Shown here: piece by piece, positions 1 through 64,000 of the stretch
How the letters are laid out: every line of letters begins with the position of its first letter
How positions within the stretch are numbered: position 1 is the stretch's first letter
Source: Escherichia coli
GTDB lineage: Bacteria; Pseudomonadota; Gammaproteobacteria; Enterobacterales; Enterobacteriaceae
Length of the DNA stretch: 64,000 nucleotides
Strand: one strand, 5' to 3'
NCBI RefSeq assembly: GCF_009931435.1
Contig: NZ_CP043414.1
Notes under the pieces: generated by a model
Databases searched by the model: none
What the model was told of the DNA's origin: nothing
The model's input: the letters and a program-made list of their open reading frames with translations, nothing else
Program-made: the position numbers and the translations under genes

Positions 1-1104
1 GCGGAAGAGAAAAGCCTCGAAACGCTGACCCGCACCATCACTGAAACCAGCGATCAACAGGTCAGTTGGGAAACCATTCCGCTGATCGAGCCCATCAGTT
101 TAAGCCTCGGTTACAAGCTGGTGGCGCTGGTGGACAAAGCGCAGGGCAACCCGCTCACCCAGCGTATTCGCGGCGTGCGGCAGGTGATTTCCGACGGCAA
201 CGGCGTGCTGCTGCCGGAGATCCGCATTCGGGAAAACTTCCGCCTCAAGCCCAGCCAGTACGCCATTTTCATCAACGGCATTAAGGCTGATGAAGCGGAT
301 ATTCCGGCGGATAAACTGATGGCCCTGCCCTCCAGCGAAACCTACGGCGAGATTGACGGCGTGCTGGGGAACGACCCGGCGTACGGGATGCCGGTGACCT
401 GGATTCAGCCCGCGCAGAAGGCGAAGGCGCTGAATATGGGGTATCAGGTGATCGACAGCGCCAGCGTAATTGCCACGCATGTGAATAAGATTGTGCGCAG
501 CTATATTCCTGATTTGTTTAACTATGACGATATTACTCAGCTGCATAACCGTTTGTCGTCAATGGCACCGCGCCTGGCAGAGGATTTGAGTGCGGCGCTG
601 AATTACAGCCAGTTGCTGAAAGTGTACCGGGCACTGCTGACCGAAGGCGTTTCCCTGCGCGATATCGTCACCATCGCCACCGTGCTGGTCGCCAGTAGCA
701 CCGTCACCAAAGATCATATTCTGCTGGCGGCCGATGTGCGCCTGGCACTGCGGCGCAGCATTACCCATCCGTTCGTTCGCAAGCAGGAGCTGACGGTGTA
801 TACGCTGAATAATGAGCTGGAAAATCTGCTGACCAACGTGGTGAATCAGGCGCAACAGGCCGGCAAAGTGATGCTCGATAGCGTGCCGGTTGACCCAAAT
901 ATGCTCAACCAGTTCCAGAGCACGATGCCGCAGGTGAAGGAGCAGATGAAAGCGGCAGGTAAAGACCCGGTGCTGCTGGTGCCGCCGCAGCTGCGCCCGT
1001 TGCTGGCGCGTTATGCGAGGTTATTTGCGCCGGGGTTGCATGTGCTGTCGTATAACGAAGTGCCGGACGAGCTGGAGTTGAAGATTATGGGGGCGTTGAG
1101 TTGA
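1..1104 (+). CDS. lfhA: FlhA-family flagellar export protein, C-terminal portion (Flag-2 LfhA-like); open at window start, may be a remnant
   Basis: ORF 121..1104 is in a frame that stays open back to base 1; translation resembles the FlhA cytoplasmic domain; sits next to yafL/dinJ as lfhA does in K-12. Confidence 0.6.
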   Translation, partial: AEEKSLETLTRTITETSDQQVSWETIPLIEPISLSLGYKLVALVDKAQGNPLTQRIRGVRQVISDGNGVLLPEIRIRENFRLKPSQYAIFINGIKADEADIPADKLMALPSSETYGEIDGVLGNDPAYGMPVTWIQPAQKAKALNMGYQVIDSASVIATHVNKIVRSYIPDLFNYDDITQLHNRLSSMAPRLAEDLSAALNYSQLLKVYRALLTEGVSLRDIVTIATVLVASSTVTKDHILLAADVRLALRRSITHPFVRKQELTVYTLNNELENLLTNVVNQAQQAGKVMLDSVPVDPNMLNQFQSTMPQVKEQMKAAGKDPVLLVPPQLRPLLARYARLFAPGLHVLSYNEVPDELELKIMGALS

Positions 1105-1187
1105 TTGAGGATTCTTTTCCATACTTTGCAGCACCTGACACCATTAATTGACGTCACACTGCAAAGAGACTACGATGACACCATACA

Positions 1188-1487
1188 ATGACGTCATGGA
1201 TTGATAGTATGATTAAGGTCAGCGCGCTAGGCTCTCGTCATAGAAAAACATTCGACGATGTAATGACGGAGCCGCCAAAATCTGGAATTAAATGGGATGA
1301 TGTTGTTGCTCTCATTAAAGCGGTGGGTGGATCAATAAAAAATAACAACGGCTCCAGACGAAAATTTCAGATTGGAACGACCAAATTCAGCACACATGAG
1401 CCGCATCCAAAGAATGTGATGGATAAAGGCGCAGTAGCAGGTCTTAAGGAGTGGTTTGTTAACTGTGTAGGGGTAGATTATGAATAA
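1188..1487 (+). CDS. HicA-like toxin (mRNA interferase family); true start may be the internal ATG at 1263
   Basis: Small protein with GSRRKF...HEPHPKN...GAVAGLKEW pattern that parallels HicA (GSHHIY...PHPKKDL); overlaps the downstream gene by 8 nt as in toxin-antitoxin operons. Confidence 0.45.
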   Translation: MTSWIDSMIKVSALGSRHRKTFDDVMTEPPKSGIKWDDVVALIKAVGGSIKNNNGSRRKFQIGTTKFSTHEPHPKNVMDKGAVAGLKEWFVNCVGVDYE

Positions 1488-1836
1488 AGCATCGAACATT
1501 ATCACAATTAAAGGTCAACCAGCCGCAGTGACATTTGAAGCCGATATCAACGCATTTCGCGGCAAGTTCCTCAATGTAAACGGTTATTGTGACTTTGTAG
1601 CCACAAGTATTGAGGCATTATATCGTGAAGGCGAAAGCGCTCTGGATGAGTGGATGGCGGATTGTGAAGAGGACGGTATTGCCCCTTTTCGTGAAGAAGA
1701 AGAGCAAAAACGCCTGACGCTTCGTGTGCCGCATCACATCGATTCGCGGCTGACCATCGTCGCCAGACAACATTCCATTTCAAAAAACCAGCTCATTATT
1801 GATGTCTTAGAACGTGAGTTTTCAGCCCAGATGTAA
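1480..1836 (+). CDS. HicB-like antitoxin with C-terminal ribbon-helix-helix region
   Basis: 118 aa; C-terminus LRVPHHIDSRLTIVARQHSISKNQLIIDVLE looks like a CopG/RHH DNA-binding motif; translationally coupled to the upstream small gene. Confidence 0.5.
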   Translation: MNKASNIITIKGQPAAVTFEADINAFRGKFLNVNGYCDFVATSIEALYREGESALDEWMADCEEDGIAPFREEEEQKRLTLRVPHHIDSRLTIVARQHSISKNQLIIDVLEREFSAQM

Positions 1837-1858
1837 ACAGGTCGTCAATATTACCCAT

Positions 1859-2608
1859 TTACAAAATCGTCTCTTCCGTCAAAATCCGCCGCGCGCCTAA
1901 AAAATGATCCTGCCAGAAAGGTTCAGCTAACCGACTTACCCGAATGGTTTCCCCGGTGCGCGGCGACTCGATAAACTGACCGTCTCCCAGATACACGCCC
2001 ATATGGTCGGCAATCTCGCGGCTGTGAATATGGAAAAACAGCAAATCTCCCCGGCGCAGGTCGTTATTTGCCACAATGGTTGCCCGACGGTAGTGATACA
2101 TCTCATTGGCCGTGCGCGGGAGTTTCGCCTCGAGGATCTTGTTGTAGGCATAAAAAACCAACCCGCTACAGTCGAAGCCTTTATCAGGCCGCGTACCTCC
2201 CCAGACGTAAGGCTTACCAAGCTGCTGCTCCAGACGGTGAATCGCTACTTCGGTGATGTTATGCAGATGGTCGCTGCTTAAGAAATGGTTGTTTTCCGCC
2301 AGCGCCTGCCAATGTTTATCGCTCAACTTCAACGGTGCAGGGAACCACTCAGGATGCTGTTTTATCTGCTCCCGGTTGTGCTGGCGCAGCGCCCTTCTGC
2401 TTTGTGCATCGCCTTCCACAATGTAGCTGGCCTGTTTTTTCAGATGCGCGTGGTATCGCTTTAGCAATCGCGTACGGTTTTGCATCCGCTGGCGGGCGGC
2501 GTAGCTGAAAGAGATATGTGATGCGGTGGCGCTGGCAAATGAAGAAAACGGCAAGCAAAGCAACAATAATCCCGACAACACAAAAGAGGGAATCGACGGC
2601 AAAGACAT
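1859..2608 (-). CDS. yafL: NlpC/P60-family lipoprotein peptidase YafL
   Basis: ORF 1859..2668; start moved to the internal Met at 2608 (249 aa, MSLPSIPSFV signal); C-terminal Cys/His region typical of NlpC/P60; conserved position. Confidence 0.8.
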   Translation of the reverse strand: MSLPSIPSFVLSGLLLLCLPFSSFASATASHISFSYAARQRMQNRTRLLKRYHAHLKKQASYIVEGDAQSRRALRQHNREQIKQHPEWFPAPLKLSDKHWQALAENNHFLSSDHLHNITEVAIHRLEQQLGKPYVWGGTRPDKGFDCSGLVFYAYNKILEAKLPRTANEMYHYRRATIVANNDLRRGDLLFFHIHSREIADHMGVYLGDGQFIESPRTGETIRVSRLAEPFWQDHFLGARRILTEETIL

Positions 2609-2785
2609 TCTCAATAATGGCTGGTCATGCATTGATGTTGCAGTGTATCCCGGCCCGTACCTGAACAAACTTAATAAACCATTATTATAAAATTAATAAA
2701 TATATTTCAGTTAATTATGTAAAAACATCCGTTTATTAAATTACTCATGGATTGTCGTTGTTGCTCATTTGAGCTACAATTCAAG

Positions 2786-2801
2786 CTGAATAAATATACA
2801 G
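2786..2801 (+). promoter_or_regulatory. Candidate LexA (SOS) box upstream of dinJ
   Basis: ctgaataaatatacag matches CTG-N10-CAG about 17 nt upstream of the dinJ start. Confidence 0.5.
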
Positions 2802-2817
2802 CACAGGAGATACCCCA

Positions 2818-3078
2818 ATGGCTGCTAACGCGTTTGTTCGCGCCCGAATCGATGAAGATCTGAAGAATCAGGCGGCGGACGTACTGGCCGGGATGGGGCT
2901 GACCATCTCTGACCTGGTTCGCATAACCCTCACAAAAGTCGCGCGTGAAAAGGCATTGCCGTTTGATTTACGCGAGCCTAATCAATTAACCATTCAATCA
3001 ATTAAAAACAGCGAAGCTGGCGTTGATGTTCATAAGGCCAAAGACGCCGATGATTTATTTGATCAATTAGGAATTTAA
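2818..3078 (+). CDS. dinJ: DinJ antitoxin
   Basis: 86 aa; MAANAFVRARIDEDLKNQA... matches DinJ; directly followed by yafQ. Confidence 0.9.
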   Translation: MAANAFVRARIDEDLKNQAADVLAGMGLTISDLVRITLTKVAREKALPFDLREPNQLTIQSIKNSEAGVDVHKAKDADDLFDQLGI

Positions 3079-3080
3079 AT

Positions 3081-3359
3081 ATGATTCAAAGGGATATTGA
3101 ATACTCGGGACAATTTTCAAAGGATGTAAAACTTGCACAAAAGCGTCATAATGATATGAATAAATTGAAATATCTTATGACGCTTCTTATCAATAATACT
3201 TTACCACTTCCAGCTGTTTATAAAGACCACCCGCTGCAAGGTTCATGGAAAGGTTATCGCGATGCTCATGTTGAACCGGACTGGATCCTGATTTACAAAC
3301 TTACCGATAAACTTTTACGATTTGAGAGAACTGGAACTCACGCGGCGCTATTTGGGTAA
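3081..3359 (+). CDS. yafQ: YafQ toxin (RelE-family mRNA interferase)
   Basis: 92 aa; starts 3 nt after the dinJ stop; sequence matches YafQ. Confidence 0.9.
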   Translation: MIQRDIEYSGQFSKDVKLAQKRHNDMNKLKYLMTLLINNTLPLPAVYKDHPLQGSWKGYRDAHVEPDWILIYKLTDKLLRFERTGTHAALFG

Positions 3360-3514
3360 AGCCCGCTTCCGATGAAATTTGTAAACCCTGCGCCGACAGG
3401 CTTGCGTAAAACTCTTTTGGTGATAATGTGAGCCTTCCAAATCCAGACTATTCCGATTTGGGATCCATTTTGCCGTCCTGGCGTGTGTAACCGTTTTATC
3501 AAGGAATAAGCAGT

Positions 3515-4255
3515 ATGCGTAAAATCGCATTAATTCTTGCGATGTTGTTGATCCCGTGCGTTTCGTTTGCCGGTTTGCTGGGCAGCAGTAGCTCGACCAC
3601 GCCAGTGAGCAAAGAGTATAAGCAGCAGTTGATGGGCTCCCCTGTCTACATCCAGATCTTCAAGGAAGAGCGCACTCTCGATCTCTACGTCAAAATGGGT
3701 GAGCAATATCAGCTGCTCGACAGTTATAAAATCTGTAAATATTCCGGCGGATTAGGGCCTAAACAGCGTCAGGGCGATTTCAAAAGCCCGGAAGGGTTTT
3801 ATAGCGTCCAGCGTAATCAGTTAAAACCAGACAGCCGTTACTACAAAGCGATTAATATTGGATTCCCCAATGCTTATGACCGTGCGCATGGTTATGAAGG
3901 GAAATACCTGATGATTCACGGCGATTGTGTTTCCATCGGCTGCTACGCGATGACCAATCAAGGTATTGATGAGATCTTCCAGTTCGTTACTGGCGCGCTG
4001 GTGTTTGGTCAGCCAAGCGTGCAAGTGAGTATTTACCCGTTCCGCATGACCGACGCCAACATGCAGCGCCATAAATATTCCAACTTTAAGGACTTCTGGG
4101 AGCAACTGAAGCCGGGCTACGACTACTTTGAACAAACCCGTAAGCCACCGACCGTTTCTGTGGTCAATGGTCGTTACGTGGTCAGCAAGCCGTTAAGCCA
4201 CGAAGTGGTGCAGCCACAGCTGGCATCAAACTACACGCTCCCCGAGGCAAAATAA
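3515..4255 (+). CDS. yafK: L,D-transpeptidase-fold periplasmic protein YafK
   Basis: 246 aa with signal peptide and a YkuD-like HGDCVSIGC active-site motif. Confidence 0.85.
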
Positions 4256-4993
4256 GCGCCATTCGCCTGGCATAATCTTTTGCCAGGTTTCATTGCCCGT
4301 CAGCGGCTGTGTCGCAATCACCGTGACCACATCATTCGGTGTGGTCTGCGAGCTGAAGTCGATTTCCACATCCTGATCCAGCAACGTTGCCACGCCAAAC
4401 GGCGCGCGGCGGGTGATCCAGTGCAGATTGGTCGAGCAATACGCCATTACATAGCGTCCGTCCGAAAGTAGCATGTTGAAAACGCCCTTCTGCCGCAGTT
4501 CATCCGCCAGTGAGGCGATATATTTAAACACTGCCGCCATGTTGCCTGGTGTGCGCGGGTAACGCTGTGTTAATTTATGCAGCAGCCAGCAAAAGGCTTT
4601 TTCGCTGTCGGTTTCACCTACCGGACGGAAGTTGCCGGTTTCCAGTGACTTGTACCCCGTCAGTTGCCCGTTATGGGCATAAGTCCAGTTGCGTCCCCAT
4701 AACTCGCGGGTAAACGGGTGAGTATTTTCCAGCGCCACCTCGCCCCGATTGGCCTGGCGAATATGAGCCACCACCGAACAGGATTTTATCGGGTAGTCCT
4801 GGACAAGTTTGGCGATGGGGGAATTAAAGCTGGGTTGTGGATCTTTAAATGTGCGACAGCCTTTACCTTCGTAAAAGGTAATGCCCCAGCCATCTTTATG
4901 TGGCCCGGTTCCACCACCACGCTGCACCAGACCGGTGAAACTAAAGCAGATATCGGTAGGGACGTTAGCGCTCATCCCGAGCAATTCGCACAT
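4226..4993 (-). CDS. yafJ: Class II glutamine amidotransferase-like protein YafJ
   Basis: ORF 4226..5008; start moved to the ATG at 4991-4993 (MCELLGMS...), preceded by GGAGG; N-terminal Cys nucleophile typical of the family. Confidence 0.85.
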
Positions 4994-5045
4994 GGGTAAC
5001 CTCCACAACAGCGGGAGCGCATGGCCCCCGGCGAAGATTGATTTA

Positions 5046-5200
5046 AGAATTTTCAGGTCGGATGCGGCGTGAATGCATTATTCGGCCTACGGTTCGGGTA
5101 CAGATTTGTAGGCATGATAAGACGCGTCAGCGTCGCATCAGGCATCAGCGCACAAGTGCCGGATGCGGCGTAAACGCCTTATCCAGCCTACGCCAGACTT
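5046..5200. repeat. REP/BIME cluster (about three REP units) between yafJ and gmhA
   Basis: Repeated gccggatgcggcgt(g/a)aa(c/t)gc...ggcctac palindromic units typical of enterobacterial REP elements. Confidence 0.6.
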
Positions 5201-5777
5201 ACTTAACCATCTCTTTTTCAATTAACTGGATCAGGATATGGATCACTTTAATGTGGATCTCCTGAATGCGGTCGGCATAACCAAAGTGCGGAACGCGAAT
5301 TTCAATATCCGCCGTGCCAGCCATTTTGCCGCCATCTTTACCGGTCAGGGTGATCACTTTCATCCCCTTCTCACGCGCCGCTGCGATCGCTTTGATCACG
5401 TTTGCAGAGTTACCGGAGGTAGAGATCCCCAGCAATACATCGCCTTCGCGACCTACCGCTTCAACGTAGCGGGAGAAAATATCATTGAAACCGAAATCAT
5501 TACCGACGCAGGAAATATGACTAACGTCAGAAATGGCAATCGCCGGATAGCCCGGACGGTTTTCACGGTAGCGCCCCGTCAACTCTTCGGCAAAGTGCAT
5601 GGCGTCGCAATGGGAACCGCCATTACCGCAGGAAAGCACCTTACCACCGGCTTTAAAGCTATCTGCTAACAGGACCGCCGCGCGCTGAATGGCGTGAATA
5701 TTGGCGTCATCTTTTAAAAAGTTAGCCAGCGTTTCCGCCGCTTCGTTCAGTTCGTTACGAATAAGATCCTGGTACAT
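5199..5777 (-). CDS. gmhA: Sedoheptulose-7-phosphate isomerase GmhA
   Basis: ORF 5199..5939 trimmed to the internal ATG at 5775-5777, giving 192 aa [17 protein letters not shown]... which matches GmhA. Confidence 0.95.
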
Positions 5778-6016
5778 GAGGATATCCTTCAGCATAAATG
5801 TAATAGACAAAATGCAGTGTACCGGATACCGCCAAAAGCGAGAAGTACGGGCAGGTGCGATGACCAGGACTTTTTGACCTGAAGTGCGGATAAAAACAGC
5901 AACAATGTGAGCTTTGTTGTAATTATATTGTAAACACATTGCTAAATGTTTTTACATCCACTACAACCATATCATCACAAGTGGTCAGACCTCCTACAAG
6001 TAAGGGGCTTTTCGTT

Positions 6017-8461
6017 ATGATGATTTTGAGTATTCTCGCTACGGTTGTCCTGCTCGGCGCGTTGTTCTATCACCGCGTGAGCTTATTTATCAGCAGTCTG
6101 ATTTTGCTCGCCTGGACAGCCGCCCTCGGCGTCGCTGGTCTGTGGTCGGCGTGGGTACTGGTGCCTCTGGCCATTATCCTCGTACCGTTTAACTTTGCGC
6201 CTATGCGTAAGTCGATGATTTCCGCACCGGTATTTCGCGGTTTCCGTAAGGTGATGCCGCCAATGTCGCGCACTGAAAAAGAAGCGATTGATGCAGGCAC
6301 TACCTGGTGGGAAGGCGACTTGTTCCAGGGTAAGCCGGACTGGAAAAAGCTGCATAACTATCCGCAGCCGCGCCTGACCGCTGAAGAGCAAGCGTTTCTC
6401 GACGGCCCGGTAGAAGAAGCCTGCCGGATGGCGAATGATTTCCAGATTACTCATGAGCTGGCGGATCTGCCGCCGGAGTTGTGGGCGTACCTTAAAGAGC
6501 ATCGCTTCTTCGCGATGATCATCAAAAAAGAGTACGGCGGGCTGGAGTTCTCGGCTTATGCCCAATCTCGTGTGCTGCAAAAACTCTCCGGCGTGAGCGG
6601 GATCCTGGCGATTACCGTCGGCGTGCCGAACTCATTAGGCCCGGGCGAGCTGCTGCAACATTACGGCACTGACGAGCAGAAAAATCACTATCTGCCGCGT
6701 CTGGCGCGTGGTCAGGAGATCCCTTGCTTTGCACTGACCAGCCCGGAAGCGGGTTCCGATGCGGGCGCGATTCCGGATACCGGGATTGTCTGCATGGGCG
6801 AGTGGCAGGGCCAGCAGGTGCTGGGGATGCGACTGACCTGGAACAAACGCTACATTACGCTCGCGCCAATTGCGACCGTGCTTGGGCTGGCGTTTAAACT
6901 TTCCGACCCGGAAAAACTGCTGGGTGGCGCAGAAGATTTAGGCATTACCTGTGCACTTATCCCGACCACCACGCCAGGCGTGGAAATTGGTCGTCGCCAC
7001 TTCCCGCTGAACGTACCGTTCCAGAACGGACCGACGCGAGGTAAAGATGTCTTCGTACCGATCGACTACATTATCGGCGGACCAAAAATGGCCGGGCAAG
7101 GCTGGCGGATGCTGGTGGAGTGTCTCTCCGTGGGGCGCGGCATCACCCTACCTTCCAACTCAACCGGCGGCGTGAAGTCGGTGGCGCTGGCAACGGGCGC
7201 GTATGCGCACATTCGCCGTCAGTTCAAAATCTCTATCGGTAAGATGGAAGGGATTGAAGAGCCGCTGGCGCGTATTGCCGGTAATGCCTACGTGATGGAT
7301 GCTGCGGCATCGCTGATTACCTACGGCATTATGCTCGGTGAAAAACCTGCCGTGCTGTCGGCTATCGTTAAGTATCACTGTACCCACCGTGGGCAGCAGT
7401 CGATTATTGATGCGATGGATATCACCGGGGGTAAAGGCATTATGCTCGGTCAGAGCAACTTCCTGGCACGAGCTTACCAGGGCGCACCGATTGCCATCAC
7501 CGTTGAAGGGGCCAACATTCTGACCCGCAGCATGATGATCTTCGGTCAGGGAGCGATTCGTTGCCATCCGTACGTGCTGGAAGAGATGGAAGCGGCGAAG
7601 AACAATGACGTAAACGCGTTCGATAAACTGCTGTTCAAACATATCGGTCACGTCGGTAGCAACAAAGTTCGCAGCTTCTGGCTGGGCCTGACGCGCGGTT
7701 TAACCAGCAGCACGCCAACCGGCGATGCCACTAAACGCTACTATCAGCACCTGAACCGCCTGAGCGCCAACCTCGCCCTGCTTTCTGATGTCTCGATGGC
7801 TGTGCTGGGCGGCAGCCTGAAACGTCGCGAGCGTATCTCGGCACGTCTGGGGGATATTTTAAGCCAGCTTTACCTCGCCTCTGCCGTTCTGAAGCGTTAT
7901 GACGACGAAGGCCGTAATGAAGCCGACCTGCCGCTGGTGCACTGGGGCGTACAGGATGCGCTGTATCAGGCAGAGCAGGCGATGGACGATTTACTGCAAA
8001 ACTTCCCGAACCGCGTGGTTGCCGGGCTTCTGAATGTGGTGATCTTCCCGACCGGACGTCATTATCTGGCACCGTCTGACAAGCTGGATCATAAGGTGGC
8101 GAAGATTTTACAAGTGCCGAACGCCACCCGTTCACGTATTGGTCGCGGTCAGTACCTGACCCCGAGCGAGCATAACCCGGTTGGTTTACTGGAAGAGGCG
8201 CTGGTGGATGTGATTGCCGCCGACCCAATTCATCAGCGGATCTGTAAAGAGCTGGGTAAAAACCTGCCGTTTACCCGTCTGGATGAACTGGCGCATAACG
8301 CGCTGGCGAAGGGGCTGATTGATAAAGATGAAGCCGCTATTCTTGTGAAAGCTGAAGAAAGCCGTCTGCGCAGTATTAATGTTGATGACTTTGATCCGGA
8401 AGAGCTGGCGACGAAGCCGGTAAAGTTGCCGGAGAAAGTGCGGAAAGTTGAAGCCGCATAA
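6017..8461 (+). CDS. fadE: Acyl-CoA dehydrogenase FadE
   Basis: ORF 5939..8461 trimmed to the ATG at 6017, giving 814 aa [14 protein letters not shown]...; N-terminal membrane segment plus acyl-CoA dehydrogenase body. Confidence 0.95.
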
Positions 8462-8469
8462 TTGAATAA

Positions 8470-8494
8470 CGGAGCCGAAAGGCTCCGTTTCTTT
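8470..8494. terminator. Hairpin plus T-run between convergent fadE and ivy
   Basis: cggagcc gaaa ggctccg followed by tttcttt. Confidence 0.5.
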
Positions 8495-8503
8495 ATCCGC
8501 TAA

Positions 8504-8977
8504 TTATTTAAAATTAAAGCCATCCGGATGGTTTTCCAGGCTGCCGGTCAACGCCGCGAACAGCACCGTTTTACCATCAATAGAAAGCGCATCGTTCACA
8601 TTCAACCAGGTGAGTTTCTCTTGCGACGTTTTCTCATCAATGGTCGAGAACAGCCCCGTCATCTGATTAGATTTCTCGGACCACATCACAGCGATACGTT
8701 GCGAGCCACAGTCATGCGGTTTGCACGCGCTCATCACCTGATACGTCTCATCTCCCAACGTTACGGTTTGTGCAGGGGTATAAGTCCCGCCTTTCATCAC
8801 CCAGGCAGGCAGCTTATGCCCTTGTACCATCTGATTAAATGCAGCTTTGGTGGTTTCGCCCTTTGCAAGGCTGCTAATGGTTAAATCATCCTGCGCCATT
8901 GCACTGGTGGCGATGACCAGAGCGGCGACTGTCGTTATTGCCTTAAACATCATTCCTCCCGAGCTTATCCTGCCCAT
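8504..8977 (-). CDS. ivy: Inhibitor of vertebrate lysozyme Ivy
   Basis: 157 aa with signal peptide and the CKPHDCG loop characteristic of Ivy. Confidence 0.9.
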   Translation of the reverse strand: MGRISSGGMMFKAITTVAALVIATSAMAQDDLTISSLAKGETTKAAFNQMVQGHKLPAWVMKGGTYTPAQTVTLGDETYQVMSACKPHDCGSQRIAVMWSEKSNQMTGLFSTIDEKTSQEKLTWLNVNDALSIDGKTVLFAALTGSLENHPDGFNFK

Positions 8978-9130
8978 GTTATTAACCTCCTAAAGCCTGG
9001 CGATAACACGATAATTTGCAAATCAGATATTTCCAATATCAGCATTTGTTATCAATTTATTCTGCGCTAAGGCAACTGCCTGATAAGGTGTTAGAGTTAT
9101 AAAACCCTTCACATAAAGGAGTTGTACACC

Positions 9131-9901
9131 GTGCCTGGTTTGAAGATTACGCTTTTGCAGCAACCACTGGTGTGGATGGATGGTCCTGCCAACCTGCGCC
9201 ATTTTGATCGTCAACTAGAAGGTATTACCGGGCGCGATGTGATCGTTCTACCGGAGATGTTTACCAGCGGCTTTGCCATGGAAGCGGCCGCTTCGTCGCT
9301 AGCACAAGATGACGTAGTGAACTGGATGACAGCCAAAGCGCAGCAGTGCAATGCGTTGATTGCAGGCAGTGTTGCATTACAAACGGAGTCTGGTACGGTT
9401 AACCGCTTTTTGCTGGTTGAACCGGGCGGCACGGTACATTTTTATGATAAGCGTCATCTGTTCCGAATGGCAGATGAGCATCTGCATTATAAAGCGGGCA
9501 ATGCGCGAGTGATTGTGGAATGGCGCGGCTGGCGTATTTTGCCGCTGGTGTGCTACGACTTACGTTTTCCAGTGTGGTCGCGCAATCTCAACAATTATGA
9601 CCTCGCCATCTACGTCGCCAACTGGCCTGCACCGCGCTCTCTGCACTGGCAGGCATTGCTGACAGCCCGCGCGATTGAGAATCAGGCGTATGTGGCGGGA
9701 TGCAATCGCGTCGGCAGCGATGGCAACGGCTGCCATTATCGCGGTGACAGCCGGGTGATTAATCCACAGGGCGAGATTATCGCTACTGCCGACGCGCATC
9801 AGGCAACGCGCATTGATGCGGAGCTGTCGATGGCGGTGTTAAGGGAATATAGAGAAAAGTTTCCGGCATGGCGGGATGCGGATGAGTTTAGGTTGTGGTG
9901 A
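9131..9901 (+). CDS. yafV: Nitrilase-superfamily omega-amidase YafV
   Basis: ORF 9122..9901; likely GTG start at 9131 (256 aa); carbon-nitrogen hydrolase fold with catalytic Cys in the VCYDLRFP region. Confidence 0.9.
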   Translation: MPGLKITLLQQPLVWMDGPANLRHFDRQLEGITGRDVIVLPEMFTSGFAMEAAASSLAQDDVVNWMTAKAQQCNALIAGSVALQTESGTVNRFLLVEPGGTVHFYDKRHLFRMADEHLHYKAGNARVIVEWRGWRILPLVCYDLRFPVWSRNLNNYDLAIYVANWPAPRSLHWQALLTARAIENQAYVAGCNRVGSDGNGCHYRGDSRVINPQGEIIATADAHQATRIDAELSMAVLREYREKFPAWRDADEFRLW

Positions 9902-10029
9902 GTGGGGGTTGTGTTTAGGGCCGGGGAGAGTTGGGGTATGACTACGAAAGCCCGCTCTCCTGCGACCACTTTTATCATAGGAGTGTGGAAGTGCTTTTCC
10001 ATCAATCGCGATGACGTCTCAGGGAAAGA

Positions 10030-11103
10030 TTACGAAAGCCCGCTCCCCGCAAGGACTGACGCCAGATACTTTCTGTCCATGGCTGCTTTTCGCATCTTAC
10101 GTCTTAACCCTGCCTTGAATACCTTATCATTCGTCAAAATATTAATTGCGATGTGCCGTATCCCTGAAAATAATTCTGCTGCATTTCCTCTTCTTATTTT
10201 GCAGTCGTCTTCATTCATTACCACGTCCAGACGCCAGTGCAGCTTATTCTCCACGTGCCAGTGGTTTCGGATTGCTGTGGCGAACTTCTCTGCGGTTAAA
10301 TCAGCAGAACTGATATAATATCTGACCGTCATTTCTGGCTCTTTCTTTTGTTCTGCTATTATTGACCGAAAGGAGACTGCCACGCATAATTTCTTCAGAC
10401 CTTTCCATTCAAACGTGAAATCAATAAGTTCATCAGGGACATCGCAAACAATGTGAAGACGGATTTCTTCTCTGCCGTGACTCTTTTCACTAATTGCGTA
10501 ACTGTCATGCTCTGGATTATTTAATTCTTTCAGCGGAAATTTTTCCTCGAAGCCTTTATTTAGCCGCCCCTGGTTTCCTTTTACAGCGAATAAATAATCA
10601 CCTCCCTGTTTTTGTATCTTCTCTGCAATATCTTTCTGGCAACCCATCGCATCAGTTGTGATGATTTTTCCTTTAATATCCAGCATGTTAAGAAGTTCTG
10701 GGATAGCTGTAATCTCATTGGATTTCTCATCCGTCTTGATCTGTCCGATGACCAGACTGTGCATTGTTGAGAACGCACTAATGACATGAATCGCTCCCCT
10801 GCGGCGACTCTTGTCATAAGAGTGCCGGAGCGTTTTTCCATCAATTGCAATGACGCCTTTATCATCTGAAGAATGGCAGTCACGCATCCAGTTAATAAAG
10901 CACTCGTGAAATTTTGCAGGACTGATACAGGATACAACTCTGGCAATGGTATCGTGAACAGGAATACCATTTTCAAAATCACCATATTGCTTCAAAAAAT
11001 CGAGATGTGTTTCCCCAAAATCCTCTATATCTTCCCAACCTTCTGCACCCGAAATAACGGCGCAAATAGTCAACAGTAGAATATCCGATAATTTATGTTC
11101 CAC
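10030..11103 (-). mobile_element. H-repeat-associated (ISAs1-family) transposase, the H-rpt element classically found at the distal end of E. coli Rhs elements
   Basis: 357 aa protein with DDE-type transposase features, strongly similar to the E. coli H-repeat proteins (YhhI/YbfD type); located directly downstream of the Rhs array. Confidence 0.8.
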
Positions 11104-11295
11104 TTTCTAGGCTTGTCTGTAATCGGGGATAATAGAAATATGTTCCATCAATTTTTTAAGTTCCATTTTGTTCTCCTTAATTATGTAAGGAGTATTTGAT
11201 CATGTATAAGCAATAAAAAACAGCTTCAGGTAATGAGGAATATCTCAATTTTTAAACATAAAATGCGAATTGTTTAGTACAAAAAAGCAGCGTTA

Positions 11296-11416
11296 CGTGA
11301 TCTTTCCCTGCCAGCCCCTCCGGGTTGACCTGCTCCGTCACCCGCAGAACCCTGCACAATATCCAGTCCCTTGCAGGTCATGTCACCCTGCCGCGCCGCC
11401 GGTTTTCCGCTCATGG
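11296..11416 (-). pseudogene. Vestigial rhs 5' end (start codon plus about 80 nt) fused to a short internal rhs fragment
   Basis: Bases 11340-11413 nearly match the first 70-plus nt of both rhs genes (compare 16134-16207 and 22269-22342), and are preceded by ccctccgggttgacctgctccgtcacccg, which also occurs inside rhs at about 15060. Confidence 0.55.
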
Positions 11417-11546
11417 TTTATTCCTTTTCTTTTACCTTACATGGCCATACAAATAGTTACCTATACTGTCTTTGAATATTGCCCTATCATTTAAAGCCCA
11501 CCTAATTTTTGCGACAGCAAAGGGATTTCTTTTTTAATCCAATCTA

Positions 11547-11951
11547 TCATTTCATTTTTTTAAAACATACGTTAATGCCATTCACACTTCCACATTCACC
11601 AAAAGCATCAAAATAAATTTCACATTTATTGTTGCCTTTCGAAATGATGCTAACCCCCCATCTTATATTGTTATATTTTTCTTTTCTGAAATACTTCATT
11701 TGCAATAAATCAATTATCTTACCCGCATAGAGATCGCTAAGTTCATTCACCACCACTTTATATCTGTATATTTCATTAAGACCTTCCTTGCTAAGCGGAA
11801 CTAACGTGGTAACATACGATGGAAGATTAACTACCTCTATCGTTTTCACGCTATCTATTCCACACAATTCATTCACTCGCCCCATCCCCAATACCGAACC
11901 AGAAAATAGAGACAATAAAACCATCAAATATTTCATCATAAAAAACCTCAC
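11547..11951 (-). CDS. Putative Rhs immunity protein (RhsI) for the rhs-A C-terminal toxin; has a signal peptide
   Basis: 134 aa, AT-rich, starts at the rhs-A stop codon; N-terminus MKYLMVLLSLFSGSVLG looks like a Sec signal peptide; position is that of an immunity gene. Confidence 0.55.
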   Translation of the reverse strand: MRFFMMKYLMVLLSLFSGSVLGMGRVNELCGIDSVKTIEVVNLPSYVTTLVPLSKEGLNEIYRYKVVVNELSDLYAGKIIDLLQMKYFRKEKYNNIRWGVSIISKGNNKCEIYFDAFGECGSVNGINVCFKKMK

Positions 11952-14900
11952 TATTCTGGCGTACCCGTTATTGTCATCGTCTGCAACGGTCCATCCACCC
12001 GATAAAAAGGCAGTCCACTATGAGCTCCTCTGACACACTCATCTAAAGTTTTCGCCGCACGCGATTCAATTATTGTAATAACCCTTGCCTCTTCTTTATT
12101 ATCATATTTCTTATCCGTCCGACTTAAAAGAGCCATGAAATTTTCTTTATCAAGAAGGTAATACTGTGCATGTGCAAACTCATGCCCCAAACCTAATGCA
12201 GGCGATTGTGATTTCGAGTTTAATTCAGTTGAACAAAATAAAGACGCTCTACTATTCCAATATATCGTCATATTATTCGAATTAAATCTACCATTGGTTC
12301 CTTCAATATACTCTATATTTATAGTTTCTTCAGAGCTTGATAAAAAATCTATAGCATCTTTCATTCGTGAATCTTTTTCTAAATACTTAACAGCCTGATT
12401 AAAATCACTTGGATCACCATTAACCTCGAATTTTAAACCCAAAGAATCTATAAACCGAACAGGGTTTAATGGATATTTATACAGATTCCATTCACCTCTT
12501 AGCCCGATTGGATCCTGCGTGATATACCTCCCCTGCAACGGGTCATAGTACCGGTGACGGTTGTAGTACAGCCCCGACTCCTCATCATACTGCTGCCCTG
12601 GCAGACGGTACGGCTGTTGCAGGTGCTCCGGGTTTTCCTCTCCCAGCAGGTTTCCCCACTCGTCATACTCCCCGCGCCACGCCGTTTCCCCTTCCGGGCT
12701 GATAAGCGCCTGCGGCAGCCCACGGTGGTCACAGTGGTAAAGATGAAGTTTCCTCTCCGGGATGTATTCTTCCTCCATCTGGTTGTTCATCTGTTCCGCC
12801 GTCAGCCCGCACTGCGCAAGCCATGCTTCACTCTCCGCACTCACCGCACCCGCGCGCAGTTCCCGCTCCAGCCTCCCCAGCATCACCGACAGCTCCGCCG
12901 GGAGCGTCACACCCGTGTCCTCCTGCAACACCTCCGCCAGGCTACGGTGCCGCGCCTTCGCCTGTTCGCCATTCTCTGTTTCGATTCTCAGGAGCGGCGT
13001 GAAGCTTCCCGGCTGATAAATCGTCTGGATACGTGTGGTGCCGGTCTGTACCGTCGTCAGCCTGTCACCGTCCCACCCGTACCATGTCTCCTCCGGTTTA
13101 CGCGACAGCGACATCCATCCCGTCAGGTCACGCTCCCGCCGCCACACCCGTTTTCCCGTCCTGCGGCCCAGCGGGTCGTAAAGGTAGCGGCTCTCCACCT
13201 GCGGCTCGCCGTGCTGTATCCGCGTGTAGAACACCAGACGGTGCTGGCTGTCGTAATGGTAGTGGTGGGTGCGCTCGTCGTGCATCCGTATCACCCCTTC
13301 CGGGATACGGTCCGTCTTCTCCGCCAGCCTGCCGTATTCATCGTGGCGGTAGACATAGTGCGCATCTTCCGCGATGCGGTTATCCGGCCACGCCGTGAAG
13401 GTGCTGTCCGGGTGCAGTTCCGGGTCCGGCAGCCGGTTTCCTGCCGGGTCCGTCGCATACGGGATATCAATGTCCAGGTTCGCTGCCGTGGTGTGGACGC
13501 CCGTCAGCCTTCCCGTGTCGCTGTAACGGTACTCCCGGCTCTCCTGCGGGCCGCTGATACGCACCAGTTGCCCGTTATCATTCCACGTATACTCACGGTC
13601 AAGCTGCGGAAGGTTCAGGTGCCTGCTCCGGAGCTGGCCTGTGAGGGTGTATGTGCTGGTCAGTTCATATGCGGCATTACTGCCTGCCATGCTGCCGAAG
13701 CTGCGCACCGTCTCACGGTGCAGCCTGTCCCGCGTGTACTCGACCAGCGGCGTTCCGCCCAGCTTCATCCCCGCAAGATAACCGCTGCCATACGTCAGCC
13801 ACTCCACCGGCGGCAGACCGTCCGGCTCCTGACGGGTCGCCAGCCCCTGTTCGCTGTACGCGTGCCCCGTCTCATGCTCCCACAGCATCTCCCCCGTCTC
13901 CGGGTTCTCCACCGTCTGCCGTTCGCCCGTCAGGCGGCCCTTATCGTCATAGCCGTAGTGGACCGCCACACGGTGGCCTTCACTGGTATGGCTGAGGGTG
14001 GTTAACCACCCGTGCTCATCATACTGCCACTGCTCTGCCGCTTCGCCGTTCACCGTCCGGTGCGTGATGCGGTCCGACGCATCGTAGTGCCAGAGGGTGA
14101 TAAGTCCCTCGTCTTCACTGCGGACAAGCTGCCCTGTGGCGCTGTACCGGTAACGCTGTGTCCGTCCGTCAAAGCCGCGCTGCTCCGTCAGGCGGTCCAC
14201 CGGGTCATACAGGAACGTGGACTGGCTGCCGTTCTCATTAGTCAGCGTGGTGATGCGCCCGGCGGCGTCATACCCCATGCTGCGCGTCAGACCGCCCTGC
14301 GTGGTGCTGATAGCTTTACCCCACGCATCATACTGTGTCTCACTGCGGCTGCCGTTCGGGGCAATGATAGCGGTGAGGTCGCCTGCGGCGCTGTACTCAT
14401 AACGGGTTTCACGCCCCTGCACATCCTTCTGACTGACCAGTTGACCACGCGGGTTATAACTGCTGTAAGTGCTGATGCCTTCTTCCCGGTGAACCGCCGT
14501 CCTCTGCCCGTACCGGTCGTACTCATACCGTGTCGTGTACCCCGAGCAGTCCGTGAAGGCCAGCAGTTGACCGTAGCGGCTCCATGCCATCTGTTTTGTA
14601 CTGCCCGTCGCATCCTGTATCCCTGTCGGCAGCTCACTCGCCGGGTCATCATAGCTGTACCGCGTCGTCTCACCGCTGCGCGAGGTCTCCGCCGCCAGCC
14701 TTCCCTTCTCATCATACTCCCGGCTGCTGCGAAGCCCGTCCGGGTACGTCACTGACGTCACCTGCCGCTGGCTGTTGTAGCCATACCGCACCGTCCTGCC
14801 GTCCGGCCCCGTCACCGCCGTCACCGCGCCCGACGCCATATGCAGGCTGTACTCCGTCCGCCGCCCCGCCGCATCCGTCTGCGCCTTCAGCCTCCCCGCC

Positions 14901-16207
14901 GCATCATACTCGCTGCGGGTGATGCTCCCGTCCGCATGCTCCTTCTTCACCACCCGCTTCAGGCCACCCTCGCCTTCCGTGTACAGCACCTCCCGCCTGT
15001 TCAGGCTGTCCGTGATGGTCACACGGTCCTGCCCGTACTCAAAGCGGTAGGCCAGCCCCTCCGGGTTGACCTGCTCCGTCACCCGACCGGTATCATCATA
15101 CCGGTAGCGGCTCTCCGGCCTCCCCGCATAATGGTGCGCCACCATCCGCCCGGCGTGCTCCGCATCATAAGTAAACCCGCGCACCTGCGTCCCGCTGCGG
15201 TCATACACCGCCAGCAACTCACCGCTGGCCGTGTACGTGTAGCGCGCCAGCGGCGCAGTCGGCTGTTCATCCGGGTATGCCGGGTCGTGTGTCAGCCACA
15301 CCGCCTCCAGCCGGATACCGTTATCGGCACCGTATTCTGTACCGGCGGGCAGCGTGTCGGGGAAAACCTGAGAAGAGGAAACAGAACGGGGACCGGCAGG
15401 GGAAGATAAAGACGTGGCGCGCTGTTTACGGCAGGCTTCCGCCCGCTGCGCCTGCGTGCTCAGCAACAGGTGAAAACGACGGCCCGCACCGTCCGTCCCC
15501 CCCGTCACCGCGCCCGCCACGTCACCCTCCGCTGCCCGGTGAAAGGCCAGCGTCCGACCAAAGCCATCCACCACGCCCGTCAGCACCCGGTATGCGGGCG
15601 GTTCCGGCGGCAGCACCTCGTCCGCCCCCGGCACCCGCTCCGGCCAGCTGAGTATCCACCACGGCCCCTGAAGGCTGTTTGTCGCCAGGTACACATGCGG
15701 ACTCAGGCGAACATCTTCCGGCAGCACCTGCCAGAGCGCGCTTAGCGGCTGCGAACTGTGCTGCTCCGCCCCCCCGCCCCGCGCCAGCCAGAACGACTCG
15801 CTGCGGCTGTAGCTTATCTCGCCGGGAAACAGCGGCTCAAAGTGAATGCTCCTGCCGCCGTTGTCGTTGAGTATCAGTTCCCGCTCATGAACCTGTAAGC
15901 GGATATCGAAGGGCGCTTTCCAGCCGGGGCCGAACACGCCCACCGGCGCGGGCGTCCTGGTCCGGTAACTGCTGTAAGCGCGGGAAAGAATAAACGGCAG
16001 CGGGCCGGGCAGTGCCAGGTCCGTCTCGCCCGGCAGCACCTTCGCACCCAGCACCGGGTTCACCGGGTTAGCATAGGTAATCCCTCCCGGACACACCGAG
16101 CAGGCCACTCCCGTCGGCGCACCTATCAGCACCCCTGCTGAACCCTGCACAATATCCAGTCCCTTGCGGGTCATGTCGCCCTGCCGCGCCGCCGGTTTTC
16201 CGCTCAT
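11951..16207 (-). CDS. Rhs-family polymorphic toxin (distal copy) with PAAR-like N-terminus, YD-repeat shell and a C-terminal domain carrying an HExxH motif
   Basis: 1418 aa; N-terminal [16 protein letters not shown]...VACSVCPGG, many YD repeats, DPIGL demarcation motif, then a unique roughly 160 aa tail containing [10 protein letters not shown]. Confidence 0.9.
12502..16207 (-). repeat. Rhs core repeat, copy A (near-identical to 18628..22342; apparently perfect over about 12502..14060)
   Basis: Identical antisense ORFs at a fixed 6126 bp offset (12554..14005 and 18680..20131, etc.) and direct line-by-line comparison. Confidence 0.85.
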
Positions 16208-16330
16208 GGTTTATTCCTCTTCCTCTGAATAAACTTATTTTTGATGCACTAATGATTTTCAAAAGAGATTTATATTTAACGACAATTCAGCACTTTTAAT
16301 GTAAAAGATCCCCGGCTGAATGATATTCAC

Positions 16331-17299
16331 TCATTGTTTGTTATCAGAAAGTGTTTTATACAGCGGCACATATCCCACGTCTTCCACAAGACTTTGCCCC
16401 TGAGGGCTTAAAAACCAGTCCACTAGTTTTTGTGTTTCCGGTGTCGGCTTTTCGCGGGTGACCATGTAGGCATCCACCACATACGGATAAGTACCGTTGC
16501 GGATATTCTCCACCGTTGGTGCAATACCATTTATTGCCAGCAGCTTAAGATTTGGGCTTATATCCTTATTCATCTGTGTGACATAATAGCGGAAGGTGTA
16601 ACCAATTGAAGGCTGCGTATTCCGGTAGGCAATTACTTTGGTTAACACTCCATTCATAAGGCTTACTTCTGTAGATGTTCTGGCGGGTAGCATCGGTGTC
16701 TCTTTCATCACCTTTGCCAGCATCACCGTCTGGCTACCGGAATCTTCCGGACGCTGCCAGACCTGAATGCGCTCATCACTGCCACCAACCTGACTCCAGC
16801 GGGTGATTTTACCGCTGAAGATATCCCGAACCTGCTGTTCAGTAAAAGAACTGACCGGATTACTGGCGTTAACGATAAAAACAAAGGCTTCGTGGGCGAA
16901 GGGGGTATAAACCAGTTTCACCCCGGCATCGGCAGCCCGTTGTTTTTGTCCTGCGGAAGGCTGGGCAACAAAAATAACATCGGCCTGGCGCTTTATGAGA
17001 TCATTATAGGCTTCTGGTGTACGAGTCGGATACATATAATTCAAACCCGGATCTTGATGGTTATCCCCGGGGATCAAATATCGGTAAGCTGAAGCATACA
17101 GTGGATATAACGCGGTTGCACCACATACCCGGGGCCATTTATTCGAGTTATCAGTGTAGCGTAAAGTGGGTTCTCCTCGTATATTGGTTTTCTCCCAACT
17201 CACTGTTTCTTTTACGCTGTTATCGCCCCCGCCGTCTACACATCCTGACATTAATACCGTCATATAAAATAATACTGGTAACAGGCCCACCCTACGCAT
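16331..17299 (-). CDS. PstS-like (phosphate-binding-protein fold) lipoprotein; start uncertain, ORF extends to 17365
   Basis: 344 aa ORF; probable start MRRVGLLPVLFYMTVLMSGC with lipobox; AT-rich; lies between the two Rhs modules. Confidence 0.6.
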   Translation of the reverse strand: MRRVGLLPVLFYMTVLMSGCVDGGGDNSVKETVSWEKTNIRGEPTLRYTDNSNKWPRVCGATALYPLYASAYRYLIPGDNHQDPGLNYMYPTRTPEAYNDLIKRQADVIFVAQPSAGQKQRAADAGVKLVYTPFAHEAFVFIVNASNPVSSFTEQQVRDIFSGKITRWSQVGGSDERIQVWQRPEDSGSQTVMLAKVMKETPMLPARTSTEVSLMNGVLTKVIAYRNTQPSIGYTFRYYVTQMNKDISPNLKLLAINGIAPTVENIRNGTYPYVVDAYMVTREKPTPETQKLVDWFLSPQGQSLVEDVGYVPLYKTLSDNKQ

Positions 17300-17627
17300 A
17301 CAATGATTTAATAAATACGCCATATACCTCACTCTAAAATATTGATTATATAAATACATATGCATAATTATATTTACATCAAATTCTGAATGAACAATTT
17401 AAATTTAGAGAAAGTGAAATTTAATTTTTCGATACTTCCGCATACATATTCCCCTCGCTAAAAAATCATCATTCCACAATCAATCATTAATTACAACTCA
17501 ATATACATCATTTAACTTTCATTAAACTCGCAATTTATTATTACATTGTAGCCATTATGAACTGTCATCACGCACACACTCTACATACACATTAGAAACA
17601 ATATAACCCCATGAGCCATCCTCCGTT

Positions 17628-18074
17628 TCAATACTTAGTGCAGCGTGTCTTAAGGAAATTAGAAGCCACAACATCAATCTTTTCTTTTAAGACTAAATCA
17701 TCCACATAATCACAAGACAAATAGAAGTCATTACCATCGGCCATTATAAATATCCTCATAGGTAAAGATTTATCATTATCAACATGAGCATTCGTAATAA
17801 TCCAATAATAAGGAAATCTAACATTTTTTGTAGGAATACCCAATAAATCATAAGCTTTATTATTATATTCTATCGCTCCCTTAACAAACGTTGGTTTGAC
17901 CTCCTTACCAATAATGCGATGCGACGTATATTCTTCCTTCTCAGCAAACGATTGCATTAATGCCCATATAGGTTTATTTGCCAGCTCACCGTGATGAAAA
18001 ATCCGATAAAAATACACTCCTAAAAAAAATATTAAGCCTAAGCAAACCAATACCATGAGGCAGTTCTTACTCAT
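17628..18074 (-). CDS. Putative Rhs immunity protein (RhsI) for the rhs-B C-terminal toxin; N-terminal membrane anchor
   Basis: 148 aa, AT-rich, overlaps the rhs-B stop by 4 nt; N-terminal hydrophobic helix [18 protein letters not shown]. Confidence 0.55.
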
Positions 18075-21000
18075 TGATTAAAATCCGTAAAATTAGAAGG
18101 AACAGGGCCATTCTCAGGTGAAAACAATGGAGATGTATTTGATACTCGTGATGCTATCATTTCTACAGTAGCAGGAAGATACATTGGCATTCCATTATCA
18201 CCACCTAGCGGATCAGTTGAAGTTAAAATTTCATTTATTGAATCTACTGAGACTCCCGCATGCAACATTGCCTCAATAACCATTGTTGCACAATTGTGCG
18301 TAAAATAGTTATAGTCACTTCTATCTACTTTATATTTTTCATCAATGTACTTAATCATTGCTTTCTCTTGTTCTGGCGTGGTTTTAATTGTATATATCCT
18401 CGTGCTTCTACGTTGTGCTTGTTCAGTTAAATAAGCTATGACACTCCCTCCACGTGGGGTAGCGGTTCCATAGCTATATACCCCTTTTCCAGTAAATGCC
18501 ATCGCAGAATGCCCTAATGGATTACCACTCGTGGGTCCCCCAGCAAAAATAAGGGTATCCAAACCAAGTGGATCTATATTTATAGTTGGATTCCACGGAT
18601 ATTTATAAAGATTCCATCCCCCCGCAAGCCCGATTGGATCCTGCGTGATATACCTCCCCTGCAACGGGTCATAGTACCGGTGACGGTTGTAGTACAGCCC
18701 CGACTCCTCATCATACTGCTGCCCTGGCAGACGGTACGGCTGTTGCAGGTGCTCCGGGTTTTCCTCTCCCAGCAGGTTTCCCCACTCGTCATACTCCCCG
18801 CGCCACGCCGTTTCCCCTTCCGGGCTGATAAGCGCCTGCGGCAGCCCACGGTGGTCACAGTGGTAAAGATGAAGTTTCCTCTCCGGGATGTATTCTTCCT
18901 CCATCTGGTTGTTCATCTGTTCCGCCGTCAGCCCGCACTGCGCAAGCCATGCTTCACTCTCCGCACTCACCGCACCCGCGCGCAGTTCCCGCTCCAGCCT
19001 CCCCAGCATCACCGACAGCTCCGCCGGGAGCGTCACACCCGTGTCCTCCTGCAACACCTCCGCCAGGCTACGGTGCCGCGCCTTCGCCTGTTCGCCATTC
19101 TCTGTTTCGATTCTCAGGAGCGGCGTGAAGCTTCCCGGCTGATAAATCGTCTGGATACGTGTGGTGCCGGTCTGTACCGTCGTCAGCCTGTCACCGTCCC
19201 ACCCGTACCATGTCTCCTCCGGTTTACGCGACAGCGACATCCATCCCGTCAGGTCACGCTCCCGCCGCCACACCCGTTTTCCCGTCCTGCGGCCCAGCGG
19301 GTCGTAAAGGTAGCGGCTCTCCACCTGCGGCTCGCCGTGCTGTATCCGCGTGTAGAACACCAGACGGTGCTGGCTGTCGTAATGGTAGTGGTGGGTGCGC
19401 TCGTCGTGCATCCGTATCACCCCTTCCGGGATACGGTCCGTCTTCTCCGCCAGCCTGCCGTATTCATCGTGGCGGTAGACATAGTGCGCATCTTCCGCGA
19501 TGCGGTTATCCGGCCACGCCGTGAAGGTGCTGTCCGGGTGCAGTTCCGGGTCCGGCAGCCGGTTTCCTGCCGGGTCCGTCGCATACGGGATATCAATGTC
19601 CAGGTTCGCTGCCGTGGTGTGGACGCCCGTCAGCCTTCCCGTGTCGCTGTAACGGTACTCCCGGCTCTCCTGCGGGCCGCTGATACGCACCAGTTGCCCG
19701 TTATCATTCCACGTATACTCACGGTCAAGCTGCGGAAGGTTCAGGTGCCTGCTCCGGAGCTGGCCTGTGAGGGTGTATGTGCTGGTCAGTTCATATGCGG
19801 CATTACTGCCTGCCATGCTGCCGAAGCTGCGCACCGTCTCACGGTGCAGCCTGTCCCGCGTGTACTCGACCAGCGGCGTTCCGCCCAGCTTCATCCCCGC
19901 AAGATAACCGCTGCCATACGTCAGCCACTCCACCGGCGGCAGACCGTCCGGCTCCTGACGGGTCGCCAGCCCCTGTTCGCTGTACGCGTGCCCCGTCTCA
20001 TGCTCCCACAGCATCTCCCCCGTCTCCGGGTTCTCCACCGTCTGCCGTTCGCCCGTCAGGCGGCCCTTATCGTCATAGCCGTAGTGGACCGCCACACGGT
20101 GGCCTTCACTGGTATGGCTGAGGGTGGTTAACCACCCGTGCTCATCATACTGCCACTGCTCTGCCGCTTCGCCGTTCACCGTCCGGTGCGTGATGCGGTC
20201 CGACGTATCGTAGTGCCAGAGGGTGATAAGCCCCTCGTCTTCACTGCGGACAAGCTGCCCTGCGGCGCTGTACCGGTAACGCTGTGTCCTGCCATCAAAG
20301 CCGCGCTGCTCCGTCAGGCGGTCCAGCACATCATAGGTAAACTCACTCCGGCTGCCGTTCTCGTTGGTCAGCACGGTGATGCGCCCGGCGGCGTCATACC
20401 CCATGCTGCGCGTCAGCCCGCCCTGCGTGGTGCTGACGGCCTTTCCCCACGCATCATACTGTGTCTCACTGCGGCTGCCGTCCGGGGCAATGATAGCGGT
20501 GAGGTCGCCTGCGGCGCTGTACTCATAACGGGTTTCACGCCCCTGCACATCCTTCTGACTGACCAGTTGACCACGCGGGTTATAACTGCTGTAAGTGCTG
20601 ATGCCTTCTTCCCGGTGAACCGCCGTCCTCTGCCCGTACCGGTCGTACTCATACCGTGTCGTGTACCCCGAGCAGTCCGTGAAGGCCAGCAGTTGACCGT
20701 AGCGGCTCCATGCCATCTGTTTTGTACTGCCCGTCGCATCCTGTATCCCTGTCGGCAGCTCACTCGCCGGGTCATCATAGCTGTACCGCGTCGTCTCACC
20801 GCTGCGTGAGGTCTCCGCCGCCAGCCTTCCCTTCTCGTCATACTCCCGGCTGCTGCGCAGCCCGTCCGGGTACGTCACTGACGTCACCTGCCGCTGGCTG
20901 TTGTAGCCATACCGCACCGTCCTGCCGTCCGGCCCCGTCACCGCCGTCACCGCGCCCGACGCCATATGTATCCGGTACTCCGTCCGCCGTCCCGCCGCAT

Positions 21001-22342
21001 CCGTCTGCGCCTTCAGCCTCCCCGCCTCATCATACCCGCTGCGGGTGATGCTCCCGTCCGCATGCTCCTTCTTCACCACACGCTTCAGGCCACCCTCGCC
21101 CTCCGTGTACAGCACCTCCCGCCTGTTCAGGCTGTCCGTGATGGTCACACGGTCCTGCCCGTACTCAAAGCGGTAGTCCAGTCCCTCCGGGTTGACCTGC
21201 TCCGTCACCCGCCCGGTATCATCATACCGGTAGCGGCTCTCCGGCCTCCCCGCATAATGGTGCGCCACCATCCGCCCGGCGTGCTCCGCATCATAAGTAA
21301 ACCCGCGCACCTGCGTCCCGCTGCGGTCATACACCGCCAGCAACTCACCGCTGGCCGTGTACGTGTAGCGCGCCAGCGGCGCAGTCGGCTGTTCATCCGG
21401 GTATGCCGGGTCGTGTGTCAGCCACACCGCCTCCAGACGGATACCGTTATCGGCACCGTATTCTGTACCGGCGGGCAGCGTGTCGGGGAAAACCTGAGAA
21501 GAGGAAACAGAACGGGGACCGGCAGGGGAAGATAAAGACGTGGCGCGCTGTTTACGGAAGGCTTCCGCCCGCTGCGCCTGCGTGCTCAGCAACAGGTGAA
21601 AACGACGGCCCGCACCGTCCGTCACCCCCGTCACCGCGCCCGCCACGTCACCCTCTGCCACCCGGTGGAAAGTCATCGTCCGACCAAAGCCATCCACCAC
21701 GCCCGTCAGTACCCGGTATGCGGGTGGCTCCGGCGGCAGCACCTCGTCCACTTCCGGCACCCGCTCCGGCCAGCCGAGCACCAGCCACTGCCCGGTTGTG
21801 CTGACAGCCATCATATAGGTGTGTGGACTCAGGCGGACCGCTTCCGGCAGCGCCCGCCAGAACCGCGCAAGCGGGTGTCCTTTATGCTGTTTCAGCACCC
21901 CGCCCCGCGCCAGCCAGAACGACTCGCTGCGGCTGTAGCTTATCTCGCCGGGAAACAGGGGTTCAAAGTGGATGCTCCGGCCACCGCTGTCGTTAAGTAT
22001 CAGTTCACGCTCACAAATCTGTAAGCGGATGTCGGAGGGGGCTTTCCAGCCGGGGCCGAATATCCCCACCGGGGCTGGCGTCTTCGTCCGGTAACTGCTG
22101 TAGGCGCGGAAAAGGATGAACGGCAACGGGCCGGATAGTGCCAGGTCGGTTTCAGCAGGCAGTACCTTCGCTCCCAGCAGCGGGTTTACCGGATTGCCAT
22201 ATTTCGGCGTGGCTTCCCCTGTGGGACACACCGAGCAGGCAACCCCCGTCGGCGCACCTATCAGCACCCCTGCTGAACCCTGCACAATATCCAGTCCCTT
22301 GCGGGTCATGTCACCCTGCCGCGCCGCCGGTTTTCCGCCCAT
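18071..22342 (-). CDS. Rhs-family polymorphic toxin (vgrG-proximal copy) with PAAR-like N-terminus and a C-terminal domain with a His...Cys pattern (possible permuted papain-like hydrolase)
   Basis: 1423 aa; same architecture as the other rhs; after DPIGL the tail contains GHSAMAF...YSYG...[12 protein letters not shown]. Confidence 0.9.
18628..22342 (-). repeat. Rhs core repeat, copy B (near-identical to 12502..16207)
   Basis: See copy A; N-terminal 250 codons are more diverged, the central and 3' core is almost identical. Confidence 0.85.
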
Positions 22343-22417
22343 GAATCAATTCCTTCTGCTTTTAATATGGTTCATCTGGCCACTGCACCAGTTCCGTTTT
22401 AATTTTTTGCACCTGAC

Positions 22418-24559
22418 TCAAAATTGCCGCATATCCGGCATTCCGGGGGGTAAATCTTTCGGCACAGGCGCATCCGGCACAGGTTGTGTGGCACCACAGT
22501 TCCAGTTAATCACCGGCGCATCACCGTTCACATCCGACTCCCCTTCCAGATGAATGTGCGTACCATTAAGAAATATGCTTCCGTCCTTCGTCAGCACCAG
22601 CCTTGCCTTACCACAGCAGAGTTCAAGATGCTCACCGGCAGAATAAACTGCTGTTTGTCCGGTGTTTTCCTTCATCGTCTTGCCCACCGAGAAGGTGACG
22701 TTATTCCCTACATTGACGCTGTAGCCCATTCCCACCATCAGTGATTTATGCAGCCCTACCTGTGAGGACTGCAACAACGCCACCGAGGTATTCATAATGC
22801 CGCCTACCGTCGTCTGGTAAGCCACGCCCACCGTCAGCGCACGAATGATCCCCACCTTTTCAACCTGGTTTGATCCCACTTTGATAATCTGGTTACTGCC
22901 CACCGTTTCCACCTGGTTGACACCAACCGTCTGTATCTGATTAACGCCAATGTTCTGGATCTGGTTATTGGTAACGGTGATCGCCTGGTTGTTACCTATT
23001 TTTTCGGCATGGTTGTTTATCACATCAGTGGTGCGGTTATTCAGCACCTCGGTGTTCATGTTCTTCTGCGCGTGGATGTAGACCTGTTCTTTCCCTGTCG
23101 CATCGTCAAACTTCAGTTCATTAAACCCGCTGCCCTTATAGGTTTTCGAACGAATGGTCATCTGCGTCTTTGTTCCCGGCAGGCTGCCGGGGGTGCGGTT
23201 TTCCTGGTGGTAGGTACGCCCCATAATAATCGGCTGGTCCGGATCGCCGTTGAGGAAGTCCACAATGACCTCCTGACCCACACGCGGTATCGCCAGGTTA
23301 CCAAACCCGGTGCCTGCCCACGCCTGTGCCACACGGATCCAGCATGAACTGTCCTGGTTTGACGGGTTATAACGGTCCCAGTTAAATTTCACCCGCACGC
23401 GGCCATGTTCATCACAGAAGATTTCTTCTCCTGCCGGTCCCGTCACGACGGCGCTCTGCGGGCCATCCACCAGCGGTTTCAGCAACGGCTGTGGCCGCCA
23501 TGTTCTGTCTGCCGGTATTACCGCAAAGTGGTTATTCAGCGTGGTACCTGAACCCCTGCGTCCCGGCACCGCCTGCGGCTGCTCGCCGTGCAGTTCACTT
23601 GCCACCACCTGCCATTCCCGGTTCAGGTTCGCCTGCGGATGCCCCGTCAGCGCAATTCGCCGTCCCGGCCATATCTCCGGAGAACGGCTTGTTCCGCGCG
23701 CCACTTCTGCGTTGTTTCGCCAGCCATCCATCTGCCAGCGGGCAAAGTTCTGCCCGTGGGCACCCTTGAAACGTCCGGGGTAGTCATACACTTCATACTG
23801 TGTGCGCTGGTAATCCTGGTACTGGCCTTCCTGATCAAAACGCCCTGCCCAGCCGGGTCGTTTAAAGGTGTAGTCCTTGGTCACCACGGAAGAAGGGCGG
23901 ATTTGTGCGCTGTAGCGGAACTGGCTGATGCATAGGGTGCTCACCTCGGTACGGGTGTTCGGATTCCAGGGGATCTCAAAGGACTCCGGCAGATAACGCA
24001 CGGTGTCGCACAGGACCAGGCTCTGGTCGGTACTTTTTTGCGCGTGCTCCTCATAAAAGAAGATGCCTTCCTCCGCCGCCATCCGGCACAGGAAATCGTA
24101 ATCGGTTTCGCCGTACTGGACACAAAACTCACGGGAAGGATGCGGCTCGCTGAACAGCGGACTCCACTCGGTCACCCCGTTTTCTTTCAGGATCGTCGCG
24201 AGTATGCTTTCGATGTCCTCATTCTGGAAGATACGGAAGTTCTGGCGCAGCCCTGTGCGCCACAGCGGTGGGCATACCTTCATGCTGTACAGCATCTGGT
24301 TTTTGTCGTTCTCCCCCAGTTCAAACCAGGTCACCACACCTTTCACCCGGCGCTGTACGTCATCGCCCTGCCATATCGTCAGGTAGGCCATTTTGTCCAG
24401 CACCTGCGCAAATTCAAGGGAGAGAAACTGCTGGCTGACCAGAGAGAGATCGAGGGAAAAGAGCGAAGAGAGTGACTGGTTCAGATGAAAGGAGACCACC
24501 GCAAACGCGTCCGGTGGCAGGCCGTCCACTTCCAGCGTGAAACGTAATCCGGTTGACAT
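22418..24559 (-). CDS. vgrG: T6SS spike protein VgrG (TssI)
   Basis: 713 aa; gp27/gp5-like VgrG body with a short Pro-rich C-terminal tail; 75 nt upstream of rhs-B. Confidence 0.95.
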   Translation of the reverse strand: MSTGLRFTLEVDGLPPDAFAVVSFHLNQSLSSLFSLDLSLVSQQFLSLEFAQVLDKMAYLTIWQGDDVQRRVKGVVTWFELGENDKNQMLYSMKVCPPLWRTGLRQNFRIFQNEDIESILATILKENGVTEWSPLFSEPHPSREFCVQYGETDYDFLCRMAAEEGIFFYEEHAQKSTDQSLVLCDTVRYLPESFEIPWNPNTRTEVSTLCISQFRYSAQIRPSSVVTKDYTFKRPGWAGRFDQEGQYQDYQRTQYEVYDYPGRFKGAHGQNFARWQMDGWRNNAEVARGTSRSPEIWPGRRIALTGHPQANLNREWQVVASELHGEQPQAVPGRRGSGTTLNNHFAVIPADRTWRPQPLLKPLVDGPQSAVVTGPAGEEIFCDEHGRVRVKFNWDRYNPSNQDSSCWIRVAQAWAGTGFGNLAIPRVGQEVIVDFLNGDPDQPIIMGRTYHQENRTPGSLPGTKTQMTIRSKTYKGSGFNELKFDDATGKEQVYIHAQKNMNTEVLNNRTTDVINNHAEKIGNNQAITVTNNQIQNIGVNQIQTVGVNQVETVGSNQIIKVGSNQVEKVGIIRALTVGVAYQTTVGGIMNTSVALLQSSQVGLHKSLMVGMGYSVNVGNNVTFSVGKTMKENTGQTAVYSAGEHLELCCGKARLVLTKDGSIFLNGTHIHLEGESDVNGDAPVINWNCGATQPVPDAPVPKDLPPGMPDMRQF

Positions 24560-24721
24560 AGCAACCTCCGGGTTTAAGGAAAAACAGACAGTTCGCTGTT
24601 AAAGCGGCTGTAACAGTACAGTGTTACGCTTGCGTTCAGGCACGCTACCGCCGAAGTTTCCGGCATCCGCCATCTCCCGTGAACGTAACCCCTTACTGAC
24701 AACCTTTCTTTTTACGGCGTA

Positions 24722-24760
24722 ATACAAAAACAGCATCCGGCCTGATAGCCGGATGCTGTT
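24722..24760 (-). terminator. Rho-independent terminator downstream of hcp, before vgrG
   Basis: Perfect inverted repeat cagcatccggc / gccggatgctg; minus strand reads hairpin then TTTTTG. Confidence 0.6.
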
Positions 24761-24768
24761 GGCTTAAC

Positions 24769-25287
24769 TTATGCTTCCAGCGGTGCGCGCCAGTCGTCGG
24801 CACCGGAGGTGCCAGATTTGACGTGTTCCCACTCAATCTTGCGGTAGGCCAGTGAAACTTCGAGCAACTGGGTGAACTCGCGTTTCGCCGGGTCCTGGCA
24901 ATGCGGCATATGCAGTTTCATATCGACAATCGTCGAATCAGTCAGGCGGGTGGTGAAATAATGCTCCTGTTTGCCTTCCACAGATGTACGCCACCAGTGC
25001 AGTTCAGTGGTTGGCAGCATTTCACCGGAGGCCAGTGCGTTGTACATCAGCGGAACCGCTTTGTTCAGCGCCACGGTAAAAATGAACGGCTTGTGAGCAC
25101 GCTGACCCGCAGGCTGACCGGACTGAGGATCGGTCGGGACAGTAACGTTATGCAGGAATTCCTGCACCAGCATCTCGTCTTCGTGCCCCTGCACATAGAT
25201 GTTGCCGACAGAATCAGCGGTAAATGCACCTGCAGTAATATTTCCCTGGGTCTGACCAGTGATGGAGATATAACACGGTGTTGGCAT
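24769..25287 (-). CDS. hcp: T6SS tube protein Hcp (TssD), copy 1
   Basis: 172 aa Hcp-family protein; divergently arranged from tssB. Confidence 0.9.
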   Translation of the reverse strand: MPTPCYISITGQTQGNITAGAFTADSVGNIYVQGHEDEMLVQEFLHNVTVPTDPQSGQPAGQRAHKPFIFTVALNKAVPLMYNALASGEMLPTTELHWWRTSVEGKQEHYFTTRLTDSTIVDMKLHMPHCQDPAKREFTQLLEVSLAYRKIEWEHVKSGTSGADDWRAPLEA

Positions 25288-25584
25288 TTGTAAACTCCTT
25301 GTTAACGTGGTTAATTACTACTTACAATGACCTGCCGTTAATCCCAGACAGGCAGATGCAGCTCACTTCACGGAACCGCATCATTTTTCAGTATTTTTTA
25401 CATACAAACCGAGCTAGAATTTACGGTTGTCGTAAAAACTATTTTTAAAATCATTAAATCTCTTATTCAGCAATAACTTAATAATATATATCTGGATAAC
25501 TATACCCAACTGTTCAAAGTCCGTATTGCCTCCATAAAATGGCCAAAGCTGAATCATGAATAAATATTGTATTTATCCTTTCTG

Positions 25585-25603
25585 AATTATCATTTTGATA
25601 ATT
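25585..25603. promoter_or_regulatory. Candidate Fur box: perfect palindrome in the hcp-tssB divergent intergenic region
   Basis: aattatca ttt tgataatt is a perfect inverted repeat built from GATAAT-like hexamers in a very AT-rich 700 bp intergenic region. Confidence 0.4.
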
Positions 25604-25982
25604 TTTGAGATATTCCTTAAAAATACCCACTTACTCAATCACAAAACAAATATATAAACAAGCAATCATTAGATTAGCTTATGTTTAATGAAATTATTAT
25701 ATACTTCAATAAGATACATAAAAACTCTATATTTAAATTATTGCCATAATACACCTGACGCGAATTGCACAGGTTCACACAATCTATTTAACGCTTGCAG
25801 AATACCCCTCTTTACGATCGATAAAAAGTCCTTTTCTTATTTATTTTGAAGCGTAAAATGCGGGGTGATGAAGGAGTGGTGATTTTATTTTCACCGCCAT
25901 CAAGGCGGCATTTCCGATATTTTTTGCGGTACAAATATGCTGTGTTCATGGCCTGTACGAGATAACATGACGGATCACTTTT

Positions 25983-26483
25983 ATGAGCAAAAAATTTGAA
26001 GGCAGCGTCGCGCCTCGCGAGCGTATTAATATATCGTATGTCCCAAAAACAGATGGCCAGACGGCTGAAGTGGAACTTCCGCTTAACATGCTCGTTGTCG
26101 GCGATACCGGAAATACGCAGGAAACATCCTCACTGGATGAACGTCAGGCAGTTTCCGTTAACAAGCACAATTTCGGTGCAGTGATGGCTGAAGCAGCCAT
26201 TGGCCTCAATTTTACCGTCCCCGCCACGCTGAAGGGAAGCACAACGGACGATGAACTGAATGTGGCGCTGAATATCAAGTCACTGGATGATTTTTCACCA
26301 GATAGCGTGGCCCGGCAGGTTCCGGAAGTGAATAAATTGCTGGAATTACGTGAAGCACTGACTGCACTGAAGGGGCCGATGGGTAACCTTCCGGCATTCC
26401 GTACCCAGCTCCAGGCATTGCTGGAAAATGAAGAGTCCCGCGAGCAGTTGCTCAAAGAAATCGGCCAGGTGAGCAATAAATAA
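25983..26483 (+). CDS. tssB: T6SS contractile sheath small subunit TssB (VipA)
   Basis: 166 aa; typical TssB sequence; first gene of the plus-strand operon. Confidence 0.9.
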   Translation: MSKKFEGSVAPRERINISYVPKTDGQTAEVELPLNMLVVGDTGNTQETSSLDERQAVSVNKHNFGAVMAEAAIGLNFTVPATLKGSTTDDELNVALNIKSLDDFSPDSVARQVPEVNKLLELREALTALKGPMGNLPAFRTQLQALLENEESREQLLKEIGQVSNK

Positions 26484-26517
26484 CCACCACTATTTCATTA
26501 AACAGGGTTATCCAGGC

Positions 26518-26742
26518 ATGACGGCACACAAAAATATCTCCGGGACATACCACCTCTCTGTTGCAGACATTCTGCAGGTGGTTTACCAGGTATGTTTCAG
26601 CCCGTCCGTTGAAATCAACCAGGATGGTGTGGCTGCGCTGATTACAACACTGGATCGCCGTATCAGTGATCTATTGGATGAGATTATCCATTTTTGTGAG
26701 TTTCAGCAGAGCGCGTCGCACTGGCAGCGCGTACTTCACTGA
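26518..26742 (+). pseudogene. TssC-like N-terminal fragment (74 codons) between tssB and tssC
   Basis: Translation ...NQDGVAALITTLDRRISDLLDEIIHFCEFQQSASHWQRV parallels TssC residues ...NKLAVDSMIADIDERISRQMDVIIHAPAFQQVESFWRSL; fills an unusual 310 nt tssB-tssC gap. Confidence 0.45.
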
Positions 26743-26792
26743 CGGCGAAAAGCCGGTTTCAGAAACACAGCTAAAACAGAAGGATTTTCAGT

Positions 26793-28268
26793 ATGTCTTT
26801 ACAGGAAGAGGAACTCGTTTCCAGTCATGCCGGGCAGCCTGAGCAGGCATCGTCGCTGCTTGATCAAATCATGGCACAGACCCGTATTCAGCCCGGTTCG
26901 GAAGGTTATGACGTTGCCCGCCAGGGTGTGACAGCCTTTATTGCCAGCATCCTGCAATCCACTGCATCTGCCGAACCGGTCAATAAACTGGCCGTGGACA
27001 GCATGATTGCAGATATTGATGAACGCATCAGCCGCCAGATGGATGTCATCATCCATGCGCCTGCCTTTCAGCAGGTCGAGTCGTTCTGGCGCTCACTGAA
27101 AACCATGGTGGATCGCGTTGATTTCCGTGAAAACATCAAGGTCAACGTGCTTCATGTCACCAAGCAGGAACTTCTGGAAGACTTTGAGTTTGCGCCAGAA
27201 ATTATTCAGTCCGGATTTTATAAGCACGTTTATTCGTCCGGTTTCGGACAGTTTGGCGGTGAACCCATCGCTGCCGTGCTGGGCGCTTATGAGTTCAAAA
27301 ATACCGCGCCTGACATGAAACTGCTGCAATACGTCAGTGCCGTGGGCGCAATGGCGCACGCACCGTTCCTGTCCTCCGTTTCCCCGGAGTTTATGGGGCT
27401 GAACTCGTGGACCGAACTGCCTAATATCAAAGATCTTTATGCCATCTTTGAAGGTCCGGCCTACACCAAATGGCGCGCCCTGCGTGACTCGGAAGATTCG
27501 CGCTATTTAGGGCTTACGGCACCCCGCTTCCTGCTTCGCCAGCCCTATTCACCAACAGATAACCCTGTTAAGAACTTTAACTATTACGAAGATGTCAGCC
27601 AGAACCACGAAGATTATCTGTGGGGTAATACGGCCTGGATGCTGGCATGCAATATCGCAGACAGTTTTGCCAAATACCGCTGGTGTCCAAACATTATCGG
27701 TCCGCAAAGCGGCGGCGCAGTGAAAGATCTGCCGGTGCATCTGTTCGAAACGATGGGGCAGATTCAGGCCAAAATCCCAACCGAGGTGCTGGTCACCGAT
27801 CGCCGCGAATTTGAACTGGCTGAAGAGGGTTTTATCACCCTTACCATGCGTAAAGACTCTGATAATGCAGCCTTTTTCTCTGCAAACTCGGTACAAAAAC
27901 CGAAGCACTTTCCGGGAAAAGATGCAGAAACCAACTATAAGCTGGGTACGCAGCTTCCTTATCTCTTCATCATCAATCGGTTAGCGCACTACATCAAGGT
28001 GTTGCAGCGTGAACAACTGGGGTCATGGAAAGAAAGGAGCGACTTAGAAAGAGAGCTTAATACCTGGATCCGTCAGTATGTTGCCGACCAGGAAAACCCG
28101 CCTGCAGACGTGCGCAGCCGCAAACCTCTGCGCGCTGCCAAAGTTGAGGTTATGGATGTAGAAGGCGAACCCGGCTGGTACCAGGTTGCGCTAAGCGTGA
28201 GACCTCATTTTAAATTTATGGGGGCAAATTTTGAGCTTTCCCTGGTTGGCCGGTTAGACAGGGAGTAA
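26793..28268 (+). CDS. tssC: T6SS contractile sheath large subunit TssC (VipB)
   Basis: 491 aa; typical TssC sequence. Confidence 0.95.
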   Translation: MSLQEEELVSSHAGQPEQASSLLDQIMAQTRIQPGSEGYDVARQGVTAFIASILQSTASAEPVNKLAVDSMIADIDERISRQMDVIIHAPAFQQVESFWRSLKTMVDRVDFRENIKVNVLHVTKQELLEDFEFAPEIIQSGFYKHVYSSGFGQFGGEPIAAVLGAYEFKNTAPDMKLLQYVSAVGAMAHAPFLSSVSPEFMGLNSWTELPNIKDLYAIFEGPAYTKWRALRDSEDSRYLGLTAPRFLLRQPYSPTDNPVKNFNYYEDVSQNHEDYLWGNTAWMLACNIADSFAKYRWCPNIIGPQSGGAVKDLPVHLFETMGQIQAKIPTEVLVTDRREFELAEEGFITLTMRKDSDNAAFFSANSVQKPKHFPGKDAETNYKLGTQLPYLFIINRLAHYIKVLQREQLGSWKERSDLERELNTWIRQYVADQENPPADVRSRKPLRAAKVEVMDVEGEPGWYQVALSVRPHFKFMGANFELSLVGRLDRE

Positions 28269-28274
28269 CACACC

Positions 28275-28688
28275 ATGATACCGGATCGGGAAAGAACCAC
28301 AGGTTCTCTTTTTGAGCGTATGGAAGCCTCTTCGGCCAGAAACCGGCAGGGAGGCAGTATTCATTCGCTCAGGCAATCCATTCGCCAGAACCTACGAAAC
28401 ATTCTTAATACCCGGTCCGGTAGTTGCCGGGGTGCGCCTGAGCTGGGCATTGATGAACCGGAAGGGGCTGAAAACTTCCGCGAATCCATGAGTCGGGCCA
28501 TCGAGCAATGTATAGAACGCTATGAACCCCGGATCTCACACGCTGAAGTGCAGGCAGTGGTTTCATCCGCCTCCAGCCCGCTGGATATGACGTTTCATAT
28601 TACAGCCTGGGTGACATTTAACGAAACGCATGAGGTGCTTGAATTTGATATGGCACCGAATGGCAGCCAGCATTACCGGGTGGACTGA
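28275..28688 (+). CDS. tssE: T6SS baseplate protein TssE (gp25-like)
   Basis: 137 aa; gp25/lysozyme-like baseplate wedge family. Confidence 0.85.
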   Translation: MIPDRERTTGSLFERMEASSARNRQGGSIHSLRQSIRQNLRNILNTRSGSCRGAPELGIDEPEGAENFRESMSRAIEQCIERYEPRISHAEVQAVVSSASSPLDMTFHITAWVTFNETHEVLEFDMAPNGSQHYRVD

Positions 28689-28691
28689 CAG

Positions 28692-30542
28692 ATGGAATTT
28701 GAAGAACGCTATTTCCGGGAAGAACTCGATTACCTGCGCCAGCTCAGCAAGCTGCTGGCAACGGAAAAACCCCATCTGGCCCGCTTCCTGGCCGAAAAAG
28801 ATGCGGATCCGGATATTGAACGCCTGCTGGAAGGCGTGGCTTTTCTTACCGGCAATCTCCGTCAAAAAATTGAGGATGAATTCCCAGAACTGACGCACGG
28901 GCTTATCAAGATGCTGTGGCCTAATTACCTGCGTCCGGTTCCGGCAATGACCCTTATTGAATATACGCCGGATATGGATAAGTCTTCTGTGCCGGTGTTA
29001 ATCCCCCGTAATGAGCAGTTTACAACCAACGCCGGGGAAATCAGAGTCGATGAAGTGCTGCCCTCCGATGCTAAAAAGGAGGAGCCGCCTCCCTGTACCT
29101 TCACCCTCTGCCGGGATATCTGGCTGCTGCCCGTTCGCCTGGAGCAGATTGAAAACCGCAGTACGACCCGTAATGGTGTTATCAACATCACCTTTTCGGT
29201 CGCACCGGGAACGGACTTCCGCACGCTGGATCTGAACAAACTTCGCTTCTGGCTCGGCAATGACGACAACTATACCCGTGACCAGCTTTATTTATGGTTC
29301 TGTGAATACTTGCAGGGTGCCGACCTGACTGTGGGTGAACAGCATATTCGCCTGCCTGAGTTTATACTGAAAGCTGTCGGTTTTGAGCCGCAGGATGCCA
29401 TGCTGCCCTGGCCGAAAAACGTCCACAGCGGCTACCGGATCCTTCAGGAGTATTTCTGTTACCCGGATGCGTTTCTCTTTTTTGATCTTTGTGGTTGCCC
29501 GGCGTTACCTGACGGATTGCAGGCTGAATCCTTTACCCTGCAACTGCGTTTTTCGCGCCCATTGCCCGTGGACATCCGGTTGCGCCGCGACTCCCTGCGC
29601 CTGTATTGCGCGCCTGCCATTAATTTATTTATCCACCATGCAGAAGCCATCACGCTGGACAACCGGCGGGCAGACTATCCGCTGGTTCCCAGCCGCCATT
29701 ATCCGAAACATTACGATGTCTTTTCCGTTAACGGCGTGATAAGCCAGGTGCAGGATATGTTCAGGAAAAAAGATCTGGGGCGTCCTGTTTCGACGCAGGC
29801 CGCGCGCCAGTGGCCTGCCTTTGAAAGTTTCAGCCATCAGATGGAATACAGCCGGAAGCGGGAAGTGGTGTACTGGCATCACCGGACCAAAACATCCCTG
29901 TTCCATCGCGGCTTTGATCATACCCTTGCTTTTATACATGCTGATGGCAGTTATCCGTCAGACGAATCGCTGCTCAGTAATGAAGTGGTTTCGGTATCGC
30001 TGACCTGTACCAACCGTGAGCTTCCGTCACAAATTCGTTCCGGCGATATCACCGGCACAACCGGTAAAAATGCGGCTGTTGCTTCATTTCGCAACATTAC
30101 CCGCCCGACGCAACCACTCTGGCCGGTCATTGATGGCAGCCTGCACTGGTCCCTACTCTCCGCCATGAACCTGAATTATCTGTCATTACTAGATACGGAC
30201 GCGCTGAAGCAGGTCATCGCCAACTTTGATCGCCACGCAATCCATCATCCGCAGACGGCGCGGCTGTCACAACAAAAGCTGGATGCCATTGAGCGTCTGG
30301 AGACCCGCCCCGTTGATCGCCTGTTTACGGGTATTCCCGTCCGGGGGCTGGCCTCCACGCTGTATCTGCACCCGGAGCCGTTTGTCTGTGAAGGGGAAAT
30401 GTATCTGCTCGGTACGGTGCTTTCGCATTTTCTGTCGCTGTACGCCAGCGTTAACTCATTCCACATGCTGACCGTTGTGAACACAGAAAGCCAGGAGACA
30501 TGGAAATGGACGGAAAGAACCGGGCAGCATCCTCTTATCTGA
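28692..30542 (+). CDS. tssF: T6SS baseplate protein TssF (VasA)
   Basis: 616 aa; N-terminal YFREELDYLRQL...DPDIERLLEGVAFLTGNL typical of TssF. Confidence 0.9.
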   Translation: MEFEERYFREELDYLRQLSKLLATEKPHLARFLAEKDADPDIERLLEGVAFLTGNLRQKIEDEFPELTHGLIKMLWPNYLRPVPAMTLIEYTPDMDKSSVPVLIPRNEQFTTNAGEIRVDEVLPSDAKKEEPPPCTFTLCRDIWLLPVRLEQIENRSTTRNGVINITFSVAPGTDFRTLDLNKLRFWLGNDDNYTRDQLYLWFCEYLQGADLTVGEQHIRLPEFILKAVGFEPQDAMLPWPKNVHSGYRILQEYFCYPDAFLFFDLCGCPALPDGLQAESFTLQLRFSRPLPVDIRLRRDSLRLYCAPAINLFIHHAEAITLDNRRADYPLVPSRHYPKHYDVFSVNGVISQVQDMFRKKDLGRPVSTQAARQWPAFESFSHQMEYSRKREVVYWHHRTKTSLFHRGFDHTLAFIHADGSYPSDESLLSNEVVSVSLTCTNRELPSQIRSGDITGTTGKNAAVASFRNITRPTQPLWPVIDGSLHWSLLSAMNLNYLSLLDTDALKQVIANFDRHAIHHPQTARLSQQKLDAIERLETRPVDRLFTGIPVRGLASTLYLHPEPFVCEGEMYLLGTVLSHFLSLYASVNSFHMLTVVNTESQETWKWTERTGQHPLI

Positions 30543-31588
30543 GTCCGGGACATCCCCCGGCAGATAAAGAGCAGAATGATCCGCTGGCACAGGTTTTCCA
30601 TAACGCCTGCTCTTACAATTTTTTTGCGATGGCGGAGCTGTTGCACCGCCTGGCACAGGGTGAAAAGGGGACACCGGAATTATCCCTGCGCGATGATCCG
30701 GCACAGGAAACCCTGCGTTTCAGCGCCGATGCCAGCCTTGCCTTCCCGTGCAGTGATATCAGTGGGCTGAAACGGGATAAGTCAGGGGCATTCAGGATGA
30801 CCACCACCTTTATGGGGTTACAGGGGAGCCAGTCGCCTCTTCCCGGTTATTACCTGGATCACCTGGCCTGGAAAGCGGTACATGAACAAAGTCCGGTAGG
30901 CGATTTTCTGGATATGTTCAGCCACCGCCTGACCCAGTTTGTCTGGCATATCTGGCGTAAGTACCGCTATCACATCAGTTTTCGTAACGGCGGTGTGGAT
31001 GCGTTCTCGCAGCGCATGTACTCCCTTGTCGGGCTGGGCCACCGCCAGCTTCGCGATAAGCTGGCGATTAATCACAGCAAAATGCTGGCGTATTCCGGGA
31101 TCCTGGCAAATCCGGGACGATCCCCGGAAATCATCTGCGGCCTGGTGTCCCACTGTTTTGACTTGTCAGACGTGACGCTGCAAAACTGGCAACGTCGCAA
31201 GGTGGATATTGAACCGGATCAGCAAAACAGCCTGGGGAGCTATTCCCTTAAAAATGGCGAAAAACTGGCCGGAAGATCGGTACTGGGCAACTTTGTTCTG
31301 GGTACACGGGTGCCCGATCTCAGCGGAAAATTCCAGCTCAGTATTACCAGCCTGACCCGAAAACAGTTCCTCTCTTTTCTGCCGTCCGGCGAAAACTTCC
31401 TGCCACTGACGATGTTTGTGTCCTTCATCCTGCGCGATCAGCTTGCCTGGGACTTACATCTGGGGCTGGCACCGGAGCAGGTGGGCGCAATGCGCCTGGG
31501 CGATAACAAAAGTGCGCTGCTGGGCTGGACCAGCTTCCTCGGCACACCGGAAGAACGACCCTCAGTCACCATCAGGGTACGGTCGTAA
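30500..31588 (+). CDS. tssG: T6SS baseplate protein TssG (VasB); start ambiguous, overlaps tssF by 43 nt
   Basis: 362 aa; conserved NFFAMAELL region near the N-terminus. Confidence 0.85.
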   Translation: MEMDGKNRAASSYLSPGHPPADKEQNDPLAQVFHNACSYNFFAMAELLHRLAQGEKGTPELSLRDDPAQETLRFSADASLAFPCSDISGLKRDKSGAFRMTTTFMGLQGSQSPLPGYYLDHLAWKAVHEQSPVGDFLDMFSHRLTQFVWHIWRKYRYHISFRNGGVDAFSQRMYSLVGLGHRQLRDKLAINHSKMLAYSGILANPGRSPEIICGLVSHCFDLSDVTLQNWQRRKVDIEPDQQNSLGSYSLKNGEKLAGRSVLGNFVLGTRVPDLSGKFQLSITSLTRKQFLSFLPSGENFLPLTMFVSFILRDQLAWDLHLGLAPEQVGAMRLGDNKSALLGWTSFLGTPEERPSVTIRVRS

Positions 31589-31612
31589 ATTATGATAATC
31601 ACGGAGCAGAAT

Positions 31613-32893
31613 ATGCCGGAAGAGAAACTACAGACGCTTTCATTGCAGGTCATTAACGGCAGTGAGCTGGAAAGCGGGCGGGCGGCGCGCTGTCTGTTCA
31701 CGCAGCAGGGAAATGTCGGCCATGGCCCCGAATGCCACTGGTCGGTACAGGATCGTCAGCAGAGCATTCCGGCTCAGGCCTTTACCGTTATACTGCACGA
31801 TGGCACATTTTGTCTGCGCCCGCAGACGGCACAACTGTGGCTGAACCAGGCAAAAGTCACAGCAACATCAGACCTGATACAGCTGCGCCAGGGCGATGAG
31901 ATCCAGATAGGGCGTCTGATGGTGAGGGTTCATCTGAACCGGGGTGATATCCCCCATTACGATGAGGAAATGGCCACTCCCGAAACCATCGTCACCAATC
32001 GCGATATGCTCACGGATACCCTGCTGTCAACGGAGGGTGCGCCACACTATCCGGGAATGACTCACCGGCATCAGCTTGCTGACACCGTGGTAAACGGTTT
32101 TTCTGCCGATCCACTCCAGGCACTTCAGTCCGAAAGCCTGATTACCGCGGGCGATCCGCTTTCAGGCATTGCGGCTGTCCGGCCATCGGCACCGCTGTCC
32201 GATCCGGCAAGTAATGGGGGGATCAATACGCCGTTTATGGATCTGCCGCCCATTTATGCCAGCCCCGGCGAGCGTAATGATGACGTCTCTGTGGCAGAAA
32301 TGGCGCAACGCCACCTTGCGGTCACCCCCTTACTGCGCGGCCTTGGCGGCTCGCTTACCGTGAGCAATTCCGACGATGCGGATGATTTTCTGGAGGAGGC
32401 CGGACGCACGTTACAGGCCGCAATAAAAGGTCTGCTTGATTTGCAGCAGCAGCGTAACAGCCTCTCAGACAAACATTTGCGCCCGCTGGAAGATAACCCG
32501 CTGCGCCTGAACATGGATTACGCCACCGCGCTCGACGTGATGTTTGCCGAAGGTAAAAGTCCGGTACATCTGGCGGCTCCCGCCGCTGTCAGTGAAAGCC
32601 TGCGCAATGTCCGCCACCACGAAGAAGCTAACCGGGCGGCGATTGTGGAGTCGCTTCGTGTCCTGCTGGACGCCTTCTCACCACAAAATCTGCTGCGCCG
32701 CTTTGTGCAGTACCGCCGCAGCCATGAACTGCGCCAGCCGCTGGATGATGCCGGAGCATGGCAAATGTACAGCCATTATTACGAAGAGCTGGCCTCTGAT
32801 CGCCAGCAGGGGTTTGAGATGCTGTTTAACGAGGTCTACGCCCAGGTCTATGACCGGGTGCTTCGTGAAAAACAGCGGGAGCCGGAAGCATGA
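31613..32893 (+). CDS. tagH: T6SS FHA-domain protein TagH (Fha)
   Basis: ORF 31592..32893; probable start at the ATG at 31613 preceded by GGAG; N-terminal forkhead-associated fold. Confidence 0.8.
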   Translation: MPEEKLQTLSLQVINGSELESGRAARCLFTQQGNVGHGPECHWSVQDRQQSIPAQAFTVILHDGTFCLRPQTAQLWLNQAKVTATSDLIQLRQGDEIQIGRLMVRVHLNRGDIPHYDEEMATPETIVTNRDMLTDTLLSTEGAPHYPGMTHRHQLADTVVNGFSADPLQALQSESLITAGDPLSGIAAVRPSAPLSDPASNGGINTPFMDLPPIYASPGERNDDVSVAEMAQRHLAVTPLLRGLGGSLTVSNSDDADDFLEEAGRTLQAAIKGLLDLQQQRNSLSDKHLRPLEDNPLRLNMDYATALDVMFAEGKSPVHLAAPAAVSESLRNVRHHEEANRAAIVESLRVLLDAFSPQNLLRRFVQYRRSHELRQPLDDAGAWQMYSHYYEELASDRQQGFEMLFNEVYAQVYDRVLREKQREPEA

Positions 32894-33414
32894 ACAGGAA
32901 GGCGTTTCTGGCCTGCGTGCTGATGTGCGTCATATTAACCGGCTGCGAAACGGCGAAAAAAATCAGCGAGGTGATCAAAAACCCGGATATCCAGGTCGGG
33001 AGCCTGAAGGAGCAACCTTCGGAAATAACCGTCACCCTGCTGACTGAACCGGACACTAATACCAATGCGGAGGGTGAATCAGCCGCCGTGGATGTGCAAC
33101 TGGTGTACCTGACGGACGACTCAAAATTGCAGGCAGCCGACTATGACCAGATAGCCAGTACGCCGCTACCGGATGTGCTGGGTAAAAACTATATCGACCA
33201 CCAGGATTTCAACCTGTTGCCGGACACCATCAAAACCCTGCCGCTGGTAAAGCTGGATGAGAAAACGCAGTTTATTGGTGTCGTGGCCTATTTCTCCGAT
33301 GACCAGGCCACGGAATGGAAACAAATCGAGACGGTGGAAGGAACCGGCCACCATTACCGCCTGCTGGTGCATGTACGTCAAAGCAGCATCGAAATGAAAA
33401 AAGAGGATGAATAA
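32890..33414 (+). CDS. tssJ: T6SS outer-membrane lipoprotein TssJ (SciN/VasD)
   Basis: 174 aa; lipobox LTGC; overlaps the tagH stop. Confidence 0.85.
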   Translation: MNRKAFLACVLMCVILTGCETAKKISEVIKNPDIQVGSLKEQPSEITVTLLTEPDTNTNAEGESAAVDVQLVYLTDDSKLQAADYDQIASTPLPDVLGKNYIDHQDFNLLPDTIKTLPLVKLDEKTQFIGVVAYFSDDQATEWKQIETVEGTGHHYRLLVHVRQSSIEMKKEDE

Positions 33415-33416
33415 GT

Positions 33417-34748
33417 ATGGCAACCACCCGCAACAAGGTGATGTGGCAGGAAGGGATGCTGATGCGCCCACACCATTTCCAGCAACAGCAGCGTTACAAC
33501 GACTACCTGGATAACCAGCGTTTCCGGGCCATGAATGATTTATCCTGGGGATTTACCGAACTCACCCTCAACAATGAACTGCTGGCGCAGGGTAAGATCA
33601 TGATTGACAGCGCGTCAGGCACACTGCCCGACGGCACCGTCTTTTCTATCCCCGACCAGGACGCACTGCCCGATCCGCTGCACCCGCAAAATTTTCCGGA
33701 CGAAAGAAGCCGCAATATCTACCTCGCTCTGCCGGTCGCCAGTGATGTGAGAAATGAAATCAGCGACGGGCGGCGAATCGGGCGTTACCGGCTGAATTAT
33801 GCCGATGTCCGGGATTTGCATTCAGAAGAAGGCGACGCGCGAACACTGACGCTGGGACAACTGACGCCGCGCATTATGAGCGGTGCAGAAGATATGAGCG
33901 CCTATATCACGCTCCCGCTTTGCCGTATCAGCGATCGCCATGCCGACGGCTCCCTGACGCTGGATGACGATTTTATCCCCTCCTGCCAGAATATTCAGGT
34001 CAGTAAGAAACTGCGTGTTTATCTCAAAGAGGTACAGGGGGCCATTAGCGGACGGGCAAGCGATCTGGCAAACCGTATTGGCTCTCCGGCGCAGAGCGGC
34101 ATCGCGGATGTGGCGGAATTTATGATGTTGCAGTTGCTTAACCGTAACCAGACCCGGTTTACCCATCGCGCCCGCCGATCCCAGCTCCACCCGGAAGATT
34201 TCTACCTTGATCTTGCCGGGTTGCTGGGTGAACTGATGACCTTTACCGAGCCGTCGCGCCTGCCCTGCCCGCTTGATGTGTATGATCATCATGACCTGAC
34301 CAAAACATTTAAAACACTGTTACCGGAAGTCAAACGGGCGCTGCATACCGTACTGTCGCCAAGAGCCGTCAATCTGCCGCTGCATCTGCGTGACGGTATC
34401 TGGCAGGCCGATATCCATGACTCGGAACTGCTGCAATCTGCCACCTTTGTGCTGGCCGTGGCGGCAAATATGCCGGTCGATCAGATCCAGCGCCAGTTTA
34501 TCCAGCAGTCGAAAATTTCCTCGCCGGAAAAAATCCGCAATATGGTCAGTGTGCAGATCCCCGGCATTCCATTGCGTGCCCTGATGGTGGCTCCCCGTCA
34601 GCTTCCCTACCATTCCGGGTTCAGCTATTTCGAACTCGACAAGAGCGGACAGTCCTGGACAGAAATGGCTGCCGCCGGGGGCGTTGCGCTGCATGTATCC
34701 GGCAGTTTCCCGGATCTGAACATGCAACTGTGGGCGATAAGAGGGTAA
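33417..34748 (+). CDS. tssK: T6SS baseplate protein TssK (VasE)
   Basis: 443 aa; N-terminal VMWQEGMLMRPHHFQQQQRY typical of TssK. Confidence 0.9.
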   Translation: MATTRNKVMWQEGMLMRPHHFQQQQRYNDYLDNQRFRAMNDLSWGFTELTLNNELLAQGKIMIDSASGTLPDGTVFSIPDQDALPDPLHPQNFPDERSRNIYLALPVASDVRNEISDGRRIGRYRLNYADVRDLHSEEGDARTLTLGQLTPRIMSGAEDMSAYITLPLCRISDRHADGSLTLDDDFIPSCQNIQVSKKLRVYLKEVQGAISGRASDLANRIGSPAQSGIADVAEFMMLQLLNRNQTRFTHRARRSQLHPEDFYLDLAGLLGELMTFTEPSRLPCPLDVYDHHDLTKTFKTLLPEVKRALHTVLSPRAVNLPLHLRDGIWQADIHDSELLQSATFVLAVAANMPVDQIQRQFIQQSKISSPEKIRNMVSVQIPGIPLRALMVAPRQLPYHSGFSYFELDKSGQSWTEMAAAGGVALHVSGSFPDLNMQLWAIRG

Positions 34749-34752
34749 GACG

Positions 34753-35514
34753 ATGGATGAGGGGTCACTGTCTCTGCCACCATTTACCGGATACGACGAA
34801 AAAAGCCAGCGCGACTATCATCTCGCGCTTCGTGGCAACAGCCTGAATCCGATGATCGACGCAGCCACGCCACTCCTCGGTATGGTGATGCGCCTTTCAA
34901 CCATGAACAGCCAGACGATGCCGGAGCATCTTTTTGCACAGGTGGTGACGGATGTTCAGGCCGTGGAGCAACTGCTTCAGGAGCAGGGCTACGAACCGGG
35001 CGTGATTATCTCGTTTCGCTACATCCTCTGCACATTTATTGATGAAGCGGCGCTCGGTAACGGCTGGTCGAACAAGAACGAGTGGATCAAACAGTCATTG
35101 CTGGTCCATTTCCACAACGAAGCCTGGGGTGGCGAGAAAGTTTTCATCCTGCTGGAGCGCCTGATCCGTGAACCCAAACGTTACCAGGATCTGCTGGAAT
35201 TTCTCTGGCTCTGTTTTTCTCTGGGATTTCGCGGGCGCTACAAAGTGGCAGCACAGGATCAGGGGGAATTTGAGCAGATCTACCGCCGCCTGTACCACGT
35301 TCTGCATAAACTGCGCGGCGATGCCCCTTTCCCGCTGTTACACCAGGACAAAAAAACCCAGGGCGGGCGTTATCAGCTCATCAGTCGCCTGACCATTAAA
35401 CATATTTTTTGTGGTGGCGTTGTCGTGCTGGCGTTGTTTTACCTGTTCTATCTGTTGCGGCTGGACAGCCAGACGCAGGACATCCTGCACCAGCTAAACA
35501 AATTACTTCGATAA
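34753..35514 (+). CDS. tssL: T6SS membrane protein TssL (DotU family), short form without a peptidoglycan-binding extension
   Basis: 253 aa; DotU-like cytoplasmic domain with a single C-terminal transmembrane helix. Confidence 0.85.
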   Translation: MDEGSLSLPPFTGYDEKSQRDYHLALRGNSLNPMIDAATPLLGMVMRLSTMNSQTMPEHLFAQVVTDVQAVEQLLQEQGYEPGVIISFRYILCTFIDEAALGNGWSNKNEWIKQSLLVHFHNEAWGGEKVFILLERLIREPKRYQDLLEFLWLCFSLGFRGRYKVAAQDQGEFEQIYRRLYHVLHKLRGDAPFPLLHQDKKTQGGRYQLISRLTIKHIFCGGVVVLALFYLFYLLRLDSQTQDILHQLNKLLR

Positions 35515-35522
35515 GGACGTTT

Positions 35523-38282
35523 ATGATCCAGATTGATCTTCCCACGCTGGTAAAACGGCTTAACCTGTTCTCCCGCCAGGCGCTGGAGATGGCCGCCTCT
35601 GAATGTATGAGCCAGCAGGCAGCGGAAATTACCGTCAGCCATGTGCTTATTCAGATGCTCGCCATGCCACGCAGTGACCTGCGGGTTATTACCCGCCAGG
35701 GCGATATTGGCATGGAAGAGTTGCGCCAGGCGCTGACGGTGGAGAACTACACAACCGCCCGTTCTGCGGACAGCTACCCGGCGTTTTCCCCGATGCTGGT
35801 TGAGTGGCTGAAAGAGGGCTGGCTGCTGGCGTCGGCTGAGATGCAGCACAGCGAACTGCGCGGCGGCGTGTTGCTGCTGGCCCTGCTGCATTCGCCGCTG
35901 CGTTATATACCGTCTGCTGCCGCCCGGCTGTTGACCGGCATTAACCGTGACCGTCTGCAACAGGACTTTGTGCAGTGGACACAGGAGTCGACGGAATCAG
36001 TCGTGCCGGATGCAGACGGTAAAGGCGCAGGCACACTGACGGATGCTGCTGACACCCAGCTTGCCCGCTACGCCAAAAACATGACCGAAGATGCCCGTAA
36101 CGGCAGGCTTGACCCGGTACTGTGCCGCGACCACGAAATCGACCTGATGATCGACATTCTCTGCCGCCGCCGTAAAAATAACCCGGTGGTGGTGGGCGAA
36201 GCAGGCGTGGGTAAAAGCGCGCTGATTGAAGGGCTGGCGCTGCGCATCGTGGCAGGCCAGGTGCCGGACAAACTGAAAAACACCGATATCATGACCCTTG
36301 ACCTGGGCGCATTGCAGGCCGGGGCATCGGTGAAGGGCGAGTTTGAAAAACGCTTCAAGGGGCTGATGGCGGAGGTCATTTCCTCCCCGGTGCCAGTCAT
36401 TCTGTTTATCGACGAAGCGCATACCCTGATTGGGGCGGGCAACCAGCAGGGCGGGCTGGATATCTCCAACCTGCTCAAACCGGCGCTGGCGCGCGGCGAG
36501 CTGAAAACCATCGCCGCCACCACCTGGAGCGAGTACAAAAAATACTTCGAGAAAGACGCTGCCCTGTCGCGCCGCTTCCAGTTGGTGAAGGTCAGCGAAC
36601 CCAACGCCGCCGAAGCCACCATTATTCTGCGTGGTCTGTCGGCGGTCTATGAACAGTCTCACGGCGTACTGATTGATGATGACGCCTTGCAGGCCGCTGC
36701 GACATTAAGTGAGCGTTATCTCTCCGGGCGTCAGTTGCCGGACAAAGCGATTGATGTGCTGGATACGGCCTGCGCCCGCGTGGCAATCAACCTGTCATCG
36801 CCACCAAAGCAAATCTCAGCGCTGACCACCCTGAGCCACCAGCAGGAGGCGGAAATTCGCCAGCTTGAGCGCGAGCTTCGCATCGGGCTGCGTACCGACA
36901 CCTCGCGGATGACGGAGGTGCTGGTGCAGTATGATGAAACGCTGACGGCGCTGGACGAACTGGAAGCCGCCTGGCATCAGCAACAGACGCTGGTACAGGA
37001 AATTATCGCGCTGCGCCAGCAGTTGCTGGGTATGGCAGAAGACGATGCGGCGTCGTTGCCGGACGCAGATGCCGTGGGGGATATGCCGTCGGAGTCAGAG
37101 CAGGATAATACCGGTGCCGCACCGGCTGATGAAGCTGGCAGCGCACAGCCGGAAGAAACCGCTGAAACAGTTTCCCCGGTACAACGGCTGGCACAGCTTA
37201 CTGCCGAACTGGACGCCCTGCATAACGACCGGTTGCTGGTCTCCCCGCACGTCGATAAAAAACAGATTGCGGCGGTGATTGCCGAATGGACCGGCGTGCC
37301 GCTTAACCGCCTGTCGCAGAATGAAATGTCGGTCATCACCGACCTGCCAGTATGGCTGGGCGACACCATCAAAGGCCAGGACCTGGCGATTGCCAGCCTG
37401 CATAAACATCTGCTGACCGCACGCGCCGACCTGCGCCGTCCGGGACGCCCGCTTGGCGCGTTCCTGCTGGCTGGCCCCAGCGGCGTGGGTAAAACCGAAA
37501 CCGTCCTGCAACTGGCAGAGCTTCTCTACGGTGGTCGCCAGTACCTGACCACCATCAATATGTCCGAGTTCCAGGAGAAGCACACCGTCTCGCGGCTGAT
37601 TGGTTCCCCTCCGGGCTATGTCGGCTATGGTGAAGGCGGCGTGCTGACCGAAGCCATCCGCCAGAAACCCTACTCAGTGGTGCTCCTCGATGAAGTGGAA
37701 AAAGCGCACCCGGATGTGCTCAACCTGTTCTACCAGGCGTTTGACAAGGGCGAGATGGCAGACGGCGAAGGCCGCCTGATTGACTGTAAAAACATCGTCT
37801 TCTTCCTCACCTCCAACCTTGGCTACCAGGTGATTGTCGAACACGCCGATGACCCGGAGACCATGCAGGAAGCCCTCTATCCGATGCTGGCGGACTTCTT
37901 TAAACCTGCCCTGTTGGCGCGTATGGAAGTGGTGCCGTACCTGCCTCTGTCGAAAGAGACGCTCGCCACCATTATTGCCGGGAAACTCACCCGTCTGGAT
38001 AACGTGCTGCGCAGTCGCTTTGGTGCGGAAGTGATTATTGAGCCGGAAGTGACGGACGAAATTATGAGCCGCGTCACCCGAGCGGAAAACGGCGCAAGGA
38101 TGCTCGAATCAGTCATCGACGGCAACATGCTGCCGCCGCTCTCGCTGCTGCTGTTGCAGAAGATGGCAGCCAACACGGCGATTGCCCGGATTCGTCTGTC
38201 GGCGGCAGACGGTGCATTCACAGCAGACGTGGAAGATGCTCAGGACGACGAGTCCGTCACAGAGGATGAAACGGTTTTATGA
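35523..38282 (+). CDS. clpV: T6SS AAA+ ATPase ClpV (TssH)
   Basis: ORF 35409..38282 trimmed to the ATG at 35523 (MIQIDLPTLVKRLN...); two Walker A motifs (GEAGVGKSA, GPSGVGKTE); Clp N-domain. Confidence 0.95.
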   Translation: MIQIDLPTLVKRLNLFSRQALEMAASECMSQQAAEITVSHVLIQMLAMPRSDLRVITRQGDIGMEELRQALTVENYTTARSADSYPAFSPMLVEWLKEGWLLASAEMQHSELRGGVLLLALLHSPLRYIPSAAARLLTGINRDRLQQDFVQWTQESTESVVPDADGKGAGTLTDAADTQLARYAKNMTEDARNGRLDPVLCRDHEIDLMIDILCRRRKNNPVVVGEAGVGKSALIEGLALRIVAGQVPDKLKNTDIMTLDLGALQAGASVKGEFEKRFKGLMAEVISSPVPVILFIDEAHTLIGAGNQQGGLDISNLLKPALARGELKTIAATTWSEYKKYFEKDAALSRRFQLVKVSEPNAAEATIILRGLSAVYEQSHGVLIDDDALQAAATLSERYLSGRQLPDKAIDVLDTACARVAINLSSPPKQISALTTLSHQQEAEIRQLERELRIGLRTDTSRMTEVLVQYDETLTALDELEAAWHQQQTLVQEIIALRQQLLGMAEDDAASLPDADAVGDMPSESEQDNTGAAPADEAGSAQPEETAETVSPVQRLAQLTAELDALHNDRLLVSPHVDKKQIAAVIAEWTGVPLNRLSQNEMSVITDLPVWLGDTIKGQDLAIASLHKHLLTARADLRRPGRPLGAFLLAGPSGVGKTETVLQLAELLYGGRQYLTTINMSEFQEKHTVSRLIGSPPGYVGYGEGGVLTEAIRQKPYSVVLLDEVEKAHPDVLNLFYQAFDKGEMADGEGRLIDCKNIVFFLTSNLGYQVIVEHADDPETMQEALYPMLADFFKPALLARMEVVPYLPLSKETLATIIAGKLTRLDNVLRSRFGAEVIIEPEVTDEIMSRVTRAENGARMLESVIDGNMLPPLSLLLLQKMAANTAIARIRLSAADGAFTADVEDAQDDESVTEDETVL

Positions 38283-39022
38283 GCAGGTTGCGCGTTTTCC
38301 GGCAGACAGGATGGTTTATCGCGGGCCTGATGGCGGGCTTACCCGCCAGTGCCGCGCCCGCAGAAACATCGTCAGTGGCCGGTGTGGCGGTAGCTGTCGC
38401 CACAGCGACACCGCCGGATGCGACAGCCACGTTACAGGCCATGCGGTCCTGTCGCCAGGAGACGGCGGCGCTGGAGCGGCTTGACTGCTATGACCGCCTG
38501 CTGGCACCCCTTTCTCCGTCAGGGTTTGACGGGGCGCTGGTCAAAGCCGGTTTTGTGGGCGAGGCCTGGACCCGCGCCACAGAGCAGGAAAAACGCCGCC
38601 AGGGCAACACCACAGAGCTGCTGGTGACGCAGGTGCCGGGAGAACGCCCGACGGTGGTGGTAACCACCCCGGCTATCGGCCATGTTCCGCCTCGCCCGGT
38701 GCTGATGTTCAGCTGTGTGGACAATATCACCCGGATGCAGGTGGCGCTGGTGCACCCTCTGGATGTCCATGATATCGCCGTCACCCTGAATGCCGACAGC
38801 CGGGTATTGCGCAGCCACTGGTTTGTGCGCGAGAACGGCACCCTGCTGGAGTCCAGCCGGGGGCTGTCCGGGATTGATGAAATTAAGCAACTGTTCGGCG
38901 CAAAAACGCTGACGGTGGATACCGGCGCAGATAACGCCGCCGGAAAGCTGACCTTTAACATTGACGGGCTAGCAAGGGCGATTGCCCCCCTGCGCGATGC
39001 CTGCCACTGGGCGGGAGAATAA
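38279..39022 (+). CDS. T6SS-associated secreted protein (VasI-like)
   Basis: 247 aa with signal peptide; sits between clpV and tssA as VasI does in vas-type clusters. Confidence 0.55.
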   Translation: MSRLRVFRQTGWFIAGLMAGLPASAAPAETSSVAGVAVAVATATPPDATATLQAMRSCRQETAALERLDCYDRLLAPLSPSGFDGALVKAGFVGEAWTRATEQEKRRQGNTTELLVTQVPGERPTVVVTTPAIGHVPPRPVLMFSCVDNITRMQVALVHPLDVHDIAVTLNADSRVLRSHWFVRENGTLLESSRGLSGIDEIKQLFGAKTLTVDTGADNAAGKLTFNIDGLARAIAPLRDACHWAGE

Positions 39023-39026
39023 AAAT

Positions 39027-40442
39027 ATGGCAATGGACTTACGCGATCCGAATGTCTGGATATCGCACCTGCTGGAAAACCTGCCGGAAGAGAAACTGGC
39101 ATCGGCGCTGAAAGATGACAACCCGGACTGGGAGTATATCGACGGCGAAATCGTCAAACTGGGTTCACTGGCCCACAGCCAACTGGATATCCCGGAACTC
39201 CAGCGCCGGGGGCTGGTCATTCTGGCTTCGGAGAGTAAGGATTTTCGTCTGCTGGCACACCTGCTCAGAACCCTGCAACATGCCGGTGATCCACTGCTGG
39301 CACTGCGCCTGCTGGCGCTATACGTGGAACATTACTGGACTGTGGCCGCGCCGCAGAATATGGCGCATAAAAAACGCTTTGCCAGCCAGATCATTAAACG
39401 TTTTGAAACGGGTATTGAAGGCTTTTCACAGAACGCCGCCACCGCGCAGCGCGATGCACTATTAGGTGAACTGGCGAAACTGGCGCAGTGCTGGCAGTCA
39501 CATAACGCCCCGGAACTGGCAGAGGCTACTGATGATCTTTTTGCCCTGTACCAGCGTGCGTTTAATCGTGCGGCACCGGCTCCTGCCCACACTCCGGCGG
39601 CCTCCGGTAGTTCACCACAGACCACCGCCACGTCTGAAAGCGGCGTGACGCAAACCAGTGCTCCGGCTCCACAGATCGCCATCGACAGTCACGACGACAA
39701 AGCCTGGCGCGACACGCTGTTAAAAGTGGCGGCCATTTTATGTGAACGCCAGCCGGACTCGCCGCAGGGCTATCGCCTGCGCCGCCATGCCCTGTGGCAA
39801 TCCATCACCAGTACGCCCCAGGCGGAAAGCGATGGACGCCCCCCACTGGCTGCGGTCTCCGCCGATATGGTGGCAGATTACCATGCTCAGCTCGGTAGTG
39901 CCGATATGGCGCTGTGGCAGCAGGTGGAAAAAAGCGTACTGCTGGCACCCTACTGGCTGGACGGTCACTGCATTTCTGCACAGACGGCGCACCGTCTTGG
40001 CTATACCGCCGTGGCCGATGCCATCCGCGATGAAGTCGTTTCCTTTCTTGGCCGTCTGCCCGCGCTCGCTGATCTTCTGTTTAACGACCACACACCGTTT
40101 GTTTCTGAAAAAACGAAGCAATGGCTTGCAACTCAGCCAGGTAACCAGGCCGCGCCAGTCATACAGGTGAGTAATGAAGATATTCAGGCTGCGCGGTTGT
40201 GTTTTGATGAACAGGGGCTGGAAGCCGCCTTACGGTATCTGGATACGTTGCCCGCCGGTGAACCCCGCGACCAGTTTCACCGGCAGTATTTTGGCGCGCA
40301 GCTTATGGAAGAGGCGGGGCTGGTACAGCTTGCGCAGCAGCAGTACCGGATGTTGTTCAGGATGGGATTGCAGATGATGGTGGCAGACTGGGAGCCGTCC
40401 CTGCTTGAGCAGCTAGAACAAAAATTCACGGCAGAACAATAA
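39027..40442 (+). CDS. tssA: T6SS protein TssA (ImpA N-terminal domain; VasJ-like)
   Basis: ORF 38982..40442 trimmed to the ATG at 39027 (MAMDLRDPNVWISHL...); ImpA_N-type N-terminus. Confidence 0.85.
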   Translation: MAMDLRDPNVWISHLLENLPEEKLASALKDDNPDWEYIDGEIVKLGSLAHSQLDIPELQRRGLVILASESKDFRLLAHLLRTLQHAGDPLLALRLLALYVEHYWTVAAPQNMAHKKRFASQIIKRFETGIEGFSQNAATAQRDALLGELAKLAQCWQSHNAPELAEATDDLFALYQRAFNRAAPAPAHTPAASGSSPQTTATSESGVTQTSAPAPQIAIDSHDDKAWRDTLLKVAAILCERQPDSPQGYRLRRHALWQSITSTPQAESDGRPPLAAVSADMVADYHAQLGSADMALWQQVEKSVLLAPYWLDGHCISAQTAHRLGYTAVADAIRDEVVSFLGRLPALADLLFNDHTPFVSEKTKQWLATQPGNQAAPVIQVSNEDIQAARLCFDEQGLEAALRYLDTLPAGEPRDQFHRQYFGAQLMEEAGLVQLAQQQYRMLFRMGLQMMVADWEPSLLEQLEQKFTAEQ

Positions 40443-40460
40443 AAGAGAACAGGAGTTTTT

Positions 40461-43400
40461 GTGTTCAGATTACCAACACCCCGACTATTCAGCGGACTCA
40501 AATCAGCCCTGCGCCCGGCGATGCCCCGGTTTAAAGTTTCTGCATTCTGGCTGCTGATACTGGCGTGGATTTTCCTGCTGGTATGGATCTGGTGGAAAGG
40601 CCCGGCATGGACGCTGGATGAAGAGCAGTGGCTCAAACCACTGGCGAACCGCTGGCTGGCAACGGCGGCGTGGGGGATTATTGCCCTGGTGTGGCTTACC
40701 GTCCGGGTAATGAAGCGCCTGCAACAGCTTGAAAAAATGCAAAAGCAACAGCGCGAGGAAGCCGTTGATCCGCTCAGTGTGGAACTGAACGCCCAGCAGC
40801 GTTACCTCGACCGCTGGCTGCTGCGCCTGCAACGCCATCTCGACAACCGCCGTTTCCTGTGGCAGTTGCCGTGGTATATGGTCATCGGTCCTGTGGGCAG
40901 TGGCAAAACGACACTGCTGCGCGAGGGGTTTCCGTCAGACATTATTTATGCCCCGGAGGGCGCGCACGGCGCAGAACAACGCCTGTACCTCACGCCCCAT
41001 GTCGGTAAACAGGCGGTGATCTTTGATATCGACGGCACACTCTGCGCTCCCGCTGATGCGGATATCCTGCATCGCCGTCTGTGGGAACATGCCCTCGGCT
41101 GGCTGAAGGAAAAGCGCGCGCGCCAGCCGCTGAACGGGATTATTCTGACACTCGATTTACCCGATCTGCTGACCGCAGACAAACGCCGCCGCGAGCATCT
41201 GTTACAGACGCTGCGCAGCCGCTTACAGGATATACGCCAGCATCTTCATTGCCAGTTACCGGTTTACGTGGTACTGACCCGGCTTGATTTATTGCAGGGT
41301 TTTGCCGCCCTGTTTCAGTCACTGAACAGACAGGATCGCGATGCGATTCTGGGTGTTACGTTCACCCGCCGTGCTCATGAAAATGATGACTGGCGAACAG
41401 AGTTGAATGCTTTCTGGCAGACATGGGCGGATCGAATGAATCTGGCGTTGCCGGATCTGATGGTCACCCAGACTCACACCCGCGCGTCTTTATTTAGTTT
41501 TTCCCGCCAGATGCAGGGAAGCCGTGAACCGCTGATATCACTGCTGGAGGGTCTGCTTGACGGCGAAAATATGAACGTGATGCTGCGTGGTGTCTATCTC
41601 ACCTCTTCGCTTCAGCGTGGACAGATGGATGATATATTCACCCAGTCTGCTGCCCGCCAGTACCGACTGGGCAATAACCCACTGGCGTCCTGGCCTCTGG
41701 TGGACACCGCGCCTTATTTCACCCGCAGCCTGTTCCCGCAGGCATTACTCGCAGAGCCTAATCTGGCAACAGAGAGCCGCGCCTGGCTGATGCGTTCCCG
41801 TCGCCGCCTGACGGTTTTCTCTGCCACAGGCGGCGTGGCGGCACTGCTGCTCATCACCGGCTGGAATCACTATTACAACGGTAACTATCAGTCCGGCATC
41901 ACCGTGCTTAAGCAGGCCAAAGCCTTTATGGACGTGCCGCCTCCGCAGGGGGAAGATGACTTTGGTAACCTACAACTGCCGCTGCTGAACCCGGTACGCG
42001 ATGCCACACTGGCCTATGGCGACTGGGGTGACCGCAGCCGCCTGGCCGATATGGGACTGTACCAGGGGCGACGTATCGGGCCTTATGTGGAACAGACCTA
42101 TCTGCAACTGCTGGAGCAGCGTTACCTGCCCTCGCTGTTTAACGGGCTGGTCAAAGCGATGAACGCCGCACCGCCGGAGAGTGAGGAAAAACTCGCGGTG
42201 CTGCGCGTGATGCGAATGCTGGAGGACAAAAGCGGACGCAACAATGAGGTGGTGAAGCAGTATATGGCAAAACGCTGGAGCGAAAAGTTCCACGGACAGC
42301 GCGATATCCAGACACAACTGATGTCCCATCTTGACTACGCGCTGGCTCATACTGACTGGCATGCAGAGCGTCAGGCGGGCGACGGTGATGCCATCAGCCG
42401 CTGGACGCCATATGACAAGCCTGTTGCGACAGCACAGAAAGAACTGAGCAAACTGCCTGTCTACCAGCGGGTTTACCAGAGCCTGAAAACGCGGGCGCTG
42501 GGCGTTCTTCCTGCTGACCTCAATCTGCGTGACCAGGTAGGGCCAACCTTTGACCAGGTGTTTACATCTGCCGATGATAACAAACTGGTTGTTCCACAGT
42601 TTCTTACCCGTTACGGCCTGCAAAGCTATTTTGTAAAACAGCGCGATGAACTGGTTGAACTGACGGCGATGGATTCCTGGGTACTCAACCTCACCCGCAG
42701 CGTGAAATACAGTGACGCCGACCGCGCGGAAATTCAGCGCCAGTTGACCGAGCAGTATATCAGCGACTACACCGCCACCTGGCGGGCCGGGATGGACAAT
42801 CTCAATATCCGCAATTTTGAGTCCATTGGACAACTGACTGGCACTCTGGAGCAGGTTATCAGCGGCGACCAGCCTTTGCAGCGGGCGCTGACCGTGCTGC
42901 GTGACAACACACAGCCAGGCGTCTTTTCTGAAAAACTCTCTGCCAAAGAGCGGGATGAGGCCCTGGCAGAGCCGGATTACCAGTTACTCACCCGCCTCGG
43001 GCATGAATTCGCCCCGGAAAACAGTACCCTGACAGTACAGAAAGACAAAGAAAGCACGATGCAGGCCGTATACCAGCAGCTCACCGAGTTACACCGCTAC
43101 CTGCTGGCAATCCAGAACGCGCCTGTACCAGGGAGATCGGCGCTGAAAGCCGTGCAGTTAAGGCTTGATCAGAACTGCAGCGATCCAATATTCGCCACCC
43201 GCCAGATGGCAAAAACACTGCCTGCTCCGCTCAACCGCTGGGTAGGCAGGCTGGCTGACCAGGCCTGGCATGTGGTGATGGTGGAAGCCGTTCACTATAT
43301 GGAAGTGGACTGGCGCGACAGCGTGGTGAAACCGTTTAACGAGCAACTGGCAAATAACTATCCGTTTAATCCACGTTCTGCACAGGATGCCTCACTGGAT

Positions 43401-43985
43401 GCCTTCGAACGATTCTTTAAACCGGATGGCGTACTGGATACCTTCTACCAGCAGAACCTGAAACTGTTTATCGACAATGATCTGAGCCTGGAAGACGGCG
43501 ATAACAGCGTCATTATCCGCGAAGATATTATTGCGCAACTGGAAACCGCGCAGAAAATCCGTGACATCTTCTTCAGCAAACAGAACGGTCTGGGAACATC
43601 CTTTGCCGTGGAAACGGTATCGCTTTCCGGCAACAAACGCCGCAGCGTACTGAACCTTGACGGCCAGTTAGTCGATTACAGCCAGGGCCGTAACTATACC
43701 GCCCATCTGGTCTGGCCTAACAATATGCGCGAAGGCAACGAAAGCAAACTGACGCTGGTTGGTGCCAGCGGCGGCGCACCGCGCAGTATCAGCTTCAGCG
43801 GGCCGTGGGCGCAGTTCCGCCTGTTCGGGGCCGGACAACTGACCGGAGTACAGGATGGCAACTTTACCGTGCGCTTTAGCGTGGACGGTGGCGCGATGAC
43901 CTACCGTGTGCATACCGACACCGAGGATAACCCGTTCAGCGGTGGGTTGTTCAGCCAGTTTGGTCTGTCAGACACACTGTACTGA
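40461..43985 (+). CDS. tssM: T6SS membrane core protein TssM (IcmF)
   Basis: 1174 aa; GTG start with AGGAG upstream; N-terminal transmembrane helices, Walker A GPVGSGKTT, IcmF-like periplasmic domain. Confidence 0.95.
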   Translation: MFRLPTPRLFSGLKSALRPAMPRFKVSAFWLLILAWIFLLVWIWWKGPAWTLDEEQWLKPLANRWLATAAWGIIALVWLTVRVMKRLQQLEKMQKQQREEAVDPLSVELNAQQRYLDRWLLRLQRHLDNRRFLWQLPWYMVIGPVGSGKTTLLREGFPSDIIYAPEGAHGAEQRLYLTPHVGKQAVIFDIDGTLCAPADADILHRRLWEHALGWLKEKRARQPLNGIILTLDLPDLLTADKRRREHLLQTLRSRLQDIRQHLHCQLPVYVVLTRLDLLQGFAALFQSLNRQDRDAILGVTFTRRAHENDDWRTELNAFWQTWADRMNLALPDLMVTQTHTRASLFSFSRQMQGSREPLISLLEGLLDGENMNVMLRGVYLTSSLQRGQMDDIFTQSAARQYRLGNNPLASWPLVDTAPYFTRSLFPQALLAEPNLATESRAWLMRSRRRLTVFSATGGVAALLLITGWNHYYNGNYQSGITVLKQAKAFMDVPPPQGEDDFGNLQLPLLNPVRDATLAYGDWGDRSRLADMGLYQGRRIGPYVEQTYLQLLEQRYLPSLFNGLVKAMNAAPPESEEKLAVLRVMRMLEDKSGRNNEVVKQYMAKRWSEKFHGQRDIQTQLMSHLDYALAHTDWHAERQAGDGDAISRWTPYDKPVATAQKELSKLPVYQRVYQSLKTRALGVLPADLNLRDQVGPTFDQVFTSADDNKLVVPQFLTRYGLQSYFVKQRDELVELTAMDSWVLNLTRSVKYSDADRAEIQRQLTEQYISDYTATWRAGMDNLNIRNFESIGQLTGTLEQVISGDQPLQRALTVLRDNTQPGVFSEKLSAKERDEALAEPDYQLLTRLGHEFAPENSTLTVQKDKESTMQAVYQQLTELHRYLLAIQNAPVPGRSALKAVQLRLDQNCSDPIFATRQMAKTLPAPLNRWVGRLADQAWHVVMVEAVHYMEVDWRDSVVKPFNEQLANNYPFNPRSAQDASLDAFERFFKPDGVLDTFYQQNLKLFIDNDLSLEDGDNSVIIREDIIAQLETAQKIRDIFFSKQNGLGTSFAVETVSLSGNKRRSVLNLDGQLVDYSQGRNYTAHLVWPNNMREGNESKLTLVGASGGAPRSISFSGPWAQFRLFGAGQLTGVQDGNFTVRFSVDGGAMTYRVHTDTEDNPFSGGLFSQFGLSDTLY

Positions 43986-43995
43986 GGAGGCAGGG

Positions 43996-45348
43996 ATGAA
44001 TAGTAACGTACTGACACAAACTATCGTTACCGGCAGTGACCCGCGCGGGCTGCCGGAATTCAGCGCCATCCGCGAGGAAATAAACAAAGCCAGCCACCCG
44101 TCACAGCCTGAGCTGAACTGGAAACTGGTGGAGTCGCTGGCGCTGGCGATTTTTAAAGCTAACGGTGTGGATTTACACACCGCCACCTACTATACGCTTG
44201 CACGGACACGGACACAGGGACTGGCGGGCTTTTGCGAAGGTGCGGAACTGCTGGCGGCAATGGTAAGCCACGACTGGGATAAGTTCTGGCCGCAGGGCGG
44301 CCCGGCGCGTACTGAAATGCTGGACTGGTTTAACTCCCGAACCGGCAATATTCTGCGTCAGCAAATCTCCTTTGCGGAATCCGACCTACCACTGATCTAC
44401 CGCACGGAGCGGGCATTGCAGCTTATCTGCGACAAACTCCAGCAGGTAGAGCTGAAGCGCGTTCCGCGCGTGGAGAATCTGCTCTATTTTATGCAGAACA
44501 CGCGTAAACGGCTTGAACCCCAGCCGAAGAGTAACGCCGAGAACACCTCACAGACCACGGTCAGAACGCTGATTTATGCACCGGAAACAATGGCTTCCTC
44601 CACGCCAGAAGCAGTAGTGCCTCCCCTGCCCGACCTGCCCGAGATGAAAGTGGAAGTGCGCAGTCTGTCAGAAAATCCCCCACAGGCCAGTGTGATGAAG
44701 CAAGGCAGTACGGTAAGAGGGTTTATCGCAGGGATCGTCTGTTCAGTGGCTGTCGCCTCAGCATTGTGGTGGTGGCAGGTCTATCCGGTGCAGCAGCAAC
44801 TGTTACAGGTTAACGACACCGCGCAGGGCGCAGCAACGGTGTGGATGGCCTCACCTGAACTCGAAAACTATGAGCGCAGGTTGCAACAGCTTCTTGGCGT
44901 CTCCCCGGTACAACCGCTGGAAACCGGAATGCAGATGATGCGTGTTGCCGACAGTCGCTGGCCGGAAAGCCTGCAACAGCAACAGGCCTCGACACAATGG
45001 AATGAGGCACTCAAAACCCGCGCACAGAGTAGCCCGCAGTTGCGTGGCTGGTTGCAGACCCGCCAGGACTTACATGCTTTTGCAGATCTCGTGATGCAGC
45101 GCGAGAAAGAGGGACTAACCCTTTCCTATATCAAAAATGTCATCTGGCAGGCGGAGCGGGGACTGGGGCAGGAAACACCCCTGGAATCCCTGCTGACGCA
45201 GTACCAGGATGCCCGTGCACAGAAGCAGAATACAGATGCGCTGGAAAAACAAATTAATGAGCGACTCGAAGGCGTGTTAAGCCGCTGGCTGCTGCTGAAG
45301 AATAACGTCATGGCAGAGGCGGCAACCGGGACCACGACCGGAAAATAA
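43996..45348 (+). CDS. TssA-like ImpA_N-domain membrane protein (VasL-like accessory)
   Basis: ORF 43906..45348 trimmed to the ATG at 43996 (MNSNVLTQTIV...); ImpA_N-like N-terminus, central transmembrane helix FIAGIVCSVAVASALWWW, coiled-coil-like C-terminus. Confidence 0.65.
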   Translation: MNSNVLTQTIVTGSDPRGLPEFSAIREEINKASHPSQPELNWKLVESLALAIFKANGVDLHTATYYTLARTRTQGLAGFCEGAELLAAMVSHDWDKFWPQGGPARTEMLDWFNSRTGNILRQQISFAESDLPLIYRTERALQLICDKLQQVELKRVPRVENLLYFMQNTRKRLEPQPKSNAENTSQTTVRTLIYAPETMASSTPEAVVPPLPDLPEMKVEVRSLSENPPQASVMKQGSTVRGFIAGIVCSVAVASALWWWQVYPVQQQLLQVNDTAQGAATVWMASPELENYERRLQQLLGVSPVQPLETGMQMMRVADSRWPESLQQQQASTQWNEALKTRAQSSPQLRGWLQTRQDLHAFADLVMQREKEGLTLSYIKNVIWQAERGLGQETPLESLLTQYQDARAQKQNTDALEKQINERLEGVLSRWLLLKNNVMAEAATGTTTGK

Positions 45349-45371
45349 TTATTTAGTTAAAGGAGATTATC

Positions 45372-45854
45372 ATGGCAAATATGAGTTATTTATCTTTAAG
45401 TGGGGAGACACAAGGGCTGATTTCAGCGGGTTGCTCAACGCTTGACTCTGTCGGAAACAAAGCGCAGTTAGAGCATAAAGATCAGATCATGGTTTATGCG
45501 CTAATGCACTCCATCTCAAGAAGTCAGAATGTCAATCATCATGAACTGGTCATCACCAAGCCTGTTGATAAATCCTCACCGTTGCTGGCAAAAGCACTTA
45601 GTGACAATGAAAAAATGACAGCGTGTGAATTTATACTCTACCGAACCAGTAAAGAGGGCATTAACCAGCCTTACTATAAAATAAATCTGTCAAAAGCCAG
45701 GATATCAAGTATTGATTTTGTCACACCTCATGCTGTTCTGGAAAAAGAACTGGAGCCACAGGAGAGAATTGCCTTTATTTATGAAGATATTTCCTGGGAG
45801 CATACGTTAGCCAGGACGAATGCAATGAGTAAATGGCAGGATCGTGTACAGTAA
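45372..45854 (+). CDS. hcp: T6SS tube protein Hcp, copy 2 (divergent paralog)
   Basis: 160 aa Hcp-family protein; AT-rich; followed by candidate effector and immunity genes. Confidence 0.85.
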   Translation: MANMSYLSLSGETQGLISAGCSTLDSVGNKAQLEHKDQIMVYALMHSISRSQNVNHHELVITKPVDKSSPLLAKALSDNEKMTACEFILYRTSKEGINQPYYKINLSKARISSIDFVTPHAVLEKELEPQERIAFIYEDISWEHTLARTNAMSKWQDRVQ

Positions 45855-45896
45855 CATACTGCAATAACATAATAACTTACTATTACGGAGAGATAA

Positions 45897-46811
45897 ATGG
45901 CTGGTTTAAGGAATAATAACAACACACAGAATGCACAGTGGGCTGATTATGTGGGTGACATTCTTCGGGGGTCTCAGCCGATAAACCAGCTAGTACCTCA
46001 GCACCCTTATCTTAACGACATCCCACTCATTGATGAGTTAAGGCGTCAGAACACTCATCATGTTATTCTTTTGACATTTGATGTTGCAAAAAAAATACTC
46101 AACCCAATAACATCATTTGATTACATTCATTTTATCACTACACATCCTTCAGGTATAAAAGATACACTAGCCTGGTTAGTTAACGCGGGTAAATTAATGA
46201 CTGAGTTTGATGAAAATGGGAAAATTATATTTAACCTTAATACCTTAAAGTATACAAAAGCAAGTTACTTTGAAATACTTGGAGAGAAATATATAAAAAT
46301 CACAACATCCAGCCCCTGGCTTTTAGAAAAGCTCGGTAAATATATTTTCTCTTCACGAGCGCCTCAAGTTCTGGAGCTCGCTATTGGCTGGCGAGGAGCT
46401 TTATCTGAATCAATAAAAGGAGTTAAGTTCTGTATCTGGTTTTCAGTAGCCTGGAGAACCATAGAATTTATTATGAGTTCAGAGCGAGATCTGGTTAATT
46501 TTCTTGGTGATTTTTCAATGGATGTGGCCAAAGCAGTGATTGCAGGCGGTGTTGCAACCGCTATTGGAAGCCTGGCTTCTTTTGCCTGTCTTAGTTTTGG
46601 CCTTCCAGTAATTCTTGTAGGAGGAGCAATTTTACTTACAGGGATAGTGTGTACAGTTGTTTTAAATGAAATCGATGCTCAATACCATTTATCAGAAAAA
46701 TTAAAAGATGCAATTAGAGATGGACTAAAACAGCAACAGGAACTTGATAAATGGAAAAGGGAAAACATGACTCCATTTATGTATGTTCTTAACACCCCCC
46801 CCGTGATATGA
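45897..46811 (+). CDS. Candidate T6SS effector with C-terminal glycine-rich transmembrane hairpin (possible membrane-disrupting toxin)
   Basis: 304 aa, AT-rich; C-terminal AVIAGGVATAIGSLASFACLSFGLPVILVGGAILLTGIVCTVVL; directly downstream of hcp2 and upstream of a small polytopic membrane protein. Confidence 0.45.
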   Translation: MAGLRNNNNTQNAQWADYVGDILRGSQPINQLVPQHPYLNDIPLIDELRRQNTHHVILLTFDVAKKILNPITSFDYIHFITTHPSGIKDTLAWLVNAGKLMTEFDENGKIIFNLNTLKYTKASYFEILGEKYIKITTSSPWLLEKLGKYIFSSRAPQVLELAIGWRGALSESIKGVKFCIWFSVAWRTIEFIMSSERDLVNFLGDFSMDVAKAVIAGGVATAIGSLASFACLSFGLPVILVGGAILLTGIVCTVVLNEIDAQYHLSEKLKDAIRDGLKQQQELDKWKRENMTPFMYVLNTPPVI

Positions 46812-46820
46812 GGATTAACT

Positions 46821-47288
46821 ATGTGTTTACATGTTAAATTGAAAGAGTTTCTTTCGATGTTTTTTATAGCCATGTTATTTTTCCCTGCATTCAATGCTTC
46901 TTTGTTTTTTACCGGAATTAAACCTCTATACTCAATAATAAAAGGCTCCACGGAAATATTTTATGATTGGAGAATGTTGATTCTATTCTTCGGTTTCATA
47001 TCGTTTTCCTTGTTAAATATTCATGTAATTTTACTAACGATAATAAAATCATTCTTAATAAAAAAAACAAAGGTAATCAATTTCGCCACAAACATAACAA
47101 TACAGCTAACTCTTATATTTTTACTAATAGCTATCGTAATAGCACCTTTAATAGCTCCTTTTGTCACAGGATATGTCAATGCTAATTATCACCTCTGCGG
47201 TAATAACACGGGGATTTTCCCAGGAGCAATCTATATTAAAAATGGCATGGAATGTAATAATGATTATATTTCTCACAAGGAAGATTAA
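46821..47288 (+). CDS. Candidate immunity protein: small polytopic inner-membrane protein
   Basis: 155 aa with about four hydrophobic helices; AT-rich; 10 nt after the candidate effector. Confidence 0.4.
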   Translation: MCLHVKLKEFLSMFFIAMLFFPAFNASLFFTGIKPLYSIIKGSTEIFYDWRMLILFFGFISFSLLNIHVILLTIIKSFLIKKTKVINFATNITIQLTLIFLLIAIVIAPLIAPFVTGYVNANYHLCGNNTGIFPGAIYIKNGMECNNDYISHKED

Positions 47289-47429
47289 GCAGTTAAATAT
47301 TATAAAACAAACAGTTTTTAACTCCGGATTCCATGTCCTTTTTTGCACTGTCTTTGTCAGGAAAAAATTTCTTATGCAAAGAATTTTGTATTATTGCCGC
47401 CAGAAATCCCTGCCGGCAGATATAATTTA

Positions 47430-48215
47430 TTATTGATAGCGGTTAACCAAATCTTTTACCATCGCTTTATAGGTCTTTTGCTTAAGTTGCATGATTTGCT
47501 GCTCTGTCATATCAGTCGTACTGGCTTCATTCTTGCCGGGCAATGGTGGAAGCACTTTATATTCATAATTCATCGGCGACCAGGCAGCCCACTCACCTGT
47601 AGCTACATCCACCAGCGTGAATCGCACCAGATAGCGCAGTGAGATTGTGTTAGTCAGTTTTTCATTTTTATAATCGGACCATACTGTTGATTTCAGCGCA
47701 GAGTCATATTTTCCTGTCTGCAACGTATCATGGTAAACAATAATCGCTTTCTGATGCCCTTTCGCAGCCACAAAACGCAATGCCTGCATCCAGTTCATAT
47801 TTTCAGCACTGGCAACATCCTCGTTCTCATTTTTATCTTTATTTTTGTTACAAGTCAGAGGCTTTTGCCTGTCCGGGATACCAGAGAATGTGGAAACAGT
47901 ATAATATTTTCTCATCTCCTCCTGCATAATGGTTTCCGGTGCGCGACTGCCAGACTGGACAAGTATTACGGGAGAATTGAGAGGCACACGAAACTCATCT
48001 CCTTCAAGCGCAGCCTGAATATCCTCCTCGGATACAGCCAGAGTGGTTTCATTACCGAATAAATCTTTGTCTGTCAGTTGCGGGGGAATGTTTTTATTAA
48101 TATTACTTTGTGTAACCTGAGCTTTTTTCTTTTTTTCATCAATAGAAGATTGAGAGGCACATCCTGCAAGCAGCGAGAATAATACACATATGCAACAAAC
48201 CTTTTTTGAATTCAT
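47430..48215 (-). CDS. yafT: Lipoprotein YafT
   Basis: 261 aa; lipobox LLAGC; sits next to aspV as in K-12. Confidence 0.85.
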
Positions 48216-48480
48216 AATCGGACACTCCCTCGCCTGTCATAATGATTAGAATATTTAGCACTGATAACGGACTCTAATTATATACCCCACTTAAATAATA
48301 ACAAACAAAATCAACATGAAATATACATTCATTTAATCAATATAAAATTATTCTCTAAAAATATATTTAAGTTGAATGGTTCTATATCATTATTGAATTT
48401 TAATAAATGAGACAACAAGAGAGAGTTACACACTTACGCCAGAGTAAAATCATTGAACAGAGAAATTGCGGGATTTAAAT

Positions 48481-48514
48481 GCAAAAAAACCGCAAAATTA
48501 AAAATCTTGCGGTT
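48481..48514 (-). terminator. Rho-independent terminator downstream of aspV
   Basis: Minus strand reads ccgcaagatttttaattttgcgg followed by TTTTTTTGC. Confidence 0.5.
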
Positions 48515-48541
48515 CTCTGAACTCATTTTCATGAGTGAATT

Positions 48542-48618
48542 TGGCGGAACGGACGGGACTCGAACCCGCGACCCCCTGCGTGACAGGCAGGTATTCTAAC
48601 CGACTGAACTACCGCTCC
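48542..48618 (-). tRNA. aspV: tRNA-Asp (GUC)
   Basis: Reverse complement matches the 77 nt E. coli tRNA-Asp sequence. Confidence 0.97.
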
Positions 48619-48750
48619 GCGTTGTGTTCCGTTGGGAACGAGGCGAATATTACGGATTGCCTCACCCTTCGTCAATGGTTTTTCTCATCTTTTGAATCGT
48701 TTGCTGCAAAAATCGCCCAAGTCGCTATTTTTAGCGCCTTTTACAGGTAT

Positions 48751-49482
48751 TTATGCCCGCCAGAGGCAGCTTCCGCCCTTTTTCTGCACCAGATCGAGAC
48801 GGGCTTCATGTGCCGCAAGCTCTTCATCTGTCGCAAAAACAACGCGTAACTTACTTGCCTGACGCACAATGCGCTGAATTGTTGTTTCACCTTGTTGCTG
48901 TTGTGTCTCTCCTTCCATCGCAAAAGCCATCGACGTTTGACCACCAGTCATCGCCAGATAAACTTCCGCAAGGATCTGGGCATCGAGTAATGCCCCGTGC
49001 AGCGTTCGTTTACTGTTATCTATTTCGTAGCGGGCACATAACGCATCGAGGCTGTTGCGCTTACCGGGAAACATTTTCCTCGCCACCGCAAGGCTATCGG
49101 TGACCTTACAGAAGGTATTGGTCTTCGGAATATCGCGCTTAAGCAACGAAAACTCGTAGTCCATAAAGCCGATATCGAACGCTGCGTTATGGATCACCAA
49201 CTCAGCGCCGCGAATATAGTCCATGAACTCATCGGCTACCTCGGCAAATGTGGGCTTATCGAGCAAAAACTCATCGGCAATACCATGTACGCCAAAGGCT
49301 TCTGGATCCACCAGCCGATCGGGTTTGAGATAAACGTGAAAGTTATTGCCCGTCAGGCGACGGTTCACCACTTCAACGGCACCAATCTCAATGATCTTGT
49401 GGCCTTCATAGTGCGCACCAATCTGGTTCATACCGGTGGTTTCAGTATCGAGAACGATCTGGCGTGTAATTGCAGTGCTCAT
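48751..49482 (-). CDS. dnaQ: DNA polymerase III epsilon subunit (3'-5' proofreading exonuclease)
   Basis: ORF 48751..49491 trimmed to the ATG at 49482 ([20 protein letters not shown]...), 243 aa. Confidence 0.97.
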
Positions 49483-49545
49483 AGCGGTCATTTATGTCAG
49501 ACTTGTCGTTTTACAGTTGATTCAATTACAGGAAGTCTACCAGAG

Positions 49546-50013
49546 ATGCTTAAACAGGTAGAAATTTTCACCGATGGTTCGTGTCTGGGTAATCCTGGAC
49601 CCGGGGGTTACGGCGCTATTTTACGCTATCGCGGACGCGAGAAAACCTTTAGCGCTGGCTACACCCGCACCACCAACAACCGTATGGAGTTGATGGCCGC
49701 TATTGTCGCGCTGGAGGCGTTAAAAGAACATTGCGAAGTCATTTTGAGTACCGACAGCCAGTATGTCCGCCAGGGTATCACCCAGTGGATCCATAACTGG
49801 AAAAAACGTGGCTGGAAAACAGCAGACAAAAAACCAGTAAAAAATGTCGATCTCTGGCAACGTCTTGATGCTGCGCTGGGGCAGCATCAAATCAAATGGG
49901 AATGGGTTAAAGGCCATGCCGGACACCCGGAAAACGAACGTTGCGATGAACTGGCTCGTGCCGCAGCGATGAATCCCACACTGGAAGATACGGGCTATCA
50001 AGTCGAAGTTTAA
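49546..50013 (+). CDS. rnhA: Ribonuclease HI
   Basis: 155 aa [23 protein letters not shown]... inside ORF 49189..50013; divergent from dnaQ. Confidence 0.97.
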
Positions 50014-50732
50014 GCCTGTGGTTTACGACATTGCCGGGTGGCTCCAACCGCCTGGCGAATTCGTGGCTTGTTTTTACTCTGTTTCATCGGATTTAGCGTT
50101 AAAGGAATAGTCCGTTTCCGGGCGACAATAAGTTGTAAGCAACCAAGCGCAGGAATATGCGCATTCAATAGTTTTCCACCGTGTTTGTTCCACGGGAGAA
50201 CGTGGAAACGGCTGGCGTGTAACACTTCAAAATTCAACAAAGAGAGCCAGTCCAGCTGCCGCATCAGAGTAAACATCCGGCTATTATAGGGTGAGGTTTT
50301 TCGCAATACCGGCACAAGTTTGCGTAATCCCATTAAACTGATGGGATTGAAGCCGCTAATGACCAACCAACCATCATCAATCAATACCCGATCGGCTTCA
50401 CGTAATAATCGATGCGGATCGGTGCACCACGGCAATGTATGTGCCAGTAGACAAACATCAACGGATTTATCGGCAAAAGGAAGATGAAGTGGGTCCGCCT
50501 GCACCTGGACAGGCATTCCTTGCGCAGAAACATTCACTTGATGAGAAACCGCGCACGCTTCGCAATTGATTTCTGCGCTTAAATTGCCAATCTTAAGCAG
50601 ATGAAAACCATACATTTTAGTGAACCACGGGTTGAGCTGGCGCTCCAGCGCTTTGCGATAAAGCTCTCCCCAGGGCAAATCGCCCCAGCAATCAGGAGCC
50701 ACGACAGTTTGAGGGACTCTTGCCGGTTTCAT
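50010..50732 (-). CDS. yafS: SAM-dependent methyltransferase YafS
   Basis: ORF 50010..50750 trimmed to Met at 50732 ([11 protein letters not shown]...), 240 aa. Confidence 0.9.
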
Positions 50733-50762
50733 CACAACCTTCCGTTTCACACTGAGAGGTAA

Positions 50763-51521
<759 letters not shown>

Positions 51522-51592
51522 TAAAACTTTCTTGTCATCGGCTCCGTTCGCCGTTATGATCGGTCGTCTTTTAAGCAACTATTGACACACAC

Positions 51593-52951
51593 ATGAAGGC
51601 AAAAGCGATATTACTCGCCTCTGTCCTGCTCGTGGGTTGCCAGAGTACCGGCAACGTTCAACAGCACGCACAGAGCCTTTCTGCAGCTGGTCAAGGGGAA
51701 GCAGCAAAGTTTACAAGTCAGGCACGATGGATGGACGATGGGACGTCTATCGCGCCAGATGGTGACTTGTGGGCTTTCATTGGCGACGAGCTAAAGATGG
51801 GAATTCCGGAAAATGACCGGATTCGCGAACAGAAACAGAAATATTTACGCAATAAGAGCTATCTCCACGATGTAACTTTACGGGCAGAGCCGTATATGTA
51901 CTGGATAGCCGGGCAAGTTAAAAAACGTAACATGCCTATGGAACTGGTACTACTACCCATAGTGGAGAGCGCTTTTGATCCTCACGCGACGTCTGGCGCC
52001 AATGCCGCAGGTATTTGGCAGATCATTCCGAGCACGGGGCGCAATTATGGTTTGAAACAGACCCGCAATTATGACGCGCGTCGCGATGTTGTTGCTTCAA
52101 CGACTGCCGCGCTGAACATGATGCAGCGTCTGAACAAGATGTTTGACGGCGACTGGCTTCTGACCGTAGCGGCTTATAACAGCGGCGAAGGTCGGGTCAT
52201 GAAGGCAATTAAAACGAACAAAGCGCGTGGGAAATCCACGGACTTCTGGTCGTTACCGTTGCCGCAGGAAACGAAGCAGTACGTGCCTAAAATGCTGGCA
52301 TTGAGTGATATTCTCAAAAACAGCAAGCGTTATGGTATACGTCTGCCAACGACTGATGAAAGCCGTGCTCTGGCGCGTGTGCACCTGAGCAGCCCGGTTG
52401 AAATGGCGAAGGTTGCAGATATGGCGGGGATTTCCGTCAGCAAGCTGAAGACATTCAACGCTGGCGTGAAAGGCTCCACGCTGGGCGCAAGTGGCCCGCA
52501 GTACGTGATGGTGCCAAAGAAGCATGCAGATCAACTGCGTGAATCTCTGGCTTCTGGCGAAATTGCTGCCGTACAGTCGACACTGGTTGCCGACAATACG
52601 CCGCTTAACAGCCGTGTTTACACCGTACGCTCTGGCGACACGCTTTCAAGCATCGCTTCACGTCTCGGCGTAAGCACCAAAGATTTGCAGCAGTGGAACA
52701 AACTGCGGGGATCTAAGCTGAAAGCAGGCCAAAGTTTGACGATTGGCGCAGGTAGTAGCGCACAGCGGTTGGCAAACAACAGCGATAGCATTACGTATCG
52801 TGTACGCAAAGGCGATTCGCTTTCAAGCATTGCTAAACGCCACGGCGTGAACATCAAAGATGTGATGCGCTGGAACAGCGACACTGCGAATCTGCAACCA
52901 GGCGATAAGCTGACGTTGTTTGTGAAAAACAACAACATGCCAGATTCCTGA
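51593..52951 (+). CDS. mltD: Membrane-bound lytic murein transglycosylase D
   Basis: 452 aa; lipoprotein signal (LLVGC), transglycosylase domain and C-terminal LysM repeats. Confidence 0.95.
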   Translation: MKAKAILLASVLLVGCQSTGNVQQHAQSLSAAGQGEAAKFTSQARWMDDGTSIAPDGDLWAFIGDELKMGIPENDRIREQKQKYLRNKSYLHDVTLRAEPYMYWIAGQVKKRNMPMELVLLPIVESAFDPHATSGANAAGIWQIIPSTGRNYGLKQTRNYDARRDVVASTTAALNMMQRLNKMFDGDWLLTVAAYNSGEGRVMKAIKTNKARGKSTDFWSLPLPQETKQYVPKMLALSDILKNSKRYGIRLPTTDESRALARVHLSSPVEMAKVADMAGISVSKLKTFNAGVKGSTLGASGPQYVMVPKKHADQLRESLASGEIAAVQSTLVADNTPLNSRVYTVRSGDTLSSIASRLGVSTKDLQQWNKLRGSKLKAGQSLTIGAGSSAQRLANNSDSITYRVRKGDSLSSIAKRHGVNIKDVMRWNSDTANLQPGDKLTLFVKNNNMPDS

Positions 52952-52964
52952 CAAACCAGATAAT

Positions 52965-52997
52965 AAAAAGGCACCGATTCCCCCGGTGCCTTTTTAT
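52965..52997. terminator. Bidirectional hairpin terminator between convergent mltD and yafE
   Basis: aaaaaggcaccg ... cggtgccttttt. Confidence 0.5.
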
Positions 52998-53768
52998 TTA
53001 TGCTGCTTTATGTGCTTCTACCATGATGATATCACTGGTGAAAGAGCCATCATTCTGCAAGGCAAAATACGTTTTCACCTCTGTCGATGCGCTCTGTTGG
53101 TAAACGCGAATAGCGTCTACTAACGTTTCTGGCGTACGCATTCTCGCGACCCATGAAGAAAATTCCAGCGGTAACTTATCTGTAATTAAATTATCAACTA
53201 TCAGATTGGCTTCATTGATTAACGTCAACCACTCACCGCTGGCGTAGTTTCGTACGTGTGAGGTATCGCGTAATGCTTCTGCCGTCTGTAACCAGATGTC
53301 GCGCACTGGGTGACCCGGAGACATTACGTCCATCACAATCAGCTTACCGCCAGGTTTCAATATCCGATTCACTTCACGCAGTGCTGCACCAACATCATGC
53401 CAGTGATGGGCAGAATAACGGCTGATAACAATATCAAATGCGTTATCGGCAAATGGCAGACTTTCGGCATAACCCTGGCGGGTGGTGATATTTTTCAGTT
53501 GCCGGGCTTCAGCAGCTTGTGCCACGACATCCAGCATTTGGGCAGATAAGTCATACGCCACCACCGCGCTAACGTTCTGCGCAGCGACAAAGCTGGCATG
53601 CCCTGCTCCGCAGCCCATATCAAGTACACTTGCATCAGGATAATCAGCCAGACGCACCGCCAGGCGCTGTAAATCTCGCCCGGATGCATGTACGGTACTG
53701 GTTAAATACTCACTGGCCTGCGAGCTAAACTGCTTTTCTACGTGGTCATGGTGGGATTGTGTTGTCAT
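52998..53768 (-). CDS. yafE: SAM-dependent methyltransferase YafE (start uncertain)
   Basis: 256 aa ORF with methyltransferase motif I VLDMGCGAGHAS; K-12 annotation as I recall it is shorter. Confidence 0.8.
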   Translation of the reverse strand: MTTQSHHDHVEKQFSSQASEYLTSTVHASGRDLQRLAVRLADYPDASVLDMGCGAGHASFVAAQNVSAVVAYDLSAQMLDVVAQAAEARQLKNITTRQGYAESLPFADNAFDIVISRYSAHHWHDVGAALREVNRILKPGGKLIVMDVMSPGHPVRDIWLQTAEALRDTSHVRNYASGEWLTLINEANLIVDNLITDKLPLEFSSWVARMRTPETLVDAIRVYQQSASTEVKTYFALQNDGSFTSDIIMVEAHKAA

Positions 53769-53844
53769 TGCGCTGTCCTTTTGTTATTTGATTAAAAAGG
53801 GCAGCGCCAAACGTTGGTCTGCCCTGTGGCAGACCTGACATACC

Positions 53845-54696
<852 letters not shown>

Positions 54697-54885
54697 CTAC
54701 TGTTATAGGGATTTTAGCTCACTCTTTCAACGAGCAATTGTATATTGTTATGTAAGCAAGTGCTTACACCGGTCAGAAATTTGCTCATTATTGAGAACAT
54801 TAAATCGGATGACATATCACGCATCCTGATGGTTTAATGACAAATAAATTCAAAATATCTCATCTATTTTGCAACAGGAGCAAAA

Positions 54886-55800
54886 ATGAAAGCCACGTCG
54901 GAAGAACTCGCCATTTTTGTTTCGGTCGTCGAAAGCGGCAGCTTTAGCCGGGCAGCGGAACAATTAGGGCAAGCAAACTCAGCGGTAAGCCGGGCGGTGA
55001 AAAAGCTGGAGATGAAACTTGGCGTTAGCCTGCTTAATCGGACCACGCGGCAACTTAGCCTGACAGAAGAAGGCGAGCGTTATTTTCGCCGCGTACAGTC
55101 AATTTTGCAGGAGATGGCAGCGGCAGAATCAGAAATTATGGAGACGCGTAATACACCGCGTGGACTGTTACGGATCGATGCCGCAACTCCAGTGGTGCTG
55201 CACTTTCTGATGCCGTTAATTAAGCCTTTCCGTGAACGCTATCCGGAAGTTACTTTATCGCTAGTCTCCTCCGAAACGATTATTAATTTGATCGAAAGAA
55301 AAGTGGATGTCGCGATACGCGCTGGTACGTTAACGGATTCCAGCTTACGTGCCAGGCCATTGTTTAACAGTTATCGAAAAATTATCGCCTCCCCTGATTA
55401 TATTGCCCGCTACGGCAAGCCAGAAACTATTGACGATTTAAAGCAACATGTTTGCCTGGGATTCACTGAACCCGCTTCCCTCAATACCTGGCCGATAGCC
55501 TGTAGTGATGGACAATTACATGAGGTAAAGTACGGTTTGTCATCCAATAGTGGGGAAACACTGAAACAGCTTTGCCTGAGTGGCAACGGGATTGCGTGTT
55601 TGTCCGACTATATGATCGACAGAGAAATCGCTCGCGGAGAATTGGTGGAGTTAATGGCAGACAAAGTGTTGCCAGTGGAAATGCCATTCAGTGCAGTCTA
55701 TTACAGCGACCGTGCGGTAAGTACGCGCATCCGGGCTTTTATCGATTTCCTTAGCGAGCATGTAAAAACAGCTCCCAGAGGAGCTGTCAGAGAGGCTTAA
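54886..55800 (+). CDS. yafC: LysR-family transcriptional regulator YafC
   Basis: 304 aa; N-terminal helix-turn-helix [23 protein letters not shown]. Confidence 0.85.
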
Positions 55801-56600
55801 TCCCATTCAGGAGCCAGACCTTCCGGGCTAACCAGGCGGTCGTTGCAATCCAGTGCGGCGATCGCTTTTTTATCTTCGGCATCAAGCTGTAAATTTTGTG
55901 CCTTAAGATTACTCTCCAGGTTTTCACGTCTAGTAGAAGAAGGAATTACCGAGTAACCTTCCCCCATAGCCCACGCCAGAATCACTTGTGCCGGAGTCGC
56001 ATTGTGTTTAGCTGCGATACGAGCAATAACCTCATTTTTCAGTGCCTTACCATAAGCCAGCGTCATATAGGAAGTAATATGGATGCCGTGCTGTTTAGCC
56101 CAATCAACCACTTTACGGTTTTGCAGATAAGGAGAGAGTTCAATCTGGTTAGTAGCGATGTTTTCAGCGCCAACAGCAGCAATCGCTTTTTCCATCAATG
56201 GGATCGTGAAGTTGGAAATACCGATCTCACGCGTCAGACCTTGTTTTTTCGCTTCCAGCAGCGCCTGCATAAACTCTTCAACAGAGACTTCATCGTTTGG
56301 TGACGGCCAGTGGATTAGCGTCAGATCAACATAATCGGTACGCAATTTTTGCAGGCTCTCTTTCAGACTTGGGGTCAATTTATCTTTGCTGAGATTTTCA
56401 ATCCAGATTTTAGTGGTGATGTAGAGTTCATTACGTGGCACGCCACTTTCTGCAATCGCCTGACCTACTGCGGCTTCGTTATCATAGATTTGTGCGGTAT
56501 CAATTGCGCGATAACCAAGTTCAAGCGCCGTTTTCACAGATGAAATAACAACGTCGTCTTTCAGACGAAAAGTACCTAAACCAAATGCAGGGATAGCCAT
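55797..56600 (-). CDS. dkgB: 2,5-diketo-D-gluconate reductase B (aldo-keto reductase)
   Basis: 267 aa aldo-keto reductase; next to aspU as in K-12. Confidence 0.9.
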
Positions 56601-56721
56601 AATATGCCTCTTTTAATGCTATGTTCGTTAACTGAGATGATTATGGACTTTAGACTGTTGCGGAAAAAGGGCATAAAATGCAGAGGATTTTTGCAATTAT
56701 GGCAACAATAAACATACAGAC

Positions 56722-56752
56722 GAAAAAAAACCTCGAGCGTTAACTCGAGGCT
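56722..56752 (-). terminator. rRNA operon terminator downstream of aspU
   Basis: Minus strand reads gcctcgagttaacgctcgaggc hairpin then TTTTTTTT. Confidence 0.55.
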
Positions 56753-56762
56753 TCTTAATAAG

Positions 56763-56839
56763 TGGCGGAACGGACGGGACTCGAACCCGCGACCCCCTGC
56801 GTGACAGGCAGGTATTCTAACCGACTGAACTACCGCTCC
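56763..56839 (-). tRNA. aspU: tRNA-Asp (GUC), distal gene of the rRNA operon
   Basis: Same 77 nt sequence as the aspV copy. Confidence 0.97.
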
Positions 56840-56891
56840 ACCGAATTCTTTTACAACCACCGGTTTTATGACCGGCTTACTGCTTAATTTG

Positions 56892-57011
56892 ATGCCTGGC
56901 AGTTCCCTACTCTCGCATGGGGAGACCCCACACTACCATCGGCGCTACGGCGTTTCACTTCTGAGTTCGGCATGGGGTCAGGTGGGACCACCGCGCTAAG
57001 GCCGCCAGGCA
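56892..57011 (-). rRNA. rrfH: 5S ribosomal RNA
   Basis: 120 nt; reverse complement matches E. coli 5S rRNA (UGCCUGGCGGCC...GCCAGGCAU). Confidence 0.95.
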
Positions 57012-57104
57012 AATTCTGTTTCATCAGACCGCTTCTGCGTTCTGATTTAATCTGTATCAGGCTGAAAATCTTCTCTCAATCCGCCAAAACACCTTCGGCG
57101 TTGT

Positions 57105-60008
<2,904 letters not shown>

Positions 60009-60191
60009 TCACAACCCGAAGATGTTTCTTGCGATTCATCATCGTGTTGCGAAAATTTGAGAGACTCACGAACAACTTTCGTTGTTCAGTGTTTCAATTT
60101 TCAGCTTGATCCAGATTTTTAAAGAGCAAAACTTCGCAGTGAACCTTTGCAGGTACACTCTGAAGTATTTTTTATTTAATCACTACAGAGA

Positions 60192-60267
60192 TGGTGGAGC
60201 TATGCGGGATCGAACCGCAGACCTCCTGCGTGCAAAGCAGGCGCTCTCCCAGCTGAGCTATAGCCCC
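60192..60267 (-). tRNA. alaV: tRNA-Ala (UGC), spacer tRNA
   Basis: Reverse complement matches E. coli tRNA-Ala (GGGGCUAUAGCUCAGCUGGGAGAGCGCCUGCUUUGCACGCAGG...). Confidence 0.97.
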
Positions 60268-60309
60268 ATAACATGTAGTTAAAACCTCTTCAAATTTGCG
60301 GTGCAAATT

Positions 60310-60386
<77 letters not shown>

Positions 60387-60454
60387 GTAGAGGTTTTACT
60401 GCTCATTTTCATCAGACAATCTGTGTGAGCACTGCAAAGCACAGTTCTTTAAGG

Positions 60455-61996
<1,542 letters not shown>

Positions 61997-62180
61997 AAAA
62001 GTTTGATGCTCAAAGAATTAAACTTCGTAATGAATTACGTGTTCACTCTTGAGACTTGGTATTCATTTTTCGTCTTGCGACGTTAAGAATCCGTATCTTC
62101 GAGTGCCCACACAGATTGTCTGATAAATTGTTAAAGAGCAGTTGCGACGCGGCTTTCAACTCACTGTCGCGAGGTGGCGT

Positions 62181-62208
62181 ATATTACGCTTTCCTCTTTC
62201 AGAGTCAA
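62181..62208 (-). promoter_or_regulatory. rRNA operon promoter P2
   Basis: Minus strand reads TTGACT, 16 nt spacer, TAATAT. Confidence 0.6.
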
Positions 62209-62290
62209 CCCTGAATTTCAGGATTTTTCTCTTCAACCGAACCGGCTGTTTGTGTGAAGTGATTCACATCCGCCGTGTCGATGGAGGCGC

Positions 62291-62318
62291 ATTATAGGGA
62301 GTCGTTTCAGGAAGACAA
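62291..62318 (-). promoter_or_regulatory. rRNA operon promoter P1, with AT-rich upstream element region
   Basis: Minus strand reads TTGTCT, 16 nt spacer, TATAAT within CTCCCTATAATGCGCC, the classic rrn P1 core. Confidence 0.65.
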
Positions 62319-62361
62319 GCGGAAAAATGCATTTTTATTTCAACCGCTCATCTTTTAATCA

Positions 62362-62934
62362 TTACGCCGGTTTTTGCTGCTTTTTTATCGCTTGCGGCAG
62401 GTCTGCCAGGCTATTTAACACCCAATCCGCCGCGTTTTCTGCTTCAGGCGTAATAGGTTTTCCCGTACGCACCAGCACTTTTGTTCCCACGTTCGCCGCA
62501 GCCGCTGCCTGCATATCTTCTAATTTATCGCCCACCATATAAGAAGCGGCCATATCAATATGCAAATAATCGCGTGCTGACAAAAGCATCCCCGGATGTG
62601 GTTTGCGGCAGTCGCAGACCTGGCGAAACTCTTCAACACTACCCTGCGGATGATGCGGGCAATAATAGATACCATCCAGATCGACATCGCGGTCCGCCAG
62701 CGACCAGTCCATCCACTCGGTCAGCGTTTCAAACTGTGCTTCAGTAAATTTACCGCGAGCAATGCCAGACTGGTTGGTTACTACCACCAGCGCAAAGCCC
62801 ATTTTTTTTAGCTCGCGCATGGCGTCAATAACACCGTCGATAAATTCAAAGTTGTCGATCTCATGGACATAGCCGTGATCGACATTAATGGTGCCATCAC
62901 GGTCAAGAAAAATTGCGGGTACGCTCTTCGCCAC
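62362..62934 (-). CDS. gmhB: D-glycero-beta-D-manno-heptose-1,7-bisphosphate 7-phosphatase
   Basis: 190 aa HAD-family phosphatase with FLDRDGTIN motif; directly upstream of the rRNA operon. Confidence 0.95.
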
Positions 62935-63120
62935 CTTTTATAGCTCCTTAATAAGGCATGTGACGCTAGTATCGCATGTTTCGACCTGCAAGAAAGTGCT
63001 CTTCGCATAAACCTGATTGATTTAGACGTCTGGATGCCTTAACATCCATTTCATTGACGGCTTTGACCGTTTCAGGCATTCGAAATGCCACGACTAACTT
63101 AATGACGATAATAAATAATC

Positions 63121-64000
63121 AATGATAAAACTTTCGAATATCACCAAAGTGTTCCACCAGGGCACCCGCACCATCCAGGCGTTGAACAACGTCAGCCTGC
63201 ATGTGCCAGCTGGACAAATTTATGGCGTTATCGGTGCCTCAGGCGCGGGTAAAAGTACGCTTATCCGTTGTGTAAACCTGCTGGAGCGCCCAACCGAGGG
63301 TAGTGTGCTGGTCGATGGTCAGGAACTGACCACGCTGTCAGAATCCGAGTTGACCAAAGCTCGCCGCCAGATTGGTATGATTTTCCAGCATTTTAACCTG
63401 CTCTCTTCGCGCACTGTTTTTGGCAACGTGGCACTGCCGCTGGAGCTGGACAACACGCCGAAAGACGAGATTAAACGTCGCGTGACAGAATTACTGTCAT
63501 TGGTTGGTCTTGGCGATAAGCATGATAGTTACCCGTCTAACCTTTCCGGTGGGCAGAAACAACGTGTGGCGATTGCCCGTGCGTTAGCCAGCAATCCCAA
63601 AGTATTGCTGTGTGATGAGGCCACCAGCGCGCTGGACCCGGCAACAACACGTTCTATTCTCGAACTGCTGAAAGACATCAATCGTCGTCTGGGTTTGACG
63701 ATTCTGTTGATCACCCACGAAATGGACGTTGTGAAGCGCATTTGTGATTGCGTGGCGGTGATCAGTAATGGCGAGTTGATCGAGCAGGACACGGTAAGTG
63801 AAGTGTTCTCGCATCCGAAAACGCCGCTAGCGCAGAAGTTTATTCAGTCGACCCTGCATCTGGATATCCCGGAAGATTACCAGGAACGTCTGCAAGCGGA
63901 GCCATTCACTGACTGCGTGCCGATGCTGCGTCTGGAGTTTACCGGTCAATCGGTCGATGCCCCGCTGCTTTCTGAAACCGCGCGTCGTTTCAACGTCAAT
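63121..64000 (+). CDS. metN: Methionine ABC transporter ATP-binding protein MetN (3' end beyond window)
   Basis: Frame open from the ATG at 63121 to the window end; Walker [13 protein letters not shown] signature LSGGQKQR, Walker [12 protein letters not shown]. Confidence 0.93.

What the first reader, a model, noticed from the sequence alone, without database searches (positions are those of the whole stretch)
1..1104. FlhA-family gene fragment from a second flagellar system
The window opens inside a reading frame encoding an FlhA-type export-gate cytoplasmic domain, at the position of the K-12 lfhA relic of the Flag-2 lateral flagellar locus. Whether this strain keeps an intact Flag-2 system or only the relic cannot be judged from this window.
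Basis: partly seen in the sequence, partly recalled or inferred. Interest (0 to 1): 0.3.

Follow-up and report, generated by a model that had tools for sequence, protein, structure and literature searches.

The report
Tail end of the lfhA gene
The window opens inside lfhA, the export-gate gene of E. coli's optional second (Flag-2) flagellar system, and in this strain it is most likely only the well-known dead remnant left after the rest of that system was deleted, so the finding is ordinary.

Summary
Window 1-1104 (+) is the last 367 codons plus stop of lfhA, the FlhA paralogue of the Flag-2 (lateral-type) flagellar locus. It lies at its usual chromosomal site, followed by hicAB, yafL and dinJ-yafQ.

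The open question, intact system or K-12-type relic, cannot be read from the window. Base 1 is lfhA nt 991, about 600 nt inside the part that the relic also keeps. Identical lfhA alleles occur in both states.

Public relatives that match the window exactly are split:
- A draft assembly (0 mismatches in 10,149 nt) has full lfhA plus Flag-2 cluster 1.
- A complete chromosome (0 mismatches in 12,763 nt) has the lafU'-'lfhA deletion scar.

An indirect test points to the relic. Window-specific proteins (Rhs, VgrG, TssF, YafC) trace to a 5,133,009-bp chromosome. None of 13 informative Flag-2 proteins of the near-clonal intact siblings is recorded on a contig that long.

I conclude it is a relic pseudogene (about 0.85). 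This is a known, common polymorphism and of low interest.

One side observation is unexplained. The deletion junction is identical everywhere, yet it shows no linkage to SNPs 8-45 nt away.

The parts
1..1104 (+). 3' part of lfhA (Flag-2 FlhA paralogue): codons 331-697 plus stop. It covers the end of the linker and the whole cytoplasmic domain FlhA_C.
   Evidence: Open frame. FHIPEP 1.6e-79. TIGR01398 positions 327-677. 7amy residues 334-695. 100% identical to annotated flhA of NZ_ABACVG020000001.1.
67..69 (+). Trp codon aligned with Salmonella FlhA linker residue W354.
   Evidence: Alignment to 3a5i. Numbering offset and the role of the residue are from my own knowledge of Salmonella FlhA.
109..123 (+). 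GYKLV, aligned with the conserved GYXLI motif (Salmonella FlhA 368-372) at the start of FlhA_C.
   Evidence: Alignments to 3a5i and 7amy. Sequence read directly.
373..477 (+). Asp (373-375), Tyr (382-384) and Thr (475-477), aligned with Salmonella D456, F459 and T490, the chaperone-binding dimple of FlhA_C.
   Evidence: Alignment to 3a5i. The role of these residues is from my own knowledge, not tested here.
1105..1208 (+). Intergenic region between lfhA and hicA. It holds a promoter-like site (1148-1176) and two 21-nt direct repeats (1136-1156, 1176-1196), each containing the palindrome TGACGTCA. Context only, not part of lfhA.
1209..1836 (+). hicA (1209-1487) and hicB (1480-1836), a toxin-antitoxin pair. 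It occupies the slot that rayT fills in K-12. Context only.
   Evidence: Pfam HicA_toxin and HicB. Annotation of L001. K-12 has rayT at this position.

Best explanation
Bases 1-1104 are the 3' 1.1 kb of lfhA, the FlhA paralogue of the Flag-2 (lateral-type) flagellar gene cluster. In an intact system LfhA forms the export gate. Its cytoplasmic domain, encoded here, would form the ring that docks chaperone-substrate complexes and the ATPase stalk. That role is inferred from homology to FlhA. In the genome this window was cut from, the gene is most likely the K-12-type remnant. In that remnant a deletion between short imperfect direct repeats in lafU and lfhA (junction ...CTGTTGACAATC|AACTTTATT...) has removed lfhA codons 1 to about 131, lfhB and the other roughly 40 Flag-2 genes. 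What is left is a promoterless 5'-truncated lfhA placed head to head with a truncated lafU beside dinB. On this reading the fragment does nothing in flagellar assembly. Its frame is still open. Shown: gene identity, domain content, chromosomal position, the anatomy of the scar in relatives, and the absence of sibling Flag-2 proteins from the source chromosome. Inferred: that the source has this same scar, and that the remnant has no function.
For: Identity and site.

Scar anatomy: about 76% of complete E. coli genomes with lfhA DNA lack the first ~381-390 nt, and lafU lies beside the remnant (K-12 annotation; four more relics). The junction is identical in 15 of 15 relic loci.

Nearest complete chromosome: CP057959.1 (L039) is identical to window 1-12763, including the ISAs1 copy, and collinear to 18461. 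It carries the 579-codon remnant, a 261-aa LafU and dinB directly upstream.

Frequency: the exact remnant ORF with this allele is on 103 contigs. The exact intact 697-aa protein is on 19.

Test on the source itself: window proteins Rhs2 (QHQ00991.1), VgrG (QHQ00992.1), TssF (QHQ00998.1) and YafC have a longest carrying contig of 5,133,009 bp, which I take to be the source chromosome. The exact Flag-2 proteins of the near-clonal intact siblings all have shorter longest contigs: LfhA-697 4,878,159; LfhB 3,052,742; LafU-307 4,737,856; LfiP 4,737,856; LfiM 1,093,523; LafK 4,736,822; LfiF 28,027; LfiI 511,363; LfgE 1,030,868; LfgK 4,736,822; LafB 1,030,868; LafS 4,878,159; LfiH none above 50 kb. 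That is 13 of 13 informative proteins absent from the source.

Literature: the lfhA-lafU deletion with direct repeats and the fhiA/mbhA remnants are described in PMC6993521 and PMC3032704.
Against: The upstream sequence of the source genome was never seen. That genome is missing from the contig index.

Draft assembly GCA_016664965.1 (L005/L011) is also 100% identical to window 1-10149. It has a full 697-codon lfhA plus lfhB, lfiRQPNM, lafK and lfiEFGHIJ. Its near-clone GCA_902709095.2 has the rest of Flag-2.

The only two RefSeq complete genomes with at least 99% identity to the fragment have intact lfhA.

CP057959.1 is not the source. It differs in Rhs1, Rhs2, VgrG, TssF and YafC.

The longest-contig test is negative evidence. 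It would fail if the source carried a third Flag-2 haplotype differing in all 13 proteins, or if the protein table were incomplete for that genome.
Confidence: 0.85

Rival explanations
1. The window cuts through a full-length, functional lfhA. On this reading the strain keeps a complete Flag-2 locus (lfhAB, lfiRQPNM, lafK, lfiEFGHIJ, lfgN-L, lafW-U), and the truncation is only an effect of where the window starts.
For: L005/L011 (GCA_016664965.1) is identical to window 1-10149 and has intact cluster 1 with no internal stops. Its near-clone GCA_902709095.2 differs by 5 mismatches in 18,304 nt and has clusters 2-3 at full length. Strain 2020CK-00188 is identical over window 1-3151 and has all core Flag-2 genes annotated as intact.
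Against: 13 of 13 informative Flag-2 proteins of these siblings are not recorded on any contig as long as the source chromosome, while four window proteins are. The remnant form of this allele is about five times more frequent (103 against 19 contigs). The relic chromosome CP057959.1 matches the window further than the intact draft does (12,763 nt against 10,149 nt, and it runs through the ISAs1 copy).
Confidence: 0.12
2. The remnant is not dead. On this reading the open 579-codon ORF is expressed as an N-terminally truncated FlhA-like protein that selection maintains for some other role.
For: The remnant frame is open in 15 of 15 relic loci sampled. dN/dS among alleles is 0.02-0.07 at dS of about 0.2. 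The chaperone-dimple residues and the GYXL(I/V) motif are kept.
Against: Relic alleles are identical to intact alleles of the same haplotype in five cases. The low dN/dS can therefore be inherited from the intact state and says nothing about selection on the remnant. The ORF begins in antisense lafU with no intergenic promoter region. No expression data were examined. PGAP annotates it as a pseudogene.
Confidence: 0.03
3. The fragment belongs to the primary flagellar flhA or to a non-flagellar type III secretion SctV gene (for example ETT2).
For: All are FHIPEP proteins and all hit the same Pfam model.
Against: The fragment scores 168 bits against Salmonella FlhA_C but 397 bits against V. parahaemolyticus FlhA. 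The FlhA model scores 259 bits against 126 bits or less for the SctV models. The neighbours are hicAB-yafL-dinJ, and in relatives lfhB-lfiR upstream, which is the Flag-2 site.
Confidence: 0

Closest known systems
E. coli K-12 lfhA (fhiA, b0229) pseudogene, the Flag-2 deletion remnant paired with lafU (mbhA)
   Same: Same chromosomal site. 94.9% nucleotide identity over window 1-1099 and 7 amino-acid differences in 367. The same 3' end of the gene is kept. The relic relatives of this window have exactly the K-12 junction.
   Different: This is a divergent allele: at most 95.4% identity to nearly all complete E. coli genomes, and only two at 99% or more. hicAB lies downstream where K-12 has rayT. 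The last residue is Ser rather than Met. Relic status is inferred here, not seen.
Intact lfhA of Flag-2-positive E. coli (for example strain 042; here 2020CK-00188, TST3, 2011C_4247)
   Same: The same gene. The 367 C-terminal residues are 100% identical to the 697-aa LfhA of 2020CK-00188 and GCA_016664965.1.
   Different: Those genomes keep codons 1-330, lfhB and about 40 partner genes. The source genome most likely does not.
FlhA of Vibrio parahaemolyticus (PDB 7amy) and Salmonella FlhA_C (3a5i, 6ai0)
   Same: The same domain along its whole length, the GYXL(I/V) motif, and Asp/aromatic/Thr at the chaperone dimple.
   Different: The fragment is much closer to the Vibrio protein (397 bits) than to Salmonella FlhA (168 bits). 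Linker residues E351 and D356 of Salmonella are Gln and Thr here. That 7amy is the lateral-system FlhA is my guess from the score and was not checked.

Membership tests
FHIPEP / FlhA family (flagellar export gate) | C-terminal cytoplasmic domain (FlhA_C, subdomains D1-D4) matching the family profile | tested here: met
   PF00771 at 1.6e-79, profile 313-656 of 657. TIGR01398 positions 327-677. Full-length alignment to solved FlhA_C structures.
FHIPEP / FlhA family (flagellar export gate) | N-terminal integral-membrane domain (about 330 residues) joined to FlhA_C | not testable with these tools
   This part lies upstream of the window. It is present in intact relatives (697 aa, TIGR01398 772.8 bits against a cut-off of 772.1). 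It is truncated by about 131 codons in relic relatives.
FHIPEP / FlhA family (flagellar export gate) | Flagellar rather than injectisome (SctV) subfamily | tested here: met
   FlhA model 259 bits against 126 bits for hrcV/SctV. PDB FlhA hits at 1e-48 or better against SctV hits at 1e-19 or worse.
Flag-2 lfhA (orthologue of E. coli 042 / K-12 lfhA) | Chromosomal position at the lfhA end of Flag-2, beside yafL-dinJ-yafQ, with lfhB (intact) or lafU'-dinB (relic) upstream | tested here: met
   The downstream side was read in the window. The upstream side was seen only in relatives identical to the window.
Flag-2 lfhA (orthologue of E. coli 042 / K-12 lfhA) | High nucleotide identity to annotated lfhA across E. 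coli | tested here: met
   5371 genomes cover at least 80% of the fragment at 93.8-100% identity.
K-12-type Flag-2 deletion relic | lafU'-'lfhA junction CTGTTGACAATC|AACTTTATT at lfhA nt ~391-396 | not testable with these tools
   The junction would lie about 600 nt upstream of window base 1. It is present in CP057959.1, which is identical to window 1-12763.
K-12-type Flag-2 deletion relic | Absence of the other Flag-2 genes from the genome | tested here: inconclusive
   Indirect test. 13 of 13 informative sibling Flag-2 proteins have a longest contig below 5,133,009 bp, while four window proteins have exactly 5,133,009 bp. This is negative evidence only.
Functional lateral flagellar system | Complete set of about 39 conserved Flag-2 genes without disruptions, and motility or expression | not tested
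   Gene sets look complete in siblings. Function of Flag-2 in E. coli has not been shown experimentally according to PMC3032704.

The most novel reading that the evidence does not exclude
The roughly 40-kb Flag-2 deletion may not be a single ancient accident. It may instead be a recurrent, precise excision at one imperfect 12-bp direct repeat (CTGTTGACAATC in lafU, CTGATGATCATC in lfhA). Five deeply divergent lfhA haplotypes each occur in both the intact and the deleted state with zero differences over 1,695 nt. The junction is identical in 15 of 15 relics. SNPs only 8-45 nt from the junction show no association with the state. The evidence equally allows the alternative: one old deletion whose flanks are repeatedly overwritten up to the edge of the heterology by recombination with intact donors.
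Probability: 0.3. Interest if true: 0.4.

Novelty: already known. Interest (0 to 1): 0.1.

Why it matters
It matters little. lfhA, the Flag-2 locus and its lfhA/lafU deletion remnant have been described since Ren et al. 2005 and were surveyed across Enterobacterales in 2020 (PMC6993521). This window adds only another allele, from a divergent lineage, probably cryptic clade I. The practical lesson is that neither the 3' lfhA sequence, its dN/dS, nor the neighbouring hicAB/rayT cassette tells whether a strain has Flag-2. Only the junction or the partner genes do. The side observation would deserve a population-scale look, because it bears on how large accessory loci are lost or switched in E. 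coli. That observation is the lack of linkage between the deletion and immediately adjacent SNPs, together with intact and relic forms occurring inside one near-clonal lineage.

Tried and rejected
1. Allele identity as a marker of state. The fragment is 100% identical to an intact-locus genome. But identical alleles occur in both states: K-12 relic = TST3 intact, L005 intact = L039 relic, and three further pairs. Rejected.

2. hicAB against rayT downstream as a marker. Both cassettes occur with both states. Rejected.

3. dN/dS or frame integrity as a marker. dN/dS is 0.02-0.07 for all pairs, and all relics keep an open frame. Uninformative.

4. Finding the source contig by exact protein look-up. 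The FadE allele is too common (14,976 blocks), although it did return CP057959.1 by luck. The window's Rhs1, Rhs2 and TssF are "not on record" in the contig index. The YafC look-up gave only further relatives of unknown Flag-2 state.

5. NZ_CP057959.1 is not in the E. coli genome collection.

6. A literature search for the genome by size or accession found nothing. Ren et al. 2005 (PMC545627) is not held.

7. Using the NAQ-series accessions to argue that the assembly sharing the window's rare TssF is Flag-2-positive. The accession spacing suggests two different assemblies, so I dropped the argument.

8. De novo deletion in the clade I clone. It is not required, because L044/L045 relics are identical to L039 for 521 nt left and at least 1,786 nt right of the junction, so ordinary homologous import would leave no trace.

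Full report
**What is in the window**

Frame 1 of the + strand is open from base 1 to a stop at 1102-1104, giving 367 codons.
- The product matches Pfam FHIPEP at E=1.6e-79, over profile positions 313-656 of 657.
- It matches the NCBIfam FlhA equivalog over positions 327-677 of 678 with 259 bits, against 126 bits for the SctV model.
- Its best solved relative is Vibrio parahaemolyticus FlhA (7amy, residues 334-695, E=6.5e-118). Salmonella FlhA_C structures match at about 1e-48 and injectisome SctV proteins at 1e-19 or worse.

The alignment to Salmonella FlhA_C shows several conserved features:
- a Trp at the position of W354
- GYKLV at the GYXLI motif
- Asp, Tyr and Thr at the positions of D456, F459 and T490

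The roles of those residues come from my knowledge of Salmonella FlhA and were not tested here. The fragment therefore encodes the end of the linker and the whole cytoplasmic domain of a flagellar FlhA paralogue.

Downstream lie hicA (1209-1487), hicB (1480-1836), yafL, dinJ-yafQ, dpaA, yafJ, gmhA and fadE.

**Which gene it is**

The DNA is present in 5378 of 5426 complete E. coli genomes and is annotated as FlhA at the Flag-2 / K-12 lfhA site. In the closest RefSeq genome, strain 2020CK-00188, the gene is 2094 nt (697 aa). There it is the last gene of lfiMNPQR-lfhBA, at one end of a complete Flag-2 locus that runs to lafU beside dinB. Window base 1 is nt 991 of that gene. In K-12 the same site holds a 1719-nt pseudogene "missing N-terminus", placed head to head with lafU, with rayT instead of hicAB downstream. 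The literature describes exactly this:
- a roughly 44-gene Flag-2 locus in E. coli 042
- fhiA (lfhA) and mbhA (lafU) remnants in K-12 and B
- a deletion between lfhA and lafU flanked by direct repeats
- 76 of 100 surveyed E. coli strains carrying only the remnants (PMC6993521; PMC3032704; PMC2808357)

**Why the window cannot settle intact against relic**

Using the first 990 nt of the intact gene as a query, 5380 genomes match but only 1291 (24%) cover it. The others start at nt 382-391, with lafU beside them. The junction is ...CTGTTGACAATC|AACTTTATT... It lies between an imperfect 12-bp direct repeat (lafU CTGTTGACAATC, lfhA CTGATGATCATC; 9 of 12 matching, exact ATC). It is identical in K-12, in a relative of this window, and in 15 of 15 relic loci examined. 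The relic therefore keeps lfhA from about nt 394, and the window begins 600 nt further in.

None of the features inside the window discriminates between the two states:
- All relic copies keep the frame open.
- dN/dS among alleles is 0.02-0.07 whatever the state.
- hicAB and rayT each occur with both states.
- Five distinct alleles occur in both states with no difference over 1,695 nt.

**The lineage**

The fragment's allele is unusual. Only two complete RefSeq genomes reach 99% identity or more, and the rest are at most 97.9%. Against 2020CK-00188 the window is identical for 3151 nt and then mosaic, with blocks of about 2.4% divergence. Exact matches of some proteins to E. coli TW10509 suggest cryptic clade I. 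That assignment is from my memory of that strain.

**Relatives that match the window exactly are split**

- Looking up the intact 697-aa protein returned GCA_016664965.1 (L005). It is 100.000% identical to window 1-10149, up to the end of its contig inside an ISAs1 copy. It carries full lfhA, lfhB, lfiRQPNM, lafK and lfiEFGHIJ without internal stops. Its near-clone GCA_902709095.2 (5 mismatches in 18,304 nt) has lfgN-L and lafW-U at full length.
- Looking up the window's FadE returned CP057959.1 (L039), a complete 5.21-Mb chromosome. It is identical to window 1-12763 including the ISAs1 copy and collinear to 18461. The only differences are clustered in an Rhs gene. It has the relic: a 579-codon remnant ORF, a 261-aa LafU and dinB. 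Its flanks equal those of the intact siblings right up to the junction.

Both states therefore exist inside one near-clonal group.

**The source genome**

The window's own Rhs1, Rhs2 and TssF are not in the contig index. In the protein table, however, the following have a longest carrying contig of 5,133,009 bp:
- Rhs2 (QHQ00991.1)
- VgrG (QHQ00992.1)
- TssF (QHQ00998.1)
- YafC

I take that contig to be the source chromosome. The same table gives shorter longest contigs for the exact Flag-2 proteins of the intact siblings.

| Protein | Longest contig (bp) |
|---|---|
| LfhA-697 | 4,878,159 |
| LfhB | 3,052,742 |
| LafU-307 | 4,737,856 |
| LfiP | 4,737,856 |
| LfiM | 1,093,523 |
| LafK | 4,736,822 |
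| LfiF | 28,027 |
| LfiI | 511,363 |
| LfgE | 1,030,868 |
| LfgK | 4,736,822 |
| LafB | 1,030,868 |
| LafS | 4,878,159 |
| LfiH | none above 50 kb |

Only LfiR was uninformative. Several of these alleles are widespread in the lineage (LfiP on 217 contigs, LafK on 144, LfgK on 138), so a Flag-2-positive member would be expected to share at least some. The remnant ORF with this allele is also about five times more frequent than the intact protein (103 against 19 contigs).

I therefore conclude that the source carries the relic, with confidence about 0.85. The remaining doubt is that this is negative evidence and that the upstream DNA was never read.

**How it works**

In an intact system LfhA would be the export-gate protein, and the domain encoded here would form the docking ring for chaperone-substrate complexes. 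That is inferred from homology to FlhA. In the relic the first roughly 131 codons, the operon upstream and every partner gene are gone. The remnant begins in antisense lafU with no intergenic promoter region. The most likely answer is that it does nothing. A retained function for the open 579-codon ORF cannot be excluded. But its low dN/dS is explained by alleles shared with intact loci.

**Unexplained side observation**

The junction is invariant. Yet polymorphic sites at lfhA nt 402, 414, 420, 429 and 441 (8-50 nt from it) show at least seven haplotypes among relics, nearly all matched by an intact allele. There are two readings:
- the same deletion has arisen repeatedly
- one old deletion has had its flanks overwritten up to the border of the heterology

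Within the window's lineage, ordinary homologous import is feasible, since other relics are identical to L039 for 521 nt left and at least 1,786 nt right of the junction. The lafU side was not examined across phylogroups.

**Verdict**

The object is a known gene at a known polymorphic site, most likely in its common deleted form. Interest is low.

Noticed in passing
upstream of the window; L039 3376-3396, L009, L030-L046; lfhA nt 391-441: The Flag-2 deletion junction is identical in 15 of 15 relic loci. Even so, five divergent lfhA haplotypes occur in both intact and relic state with 0 differences over 1,695 nt. SNPs 8-45 nt from the junction show no association with the state. This points either to recurrent precise deletion or to conversion up to the heterology border.
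   Followed up: partly
window 1136-1196: Two 21-nt direct repeats (TGACACCATTAATTGACGTCA and TGACACCATACAATGACGTCA) lie upstream of hicA. Each contains the palindrome TGACGTCA, and they overlap a promoter-like site (1148-1176). They look like operator sites for the hicAB promoter.
   Followed up: no
window 1209-1836: A hicAB toxin-antitoxin pair sits between lfhA and yafL, where K-12 and many other strains have rayT (a REP-associated tyrosine transposase). The two cassettes are alternatives at one site, and each occurs with both Flag-2 states.
   Followed up: partly
window 3152-13390: Against the closest RefSeq genome (2020CK-00188) the window alternates between identical blocks and blocks of about 2.4% divergence (3676-6500, 8000-10000, 12500-13390). 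This is a typical recombination mosaic.
   Followed up: partly
window 10020-11310: An ISAs1-family insertion sequence lies downstream of yafV. Related strains carry three or more further ISAs1 copies inside the Flag-2 variable region, and short-read contigs break at these copies.
   Followed up: no
window 11951-24559: Two Rhs genes (11951-16207 and 18071-22342, both on the - strand) flank a PstS-family gene (16331-17299). A VgrG gene (22418-24559) and a type VI secretion cluster follow. Differences from CP057959.1 cluster at 12764-12896 and 13451-13472 inside Rhs1, as expected for conversion between Rhs copies. Rhs2 and VgrG are unique to one chromosome in the protein table.
   Followed up: partly
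window 48542-48618 and 56763-56839; 60192-60386: Two identical 77-nt tRNA-Asp genes are present. tRNA-Ala and tRNA-Ile lie in the spacer of a ribosomal RNA operon at the right end of the window.
   Followed up: yes
L011 12885-16766 against L010: In the Flag-2 variable region of GCA_016664965.1, three gene calls are shorter than in its near-clone GCA_902709095.2 (189 against 214 aa, 127 against 166, 246 against 280), although the two differ by only 5 substitutions. These are possible nonsense changes or assembly errors in cargo genes.
   Followed up: no

What the first reader, a model, noticed from the sequence alone, without database searches (positions are those of the whole stretch)
1188..1836. 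HicAB-like toxin-antitoxin pair where K-12 carries rayT
Between lfhA and yafL, where I recall the REP-associated transposase rayT (yafM) in K-12, this sequence has two overlapping small genes resembling a HicA mRNA interferase and a HicB antitoxin with a ribbon-helix-helix tail. Together with dinJ-yafQ about 1 kb away this makes two toxin-antitoxin modules flanking yafL.
Basis: partly seen in the sequence, partly recalled or inferred. Interest (0 to 1): 0.4.

Follow-up and report, generated by a model that had tools for sequence, protein, structure and literature searches.

The report
Known hicAB cassette replacing rayT
Between the flagellar gene lfhA and yafL this E. coli strain carries a two-gene HicA/HicB toxin-antitoxin cassette where K-12 carries the REP transposase rayT; this swap was published in 2012, is routinely annotated and occurs in a quarter of E. 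coli genomes, so it is ordinary, although the HicA lacks the usual catalytic histidine.

Summary
Two overlapping + strand genes lie at 1209-1487 and 1480-1836. They pass Pfam's curated cut-offs for HicA_toxin (29.1 bits against 27) and HicB (40.5 against 21). The HicB model's best fold matches are solved HicB structures, and its tail is ribbon-helix-helix. A K-12-like genome has rayT plus REPs at this site. Among 5426 complete E. coli genomes, 3569 carry rayT, 1369 carry hicAB here, about 110 carry hicB only, and the rest carry neither. NCBI's PGAP pipeline already names both genes. Ton-Hoang et al. 2012 (PMC3333891) described this replacement, mostly in phylogroup B1. Additions from this work:
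- Both genes are under strong purifying selection (pN/pS 0-0.27, mostly at or below 0.1).
- A candidate operator of four TGACGTCA-like octamers keeps its positions in related cassettes of other Enterobacteriaceae.
- This HicA belongs to a "long" subfamily with Arg in place of the catalytic His of every validated HicA, and a conserved HxPHP motif instead. Its toxicity is untested.

The parts
1136..1156 (+). Candidate operator site 1: octamers TGACACCA (1136-1143) and TGACGTCA (1149-1156), 13 nt centre to centre. It is flanked by the inverted repeat CTTTGCAG (1124-1131) / CTGCAAAG (1159-1166).
   Evidence: A 21-nt direct repeat with 40-nt spacing. Octamers at -73 and -60 from ATG 1209 recur at the same offsets in the cassettes L006, L009, L012 and L014. 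Exact TGACGTCA occurs 5 times in the 64-kb window against 0.9 expected, and two of the five are here.
1148..1176 (+). Sigma-70-like promoter: -35 TTGACG (1148-1153, inside octamer 2), 17-nt spacer, -10 TACGAT (1171-1176).
   Evidence: Consensus scan, 9 of 12 positions matched. The same TTGACG-17-nt layout can be read in the upstream sequences of L006, L009 and L012 printed (my reading of those sequences). Function is not shown.
1176..1196 (+). Candidate operator site 2: octamers TGACACCA (1176-1183) and TGACGTCA (1189-1196), just downstream of the -10 hexamer.
   Evidence: The offsets -33 and -20 are conserved in L006, L009 and L012.
1209..1487 (+). hicA: a 92-aa HicA-family protein of the 'long' subfamily, with an extra N-terminal helix. 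It has G48-S49-R50 in place of the canonical G-S-H, and the motif H63-x-P65-H66-P67. The longest ORF starts at 1188.
   Evidence: Pfam PF07927 at 29.1-29.4 bits against a cut-off of 27. PGAP names it 'HicA family toxin', WP_000598759.1. PHROG 8887 'toxin', E 5e-20. The subfamily profile matches B. pseudomallei HicA at E 0.005. Residue counts are. pN/pS is 0-0.27.
1480..1836 (+). hicB: a 118-aa antitoxin and probable autorepressor. [quoted passage not shown] Its start overlaps the hicA stop (ATGAATAA), with AGGGG 9 nt upstream.
121..1104 (+). Left flank: 3' part of lfhA/flhA (Flag-2 FlhA). The variable interval starts just after its stop codon.
   Evidence: Pfam FHIPEP, E 3e-73. PGAP names it flhA.
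1859..2608 (-). Right flank: yafL (NlpC/P60, C40 peptidase), convergent with hicB. Only 22 nt separate the two stop codons. The variable interval ends at the yafL stop codon.
   Evidence: Pfam NLPC_P60, E 3e-33.
2818..3359 (+). dinJ (2818-3078) and yafQ (3081-3359), the second toxin-antitoxin module, on the other side of yafL.
   Evidence: Pfam RelB, E 7e-34, and YafQ_toxin, E 7e-32. The NCBIfam hits agree.

Best explanation
This is a chromosomal type II toxin-antitoxin cassette of the HicAB family. [quoted passage not shown] It fills the whole lfhA-yafL intergenic interval, which in K-12 and two thirds of E. coli holds the rayT REPtron.

Shown here:
- Both proteins meet the curated family profiles.
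- HicB has the HicB N-terminal fold and a ribbon-helix-helix tail.
- The genes overlap by 8 nt.
- Both genes are under strong purifying selection.
- The cassette is one of at least four alleles at this site.
- Related cassettes sit at unrelated chromosomal sites in other Enterobacteriaceae and have relatives in phage protein families.

Inferred:
- The operon is transcribed from a sigma-70 promoter whose -35 hexamer lies inside the second of four TGACGTCA-like octamers.
- HicB dimerises through its ribbon-helix-helix domain and probably forms a tetramer, as the Yersinia pestis and Burkholderia pseudomallei HicB proteins do.
- It binds these 8-bp palindromes and so represses its own promoter.
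- The HicB N-terminal domain covers the active face of HicA.
- hicB is translated by coupling to hicA.
- When HicB is depleted, free HicA arrests growth by acting on RNA.

The last step is the weakest. This HicA lacks the His at the beta1-beta2 turn that every validated HicA needs. Catalysis, if there is any, would have to use the subfamily's conserved H63/H66 (HxPHP) and R50.

The allele most likely spreads by homologous recombination in the conserved flanking genes. No REPs, repeats or recombinase mark its ends.
For: - Pfam cut-offs are passed by both proteins, and all 65 sampled subfamily members match HicA_toxin.
- The subfamily profile aligns to solved HicA proteins: 6g26_E and 4c26_A at E 0.005, and 4p78_C at E 0.12.
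- The PHROG hits are 'toxin' and 'HicB-like antitoxin'.
- PGAP names both genes.
- pN/pS is 0-0.27, with pS up to 0.20.
- Allele counts: hicAB in 1369 of 5426 genomes, rayT in 3569.
- Ton-Hoang 2012 describes the same replacement.
- Octamers at -73, -60, -33 and -20 are conserved in position across cassettes whose HicB is 57-68% identical.
- Homologous cassettes lie in different genomic contexts.
- The Class 4 definition and the operator and neutralisation models come from the literature.
Against: - The canonical catalytic His is absent. Position 50 is Arg, and in the subfamily it is R in 50 of 65 and never H. In the gonococcal HicA, a His after beta3 (His40) was dispensable; I take it to be the counterpart of H66, but I did not align the two.
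- The Pfam HicA score is only about 2 bits above the cut-off.
- No NCBIfam model and no PADLOC model matched either protein.
- I found no experimental test of this pair.
- The SD before ATG 1209 is weak (GGA).
Confidence: 0.8

Rival explanations
1. The pair is HicAB by descent, but the HicA-like protein is not an RNA-cleaving toxin of the validated kind. One possibility is that its active site has moved to H63/H66 (HxPHP) with R50. Another is that it acts without cleavage, for example by binding RNA or the ribosome. A third is that it is only weakly toxic or not toxic, and the pair persists mainly as a small autoregulated regulator pair.
For: - The aligned position of B. pseudomallei His24 is Arg50.
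- Among 65 subfamily members, position 50 is R in 50 and H in none. H63 is present in 61 of 65 and H66 in 65 of 65.
- Every validated HicA depends on the beta1-beta2 His.
- About 110 genomes keep hicB alone, which shows that HicB is retained without its partner.
Against: - Strong purifying selection acts on hicA itself.
- The G48-S49 turn, the PHP motif and the toxin-first overlapping operon are all conserved.
- An invariant His close to the canonical site is what a relocated catalytic residue would look like, so the protein may still be an RNase.
- Loss of the toxin with retention of the antitoxin is the usual way real toxin-antitoxin modules decay.
Confidence: 0.15
2. It has the same architecture, but its biological role is anti-phage abortive infection rather than stress response or persistence. 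Phage infection would deplete or displace HicB and free HicA.
For: - Gerdes 2024 argues that HicA modules in general act in phage defence.
- Both proteins have full-length relatives in phage protein families.
- The cassette is mobile and patchy: it occupies a variable site and has different contexts in other species, once next to higBA.
Against: - No PADLOC model matched.
- The neighbours are housekeeping genes and a flagellar remnant, not a defence island.
- No phage data exist for this pair.
Confidence: 0.25
3. The ORFs are non-functional remnants, or chance ORFs that resemble HicAB.
For: The Pfam HicA score is marginal. No sequence-level match exists in the PDB.
Against: - pN/pS is 0-0.27 over alleles with pS up to 0.20.
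- Intact ORFs are present in 1369 genomes.
- Homologues of the same length occur as the same pair in other genera.
- The HicB fold matches are to HicB structures.
Confidence: 0.02

Closest known systems
The hicA-hicB allele between yafL and fhiA/lfhA of E. coli (for example strain IAI1), described by Ton-Hoang et al. 2012, Nucleic Acids Res 40:3596 (PMC3333891)
   Same: Same locus, same genes and same relationship to tnpAREP/rayT. In that study 24 of 110 strains, mostly phylogroup B1, had hicAB in place of tnpAREP and its BIMEs. I see the same proportions in 5426 genomes: 25% hicAB and 66% rayT.
   Different: Nothing essential differs. The window's allele is a rare sequence variant: only 7 genomes are at least 99% identical. 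It lacks the 34-nt hairpin that most carriers have between hicB and yafL. Its closest genome has a full-length flhA.
Yersinia pestis HicA3-HicB3 (PDB 4p78) and Burkholderia pseudomallei HicAB (PDB 6g26, 6g1n): Class 4 hicAB, with a ribbon-helix-helix HicB
   Same: The toxin gene comes first. [quoted passage not shown] The promoter is flanked or overlapped by two operator sites, as with BS1 and BS2 of Y. pestis.
   Different: HicA here is 92 aa and has an extra N-terminal helix. It has Arg in place of the essential His28 (Y. pestis) or His24 (B. pseudomallei), and it has HxPHP. The genes overlap by 8 nt, whereas the Y. pestis genes are separated by a 174-bp spacer. The operators are pairs of 8-bp TGACGTCA palindromes, not 15-bp inverted repeats. 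No sequence-level similarity is detectable without profiles.
E. coli K-12 hicAB (yncN-ydcQ; PDB 6u0i for HicB): Class 3, with a helix-turn-helix HicB
   Different: It lies at a different locus, near 1.5 Mb in K-12. Its HicA is 58 aa with G-S-N-H. Its HicB is 138 aa with an HTH domain, not a ribbon-helix-helix. hhalign finds no significant similarity for either protein. The window's pair is therefore a second, distant hicAB paralogue of the species.
The rayT (yafM, tnpAREP) REPtron of E. coli K-12
   Same: It occupies exactly the same intergenic interval, from the lfhA stop to the yafL stop.
   Different: It is unrelated in sequence and function: a Y1 HUH transposase flanked by REP/BIME elements. 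The window has no rayT and no REP in this interval.

Membership tests
HicA toxin family (Pfam PF07927, COG1724) | Match to the curated family profile above its gathering score | tested here: met
   29.1 bits (99-aa form) and 29.4 bits (92-aa form) against a cut-off of 27. All 65 sampled members of its subfamily match, best E 2e-12. The subfamily profile matches solved HicA 6g26_E and 4c26_A at E 0.005. The margin for this single sequence is small.
HicA toxin family (Pfam PF07927, COG1724) | dsRBD-like alpha-beta-beta-beta-alpha fold | tested here: inconclusive
HicA toxin family (Pfam PF07927, COG1724) | Conserved catalytic His at the beta1-beta2 turn or start of beta2 (G-S-H; His24 in B. pseudomallei and N. 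gonorrhoeae, His28 in Y. pestis, His36 in S. pneumoniae, His23 in E. coli K-12) | tested here: not met
   The window protein has G48-S49-R50-R51-K52-F53. The profile alignment puts R50 on B. pseudomallei residue 24. In 65 subfamily members, position 50 is R in 50 and H in none, and position 51 is H in 2. That this His is essential comes from the literature. I therefore file the protein as a divergent HicA-family homologue, not as a canonical HicA mRNA interferase.
HicA toxin family (Pfam PF07927, COG1724) | Conserved Gly two residues before that position (Gly22 in B. pseudomallei and N. gonorrhoeae) | tested here: met
   G48 is present, and G occupies this position in 63 of 65 subfamily members.
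HicA toxin family (Pfam PF07927, COG1724) | Growth arrest or RNA cleavage on expression, neutralised by the cognate HicB | not testable with these tools
   I found no experimental report for this pair.
HicB antitoxin, ribbon-helix-helix type (Pfam PF05534, COG4226; Class 4 of Gerdes 2024) | Match to the curated HicB profile | tested here: met
   40.5 bits against a cut-off of 21, residues 60-110. PHROG 9151 'HicB-like antitoxin', E 5e-13, over residues 6-114.
HicB antitoxin, ribbon-helix-helix type (Pfam PF05534, COG4226; Class 4 of Gerdes 2024) | N-terminal partial RNase H-like (beta-beta-beta-alpha) domain | tested here: met
HicB antitoxin, ribbon-helix-helix type (Pfam PF05534, COG4226; Class 4 of Gerdes 2024) | C-terminal ribbon-helix-helix DNA-binding domain | tested here: met
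   The family profile matches AmrZ (3qoq_A, E 0.019) and Arc (1b28_A, E 0.36) over residues 69-115. PHROG 582 'Arc-like repressor', E 7.5e-5. The model has helices 85-97 and 102-117 after the LTLRVP segment. The ribbon itself forms only in a dimer, and a dimer was not modelled.
HicB antitoxin, ribbon-helix-helix type (Pfam PF05534, COG4226; Class 4 of Gerdes 2024) | Autorepression through palindromic operators in the hicAB promoter | not testable with these tools
   Candidate operators were found. They are four TGACGTCA-like octamers that overlap the -35 hexamer and lie just downstream of the -10 hexamer, conserved in position in related cassettes. Binding is not shown.
Type II toxin-antitoxin module (general) | Two small adjacent co-transcribed genes, patchy and mobile distribution, both maintained by selection | tested here: met
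   The genes overlap by 8 nt. The cassette is present in 25% of E. coli genomes at this site. Related cassettes lie in unrelated contexts in other genera. pN/pS is 0-0.27.
REPtron (rayT/tnpAREP with flanking REP/BIME) | A Y1 transposase gene flanked by REP/BIME sequences at this site | tested here: not met
   blastn finds no rayT in the window and no REP-like motif within 1105-1858. REPs do occur elsewhere, for example at 5057-5191.

The most novel reading that the evidence does not exclude
This E. coli protein belongs to a widespread 'long HicA' subfamily: 754 cluster representatives at E of 0.001 or better, 84-92 aa, with an extra N-terminal helix. The subfamily has dropped the His that every experimentally validated HicA needs. 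It has G-S-R, never G-S-H, and it conserves an HxPHP motif in which H66 is invariant. If these proteins are still toxins, they use a relocated or different active site, or they do not cleave RNA at all. Their HicB partners would recognise a distinctive operator of paired 8-bp TGACGTCA palindromes. No member of this subfamily appears to have been tested.
Probability: 0.4. Interest if true: 0.4.

Novelty: already known. Interest (0 to 1): 0.15.

Why it matters
As a locus observation it adds nothing. The rayT/hicAB alternative at lfhA-yafL was published in 2012, and standard pipelines annotate both genes. It remains a clean example of one intergenic site that holds four alternative contents: a REPtron, a toxin-antitoxin pair, an orphan antitoxin, or nothing. 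A second, independently variable toxin-antitoxin pair, dinJ-yafQ, sits next to it. This suits studies of how small selfish cassettes turn over by recombination in flanking core genes.

The one point with some wider value is the HicA subfamily. A quarter of E. coli strains, including many phylogroup B1 pathogens and commensals, carry a HicA that lacks the family's accepted catalytic residue. A simple toxicity and mutagenesis test would show whether the accepted HicA mechanism applies across the family.

Tried and rejected
- Single-sequence phmmer against PDB sequences found no HicA or HicB for either protein. A narrow 14-sequence HicA profile found none either. Only the 65-sequence subfamily profile reached solved HicA chains.
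- NCBIfam gave no usable hit for either protein.
- PADLOC gave no hit.
- Foldseek of the HicA model against the PDB found nothing below E = 1.
- hhalign of the subfamily alignments against K-12 HicA and HicB found no significant similarity. The pair is therefore not a close paralogue of K-12 hicAB.
- No intrinsic terminator lies between hicB and yafL in the window.
- I rejected the start codon at 1188 in favour of 1209.
- I looked for a site-specific insertion signature (target duplication, REPs, a recombinase). The junction alignments show only wholesale replacement of the intergenic interval.
- Literature searches for an experimental study of this pair, or for a HicA without the conserved His, returned nothing specific.
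- One lookup (P0033) was not on record.

Full report
**Observation.** The window holds two co-oriented + strand ORFs at 1188..1487 (99 aa) and 1480..1836 (118 aa). They overlap by 8 nt, ATGAATAA. They lie between the 3' end of a FHIPEP/FlhA gene that ends at 1104 and an NlpC/P60 gene on the - strand (yafL, 1859-2608). A RelB/DinJ-YafQ pair follows at 2818-3359. So the coordinates, the gene order and the 'two modules flanking yafL' statement are all correct. One correction is needed: the real HicA start is most likely ATG 1209 (92 aa). PGAP annotates that start. Homologues at 64-88% identity are 92 aa. The upstream repeats sit at a constant distance from that ATG in other species. The ATG at 1188 is part of one of those repeats.

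**Family assignment.**
- Pfam gives HicA_toxin at 29.1 bits (cut-off 27) and HicB at 40.5 bits (cut-off 21). NCBIfam has no model for either protein.
- No solved structure is detectable from the single sequences.
- The HicB C-terminal 45 residues match the ribbon-helix-helix proteins AmrZ and Arc by profile, and a phage 'Arc-like repressor' family.
- In Gerdes's 2024 classification this is Class 4: hicAB with a ribbon-helix-helix HicB.

**A missing hallmark.**
- The profile alignment puts window residues G48-S49-R50 on B. pseudomallei G22-S23-H24.
- In the 65-member alignment, position 50 is Arg in 50 sequences and His in none. H63 occurs in 61 of 65 and H66 in all 65, giving the motif HxPHP.
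- The literature is consistent that the His at the start of beta2 is essential in every validated HicA: S. pneumoniae His36, B. pseudomallei and N. gonorrhoeae His24, Y. pestis His28, and conserved His23 in E. coli K-12. K-12 HicA reads G-S-N-H.
- In the gonococcal protein, a His after beta3 (His40) that lies near His24 was dispensable. I take it as the likely counterpart of H66, though I did not align the two.
- So this protein is a HicA-family homologue, but one defining functional feature is not met. I found no experimental test of this pair or of its subfamily.

**Function of both genes is nevertheless supported by selection.** Five E. coli alleles differ by up to 12 synonymous changes in hicA (pS 0.20) against at most 2 non-synonymous changes. 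pN/pS is 0-0.27 for hicA and 0-0.14 for hicB.

**Regulatory anatomy (inferred).** Upstream of hicA there is a 21-nt direct repeat at 1136-1156 and 1176-1196, spaced 40 nt start to start. Each copy holds two octamers 13 nt apart, TGACACCA and TGACGTCA. Exact TGACGTCA occurs five times in the 64-kb window against 0.9 expected, and two of the five are here.
- In cassettes from Leclercia and other Enterobacteriaceae, whose HicB is 57-68% identical, octamers sit at the same offsets from the start codon: -73/-72, -60/-59, -33/-32 and -20/-19. The surrounding sequence has diverged. A 47%-identical cassette has a diverged pair, TGACTTCA/TGAAGTCA.
- A -35-like TTGACG lies inside octamer 2, with TACGAT 17 nt downstream. 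The second octamer pair would then cover the transcription start.
- This layout fits a ribbon-helix-helix repressor in which each dimer reads one 8-bp palindrome. It recalls the two operators that flank the Y. pestis hicA3 promoter.
- hicB has an AGGGG 9 nt before its ATG, and that ATG overlaps the hicA stop. This suggests translational coupling.

**Comparison with K-12 and the species.**
- A K-12-like genome has rayT flanked by REPs at exactly this site.
- Sequence similarity between the alleles ends just after the lfhA stop on one side and at the yafL stop on the other.
- The window has no rayT and no REP in the interval.
- In 5426 complete E. coli genomes, rayT is present in 3569, full hicAB at this site in 1369, hicB alone in about 110, and neither in the remaining roughly 380.
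- PGAP names the genes 'HicA family toxin' and 'HicB family antitoxin' in all carriers examined.
- Ton-Hoang et al. [quoted passage not shown]
- The finding is therefore already known.
- The pair is not the K-12 hicAB. That pair lies elsewhere, has an HTH-type HicB, and shows no significant similarity to this one.

**Mobility.** Homologous 92-95 aa plus 115-120 aa cassettes lie between unrelated housekeeping genes in other genera, once next to a higBA pair. Both proteins have full-length relatives in phage protein families. No PADLOC defence model matches.

**Verdict.** The residual novelty lies in the HicA subfamily's missing catalytic His and in the conserved octamer operator. Both are testable with simple experiments.

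Noticed in passing
L005:2416-2847 (NZ_CP173567.1), the same site as window 1105-1836: About 110 E. coli genomes carry hicB alone at the lfhA-yafL site. In L005, hicA is deleted almost down to its start codon. The -10 hexamer and the second octamer pair remain. HicB gains a rewritten N-terminus (MKTRLLISQASNII...). This is an orphan-antitoxin allele.
   Followed up: partly
window 2818-3359; compare L004, L005 and L016: dinJ-yafQ is itself polymorphic. In L004, L005 and L016, yafL is followed directly by dpaA with no dinJ-yafQ. The two toxin-antitoxin modules that flank yafL therefore vary independently.
   Followed up: no
window 1837-1858; compare L002:2338-2393: Most hicAB carriers have a 34-nt hairpin-forming insert (TCGGATGCCGCGTGGCATCCGACCTTTTGCCAGT) between the hicB and yafL stops. 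The window lacks it, which leaves 22 nt and no predicted terminator between the convergent genes. Only 7 of 5426 genomes are at least 99% identical to the window's allele.
   Followed up: partly
window 1-1104; L001:1-3105: The only listed genome that matches at 100% has a full-length flhA preceded by flhB, so the end of the Flag-2 cluster is intact there. K-12 and several hicAB carriers have an N-terminally truncated lfhA pseudogene. The window starts inside the gene, so its own state cannot be read.
   Followed up: no
window 1209-1487 against L002, L016, L017 and L018: Synonymous divergence among E. coli hicA alleles reaches pS 0.20 while the proteins are identical or differ by 1-2 residues. 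This seems high to me for divergence within one species, and it suggests old allelic lineages or import by recombination.
   Followed up: no
window 5057-5191: A cluster of REP/BIME-like repeats matches the REPs that flank rayT in K-12 at 86-94% identity. It lies just past the 5' end of yafJ (ORF 4226-5008, - strand).
   Followed up: no
window 14753-14760, 20879-20886, 60801-60808: These are the three other exact copies of the palindrome TGACGTCA in the window. I did not examine whether any is near a promoter that HicB could reach.
   Followed up: no
L006:3730-5138: In Leclercia, the homologous hicAB cassette sits back to back with a HigB-like toxin / HTH antitoxin pair. This is another case of toxin-antitoxin modules clustering.
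   Followed up: no
L004:1605-1703: The 'empty' allele has a 97-nt intergenic stretch with its own G+C-rich hairpin (CCCCTCGCCCCTTTGGGGAGAGGG). It shares its first roughly 13 nt after the lfhA stop with the hicAB alleles, and its last roughly 7 nt before the yafL stop with the rayT allele.
   Followed up: no

What the first reader, a model, noticed from the sequence alone, without database searches (positions are those of the whole stretch)
2786..2801. SOS box upstream of dinJ-yafQ
A CTG-N10-CAG element (ctgaataaatatacag) sits just upstream of dinJ, consistent with LexA control of this toxin-antitoxin operon. It lies in the intergenic region shared with divergent yafL.
Basis: partly seen in the sequence, partly recalled or inferred. 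Interest (0 to 1): 0.25.

Follow-up and report, generated by a model that had tools for sequence, protein, structure and literature searches.

The report
Known LexA box at dinJ-yafQ promoter

Summary
In detail: CTGAATAAATATACAG lies at 2786-2801, 16 nt before the dinJ start codon, in the 209-bp yafL/dinJ intergenic region of an E. coli chromosome. The bare CTG-N10-CAG pattern is common (25 in the window, 16 expected). The full 20-mer AGCTGAATAAATATACAGCA is a good LexA operator. Scored with a matrix built from 23 K-12 operators checked in sequence, its heterology index is 7.1-7.9. That beats 13 of the 23, is the best in the window, and about 0.007 such sites are expected per 64 kb. It covers the predicted transcription start, 5 bp downstream of the 20-bp DinJ operator palindrome that overlaps the -10. 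Among about 45 dinJ homologues the palindrome is near-universal. The LexA box occurs in only one clade (Escherichia, rtcBA-linked Salmonella copies, one unidentified lineage). It always sits in the same register, with LexA contact positions conserved while the spacer has diverged at the synonymous rate. The site is already known: RegulonDB lists it and LexA binds it in vitro. Reports give 2-3-fold derepression without LexA and no ciprofloxacin induction in E. coli. Best model: two adjacent repressors, with DinJ autorepression damping the SOS signal. Already known; low interest.

The parts
2784..2803 (.). LexA operator (SOS box), 20-mer AGCTGAATAAATATACAGCA; CTG-N10-CAG core at 2786-2801
   Evidence: Sequence. 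HI 7.13/7.94, best in window, 0.007 expected per 64 kb. Identical in K-12 (L001 2518-2537). Same-register boxes in Salmonella and L059. High-information positions conserved.
2759..2778 (.). DinJ / DinJ-YafQ operator: inverted repeat TGTTGCTCA-TT-TGAGCTACA (9-bp hemisites, 2-bp spacer) overlapping the -10
   Evidence: Conserved as GTAGCTCA-NN-TGAGCTAC in nearly all of about 45 dinJ homologues, from Escherichia to distant MAGs. Matches the published description of the E. coli operator: 20-bp inverted repeat, 9-bp hemisites, 2-bp spacer, overlapping -10 (PMC9592637 citing Ruangprasert 2014).
2752..2780 (+). Predicted sigma-70 promoter of dinJ-yafQ: -35 TTGTCG (2752-2757), 17-nt spacer, -10 TACAAT (2775-2780); inferred start near 2787
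   Evidence: Consensus scan. The -10 hexamer is conserved with the palindrome across homologues. The start site was not mapped here, so its position is inferred.
2805..2809 (+). Shine-Dalgarno AGGAG, 8 nt before the dinJ ATG
   Evidence: Sequence. CAGGAGA is invariant in the three box-bearing lineages.
2818..3078 (+). dinJ, RelB/DinJ-family ribbon-helix-helix antitoxin and autorepressor (86 aa)
   Evidence: ORF. Pfam PF04221, E 6.6e-34. PDB 4Q2U/4ML0, E about 1e-50. RefSeq annotation of near-identical loci.
3081..3359 (+). yafQ, ribosome-dependent mRNA interferase toxin (92 aa)
   Evidence: ORF. Pfam PF15738, E 6.8e-32. RefSeq annotation.
1859..2608 (-). yafL, divergent NlpC/P60 gene; context only, probably not controlled by the box
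   Evidence: ORF. Pfam PF00877. K-12 annotation. The box lies 178 bp upstream of the yafL start and more than 70 bp beyond the only minus-strand promoter-like site.

Best explanation
The element is the LexA operator of the dinJ-yafQ promoter. A LexA dimer bound at 2784-2803 covers the predicted transcription start (about +1 to +15) and hinders RNA polymerase. Five base pairs upstream, the antitoxin DinJ (alone or as DinJ-YafQ) binds the 20-bp palindrome over the -10 hexamer. The promoter is therefore held by two independent repressors. When DNA damage leads to LexA self-cleavage, only one of them is removed. Any rise in transcription also makes more DinJ, which re-represses the promoter. The net SOS response is therefore small (about 2-3-fold) unless DinJ is depleted at the same time. 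Shown here: the sequence, its matrix score, its position next to the promoter and the palindrome, its clade-restricted distribution and its LexA-shaped conservation. Taken from the literature: LexA binding, DinJ binding, the 2-3-fold derepression and the lack of ciprofloxacin induction. Inferred: the start site, steric blocking, and feedback damping as the reason for weak induction.
For: The 20-mer scores within the upper half of verified K-12 operators and is far beyond chance. It lies immediately downstream of a -35/-10 pair with 17-nt spacing, the usual place for functional SOS boxes (PMC2814082). Three lineages whose dinJ fourfold-degenerate sites differ at 0.48-0.56 keep the box in exactly the same register. 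High-information LexA positions differ at 0.08-0.17 and low-information positions at 0.50-0.62; 10/12 versus 2/8 columns are invariant, Fisher p = 0.015. In E. coli, at least 3,217 of 3,327 records carry the same 20-mer or a variant closer to consensus. No sampled variant damages the box, although 54 of 60 possible substitutions would. Literature: LexA binds the dinJ promoter; dinJ-lacZ is 2-3-fold up without LexA; RegulonDB lists LexA and DinJ-YafQ as regulators; DinJ and DinJ-YafQ bind the inverted repeat over the -10; the Salmonella homologue with the same-register box is 7.8-fold induced by nalidixic acid.
Against: Damage induction in E. coli is reported as absent or insignificant, and dinJ is not in a recent table of classical SOS genes. 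The majority E. coli allele has A instead of the consensus T at position 6, which costs 3.1 HI units. The Salmonella induction may include read-through from the upstream rtcBA operon: there is no terminator-like site in the 108-nt gap. The start site and simultaneous occupancy by both repressors were not tested here. The feedback-damping step is my inference. The primary papers (Ruangprasert 2014, Fernandez de Henestrosa 2000, Wade 2005) could not be read.
Confidence: 0.8

Rival explanations
1. Vestigial site: the box once conferred SOS control and still binds LexA in vitro, but in E. coli it no longer has any regulatory consequence and is drifting.
For: No ciprofloxacin induction. The statement that induction has not been seen. 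The weakening A at position 6 in about 90% of E. coli copies. The whole locus is dispensable: it is present in 3,341 of 5,426 complete genomes.
Against: 2-3-fold derepression in a lexA deletion strain. No sampled E. coli variant damages the box, and two move it towards consensus. LexA-shaped conservation across three lineages that are saturated at synonymous sites.
Confidence: 0.12
2. The palindrome is a second operator for DinJ itself rather than, or as well as, for LexA.
For: It is a palindrome adjacent to the known DinJ operator. A 2025 review loosely says that DinJ binds a region 'containing the LexA box'.
Against: More than 30 DinJ homologues (43-86% identical) keep the GCTCA-NN-TGAGC palindrome but have nothing resembling the CTG-N10-CAG box, HI >= 17.8. 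The two sequences are unrelated. The conservation profile follows LexA's information content.
Confidence: 0.04
3. The inverted repeat acts as an RNA hairpin at the 5' end of the dinJ mRNA, affecting stability or translation, and not as a DNA operator.
For: The box lies in the predicted 5' UTR and is self-complementary.
Against: Predicted folds of the 5' UTRs are no more stable than shuffles: z from -0.9 to +0.6 in the box-bearing copies and -1.0 to +0.5 in the two boxless controls. The box arms are not paired in the minimum-energy fold in E. coli or Salmonella. Spacer changes are not compensatory.
Confidence: 0.02
4. The box controls the divergent yafL gene rather than dinJ, or it is a chance match in AT-rich DNA.
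For: The intergenic region is shared. The region is 27% GC.
Against: The box is 178 bp from the yafL start and more than 70 bp upstream of the only minus-strand promoter-like site. It travels with dinJ into a different chromosomal context in Salmonella (rtcA-malT) where yafL is absent. The chance expectation is 0.0002 per shuffle of this intergenic region.
Confidence: 0.02

Closest known systems
The dinJ SOS box of E. coli K-12 (LexA site at the dinJ-yafQ promoter, listed in RegulonDB)
   Same: Identical 20-mer, and identical promoter, palindrome and spacing (K-12 L001 2518-2537). It is the same element in another E. coli strain.
   Different: Nothing in the element itself. In the 207-bp alignment the differences from K-12 lie in the distal intergenic region plus a single base between the -35 hexamer and the DinJ palindrome.
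Salmonella Typhimurium dinJ (STM14_4236) SOS box
   Same: Same architecture: DinJ palindrome, 5-bp linker, 20-mer LexA box, 14 nt to the ATG. Similar HI: 8.27 published, 8.69 with my matrix on closely related Salmonella copies.
   Different: 6 of 20 positions differ. Salmonella has the consensus CTGT/ACAG cores but a poorer spacer. The operon sits between rtcA and malT, not between yafL and dpaA. It is reported as 7.8-fold induced by nalidixic acid, whereas E. coli shows little or no induction. I did not confirm that the fetched loci are strain 14028 itself.
[quoted passage not shown]
   Same: Toxin-antitoxin loci with a LexA box at the promoter. yafNO is likewise both LexA-controlled and autoregulated by its TA complex.
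   Different: Those loci are clearly induced: tisAB about 1,000-fold and symE about 100-fold by ciprofloxacin, and yafNO by mitomycin C. dinJ-yafQ is not.
Canonical strong SOS operators (umuDC, sulA, recA, recN)
   Same: Same CTG-N10-CAG palindrome class and a position overlapping the core promoter.
   Different: They have a lower HI (2-6), and in the usual model LexA is their main repressor (my knowledge, not tested here). The dinJ box is intermediate (7-8) and shares the promoter with a second, autoregulatory repressor.

Membership tests
Gammaproteobacterial LexA operator (SOS box) | Palindromic CTG-N10-CAG core | tested here: met
   CTGAATAAATATACAG at 2786-2801.
Gammaproteobacterial LexA operator (SOS box) | Full 20-mer scores within the range of experimentally established operators (heterology index / PWM) | tested here: met
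   HI 7.13 / 7.94 with a matrix from 23 K-12 operators, each verified in genome sequence. It scores better than 13 of the 23 under leave-one-out, and 0.007 such sites are expected per 64 kb.
Gammaproteobacterial LexA operator (SOS box) | Located so as to overlap the core promoter or transcription start of the regulated gene | tested here: met
   The box starts 4 bp after the -10 TACAAT (2775-2780) of a 9/12 consensus promoter. The start site itself is predicted, not mapped.
Gammaproteobacterial LexA operator (SOS box) | Conserved in orthologous promoters with a LexA-like conservation profile | tested here: met
   Same register in Escherichia, Salmonella (rtc-linked) and L059. High-information positions are 10/12 invariant versus 2/8 low-information positions, with synonymous divergence around 0.5. 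The box is restricted to one clade of the DinJ family.
Gammaproteobacterial LexA operator (SOS box) | LexA protein binds the site | not testable with these tools
   Reported in the literature: 'LexA binds the dinJ promoter' (PMC4996492 citing Ruangprasert 2014). The primary paper is not held.
E. coli SOS regulon (functional membership) | Transcription rises when LexA is absent | not testable with these tools
   Literature: a chromosomal dinJ-lacZ fusion is 2-3-fold higher in delta-lexA delta-sulA (PMC6015884).
E. coli SOS regulon (functional membership) | RecA/LexA-dependent induction by DNA damage | not testable with these tools
   The literature is mostly negative for E. coli: not significantly activated by ciprofloxacin, 'has not been seen', and not in the 2024 classical SOS table. 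It is positive for the Salmonella homologue at 7.8-fold, with a read-through caveat.
Type II toxin-antitoxin promoter autoregulated by an RHH antitoxin | Inverted-repeat operator overlapping core promoter elements, upstream of an antitoxin-toxin gene pair | tested here: met
   TGTTGCTCA-TT-TGAGCTACA at 2759-2778 overlaps the -10. It is conserved across about 45 homologues. The dinJ (RelB family) and yafQ gene pair is confirmed. The published operator description matches.

The most novel reading that the evidence does not exclude
The LexA box is actively maintained as one half of a two-key gate. dinJ-yafQ would be strongly derepressed only when LexA is cleaved and DinJ is depleted at the same time, so YafQ would be released only under combined DNA damage and proteolytic or translational stress. 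The box would be a single evolutionary gain in one enterobacterial clade of an otherwise LexA-independent TA family. Most E. coli would carry a secondarily weakened allele (A at position 6), and about 6% would keep the stronger CTGT allele, giving natural variation in SOS coupling.
Probability: 0.3. Interest if true: 0.35.

Novelty: already known. Interest (0 to 1): 0.15.

Why it matters
As an annotation it matters little: the site has long been in the literature and in RegulonDB. Its modest value lies in the long-standing puzzle of why a good, LexA-binding SOS box gives almost no SOS induction in E. coli. The comparison here shows that the box is not an accident. It is a clade-specific addition to an ancestral DinJ-only promoter, and it is kept under LexA-shaped selection in Escherichia and Salmonella. 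That argues for a real, probably conditional, function. It also points to a simple experiment: measure LexA dependence with DinJ autorepression disabled, and compare the natural A and T alleles.

Tried and rejected
(1) The bare CTG-N10-CAG count is not informative: 25 found against 16 expected. I replaced it with full 20-mer scoring. (2) I looked for an open-access table of operator sequences and HI values that includes dinJ and found none. The supplement of the 2024 RNA-seq paper is not held. I therefore rebuilt the operator set from K-12 sequence. (3) The primary papers (Ruangprasert 2014, Wade 2005, Armalyte 2012, Hu 2012) are not held. (4) My first comparative conclusion, that the box occurs only in Escherichia, was wrong. 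The species scan uses exact peptide words and missed the Salmonella copies. A table entry in PMC8072944 prompted a wider search that overturned it. (5) The RNA hairpin reading is not supported. (6) The published overlapping DnaA box has a best match of 2 mismatches at 2785-2793; that quality occurs once per 61 bp in the window, so sequence alone gives it no support. (7) The organism of L059 could not be identified: only short 82-88% matches to Yersinia, Salmonella and Edwardsiella plasmids in its first 145 bases. (8) The generic inverted-repeat finder missed both short palindromes at its settings. I found them by eye and by alignment.

Full report
OBSERVATION. dinJ (86 aa) starts at 2818 and yafQ (92 aa) at 3081. 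A divergent NlpC/P60 gene, yafL, ends its coding region at 2608 on the minus strand if the K-12 start is used. Pfam confirms RelB/DinJ, YafQ_toxin and NLPC_P60, and DinJ matches PDB 4Q2U/4ML0 at E about 1e-50. An 841-bp stretch around the site matches 3,341 of 5,426 complete E. coli genomes, mostly at 95-99% identity, annotated yafL / dinJ / yafQ. The window is therefore an E. coli chromosome, in the reverse orientation relative to K-12.

IS IT MORE THAN CHANCE? The six-base core pattern alone is not: 25 matches in the window against 16.1 +/- 4.2 in dinucleotide shuffles. I recalled 23 published E. coli LexA operators from memory. I fetched the promoter regions of 19 SOS genes from the K-12 record and confirmed that every 20-mer occurs exactly, upstream of its gene. 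From these I built a Berg-von Hippel heterology index (HI).

The dinJ 20-mer AGCTGAATAAATATACAGCA (2784-2803) scores 7.13 with the as-listed matrix and 7.94 with the symmetrised one. From memory, and not verified here, the published value is about 7.1. With the training operators scored leave-one-out, the site ranks 11th of 24, ahead of lexA, uvrA, ruvA, uvrD, dinB, dinG and polB. It is the best site in the window. In 201 kb scanned, every site at or below its score is a known operator or this site. Shuffles give 0.007 such sites per 64 kb and 0.0002 per shuffle of the AT-rich intergenic region. The K-12 site is identical.

ANATOMY. A promoter-like pair lies immediately upstream: -35 TTGTCG (2752-2757), 17 nt, then -10 TACAAT (2775-2780). 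The inferred start is near 2787, so the box spans about +1 to +15. That is the usual position for working SOS boxes (PMC2814082). Between the -35 and across the -10 lies TGTTGCTCA-TT-TGAGCTACA (2759-2778). This matches the published DinJ/DinJ-YafQ operator: a 20-bp inverted repeat with 9-bp hemisites and a 2-bp spacer, overlapping the -10 (PMC9592637 citing Ruangprasert 2014). Five base pairs separate the two operators, and their centres are 25 bp apart. AGGAG at 2805-2809 is the ribosome-binding site.

COMPARATIVE EVIDENCE. A scan of one genome per species with DinJ returned 30 loci. Only the Escherichia copy had a LexA-like site. All the others scored HI >= 17.8, no better than the rest of the same loci. 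An alignment showed that what is conserved, from Escherichia to Yersinia, Xenorhabdus, Photorhabdus, Pectobacterium, Ferrovum and several MAGs, is the palindrome GTAGCTCA-NN-TGAGCTAC fused to the -10.

My provisional conclusion that the box is specific to Escherichia was wrong. A table in PMC8072944 lists a Salmonella dinJ with one SOS box 14 bp from the ATG, HI 8.27, induced 7.8-fold by nalidixic acid. The species scan uses exact peptide words and had missed it.

A protein search and 12 context look-ups gave more copies. Salmonella dinJ-yafQ located between rtcBA and malT carries AACTGTATAGAGACACAGTA (HI 8.69). A contig of unknown origin (L059) carries GACTGTATGAACATACAGTA (HI 5.47). In both, the 20-mer ends exactly 14 nt before the ATG and begins 5 nt after the palindrome, as in E. 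coli. Copies in Klebsiella, Pseudocitrobacter, Y. enterocolitica, an IS66-flanked E. coli copy and three other Salmonella copies (two beside Bro-N genes, one in S. diarizonae) have no box. Some of these sit next to phage-type genes: the Bro-N/Arc neighbours in Salmonella and tail-fibre genes in Y. enterocolitica.

In a neighbour-joining tree of 35 DinJ proteins, the box-bearing copies form one clade. Its only boxless member is the Pseudocitrobacter copy, an orphan dinJ without yafQ. The tree rests on 86 residues and has no support values, so a single gain is likely but not proven.

SELECTION. The 59 nt before the ATG align without gaps in the three box-bearing lineages. Fourfold-degenerate sites in dinJ differ at 0.48-0.56 between them, and DNA upstream of the palindrome is unalignable (0.65-0.72). 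Within the 20-mer, the low-information positions (1, 2, 9-12, 19, 20) differ at 0.50-0.62. The high-information positions (3-8, 13-18) differ at only 0.08-0.17. That is 10/12 against 2/8 invariant columns (Fisher p = 0.015). Against all other non-palindrome, non-SD columns it is 10/12 against 4/20 (p = 0.0007). The conservation follows LexA's recognition profile, which is the signature of selection for LexA binding.

Within E. coli, 3,327 records hold the 40-mer around the box. 2,709 match the window allele, although this count can include copies with a change in the last one or two flanking bases. 298 carry an O157-type allele whose changes lie outside the 20-mer. 210 carry CTGT in place of CTGA, which lowers HI to 4.87. 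Another sampled variant also moves towards consensus (HI 7.0). Of the 60 possible single substitutions, 54 would weaken the site, and none of the sampled variants does. Salmonella and L059 have T at position 6. The majority E. coli A, which costs 3.1 HI units, is therefore probably a derived, weakening change.

WHAT IS KNOWN. The site is not new. Held papers state several things.
- The dinJ-yafQ regulatory region contains a LexA consensus (PMC6529426).
- LexA binds the dinJ promoter (PMC4996492 citing Ruangprasert 2014).
- RegulonDB lists dinJ and yafQ under LexA, and DinJ-YafQ and LexA as regulators of dinJ (PMC4576408; PMC7567609).
- A chromosomal dinJ-lacZ fusion is 2-3-fold higher in delta-lexA delta-sulA (PMC6015884).

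Against classical SOS behaviour, three reports stand out.
- Induction after DNA damage 'has not been seen' (PMC4996492).
- dinJ is not in the classical SOS table of a 2024 RNA-seq study (PMC11228462).

From memory only: the gene was named damage-inducible J because this box was found in a sequence search (Lewis et al. 1994).

MECHANISM. Best supported: two adjacent repressors act on one promoter. LexA sits at the start site and DinJ or DinJ-YafQ over the -10. The comparison shows the DinJ palindrome is ancestral and near-universal, and that the LexA box was added in one enterobacterial clade. My inference for the weak induction is negative feedback. Removing LexA raises transcription, which raises DinJ, which restores repression. 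This fits the small steady-state effect of a lexA deletion. It also fits the absence of induction of a reporter in cells that still make DinJ. It predicts strong LexA dependence only when DinJ repression is disabled, and this has not been tested.

The stronger induction reported in Salmonella may reflect the box. It may also reflect read-through from rtcBA, which lies 108 nt upstream in the same orientation with no terminator-like site between. The title of PMC9879122 links that operon to the SOS response, but I could not read the paper.

RIVALS. The vestigial-site reading fits the expression data, but not the conservation or the lexA-deletion effect. A second DinJ operator is excluded by its absence from more than 30 DinJ homologues that keep the real palindrome. 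An RNA hairpin is not supported: z-scores run from -0.9 to +0.6 in the box-bearing copies and from -1.0 to +0.5 in the two boxless controls, and the box arms are unpaired in the minimum-energy fold in E. coli and Salmonella. Control of yafL is unlikely given the 178-bp distance, and because the box travels with dinJ to a locus without yafL in Salmonella. A published overlapping DnaA box corresponds at best to a 2-mismatch match at 2785-2793. Matches of that quality occur once per 61 bp, so sequence alone gives it no support.

VERDICT. The element is already known. The only additions here are its clade-restricted distribution, its LexA-shaped conservation between Escherichia and Salmonella, and the A/T polymorphism at position 6. 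Interest is low.

Noticed in passing
window 1188-1836: A HicA-like (1188-1487, Pfam HicA_toxin) and HicB-like (1480-1836, Pfam HicB) gene pair lies beyond yafL, on the side away from dinJ. K-12 has the REP-associated transposase gene rayT in this position, so a second toxin-antitoxin pair sits next to dinJ-yafQ in this strain.
   Followed up: partly
window 11951-16207 and about 18000-22300: A 1,418-aa Rhs-family ORF on the minus strand (RHS repeats, DUF6531, RHS core). Direct repeats spaced 6,126 bp apart (12462-12761 / 18588-18887 at 96%; 15696-15995 / 21822-22121 at 83%) suggest two tandem rhs-type units.
   Followed up: partly
window 12467-12486: The second-best LexA-like 20-mer in the window, TAATGGATATTTATACAGAT (HI 9.2), lies inside the Rhs coding region at the start of the repeated segment. 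The copy 6,126 bp away is not among the window's 12 best-scoring sites. It is probably not an operator.
   Followed up: no
whole dinJ-yafQ locus (window 2560-3400): The locus is accessory in E. coli: it is present in 3,341 of 5,426 complete genomes. A few extra copies lie on records labelled as plasmids, for example the XL1-Blue F'.
   Followed up: no
window 2789 (position 6 of the 20-mer); L049: There is a natural polymorphism in the box. About 6% of E. coli records (210 of 3,327) have CTGT instead of CTGA, which improves the predicted LexA site from HI 7.9 to 4.9. Salmonella and L059 also have T, so the common E. coli allele looks like a derived weakening.
   Followed up: partly
L058 (E. coli GCA_046507445.1) 1100-1800: A divergent E. 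coli copy keeps the LexA box intact, but its DinJ palindrome and -10 are mutated (…CATTTAAGCTCAATT…). Its DinJ is only 81% identical and sits on a long branch, and its yafQ ORF is 108 aa. It may be a decaying or rewired copy.
   Followed up: no
L050, L060, L062 (Salmonella) 1-1800: In Salmonella, dinJ-yafQ lies directly downstream of the RNA-repair genes rtcB-rtcA, with a 108-nt gap, the same strand and no terminator-like site, and upstream of malT. Read-through from rtcBA could add to the reported damage induction of dinJ there.
   Followed up: partly
L057 (Pseudocitrobacter corydidari) 1201-1461: An orphan dinJ with no yafQ downstream. It is the only boxless member of the box-bearing clade, so loss of the toxin and absence of the LexA box coincide in this one case.
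   Followed up: no
window 2785-2793 (minus strand): The DnaA box said in PMC6015884 to overlap the dinJ LexA box corresponds at best to TTATTCAGC, with 2 mismatches to TTWTNCACA. Matches of that quality occur once per 61 bp in this window.
   Followed up: yes

Follow-up and report, generated by a model that had tools for sequence, protein, structure and literature searches.

Between yafV and yafT, the window (the whole 64,000-nucleotide stretch of Escherichia coli DNA analyzed) carries T6SS genes together with Rhs and Hcp-linked genes (Table 1). All 13 T6SS core genes are intact ORFs, and each encoded protein scores above the curated cut-off of its NCBIfam equivalog over approximately the full model; the E-values, 1e-34 at most and 0 at the lowest, exclude chance matches. 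Alongside them lie tagH, vasI, vasL, two hcp genes, and one vgrG; the NCBIfam matches of VasI, TagH, Hcp, and VgrG also exceed curated cut-offs and cover the full models, and the island ORF lengths equal annotated gene lengths in relatives. The first-pass annotation had described a complete secretion system with Rhs and Hcp-linked cargo, which is borne out by the recovery of all 13 core genes, two Rhs genes, and two hcp genes. For Hcp1, the nearest solved structure is 5mxn ('Haemolysin co-regulated protein', 2.4e-85), which we take to be the V. cholerae Hcp, with 4hkh, presumably the EAEC Sci-1 Hcp, at 1.6e-20. The 74-aa ORF between tssB and tssC shows a faint match to the TssC N-terminus, and promoter-like sites in the hcp1-tssB region are no commoner than in shuffled sequence. 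The listed clpV ORF begins at an upstream TTG; in relatives, the gene spans 2745-2760 bp and has the identical stop. The ORF lists of the island hold no stand-alone PAAR gene, and none of the scanned island ORFs matched a TagH kinase or phosphatase partner.

Table 1. Features of the island and its flanks, by window position
Feature	Position	Strand	Evidence and remarks
yafV	9122-9901		left flank
Variable segment (island)	9889..48540	.	38,652 bp; mean GC 0.533; empty-site strain comparison
Rearranged short ISAs1 fragments	9934..10029	.	repeat families D19, D10
ISAs1-family (H-repeat) transposase gene	10030..11166	-	NF033564, 414.8 bits, model 1-314/314
Orphan Rhs sequence fragment	11289..11415	-	repeat families D3, D7; 35 nt of it exactly repeat internal Rhs1 sequence
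Presumed Rhs1 immunity gene	11547..11951	-	GC 0.34; 'RHS element protein dsORF-h1' in relatives (closest-genome annotation)
Rhs1, 1418 aa	11951..16207	-	NF041261, 2603 bits (cut-off 2000); RHS core and C-terminal toxin
PstS-family/PBP_like_2 periplasmic binding-protein-like lipoprotein gene	16331..17365	-	between rhs1 and rhs2; PF12849, 6e-32
Presumed Rhs2 immunity gene, 148 aa	17628..18074	-	GC 0.33; overlaps rhs2 stop codon
Rhs2, 1423 aa	18071..22342	-	directly downstream of vgrG; NF041261, 2549 bits; DUF6531, RHS repeats, RHS domain
vgrG (tssI), spike	22418..24559	-	TIGR03361, 629.8 bits; PDB VgrG matches to 2e-99
hcp1 (tssD), tube protein	24769..25287	-	TIGR03344, 207 bits
hcp1-tssB divergent intergenic region	25288..25982	.	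AT-rich, GC 0.33; presumed regulatory
tssB, contractile sheath	25983-26483	+	TIGR03358, above cut-off
74-aa conserved ORF	26518-26742	+	annotated too in E. coli 2013C-4282 and E. albertii
tssC, contractile sheath	26793-28268	+	TIGR03355, above cut-off
tssE, baseplate	28275-28688	+	TIGR03357, above cut-off
tssF, baseplate	28692-30542	+	TIGR03359, above cut-off
tssG, baseplate	30500-31588	+	TIGR03347, above cut-off
tagH, FHA-domain accessory protein	31592..32893	+	TIGR03354, 341 bits
tssJ	32890-33414	+	TIGR03352, above cut-off
tssK	33417-34748	+	TIGR03353, above cut-off
tssL	34753-35514	+	TIGR03349, above cut-off
tssH/clpV ATPase	35409..38282	+	TIGR03345, 1125 bits (cut-off 885)
vasI	38279-39022	+	TIGR03360, above cut-off
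tssA	38982-40442	+	TIGR03362, above cut-off
tssM, IcmF-like membrane-complex subunit	40461..43985	+	TIGR03348, 943.5 bits; intact
VasL-domain protein, TssA/ImpA-like N-terminus	43906..45348	+	sub-threshold TIGR03362 (N-terminal region); RefSeq name in relatives
hcp2, second tube or carrier protein, 160 aa	45372..45854	+	TIGR03344, 205 bits; GC 0.41
304-aa protein, full-length form of K-12 yafU	45897..46811	+	K-12 alignment starts at 46455
ykfM, 155 aa	46821..47288	+	GC 0.30; RefSeq name in relatives; three predicted TM helices
yafT, lipoprotein gene	47430..48215	-	annotation; inside variable segment
tRNA-Asp (GTC), aspV	48542..48618	-	ARAGORN, Rfam, junction comparison
dnaQ	48751-49491		flank beyond aspV

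Two full-length Rhs toxins are encoded in tandem, each with an adjacent presumed immunity gene, and small ORFs overlap the downstream ends of both Rhs genes. Both N-termini carry 'KPAARQGD'; Pfam recognizes no PAAR domain in the first 50 residues, and the alignment of residues 51-169 with P. aeruginosa Tse5 starts at residue one of that chain. Rhs1 has the boundary motif DSLGL, not the canonical DPxGL, and its C-terminal toxin contains an HExxH motif (GHEFAH) with a weak Peptidase_M91 match (E 0.024). Its immunity protein has an N-terminus that by eye is signal-peptide-like, with no 19-residue window at the TM threshold in hydropathy analysis; coverage of the toxin and immunity gene together reaches 80% or more in 1,017 genomes. 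In Rhs2, the boundary motif is DPLGL and the C-terminal toxin has 162 aa, with the histidine first and the cysteine later (GHSAM ... HNCATM), as in permuted papain-like hydrolases. This toxin matches Lnb_N/DUF4105 at 3e-07 and PPPDE and TseH weakly, has no significant sequence match among solved structures, and has only four homologs, all at most 66% identical. Its immunity protein, with a single N-terminal hydrophobic helix by hydropathy, has no NCBIfam or Pfam match. The PBP-like gene scores 128 bits against TIGR02136, below the cut-off of 206.6; its product is 96% identical to an E. albertii protein, and E. coli has only a 71%-identical paralog, at glgP-glpD. Together, the Rhs2 C-terminal toxin, its immunity gene, and the PstS-like lipoprotein gene form a 2.4-kb module (16208-18600) with no near match among 5,426 complete E. 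coli genomes; it is the sole unusual part of an otherwise ordinary island.

The 304-aa protein encoded next to hcp2, in which hydropathy points to a hydrophobic helical hairpin toward the C-terminus (residues 213-261), belongs to no Pfam or NCBIfam family, has homologs in E. coli, Salmonella, and Rahnella, none of them named, and gave an unusable AlphaFold model (pLDDT 44). Position, hydropathy, and strain-to-strain variability make it a candidate Hcp2-linked effector and YkfM, whose gene reaches 80% coverage or more in 2,997 of the 5,426 genomes, a candidate immunity protein. At the left end, the ISAs1 transposase gene is disabled by an in-frame stop at codon 20 (between DYRQA and KVEHKL), and the neighboring ISAs1 fragments include an end-like 27-mer, recurring at 10022-10048, and a 67-nt copy of internal ISAs1 sequence; K-12 lacks window positions 9958-10030.

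GC content is 0.63-0.64 in the Rhs shells and 0.56 from tssB to vasL, compared with 0.33-0.39 in the Rhs C-terminal toxins and immunity genes, 0.38 in the 304-aa gene, and 0.30 in ykfM; the flanks lie at 0.48-0.52. The contrast noted earlier between GC-rich core genes and AT-rich cargo is borne out (0.56-0.64 for core and Rhs shell versus 0.30-0.39 for cargo). The composite acquisition history proposed with it gains support from strain-variable cargo slots (strain 2013C-4282 has another Rhs C-terminal toxin and another gene set downstream of hcp2), from the unmatched Rhs2 module, and from uneven DNA identity to E. albertii, 94.9% across the PBP-like gene and the Rhs1 5' end versus 84% across neighboring T6SS genes.

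In the empty-site strains E2348/69 and A3024, yafV is followed by aspV 98 bp away; their match to the window ends at about 9888 and resumes exactly at 48541, the tRNA 3' end. The left border, at about 9889, falls within the final four codons of yafV, and the right border, 48540, is the base preceding the tRNA 3' end. With core proteins matching NCBIfam equivalogs and the flanks located, a T6SS-Rhs island at yafV/aspV is confirmed. Of the borders first drawn, at yafV and yafT, the left one shifts slightly, to about 9889, and the right one moves to the tRNA, as yafT is missing from the empty-site strains and belongs to the insert; the size is corrected from 37.5 to 38.65 kb. A search for flanking direct repeats returned none: within 700 bp around the yafV junction, neither strand repeats any stretch of nine or more bases from the 260 bp at the aspV junction. 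No partial tRNA copy was found elsewhere in the island. With neither flanking repeats nor an integrase or recombinase ORF, the island does not look like a self-mobile element.

The K-12 gene order that the first-pass annotation had given proved correct: fadE-ivy-yafV-ISAs1 fragment (yafF)-yafU fragment-ykfM-yafT-aspV-dnaQ. BLAST of this locus against the window shows a single 36,144-bp (36.1 kb) deletion, of window positions 10311-46454, whose joint brings together the last 280 bp of the ISAs1 transposase gene (yafF) and the last 357 bp of the 304-aa gene (yafU); ykfM and yafT are left intact. The flanks are the same, and yafF, yafU, and ykfM are ~97% identical to island sequence; K-12 has lost the entire machine along with both Rhs genes and the first 558 bp of the 304-aa gene. 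K-12 thus keeps small remnants, as had been claimed, but ykfM and yafU are not alternatives to the island, both being present here, yafU at full length. From these alignments, K-12 yafF, yafU, and ykfM are leftover island ends.

We identify the segment with high confidence as an intact copy of the aspV-associated T6SS island of Escherichia coli, a Vibrio-cholerae-like cluster, probably of subclass i1. The island is already known in the literature and is ordinary save for one extra, rare Rhs toxin cassette. Scoring presence as at least 80% of a 20.4-kb T6SS core query, we recovered it in 2,028 of the 5,426 complete genomes; any part of the core occurs, at the same locus, in 3,543, and a true empty site (yafV 98 bp from aspV) in 757, so that the content is not universal, in keeping with the first reading. 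In most carriers, the core is 95-99% identical. Variation within the species comes from deletion (K-12 and the closest complete genome are examples) and from exchange of cargo modules by recombination within the conserved Rhs shell.

Given such losses, the sequence-intact cluster might be a functionally silent relic, heading for deletions like those of K-12 and the closest relative. That closest complete genome, with flanks 99% identical, has lost 18.8 kb of the island, lacks window positions 42782-43089, and has a damaged tssM, annotated as frameshifted; among the 3,543 genomes that have any of the core, just 2,028 retain at least 80% of it. Very AT-rich control regions are typical H-NS targets, and the hcp1-tssB region has a GC content of 0.33; that Pfam recognized no PAAR domain in the Rhs N-termini and that no TagH kinase partner was found among the scanned island ORFs point the same way. 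We nonetheless consider silence unlikely, since all 21 machine and accessory ORFs are free of frameshifts and premature stops over 23 kb, which would be unexpected without selection, and activity has been reported for homologous aspV systems, both in EHEC (PMC5363993) and in the delivery of Rhs and Hcp-ET (PMC6730261).

In an active copy of the island, TssJ, TssL, and TssM would form the membrane complex, TssE, TssF, TssG, and TssK the baseplate, and TssA the cap, with a TssB-TssC sheath, an Hcp tube (two genes), a VgrG spike, ClpV as sheath recycler, and TagH, VasI, and VasL as accessory proteins. By established T6SS and Rhs knowledge, sheath contraction would push the Hcp tube and VgrG spike into a neighboring cell with three kinds of cargo. 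Rhs2 and Rhs1 would mount on VgrG through the short N-terminal segment with its literal PAAR motif, each enclosing a small toxin behind a DPxGL-type boundary: a putative HExxH metallopeptidase-like toxin in Rhs1 and a DUF4105/PPPDE/TseH-like one in Rhs2. Because the Rhs2 immunity protein has an N-terminal helix and that of Rhs1 a signal-peptide-like N-terminus, both toxins would be expected to act in the target envelope. The 304-aa protein is probably an Hcp-carried, membrane-inserting effector, for which the three-TM YkfM would be the immunity protein; genes for further cargo may lie elsewhere in the genome.

A mainly anti-host system, with eukaryote-directed effectors such as KatN instead of antibacterial ones, is suggested by the EHEC aspV T6SS, which secretes the catalase KatN and contributes to virulence (PMC5363993), and by reviews linking T6SS2 to pathogenesis (PMC6730261). 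We regard this as quite improbable here: all three island cargo modules pair a toxin with a small adjacent gene whose product bears export or membrane signals, the signature of antibacterial effector-immunity pairs, and the island encodes no eukaryote-type effector. We give very little credence to a classical tRNA-targeting, integrase-mobilized pathogenicity island that recently reached the lineage at aspV, despite the exact abutment on the tRNA-Asp 3' end, the heterogeneous GC content, and presence or absence among strains, because the only mobility gene is the prematurely stopped ISAs1 transposase, the junctions share no 9-mers or longer and no tRNA fragment lies within, and core parts at one locus in 3,543 of 5,426 genomes, in many independent decay states, fit old residence with repeated loss.

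The segment can be compared with several known systems. Tse5 (PDB 8cp6) and the Photorhabdus Rhs (7q97) have in common with the island proteins the Rhs shell and a variable toxin that follows a C-terminal DPxGL boundary and is paired with a neighboring immunity gene; the Rhs proteins here have a short N-terminal segment and then a conserved 'PVNPLLGAK' stretch aligning to the first residues of the Tse5 chain, but they differ in toxin domains unrelated to the Tse5 pore-former and in having no Pfam-detectable PAAR domain. The Rhs2 toxin shares the histidine-then-cysteine order with TseH, DUF4105 (Lnb_N), and PPPDE hydrolases, although only the Lnb_N match is significant, spanning ~60 residues of the toxin. 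The Escherichia albertii T6SS locus (GCA_021397455.1, contig JAEHKJ010000022; locus L008) has the same layout, tssC-tssB / hcp-vgrG-Rhs-...-PBP-like gene-second Rhs, but its first Rhs is split into two ORFs, nothing in the window matches the sequence where that gene's C-terminal toxin and immunity gene would lie, and other parts of the locus are only 84% identical. The Salmonella SPI-6 and SPI-20 T6SS islands are described as adjoining aspV with mosaic GC, SPI-20 without obvious flanking direct repeats (PMC2907695), but belong to another genus and differ in content. Closest are the 37-kb aspV-linked island of EHEC EDL933 (Z0248-Z0267; PMC5363993), the 35-kb PAI I of AIEC LF82, with a T6SS at aspV (PMC2941450), and the aspV-linked T6SS of EAEC 042 (Ec042_0210-0226), for which the published description states that experimental evidence of expression is lacking (PMC2808357); the name T6SS2 (Journet-Cascales scheme, used by reviews) and T6SS2-Rhs are given in PMC6730261. 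These islands share the site, size class, and gene set (two hcp, clpV, vgrG, two ImpA/TssA-like genes, an FHA protein, and Rhs), whereas the copy described here has two tandem full-length Rhs genes with a PBP-like gene between them and the unmatched Rhs2 toxin module.

The chromosome segment in the window is of Escherichia coli type and presumably runs opposite to the usual K-12 map, with fadE, ivy and yafV on one flank and aspV (tRNA-Asp), dnaQ, rnhA, yafS, gloB, mltD, yafE, yafD, yafC, dkgB, aspU and an rRNA operon on the other. Identity across these flanks is ~97% with K-12 and 98.7-99.7% with the closest complete genome, that of strain 2020CK-00188. Strains E2348/69 and A3024 carry an empty site, in which yafV is followed by the tRNA-Asp 98 bp later. 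Homology to this empty site stops at ~9888, where the last four yafV codons differ, and restarts exactly at the tRNA 3' end, at 48541, which delimits a variable segment of 38,652 bp. The first-pass annotation had placed a T6SS-Rhs island between yafV and yafT, near tRNA-Asp; the empty-site junction alignment upholds the yafV/aspV interval and moves yafT from the flank into the variable segment. Of three hallmarks of a tRNA-associated integrative genomic island that were looked for, the island shows one, insertion at the 3' end of a tRNA gene. Among the island ORFs scanned with NCBIfam we found no integrase or recombinase, the sole mobility gene being an ISAs1 transposase pseudogene with small ISAs1 fragments beside it. 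A check for direct repeats at the borders, proposed in the first-pass annotation, returned none: a k-mer comparison recovered no word of at least 9 nt common to both junction regions, and a mismatch-tolerant scan detected no partial tRNA copy elsewhere in the island. Repeats near 9934-10048 were considered as att sites and rejected, as they are ISAs1 fragments. In the closest genome, an intact 378-aa protein is annotated at the position of the transposase pseudogene. A comparison of the first 25 nt at the 3' end shows a single mismatch between aspV and aspU, the second tRNA-Asp of the window.

Coordinates, strand and GC content of features in the window, with the K-12 alignment blocks and the segments missing from related genomes
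Feature	Window position	Strand	GC	Remarks
FlhA, C-terminal fragment	121-1104			Model positions 357-677 of 678; ORF close to window edge
Two small ORFs	1188-1836			A3024 annotates hicA/hicB here; no NCBIfam match in window
dinJ-yafQ	2818-3359			Toxin-antitoxin pair, above cut-off
naRNA4 (CssrE)	5111-5188	-		REP-derived nucleoid-associated RNA (Rfam, 76.3 bits vs gathering score 59.5), between yafJ and gmhA/lpcA region
Flanks			0.48-0.52	
Variable segment	9889-48540			
ISAs1 (H-repeat) transposase	10030-11166	-		In-frame stop at codon 20 (...DYRQA*KVEHKL); adjoins yafV
Rhs1	11951-16207	-		
PBP-like gene	16331-17365	-		
Rhs2	18071-22342	-		
Rhs shells			0.63-0.64	
Rhs C-terminal toxins and immunity genes			0.33-0.39	
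vgrG			0.56	
hcp1			0.55	
hcp1-tssB intergenic region			0.33	
tssB to vasL			0.56	
74-aa ORF	26518-26742	+		Between tssB and tssC
hcp2			0.41	
304-aa gene (full-length yafU)	45897-46811	+	0.38	
ykfM			0.30	
yafT			0.42	
aspU and rRNA operon	56763-62000			tRNA-Asp adjoins operon; tRNA-Ala and tRNA-Ile in spacer
K-12 block 1	4220-9957			K-12 3-5740
K-12 block 2	10031-10310			K-12 5726-6005; ISAs1 transposase 3' end (yafF)
K-12 block 3	46455-53605			K-12 6001-13162; begins within 304-aa gene (yafU), through ykfM, yafT, aspV
K-12 block 4	53801-55718			K-12 13137-15054
Deleted in K-12	10311-46454			36,144 bp
Missing from K-12	53606-53800			~195 bp, 5' end of yafE-like methyltransferase gene
Deleted in 2020CK-00188	13391-32169			18.8 kb
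Absent from 2020CK-00188	42782-43089			~308 bp within tssM

The gene order that the first-pass annotation gave for K-12, with small remnant genes in place of the island, agrees with the annotated K-12 locus. When this locus was searched with BLAST against the window, it resolved into four collinear blocks, which show that K-12 carries a single 36,144-bp deletion in the island. Read from this alignment, yafF, yafU and ykfM in K-12 are island leftovers, comprising two stumps and one surviving gene. Strain 2020CK-00188 has a different deletion, joining Rhs1 to tagH, together with a second gap that leaves tssM annotated as frameshifted; on comparison of the sequences, this route of decay is independent of the K-12 deletion. 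Outside the island, the yafE-like protein is 256 aa in the window and in most strains, and K-12 yafE is annotated as 207 aa.

All 13 core components of a T6SS (TssA-TssM) are encoded in the window, each scoring above its NCBIfam curated cut-off at full length, and the 13 genes are uninterrupted, with lengths equal to those annotated in relatives. Full-model matches above cut-off were obtained for TssB, TssC, TssE, TssF, TssG, TagH, TssJ, TssK, TssL, ClpV/TssH, VasI, TssA, TssM and VgrG, for both Hcp proteins and both RHS core proteins, and for the ISAs1 transposase. VasL, which is TssA-like, matches TIGR03362 below cut-off and takes its name from the RefSeq annotation of relatives. These matches bear out the first-pass reading of a full secretion system with Rhs and Hcp-linked cargo, and chance is not an issue; the window holds a full and apparently functional copy. 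No stand-alone PAAR ORF was present among the ORFs listed, and scanning the hcp1-tssB region for promoters and terminators returned sites no commoner than in shuffled sequence. The closest solved structure to Hcp1 is 5mxn, which we take to be V. cholerae Hcp, with 4hkh, presumably the EAEC Sci-1 Hcp, far more distant; TssK follows the same pattern, and together these matches indirectly suggest assignment to subclass i1. The 74-aa ORF between tssB and tssC is annotated in strain 2013C-4282 and called in E. albertii. Its faint match to TssC model positions 43-82 (E 5e-4) gives it the look of a duplicated fragment from the TssC N-terminus.

As in characterised T6SSs, whose working is established knowledge, TssJLM would anchor the machine, TssEFGK and VgrG would form the baseplate, and TssA would prime the growth of both the Hcp tube and the sheath of TssBC. 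When the sheath contracts, VgrG, Rhs and Hcp would be expelled into an adjacent cell, and ClpV would recycle the sheath. The GC-rich core and AT-rich cargo reported in the first-pass annotation are a real contrast in the regional GC values (see table).

Rhs2 lies directly downstream of vgrG, and Rhs1 6.1 kb further. Both have the RHS/YD-repeat shell and Rhs-associated core domain of Rhs polymorphic toxins: they clear the NF041261 cut-off of 2000, with 2603 bits for Rhs1 and 2549 for Rhs2, and also match TIGR01643 and TIGR03696. Both proteins begin with M(S/G)GKPAARQGD, a literal PAAR motif, with Pfam reporting no PAAR domain in Rhs2 residues 1-1200, and the alignment of both with P. aeruginosa Tse5 starts at their residue 51, opposite the beginning of the Tse5 chain. 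A recent tandem duplication might be read from nucleotides 601-3750, where the two genes are 93-100% identical except in one 85% block; we reject it, as the first 600 nt are just 67-89% identical and the toxins beyond the boundary motif are unrelated. Recombination or gene conversion in the conserved shell is the likelier source of this pattern.

Small ORFs overlapping or abutting both rhs stop codons are the presumed immunity genes, and neither product belongs to a significant Pfam or NCBIfam family. The Rhs1 toxin follows a DSLGL boundary, a variant of DPxGL, and contains an HExxH motif (GHEFAH), matching Peptidase_M91 weakly; the gene downstream is of the 'dsORF-h1' type, and the N-terminus of its product resembles a signal peptide. 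The Rhs2 toxin follows a DPLGL boundary and has a histidine-first, cysteine-later arrangement, matching Lnb_N/DUF4105 at 3e-07 and PPPDE and TseH weakly; a sequence search against solved structures gave chance-level matches alone (E >0.5). The 148-aa product of the gene downstream has a single hydrophobic helix, at its N-terminus. Just four homologues of the Rhs2 toxin were found in a collection of 5.8 billion proteins, none exceeding 66% identity; Citrobacter accounts for two of them, and a metagenomic one sits within an array of orphan Rhs C-terminal modules. The C-terminal domain of Rhs2 may be a new DUF4105/TseH-like envelope toxin, very rare in E. coli.

Between the Rhs genes lies a lipoprotein gene of the PstS family (PBP_like_2). 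The surrounding region, 16208-18600, had no megablast match in any of 5,426 complete E. coli genomes, and sensitive blastn matched only the PBP-like gene, to a 71%-identical paralogue at glgP-glpD. In strain 2020CK-00188, its only E. coli paralogues are two adjoining PstS-family genes at that site, at the head of a run of genes for hypothetical, membrane and ankyrin-repeat proteins. An E. albertii contig (GCA_021397455.1, JAEHKJ010000022) encodes a PBP-like protein 96% identical to that of the island in the same hcp-vgrG-Rhs-PBP-like-Rhs order, so the tandem Rhs layout is common to E. albertii and the window; it was not seen in the inspected annotated E. coli loci (2020CK-00188 and 2013C-4282). 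Identity to the window is 94.9% over the PBP-like gene and the Rhs1 5' block of the E. albertii contig, and 84% over the T6SS genes beside them. The Rhs2 toxin is absent from the examined E. albertii locus; its acquisition may have coincided with that of the adjoining PBP-like/Rhs1-5' block.

Downstream of hcp2 are genes for a 304-aa protein, with a strongly hydrophobic C-terminal hairpin at residues 213-261, and for YkfM, with three predicted TM helices. The 304-aa protein has unnamed homologues in E. coli, in Salmonella (63% identity) and in Rahnella (39%), and neither it nor YkfM or YafT matches a significant Pfam or NCBIfam family. In strain 2013C-4282 the slot is filled by different genes, including one for a DUF1311 protein, and it therefore behaves like a variable effector-immunity site. 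From its position, the 304-aa protein is a candidate Hcp2-carried membrane-targeting effector, and YkfM its putative immunity protein; the AlphaFold2 model of the 304-aa protein, built on a 10-sequence alignment, is too poor for use (mean pLDDT 44, pTM 0.26). Since the immunity candidates bear export or membrane signals, envelope targets are suggested for all three toxins. That the 304-aa protein and YkfM form an uncharacterised Hcp2-dependent membrane-inserting pair and, jointly, that Rhs2 carries a new envelope toxin is a possibility we hold tentatively, leaning slightly against it. If the pair is of this kind, ykfM would persist in K-12 and hundreds of other machine-less strains as an orphan immunity gene, protecting them from relatives armed with a T6SS. 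We found no literature on ykfM or yafU together with T6SS, and unrestricted searches for either name returned unrelated acronyms alone.

Frequencies were determined across the 5,426 complete E. coli genomes, using 20.4 kb of the window (25000-45400) as the core query. At least 80% of the core was covered in 2,028 genomes and some part of it matched in 3,543, the best match reaching at least 95% identity in 2,865 of the latter. The best match was just 60-80% identical in 536 genomes, and three sampled rows of this class had ~80% identity over 63% of the query, a hint that the island may exist as two old allelic lineages. One sampled row lies near record position 0.2 Mb and may be the same locus. 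The empty junction, with yafV beside aspV, was recovered in 757 genomes. At a coverage of at least 80%, 2,997 genomes carry ykfM and 2,573 carry the 5' half of the 304-aa gene; the Rhs1 toxin with dsORF-h1 reaches this coverage in 1,017, making that module common. The first-pass annotation would have been undone by content universal in the species; the island content is common, yet far from universal.

Collectively, what is new here is the exact K-12 deletion scar, the true borders, the species-wide frequencies and a rare Rhs toxin module sharing the E. albertii layout. The main value lies in correct annotation, as a T6SS of this kind shapes E. coli inter-strain competition, and the K-12 comparison gives three y-genes, yafF, yafU and ykfM, a clear origin. 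Two small leads also emerge: the 304-aa/YkfM pair, without family assignment though over 2,500 of the complete genomes carry it, and an Rhs toxin-immunity module absent from all 5,426; neither alters the known working of T6SS islands.

The island itself, which the first-pass annotation read well, is the already published aspV-linked T6SS, as both its yafV-aspV location and the near-identity of its core to described aspV copies attest. In EHEC EDL933 the aspV-associated T6SS island spans 37 kb (PMC5363993), and EAEC 042 has a third T6SS at aspV, encoding an FHA protein (PMC2808357). PAI I of AIEC LF82, 35 kb at tRNA AspV with two hcp genes, clpV, vgrG and two ImpA-like genes, is common to 536, UTI89, S88, APEC O1 and ED1a, and E2348/69 is without it (PMC2941450). 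Reviews name the aspV system T6SS2, with Rhs effectors, and list K-12 and B as without T6SS (PMC6730261), and a survey of 131,610 genomes found subclass i1 broadly distributed (bioRxiv 10.1101/2025.01.23.634537). In Salmonella, SPI-6 and SPI-20 likewise lie at aspV, SPI-20 without obvious direct repeats (PMC2907695).

Follow-up and report, generated by a model that had tools for sequence, protein, structure and literature searches.

A probable scar of Rhs-array erosion at the yafV edge of the aspV–yafV T6SS/Rhs island of Escherichia coli

Introduction

How does an Rhs array come to end, beside the chromosomal gene yafV, in a patchwork of insertion-sequence and rhs fragments? The question is raised by a 64,000-nt stretch of the Escherichia coli chromosome (contig NZ_CP043414.1, assembly GCF_009931435.1), referred to below as the window; all positions are counted from its first nucleotide. 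Between the end of yafV and the first gene of the array, at 9902–11546, the window holds an insertion sequence, pieces of an rhs gene, and a second, partial copy of the insertion-sequence end. Here, we describe what these parts are, compare them with the corresponding locus in complete E. coli genomes, and weigh the routes by which the arrangement could have formed.

Results

The Region Lies at the Edge of a T6SS/Rhs Island

A 3-kb query around the region matched 5,425 of 5,426 complete E. coli genomes. On its upstream side lie fadE, ivy, and yafV. The last of these (9122..9901, plus strand) encodes 2-oxoglutaramate amidase, is recognized by NCBIfam PRK10438 with 541.9 bits, and is annotated as yafV in the matching genomes; it is the chromosomal backbone gene that bounds the island. 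Beyond the region, the minus-strand order is a dsORF-h1-type gene, rhs, an ORF resembling periplasmic binding proteins (PBP-like), a second small downstream ORF, a second rhs gene, and vgrG. Past vgrG come T6SS genes (tssD, tssC, tssH, and tssM), tRNA-Asp (48542–48618), and dnaQ. Because yafV stands on one side and the T6SS genes, tRNA-Asp, and dnaQ on the other, we place the region at the yafV edge of the aspV–yafV T6SS/Rhs island (∼38.6 kb). The initial annotation of this DNA, made from the sequence alone, had called it an island edge, and the call is correct: the region follows directly after yafV. The aspV–yafV site is reportedly the RhsG position of Wang, Zhao and Hill 1998. The rhs gene found there has been named rhsG, and deletions in the island have been documented (2023 paper, PMC10711316).

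The dsORF-h1-type gene (11547..11939, minus strand) is the presumed immunity gene of the proximal full-length rhs gene (11951..16207, minus strand), which holds source-like sequence for both rhs pieces described below. The second rhs gene (18071–22342, minus strand) is 95.4% identical to the proximal one over the core. The two diverge in their last ∼520 nt (18074–18700 and 11954–12700, both minus strand) and therefore carry different toxin tips; the distal tip gives a weak Lnb_N match and the proximal tip a sub-threshold Peptidase_M91 match. The PBP-like ORF between the two rhs units (344 aa; 16331–17365, minus strand; PF12849, 5e-32) is an unusual Rhs-array passenger. In the dsORF-h1-type gene, a 1-nt deletion in a T-run near 11555, relative to 2020CK-00188 and GN4751, swaps the last 21 residues (NEMIDWIKKEIPLLSQKLGGL) for MK-stop. 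The presumed immunity gene may be truly frameshifted, or the missing T may be a sequencing error in the homopolymer.

A Complete ISEc1 Copy Carries a Disrupted Transposase Gene

Most of the region is a complete copy of ISEc1 (H-rpt), a member of the ISAs1 family, 1,291 bp long (10020..11310, minus strand). Homology to the yhhI and ydcC copies covers precisely this span, and over the 1,291 nt the DNA identity to the K-12 yhhI (RhsB) and ydcC-type (RhsE) copies is 97.4%. In its size of 1,291 bp, its single ORF, and the ends that it has in common with other copies, the element agrees with the ISAs1 type, for which a length of ∼1.2–1.3 kb is expected. The ORF, a transposase pseudogene of 378 codons (10030..11166, minus strand), scores 414.8 bits against NCBIfam NF033564 transpos_ISAs1 (cutoff 70) and also matches Pfam DDE_Tnp_1 and DDE_Tnp_1_assoc. 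This score and the yhhI/ydcC homology confirm the earlier assignment of an ISAs1-family H-repeat transposase distal to the Rhs array.

Codon 20 of the transposase (11107–11109), TGG in relatives, is an in-frame TAG in the window; the nearest genome has C at base 11108, where the window has T. Because of this amber codon, the gene is a pseudogene unless the stop is suppressed. Other yafV-linked H-rpt copies have independent nonsense codons, at codon 18 (GN4751, OkiPb01705) and at codon 44 (2016-02-324). Neither the codon-20 TAG nor the 67-nt internal transposase fragment described below figured in the initial annotation.

That annotation had named terminal inverted repeats and target-site duplications as features by which the element could be checked. 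Termini of ISAs1-family elements start with CAGGG (ISfinder). By inverted-repeat comparison, the right terminal repeat (CAGGGAAAGATTACG...) occupies 10020..10044 and the left one (...CGTGATCTTTCCCTG) 11286..11310; the two 25-nt arms are 80% complementary, and their outermost 11 nt (CAGGGAAAGAT) pair perfectly. The inverted repeats are thus present. A target-site duplication, 8–10 bp in the ISAs1 family, is absent: the flanks (...gatgacgtct before the element and ccagcccctc... after it) are not direct repeats. None was seen at the K-12 H-rpt copies examined either. The missing duplication fits rearranged flanks and is no argument against ISAs1 membership; because of it, a simple insertion cannot be demonstrated. 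An apparent 13-nt extension past the IS right end, which would have meant that ydcC copies share the flank of the window copy, proved to be a chance resemblance, the flanks not being common.

A Stub of an Older H-rpt Adjoins yafV

The sequence TACGAAAGCCCGCTC is found exactly at 9943–9957 and at 10031–10045, 88 nt apart and in direct orientation, and the direct repeat reaches 27 nt at 85% identity (9934–9960 versus 10022–10048). The initial annotation had described it as a duplicated 3′ end of the transposase gene. The repeat is real, but the present copy did not produce it by duplication; its outer half is the terminus of an older H-rpt. The 67 nt at 9953–10019 reproduce, at 79% identity, an internal stretch of the transposase gene, 10792–10858 (E = 1e-10), and since this fragment adjoins the repeat, the repeat is not a small local duplication.

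With position 1 of the IS taken as its left end, the resulting 88-bp stub (9932..10019, minus strand) can be divided into two pieces. Positions 9932–9960 correspond to IS ∼1263–1291, that is, the right terminus with the last transposase codons, and positions 9953–10019 to IS 453–519; they join at an 8-nt microhomology, CGCTC(T/C)CC (9953–9960). The terminal piece (∼1263–1289) was recognized in the window from the direct-repeat comparison, blast giving no match there. Judged by this composition, the 88 bp is evidently the remnant of a second, older, internally deleted H-rpt copy.

The same stub allele adjoins yafV in 1,097 of the 5,426 complete genomes, and longer versions exist. In 2016-02-324 (L002), it comprises IS 110–519 and 1263–1289 and is followed by a full H-rpt copy; in Z0117EC0005 (L010), it comprises IS 1–519 and 1263–1289 and stands alone. 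At the same border, K-12 yafF consists of IS 1001–1280, running on to a similarly diverged terminus.

It could be argued that the ∼20-bp repeat is a footprint of the present IS copy, either a target-site duplication or an end duplicated by aberrant transposition. Such an origin would agree with the direct orientation of the two repeat copies, with their spacing of 88 nt, and with the fact that one of them is the actual IS terminus. However, the outer repeat runs into the internal transposase fragment, and the stub occurs without an adjacent full copy in Z0117EC0005, each of which refutes a footprint, and its presence in so many genomes speaks against one as well. The outer copy has also diverged from the inner one, to 85% at the tip and 79% in the internal piece, and a target duplication would flank both IS ends, whereas the left flank is rhs sequence. 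We therefore give a footprint almost no credence and treat the 88 bp as what is left of an older element.

A MITE-like ISEc1 derivative was also considered for the stub and rejected, as the 88 bp have no left inverted repeat and contain just the diverged right terminus and IS 453–519. Divergence of the stub from ISEc1 falls mostly in IS ∼450–519, with 14 mismatches in 70 nt (window 9953–10019; L002 3953–4019; the L010 remnant), and IS 110–449 of the 2016-02-324 remnant differ from ISEc1 at just seven sites. The comparison suggests that the old stub may be a mosaic, or may carry a patch converted from a more distant ISAs1 relative.

An rhs Relic Abuts the Left End of the IS

On the other side of the IS lies an rhs relic of 119 bp (11311–11429, minus strand), composed of a ribosome-binding site, rhs nt 1–74, and rhs nt 1123–1157. 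The ribosome-binding site and nt 1–74 together occupy 11341..11429 (minus strand). At 83 of 86 positions, 11344–11429 are identical to 16137–16222, a segment upstream of and reaching into the proximal rhs gene. The ribosome-binding site takes up 15 nt (11415–11429), and the start piece matches positions 1–34 of NCBIfam RHS_core (E = 1.7e-9). The internal core fragment (∼11311..11344, minus strand), nt 1123–1157 of the proximal rhs, is identical to 15051–15085 at all 35 positions of 11310–11344, and a 33-mer from it has three matches in the window against 0.00 expected. The two pieces overlap by a 4-nt microhomology (11341–11344), and the internal fragment ends flush against the left end of the IS (11310/11311). 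The initial annotation had likewise seen an rhs start joined to an internal rhs fragment, and both parts stand. Its span, 11296–11416, needs correction: the first 15 nt (11296–11310) belong to the IS left inverted repeat, and the ribosome-binding site (11415–11429) was left out.

The fusion of the two pieces is out of frame and yields a 46-codon ORF (11274–11414), which differs between lineages and is meaningless. Neither a toxin tip nor an immunity ORF was found between 11311 and the IS, and promoter-like and terminator-like sites in the stub and the relic occur at shuffle level, with no enrichment. An Rhs orphan C-terminal tip was rejected as an identity for the relic, which holds core nt 1–74 and 1123–1157 alone. 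No function is indicated for the region, and nothing in it is predicted to be expressed or functional today.

A Third rhs Gene Was Lost, and Erosion Is Ongoing

The interval between the relic and the stop codon of the dsORF-h1-type gene (11430..11546, minus strand) has its ortholog in strain PM4, where it lies upstream of a full-length rhs gene. In PM4, this gene, annotated “RHS element core protein,” starts at exactly the position of the relic, directly after dsORF-h1, and in the alignment the sequence upstream of it is that of the window apart from one mismatch. From the full-length gene at the orthologous site, we conclude that a third rhs gene was lost at the relic position. The suggestion made earlier, that an rhs copy had been deleted here, is thereby upheld. 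In PM4, both island ISEc1 copies are cut by IS1, at IS positions 21 and 135 (L009 2103–4115 and 9645–11504), and the right end of one copy borders the 3′ tip region immediately upstream of dsORF-h1, replacing the rhs gene and T6SS.

A shorter relic, in which rhs nt 1–41/42 run directly up to the H-rpt left end, is present at the same position in 987 genomes, for example, GN4751. The pair of junctions seen in the window recurs in just one other complete genome, 2020CK-00188, where it is identical base for base. Since the allele is common to this one genome only, the junctions could be used as lineage markers. In 2020CK-00188 (L001 5953–8100), a further deletion fuses the proximal rhs gene, its N terminus missing, to tagH, and vgrG, the second rhs gene, and part of the T6SS are therefore lost. 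From this later loss of most of the proximal rhs gene and part of the T6SS, we conclude that erosion of the Rhs array is ongoing, in keeping with the ongoing recombination that had been proposed at the outset.

The recurrence in 2020CK-00188 also bears on the quality of the assembly. Repeats of this kind are prone to misassembly, with two 95%-identical rhs genes and multiple ISEc1 copies per genome, and collapse of ISEc1 or rhs repeats could in principle have created the arrangement. But both junctions are reproduced in an independent genome, and intermediate structures are found in many complete genomes; an artefact is thus exceedingly improbable, and we take the arrangement to be real.

Could the relic have been kept because it is useful, either as a homology “landing pad” (ribosome-binding site plus first 74 nt) for incoming rhs genes or as the source of a small expressed peptide? 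At least 988 genomes have an rhs-start relic here, its ribosome-binding site and ATG are retained, and recombination is a known source of Rhs-array diversity (Jackson et al., 2009, PMC2935791). However, the length of the relic and its downstream frame vary by lineage (42 nt versus 74 + 35 nt), from which it follows that there is no conserved relic peptide. Moreover, 74 nt are marginal for RecA-dependent recombination, the promoter signal is not above chance, and common descent explains the persistence of the relic equally well. We consider a useful relic very unlikely and regard the piece as debris of the lost rhs gene.

The counterpart of the window junction, that is, the IS right end joined to rhs nt 1158 onward, was found in none of the 5,426 genomes. 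The IS right end joined to rhs nt 40 onward was found in nine complete genomes, at the ansP/yncG (RhsE) locus where examined. Examples are L011 6040–6083 and L012 6001–6083, and the yafV-side partner is L006 8215–8265. The junctions at rhs nt 40–42 resemble two halves of one H-rpt insertion, with a 2–3-bp overlap, that now reside in different Rhs loci. They suggest that an H-rpt may really have inserted into an rhs start at nt 40–42 and that the halves were later separated. The RhsE locus of strain D2 (L012 ∼7480–7500, minus strand) has a lone sequence, CAGGGAAAGATCATCG, that looks like the left terminus of H-rpt; situated ∼150 nt upstream of a complete ISAs1 copy, it may be another H-rpt end remnant.

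Discussion

Read in the orientation of the transposase, the region consists of dsORF-h1, the rhs relic, a complete amber-mutated ISEc1, the 88-bp H-rpt stub, and yafV. We are fairly sure that it is a non-functional scar at the yafV edge of the aspV–yafV T6SS/Rhs island, left by IS- and repeat-mediated erosion of the Rhs array. Structures of this sort are known, as is the locus, and the window adds no element of a new type; PGAP already annotates the parts of the region in a near-identical genome. What the region does display is the manner in which the island decays on its yafV side: by way of IS copies, by deletion at microhomologies, and by the disappearance of entire rhs genes.

We reconstruct its history as follows, with the succession of the steps and the way in which the IS-flush junctions formed resting on inference. 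An old H-rpt beside yafV lost IS 520–1262 by deletion between two CGCTCCCC repeats, as the structure of the stub shows. A third full-length rhs gene evidently once followed dsORF-h1, as comparison with PM4 shows. An H-rpt end may then have become joined to this third gene at nt 1157, with loss of the DNA from there to the yafV-side H-rpt, either by homologous recombination between directly repeated H-rpt copies or by transposase-mediated adjacent deletion. The surviving 5′ rhs piece lost nt 75–1122 by the 4-nt microhomology deletion visible at its junction. The right end of the full copy would have come to abut position 453 of the old stub, by a process that we can only surmise, at a junction directly observed in the window. 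Finally, the transposase acquired its TGG-to-TAG mutation, the product of which is read at codon 20.

Over IS 1–248, the amber base is the only difference between the full ISEc1 copy and the Z0117EC0005 stub. This identity fits a recombinant origin of the full copy, of which it is no proof; it discriminates poorly, because the ydcC copy differs there at just one further position.

Of the two routes to the IS-flush junctions, one dispenses with insertion followed by IS–IS recombination and attributes them to one-step, transposase-mediated adjacent deletions that start from a fixed yafV-side ISEc1; it would imply that ISEc1 was recently active. The yafV side is indeed fixed while the left-end flank varies, being rhs nt 1157 in the window, rhs nt 41/42 in L006, unrelated DNA in L002, and a site near tssA in L010. 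In addition, the right end of the full copy abuts different positions of an old copy, 453 and 110, and 21 in K-12 RhsC. Against this, insertion plus homologous recombination yields the same end products, a 3-nt (GCA) microhomology deletion in the window type would also produce the L006 junction, and nonsense codons have arisen independently in several of the yafV-linked copies. ISEc1 is not known to transpose, and the E. coli W paper likewise states that no transposition has been demonstrated. One-step adjacent deletion is, in our estimate, rather unlikely. If IS-anchored deletion proved true, it would explain in concrete terms why E. coli lineages have so often, and independently, lost this T6SS.

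A broader proposal reverses the usual role of the element, ISEc1/H-rpt having long been treated as an immobile passenger of Rhs elements. It might instead be an active agent that repeatedly inserts into rhs genes and prunes the T6SS/Rhs island from its yafV edge. The proposal is prompted by IS-end-flush junctions at several points and by the split halves at rhs nt 40–42; we put it forward tentatively, as a doubtful but possible account. The reading that we prefer for the region itself remains a scar of IS- and repeat-mediated erosion.

Among known systems, the relic recalls the Rhs orphan C-terminal tips, which likewise are rhs remnants situated downstream of an rhs–immunity pair that is itself intact. 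An orphan tip, however, derives from the 3′ part of the core and brings along an alternative toxin tip together with an immunity gene (Jackson et al., 2009, PMC2935791). The relic comes from the 5′ start of the gene and lacks both, so it cannot supply a new toxin.

The H-rpt copies at K-12 RhsB (yhhI) and RhsE (ydcC) are the same 1,291-bp element with the same ends, are also distal to rhs and a downstream ORF, and are likewise without a target-site duplication. The 1,291-bp H-rpt is said to have been described by Zhao et al. in 1993. The yhhI and ydcC transposase ORFs are intact, whereas the window copy has an amber at codon 20, and their flanks are unique DNA, whereas those of the window copy are the rhs relic and the older H-rpt stub.

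K-12 RhsC (ybfQ, ybfL, and ybfD) resembles the window in having a head-to-tail series of H-rpt copies on the distal side of its Rhs element. Their layout is C1 1–381, C2 1–1291, and C3 21–911 + 1225–1281, so that a complete copy abuts internal positions of truncated neighbours and one copy is internally deleted, both of which hold for the window as well. The window differs in having two H-rpt copies and not three, in its breakpoints (453–519 + 1263–1291), and in its locus.

K-12 yafF, reportedly the “min 5” H-rpt fragment of Zhao et al. in 1993, occupies the same chromosomal position as the window stub, with an H-rpt right end ∼30 bp after the yafV stop. Both have the same diverged terminus, GGGGTAT(T/G)AC, in place of CAGGGAAAGAT. 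In yafF, IS ∼1001–1291 are contiguous and the rhs/T6SS island has been wholly lost, whereas in the window 88 bp are kept and the island is retained.

A further comparison is with the RhsG/T6SS-linked rhs element at aspV–yafV itself, which has the same locus and the same composition of vgrG, rhs, downstream ORF, and H-rpt. Compared with that element, the window has two full rhs genes and the relic of a third, with exact junctions that it has in common with a single other complete genome.
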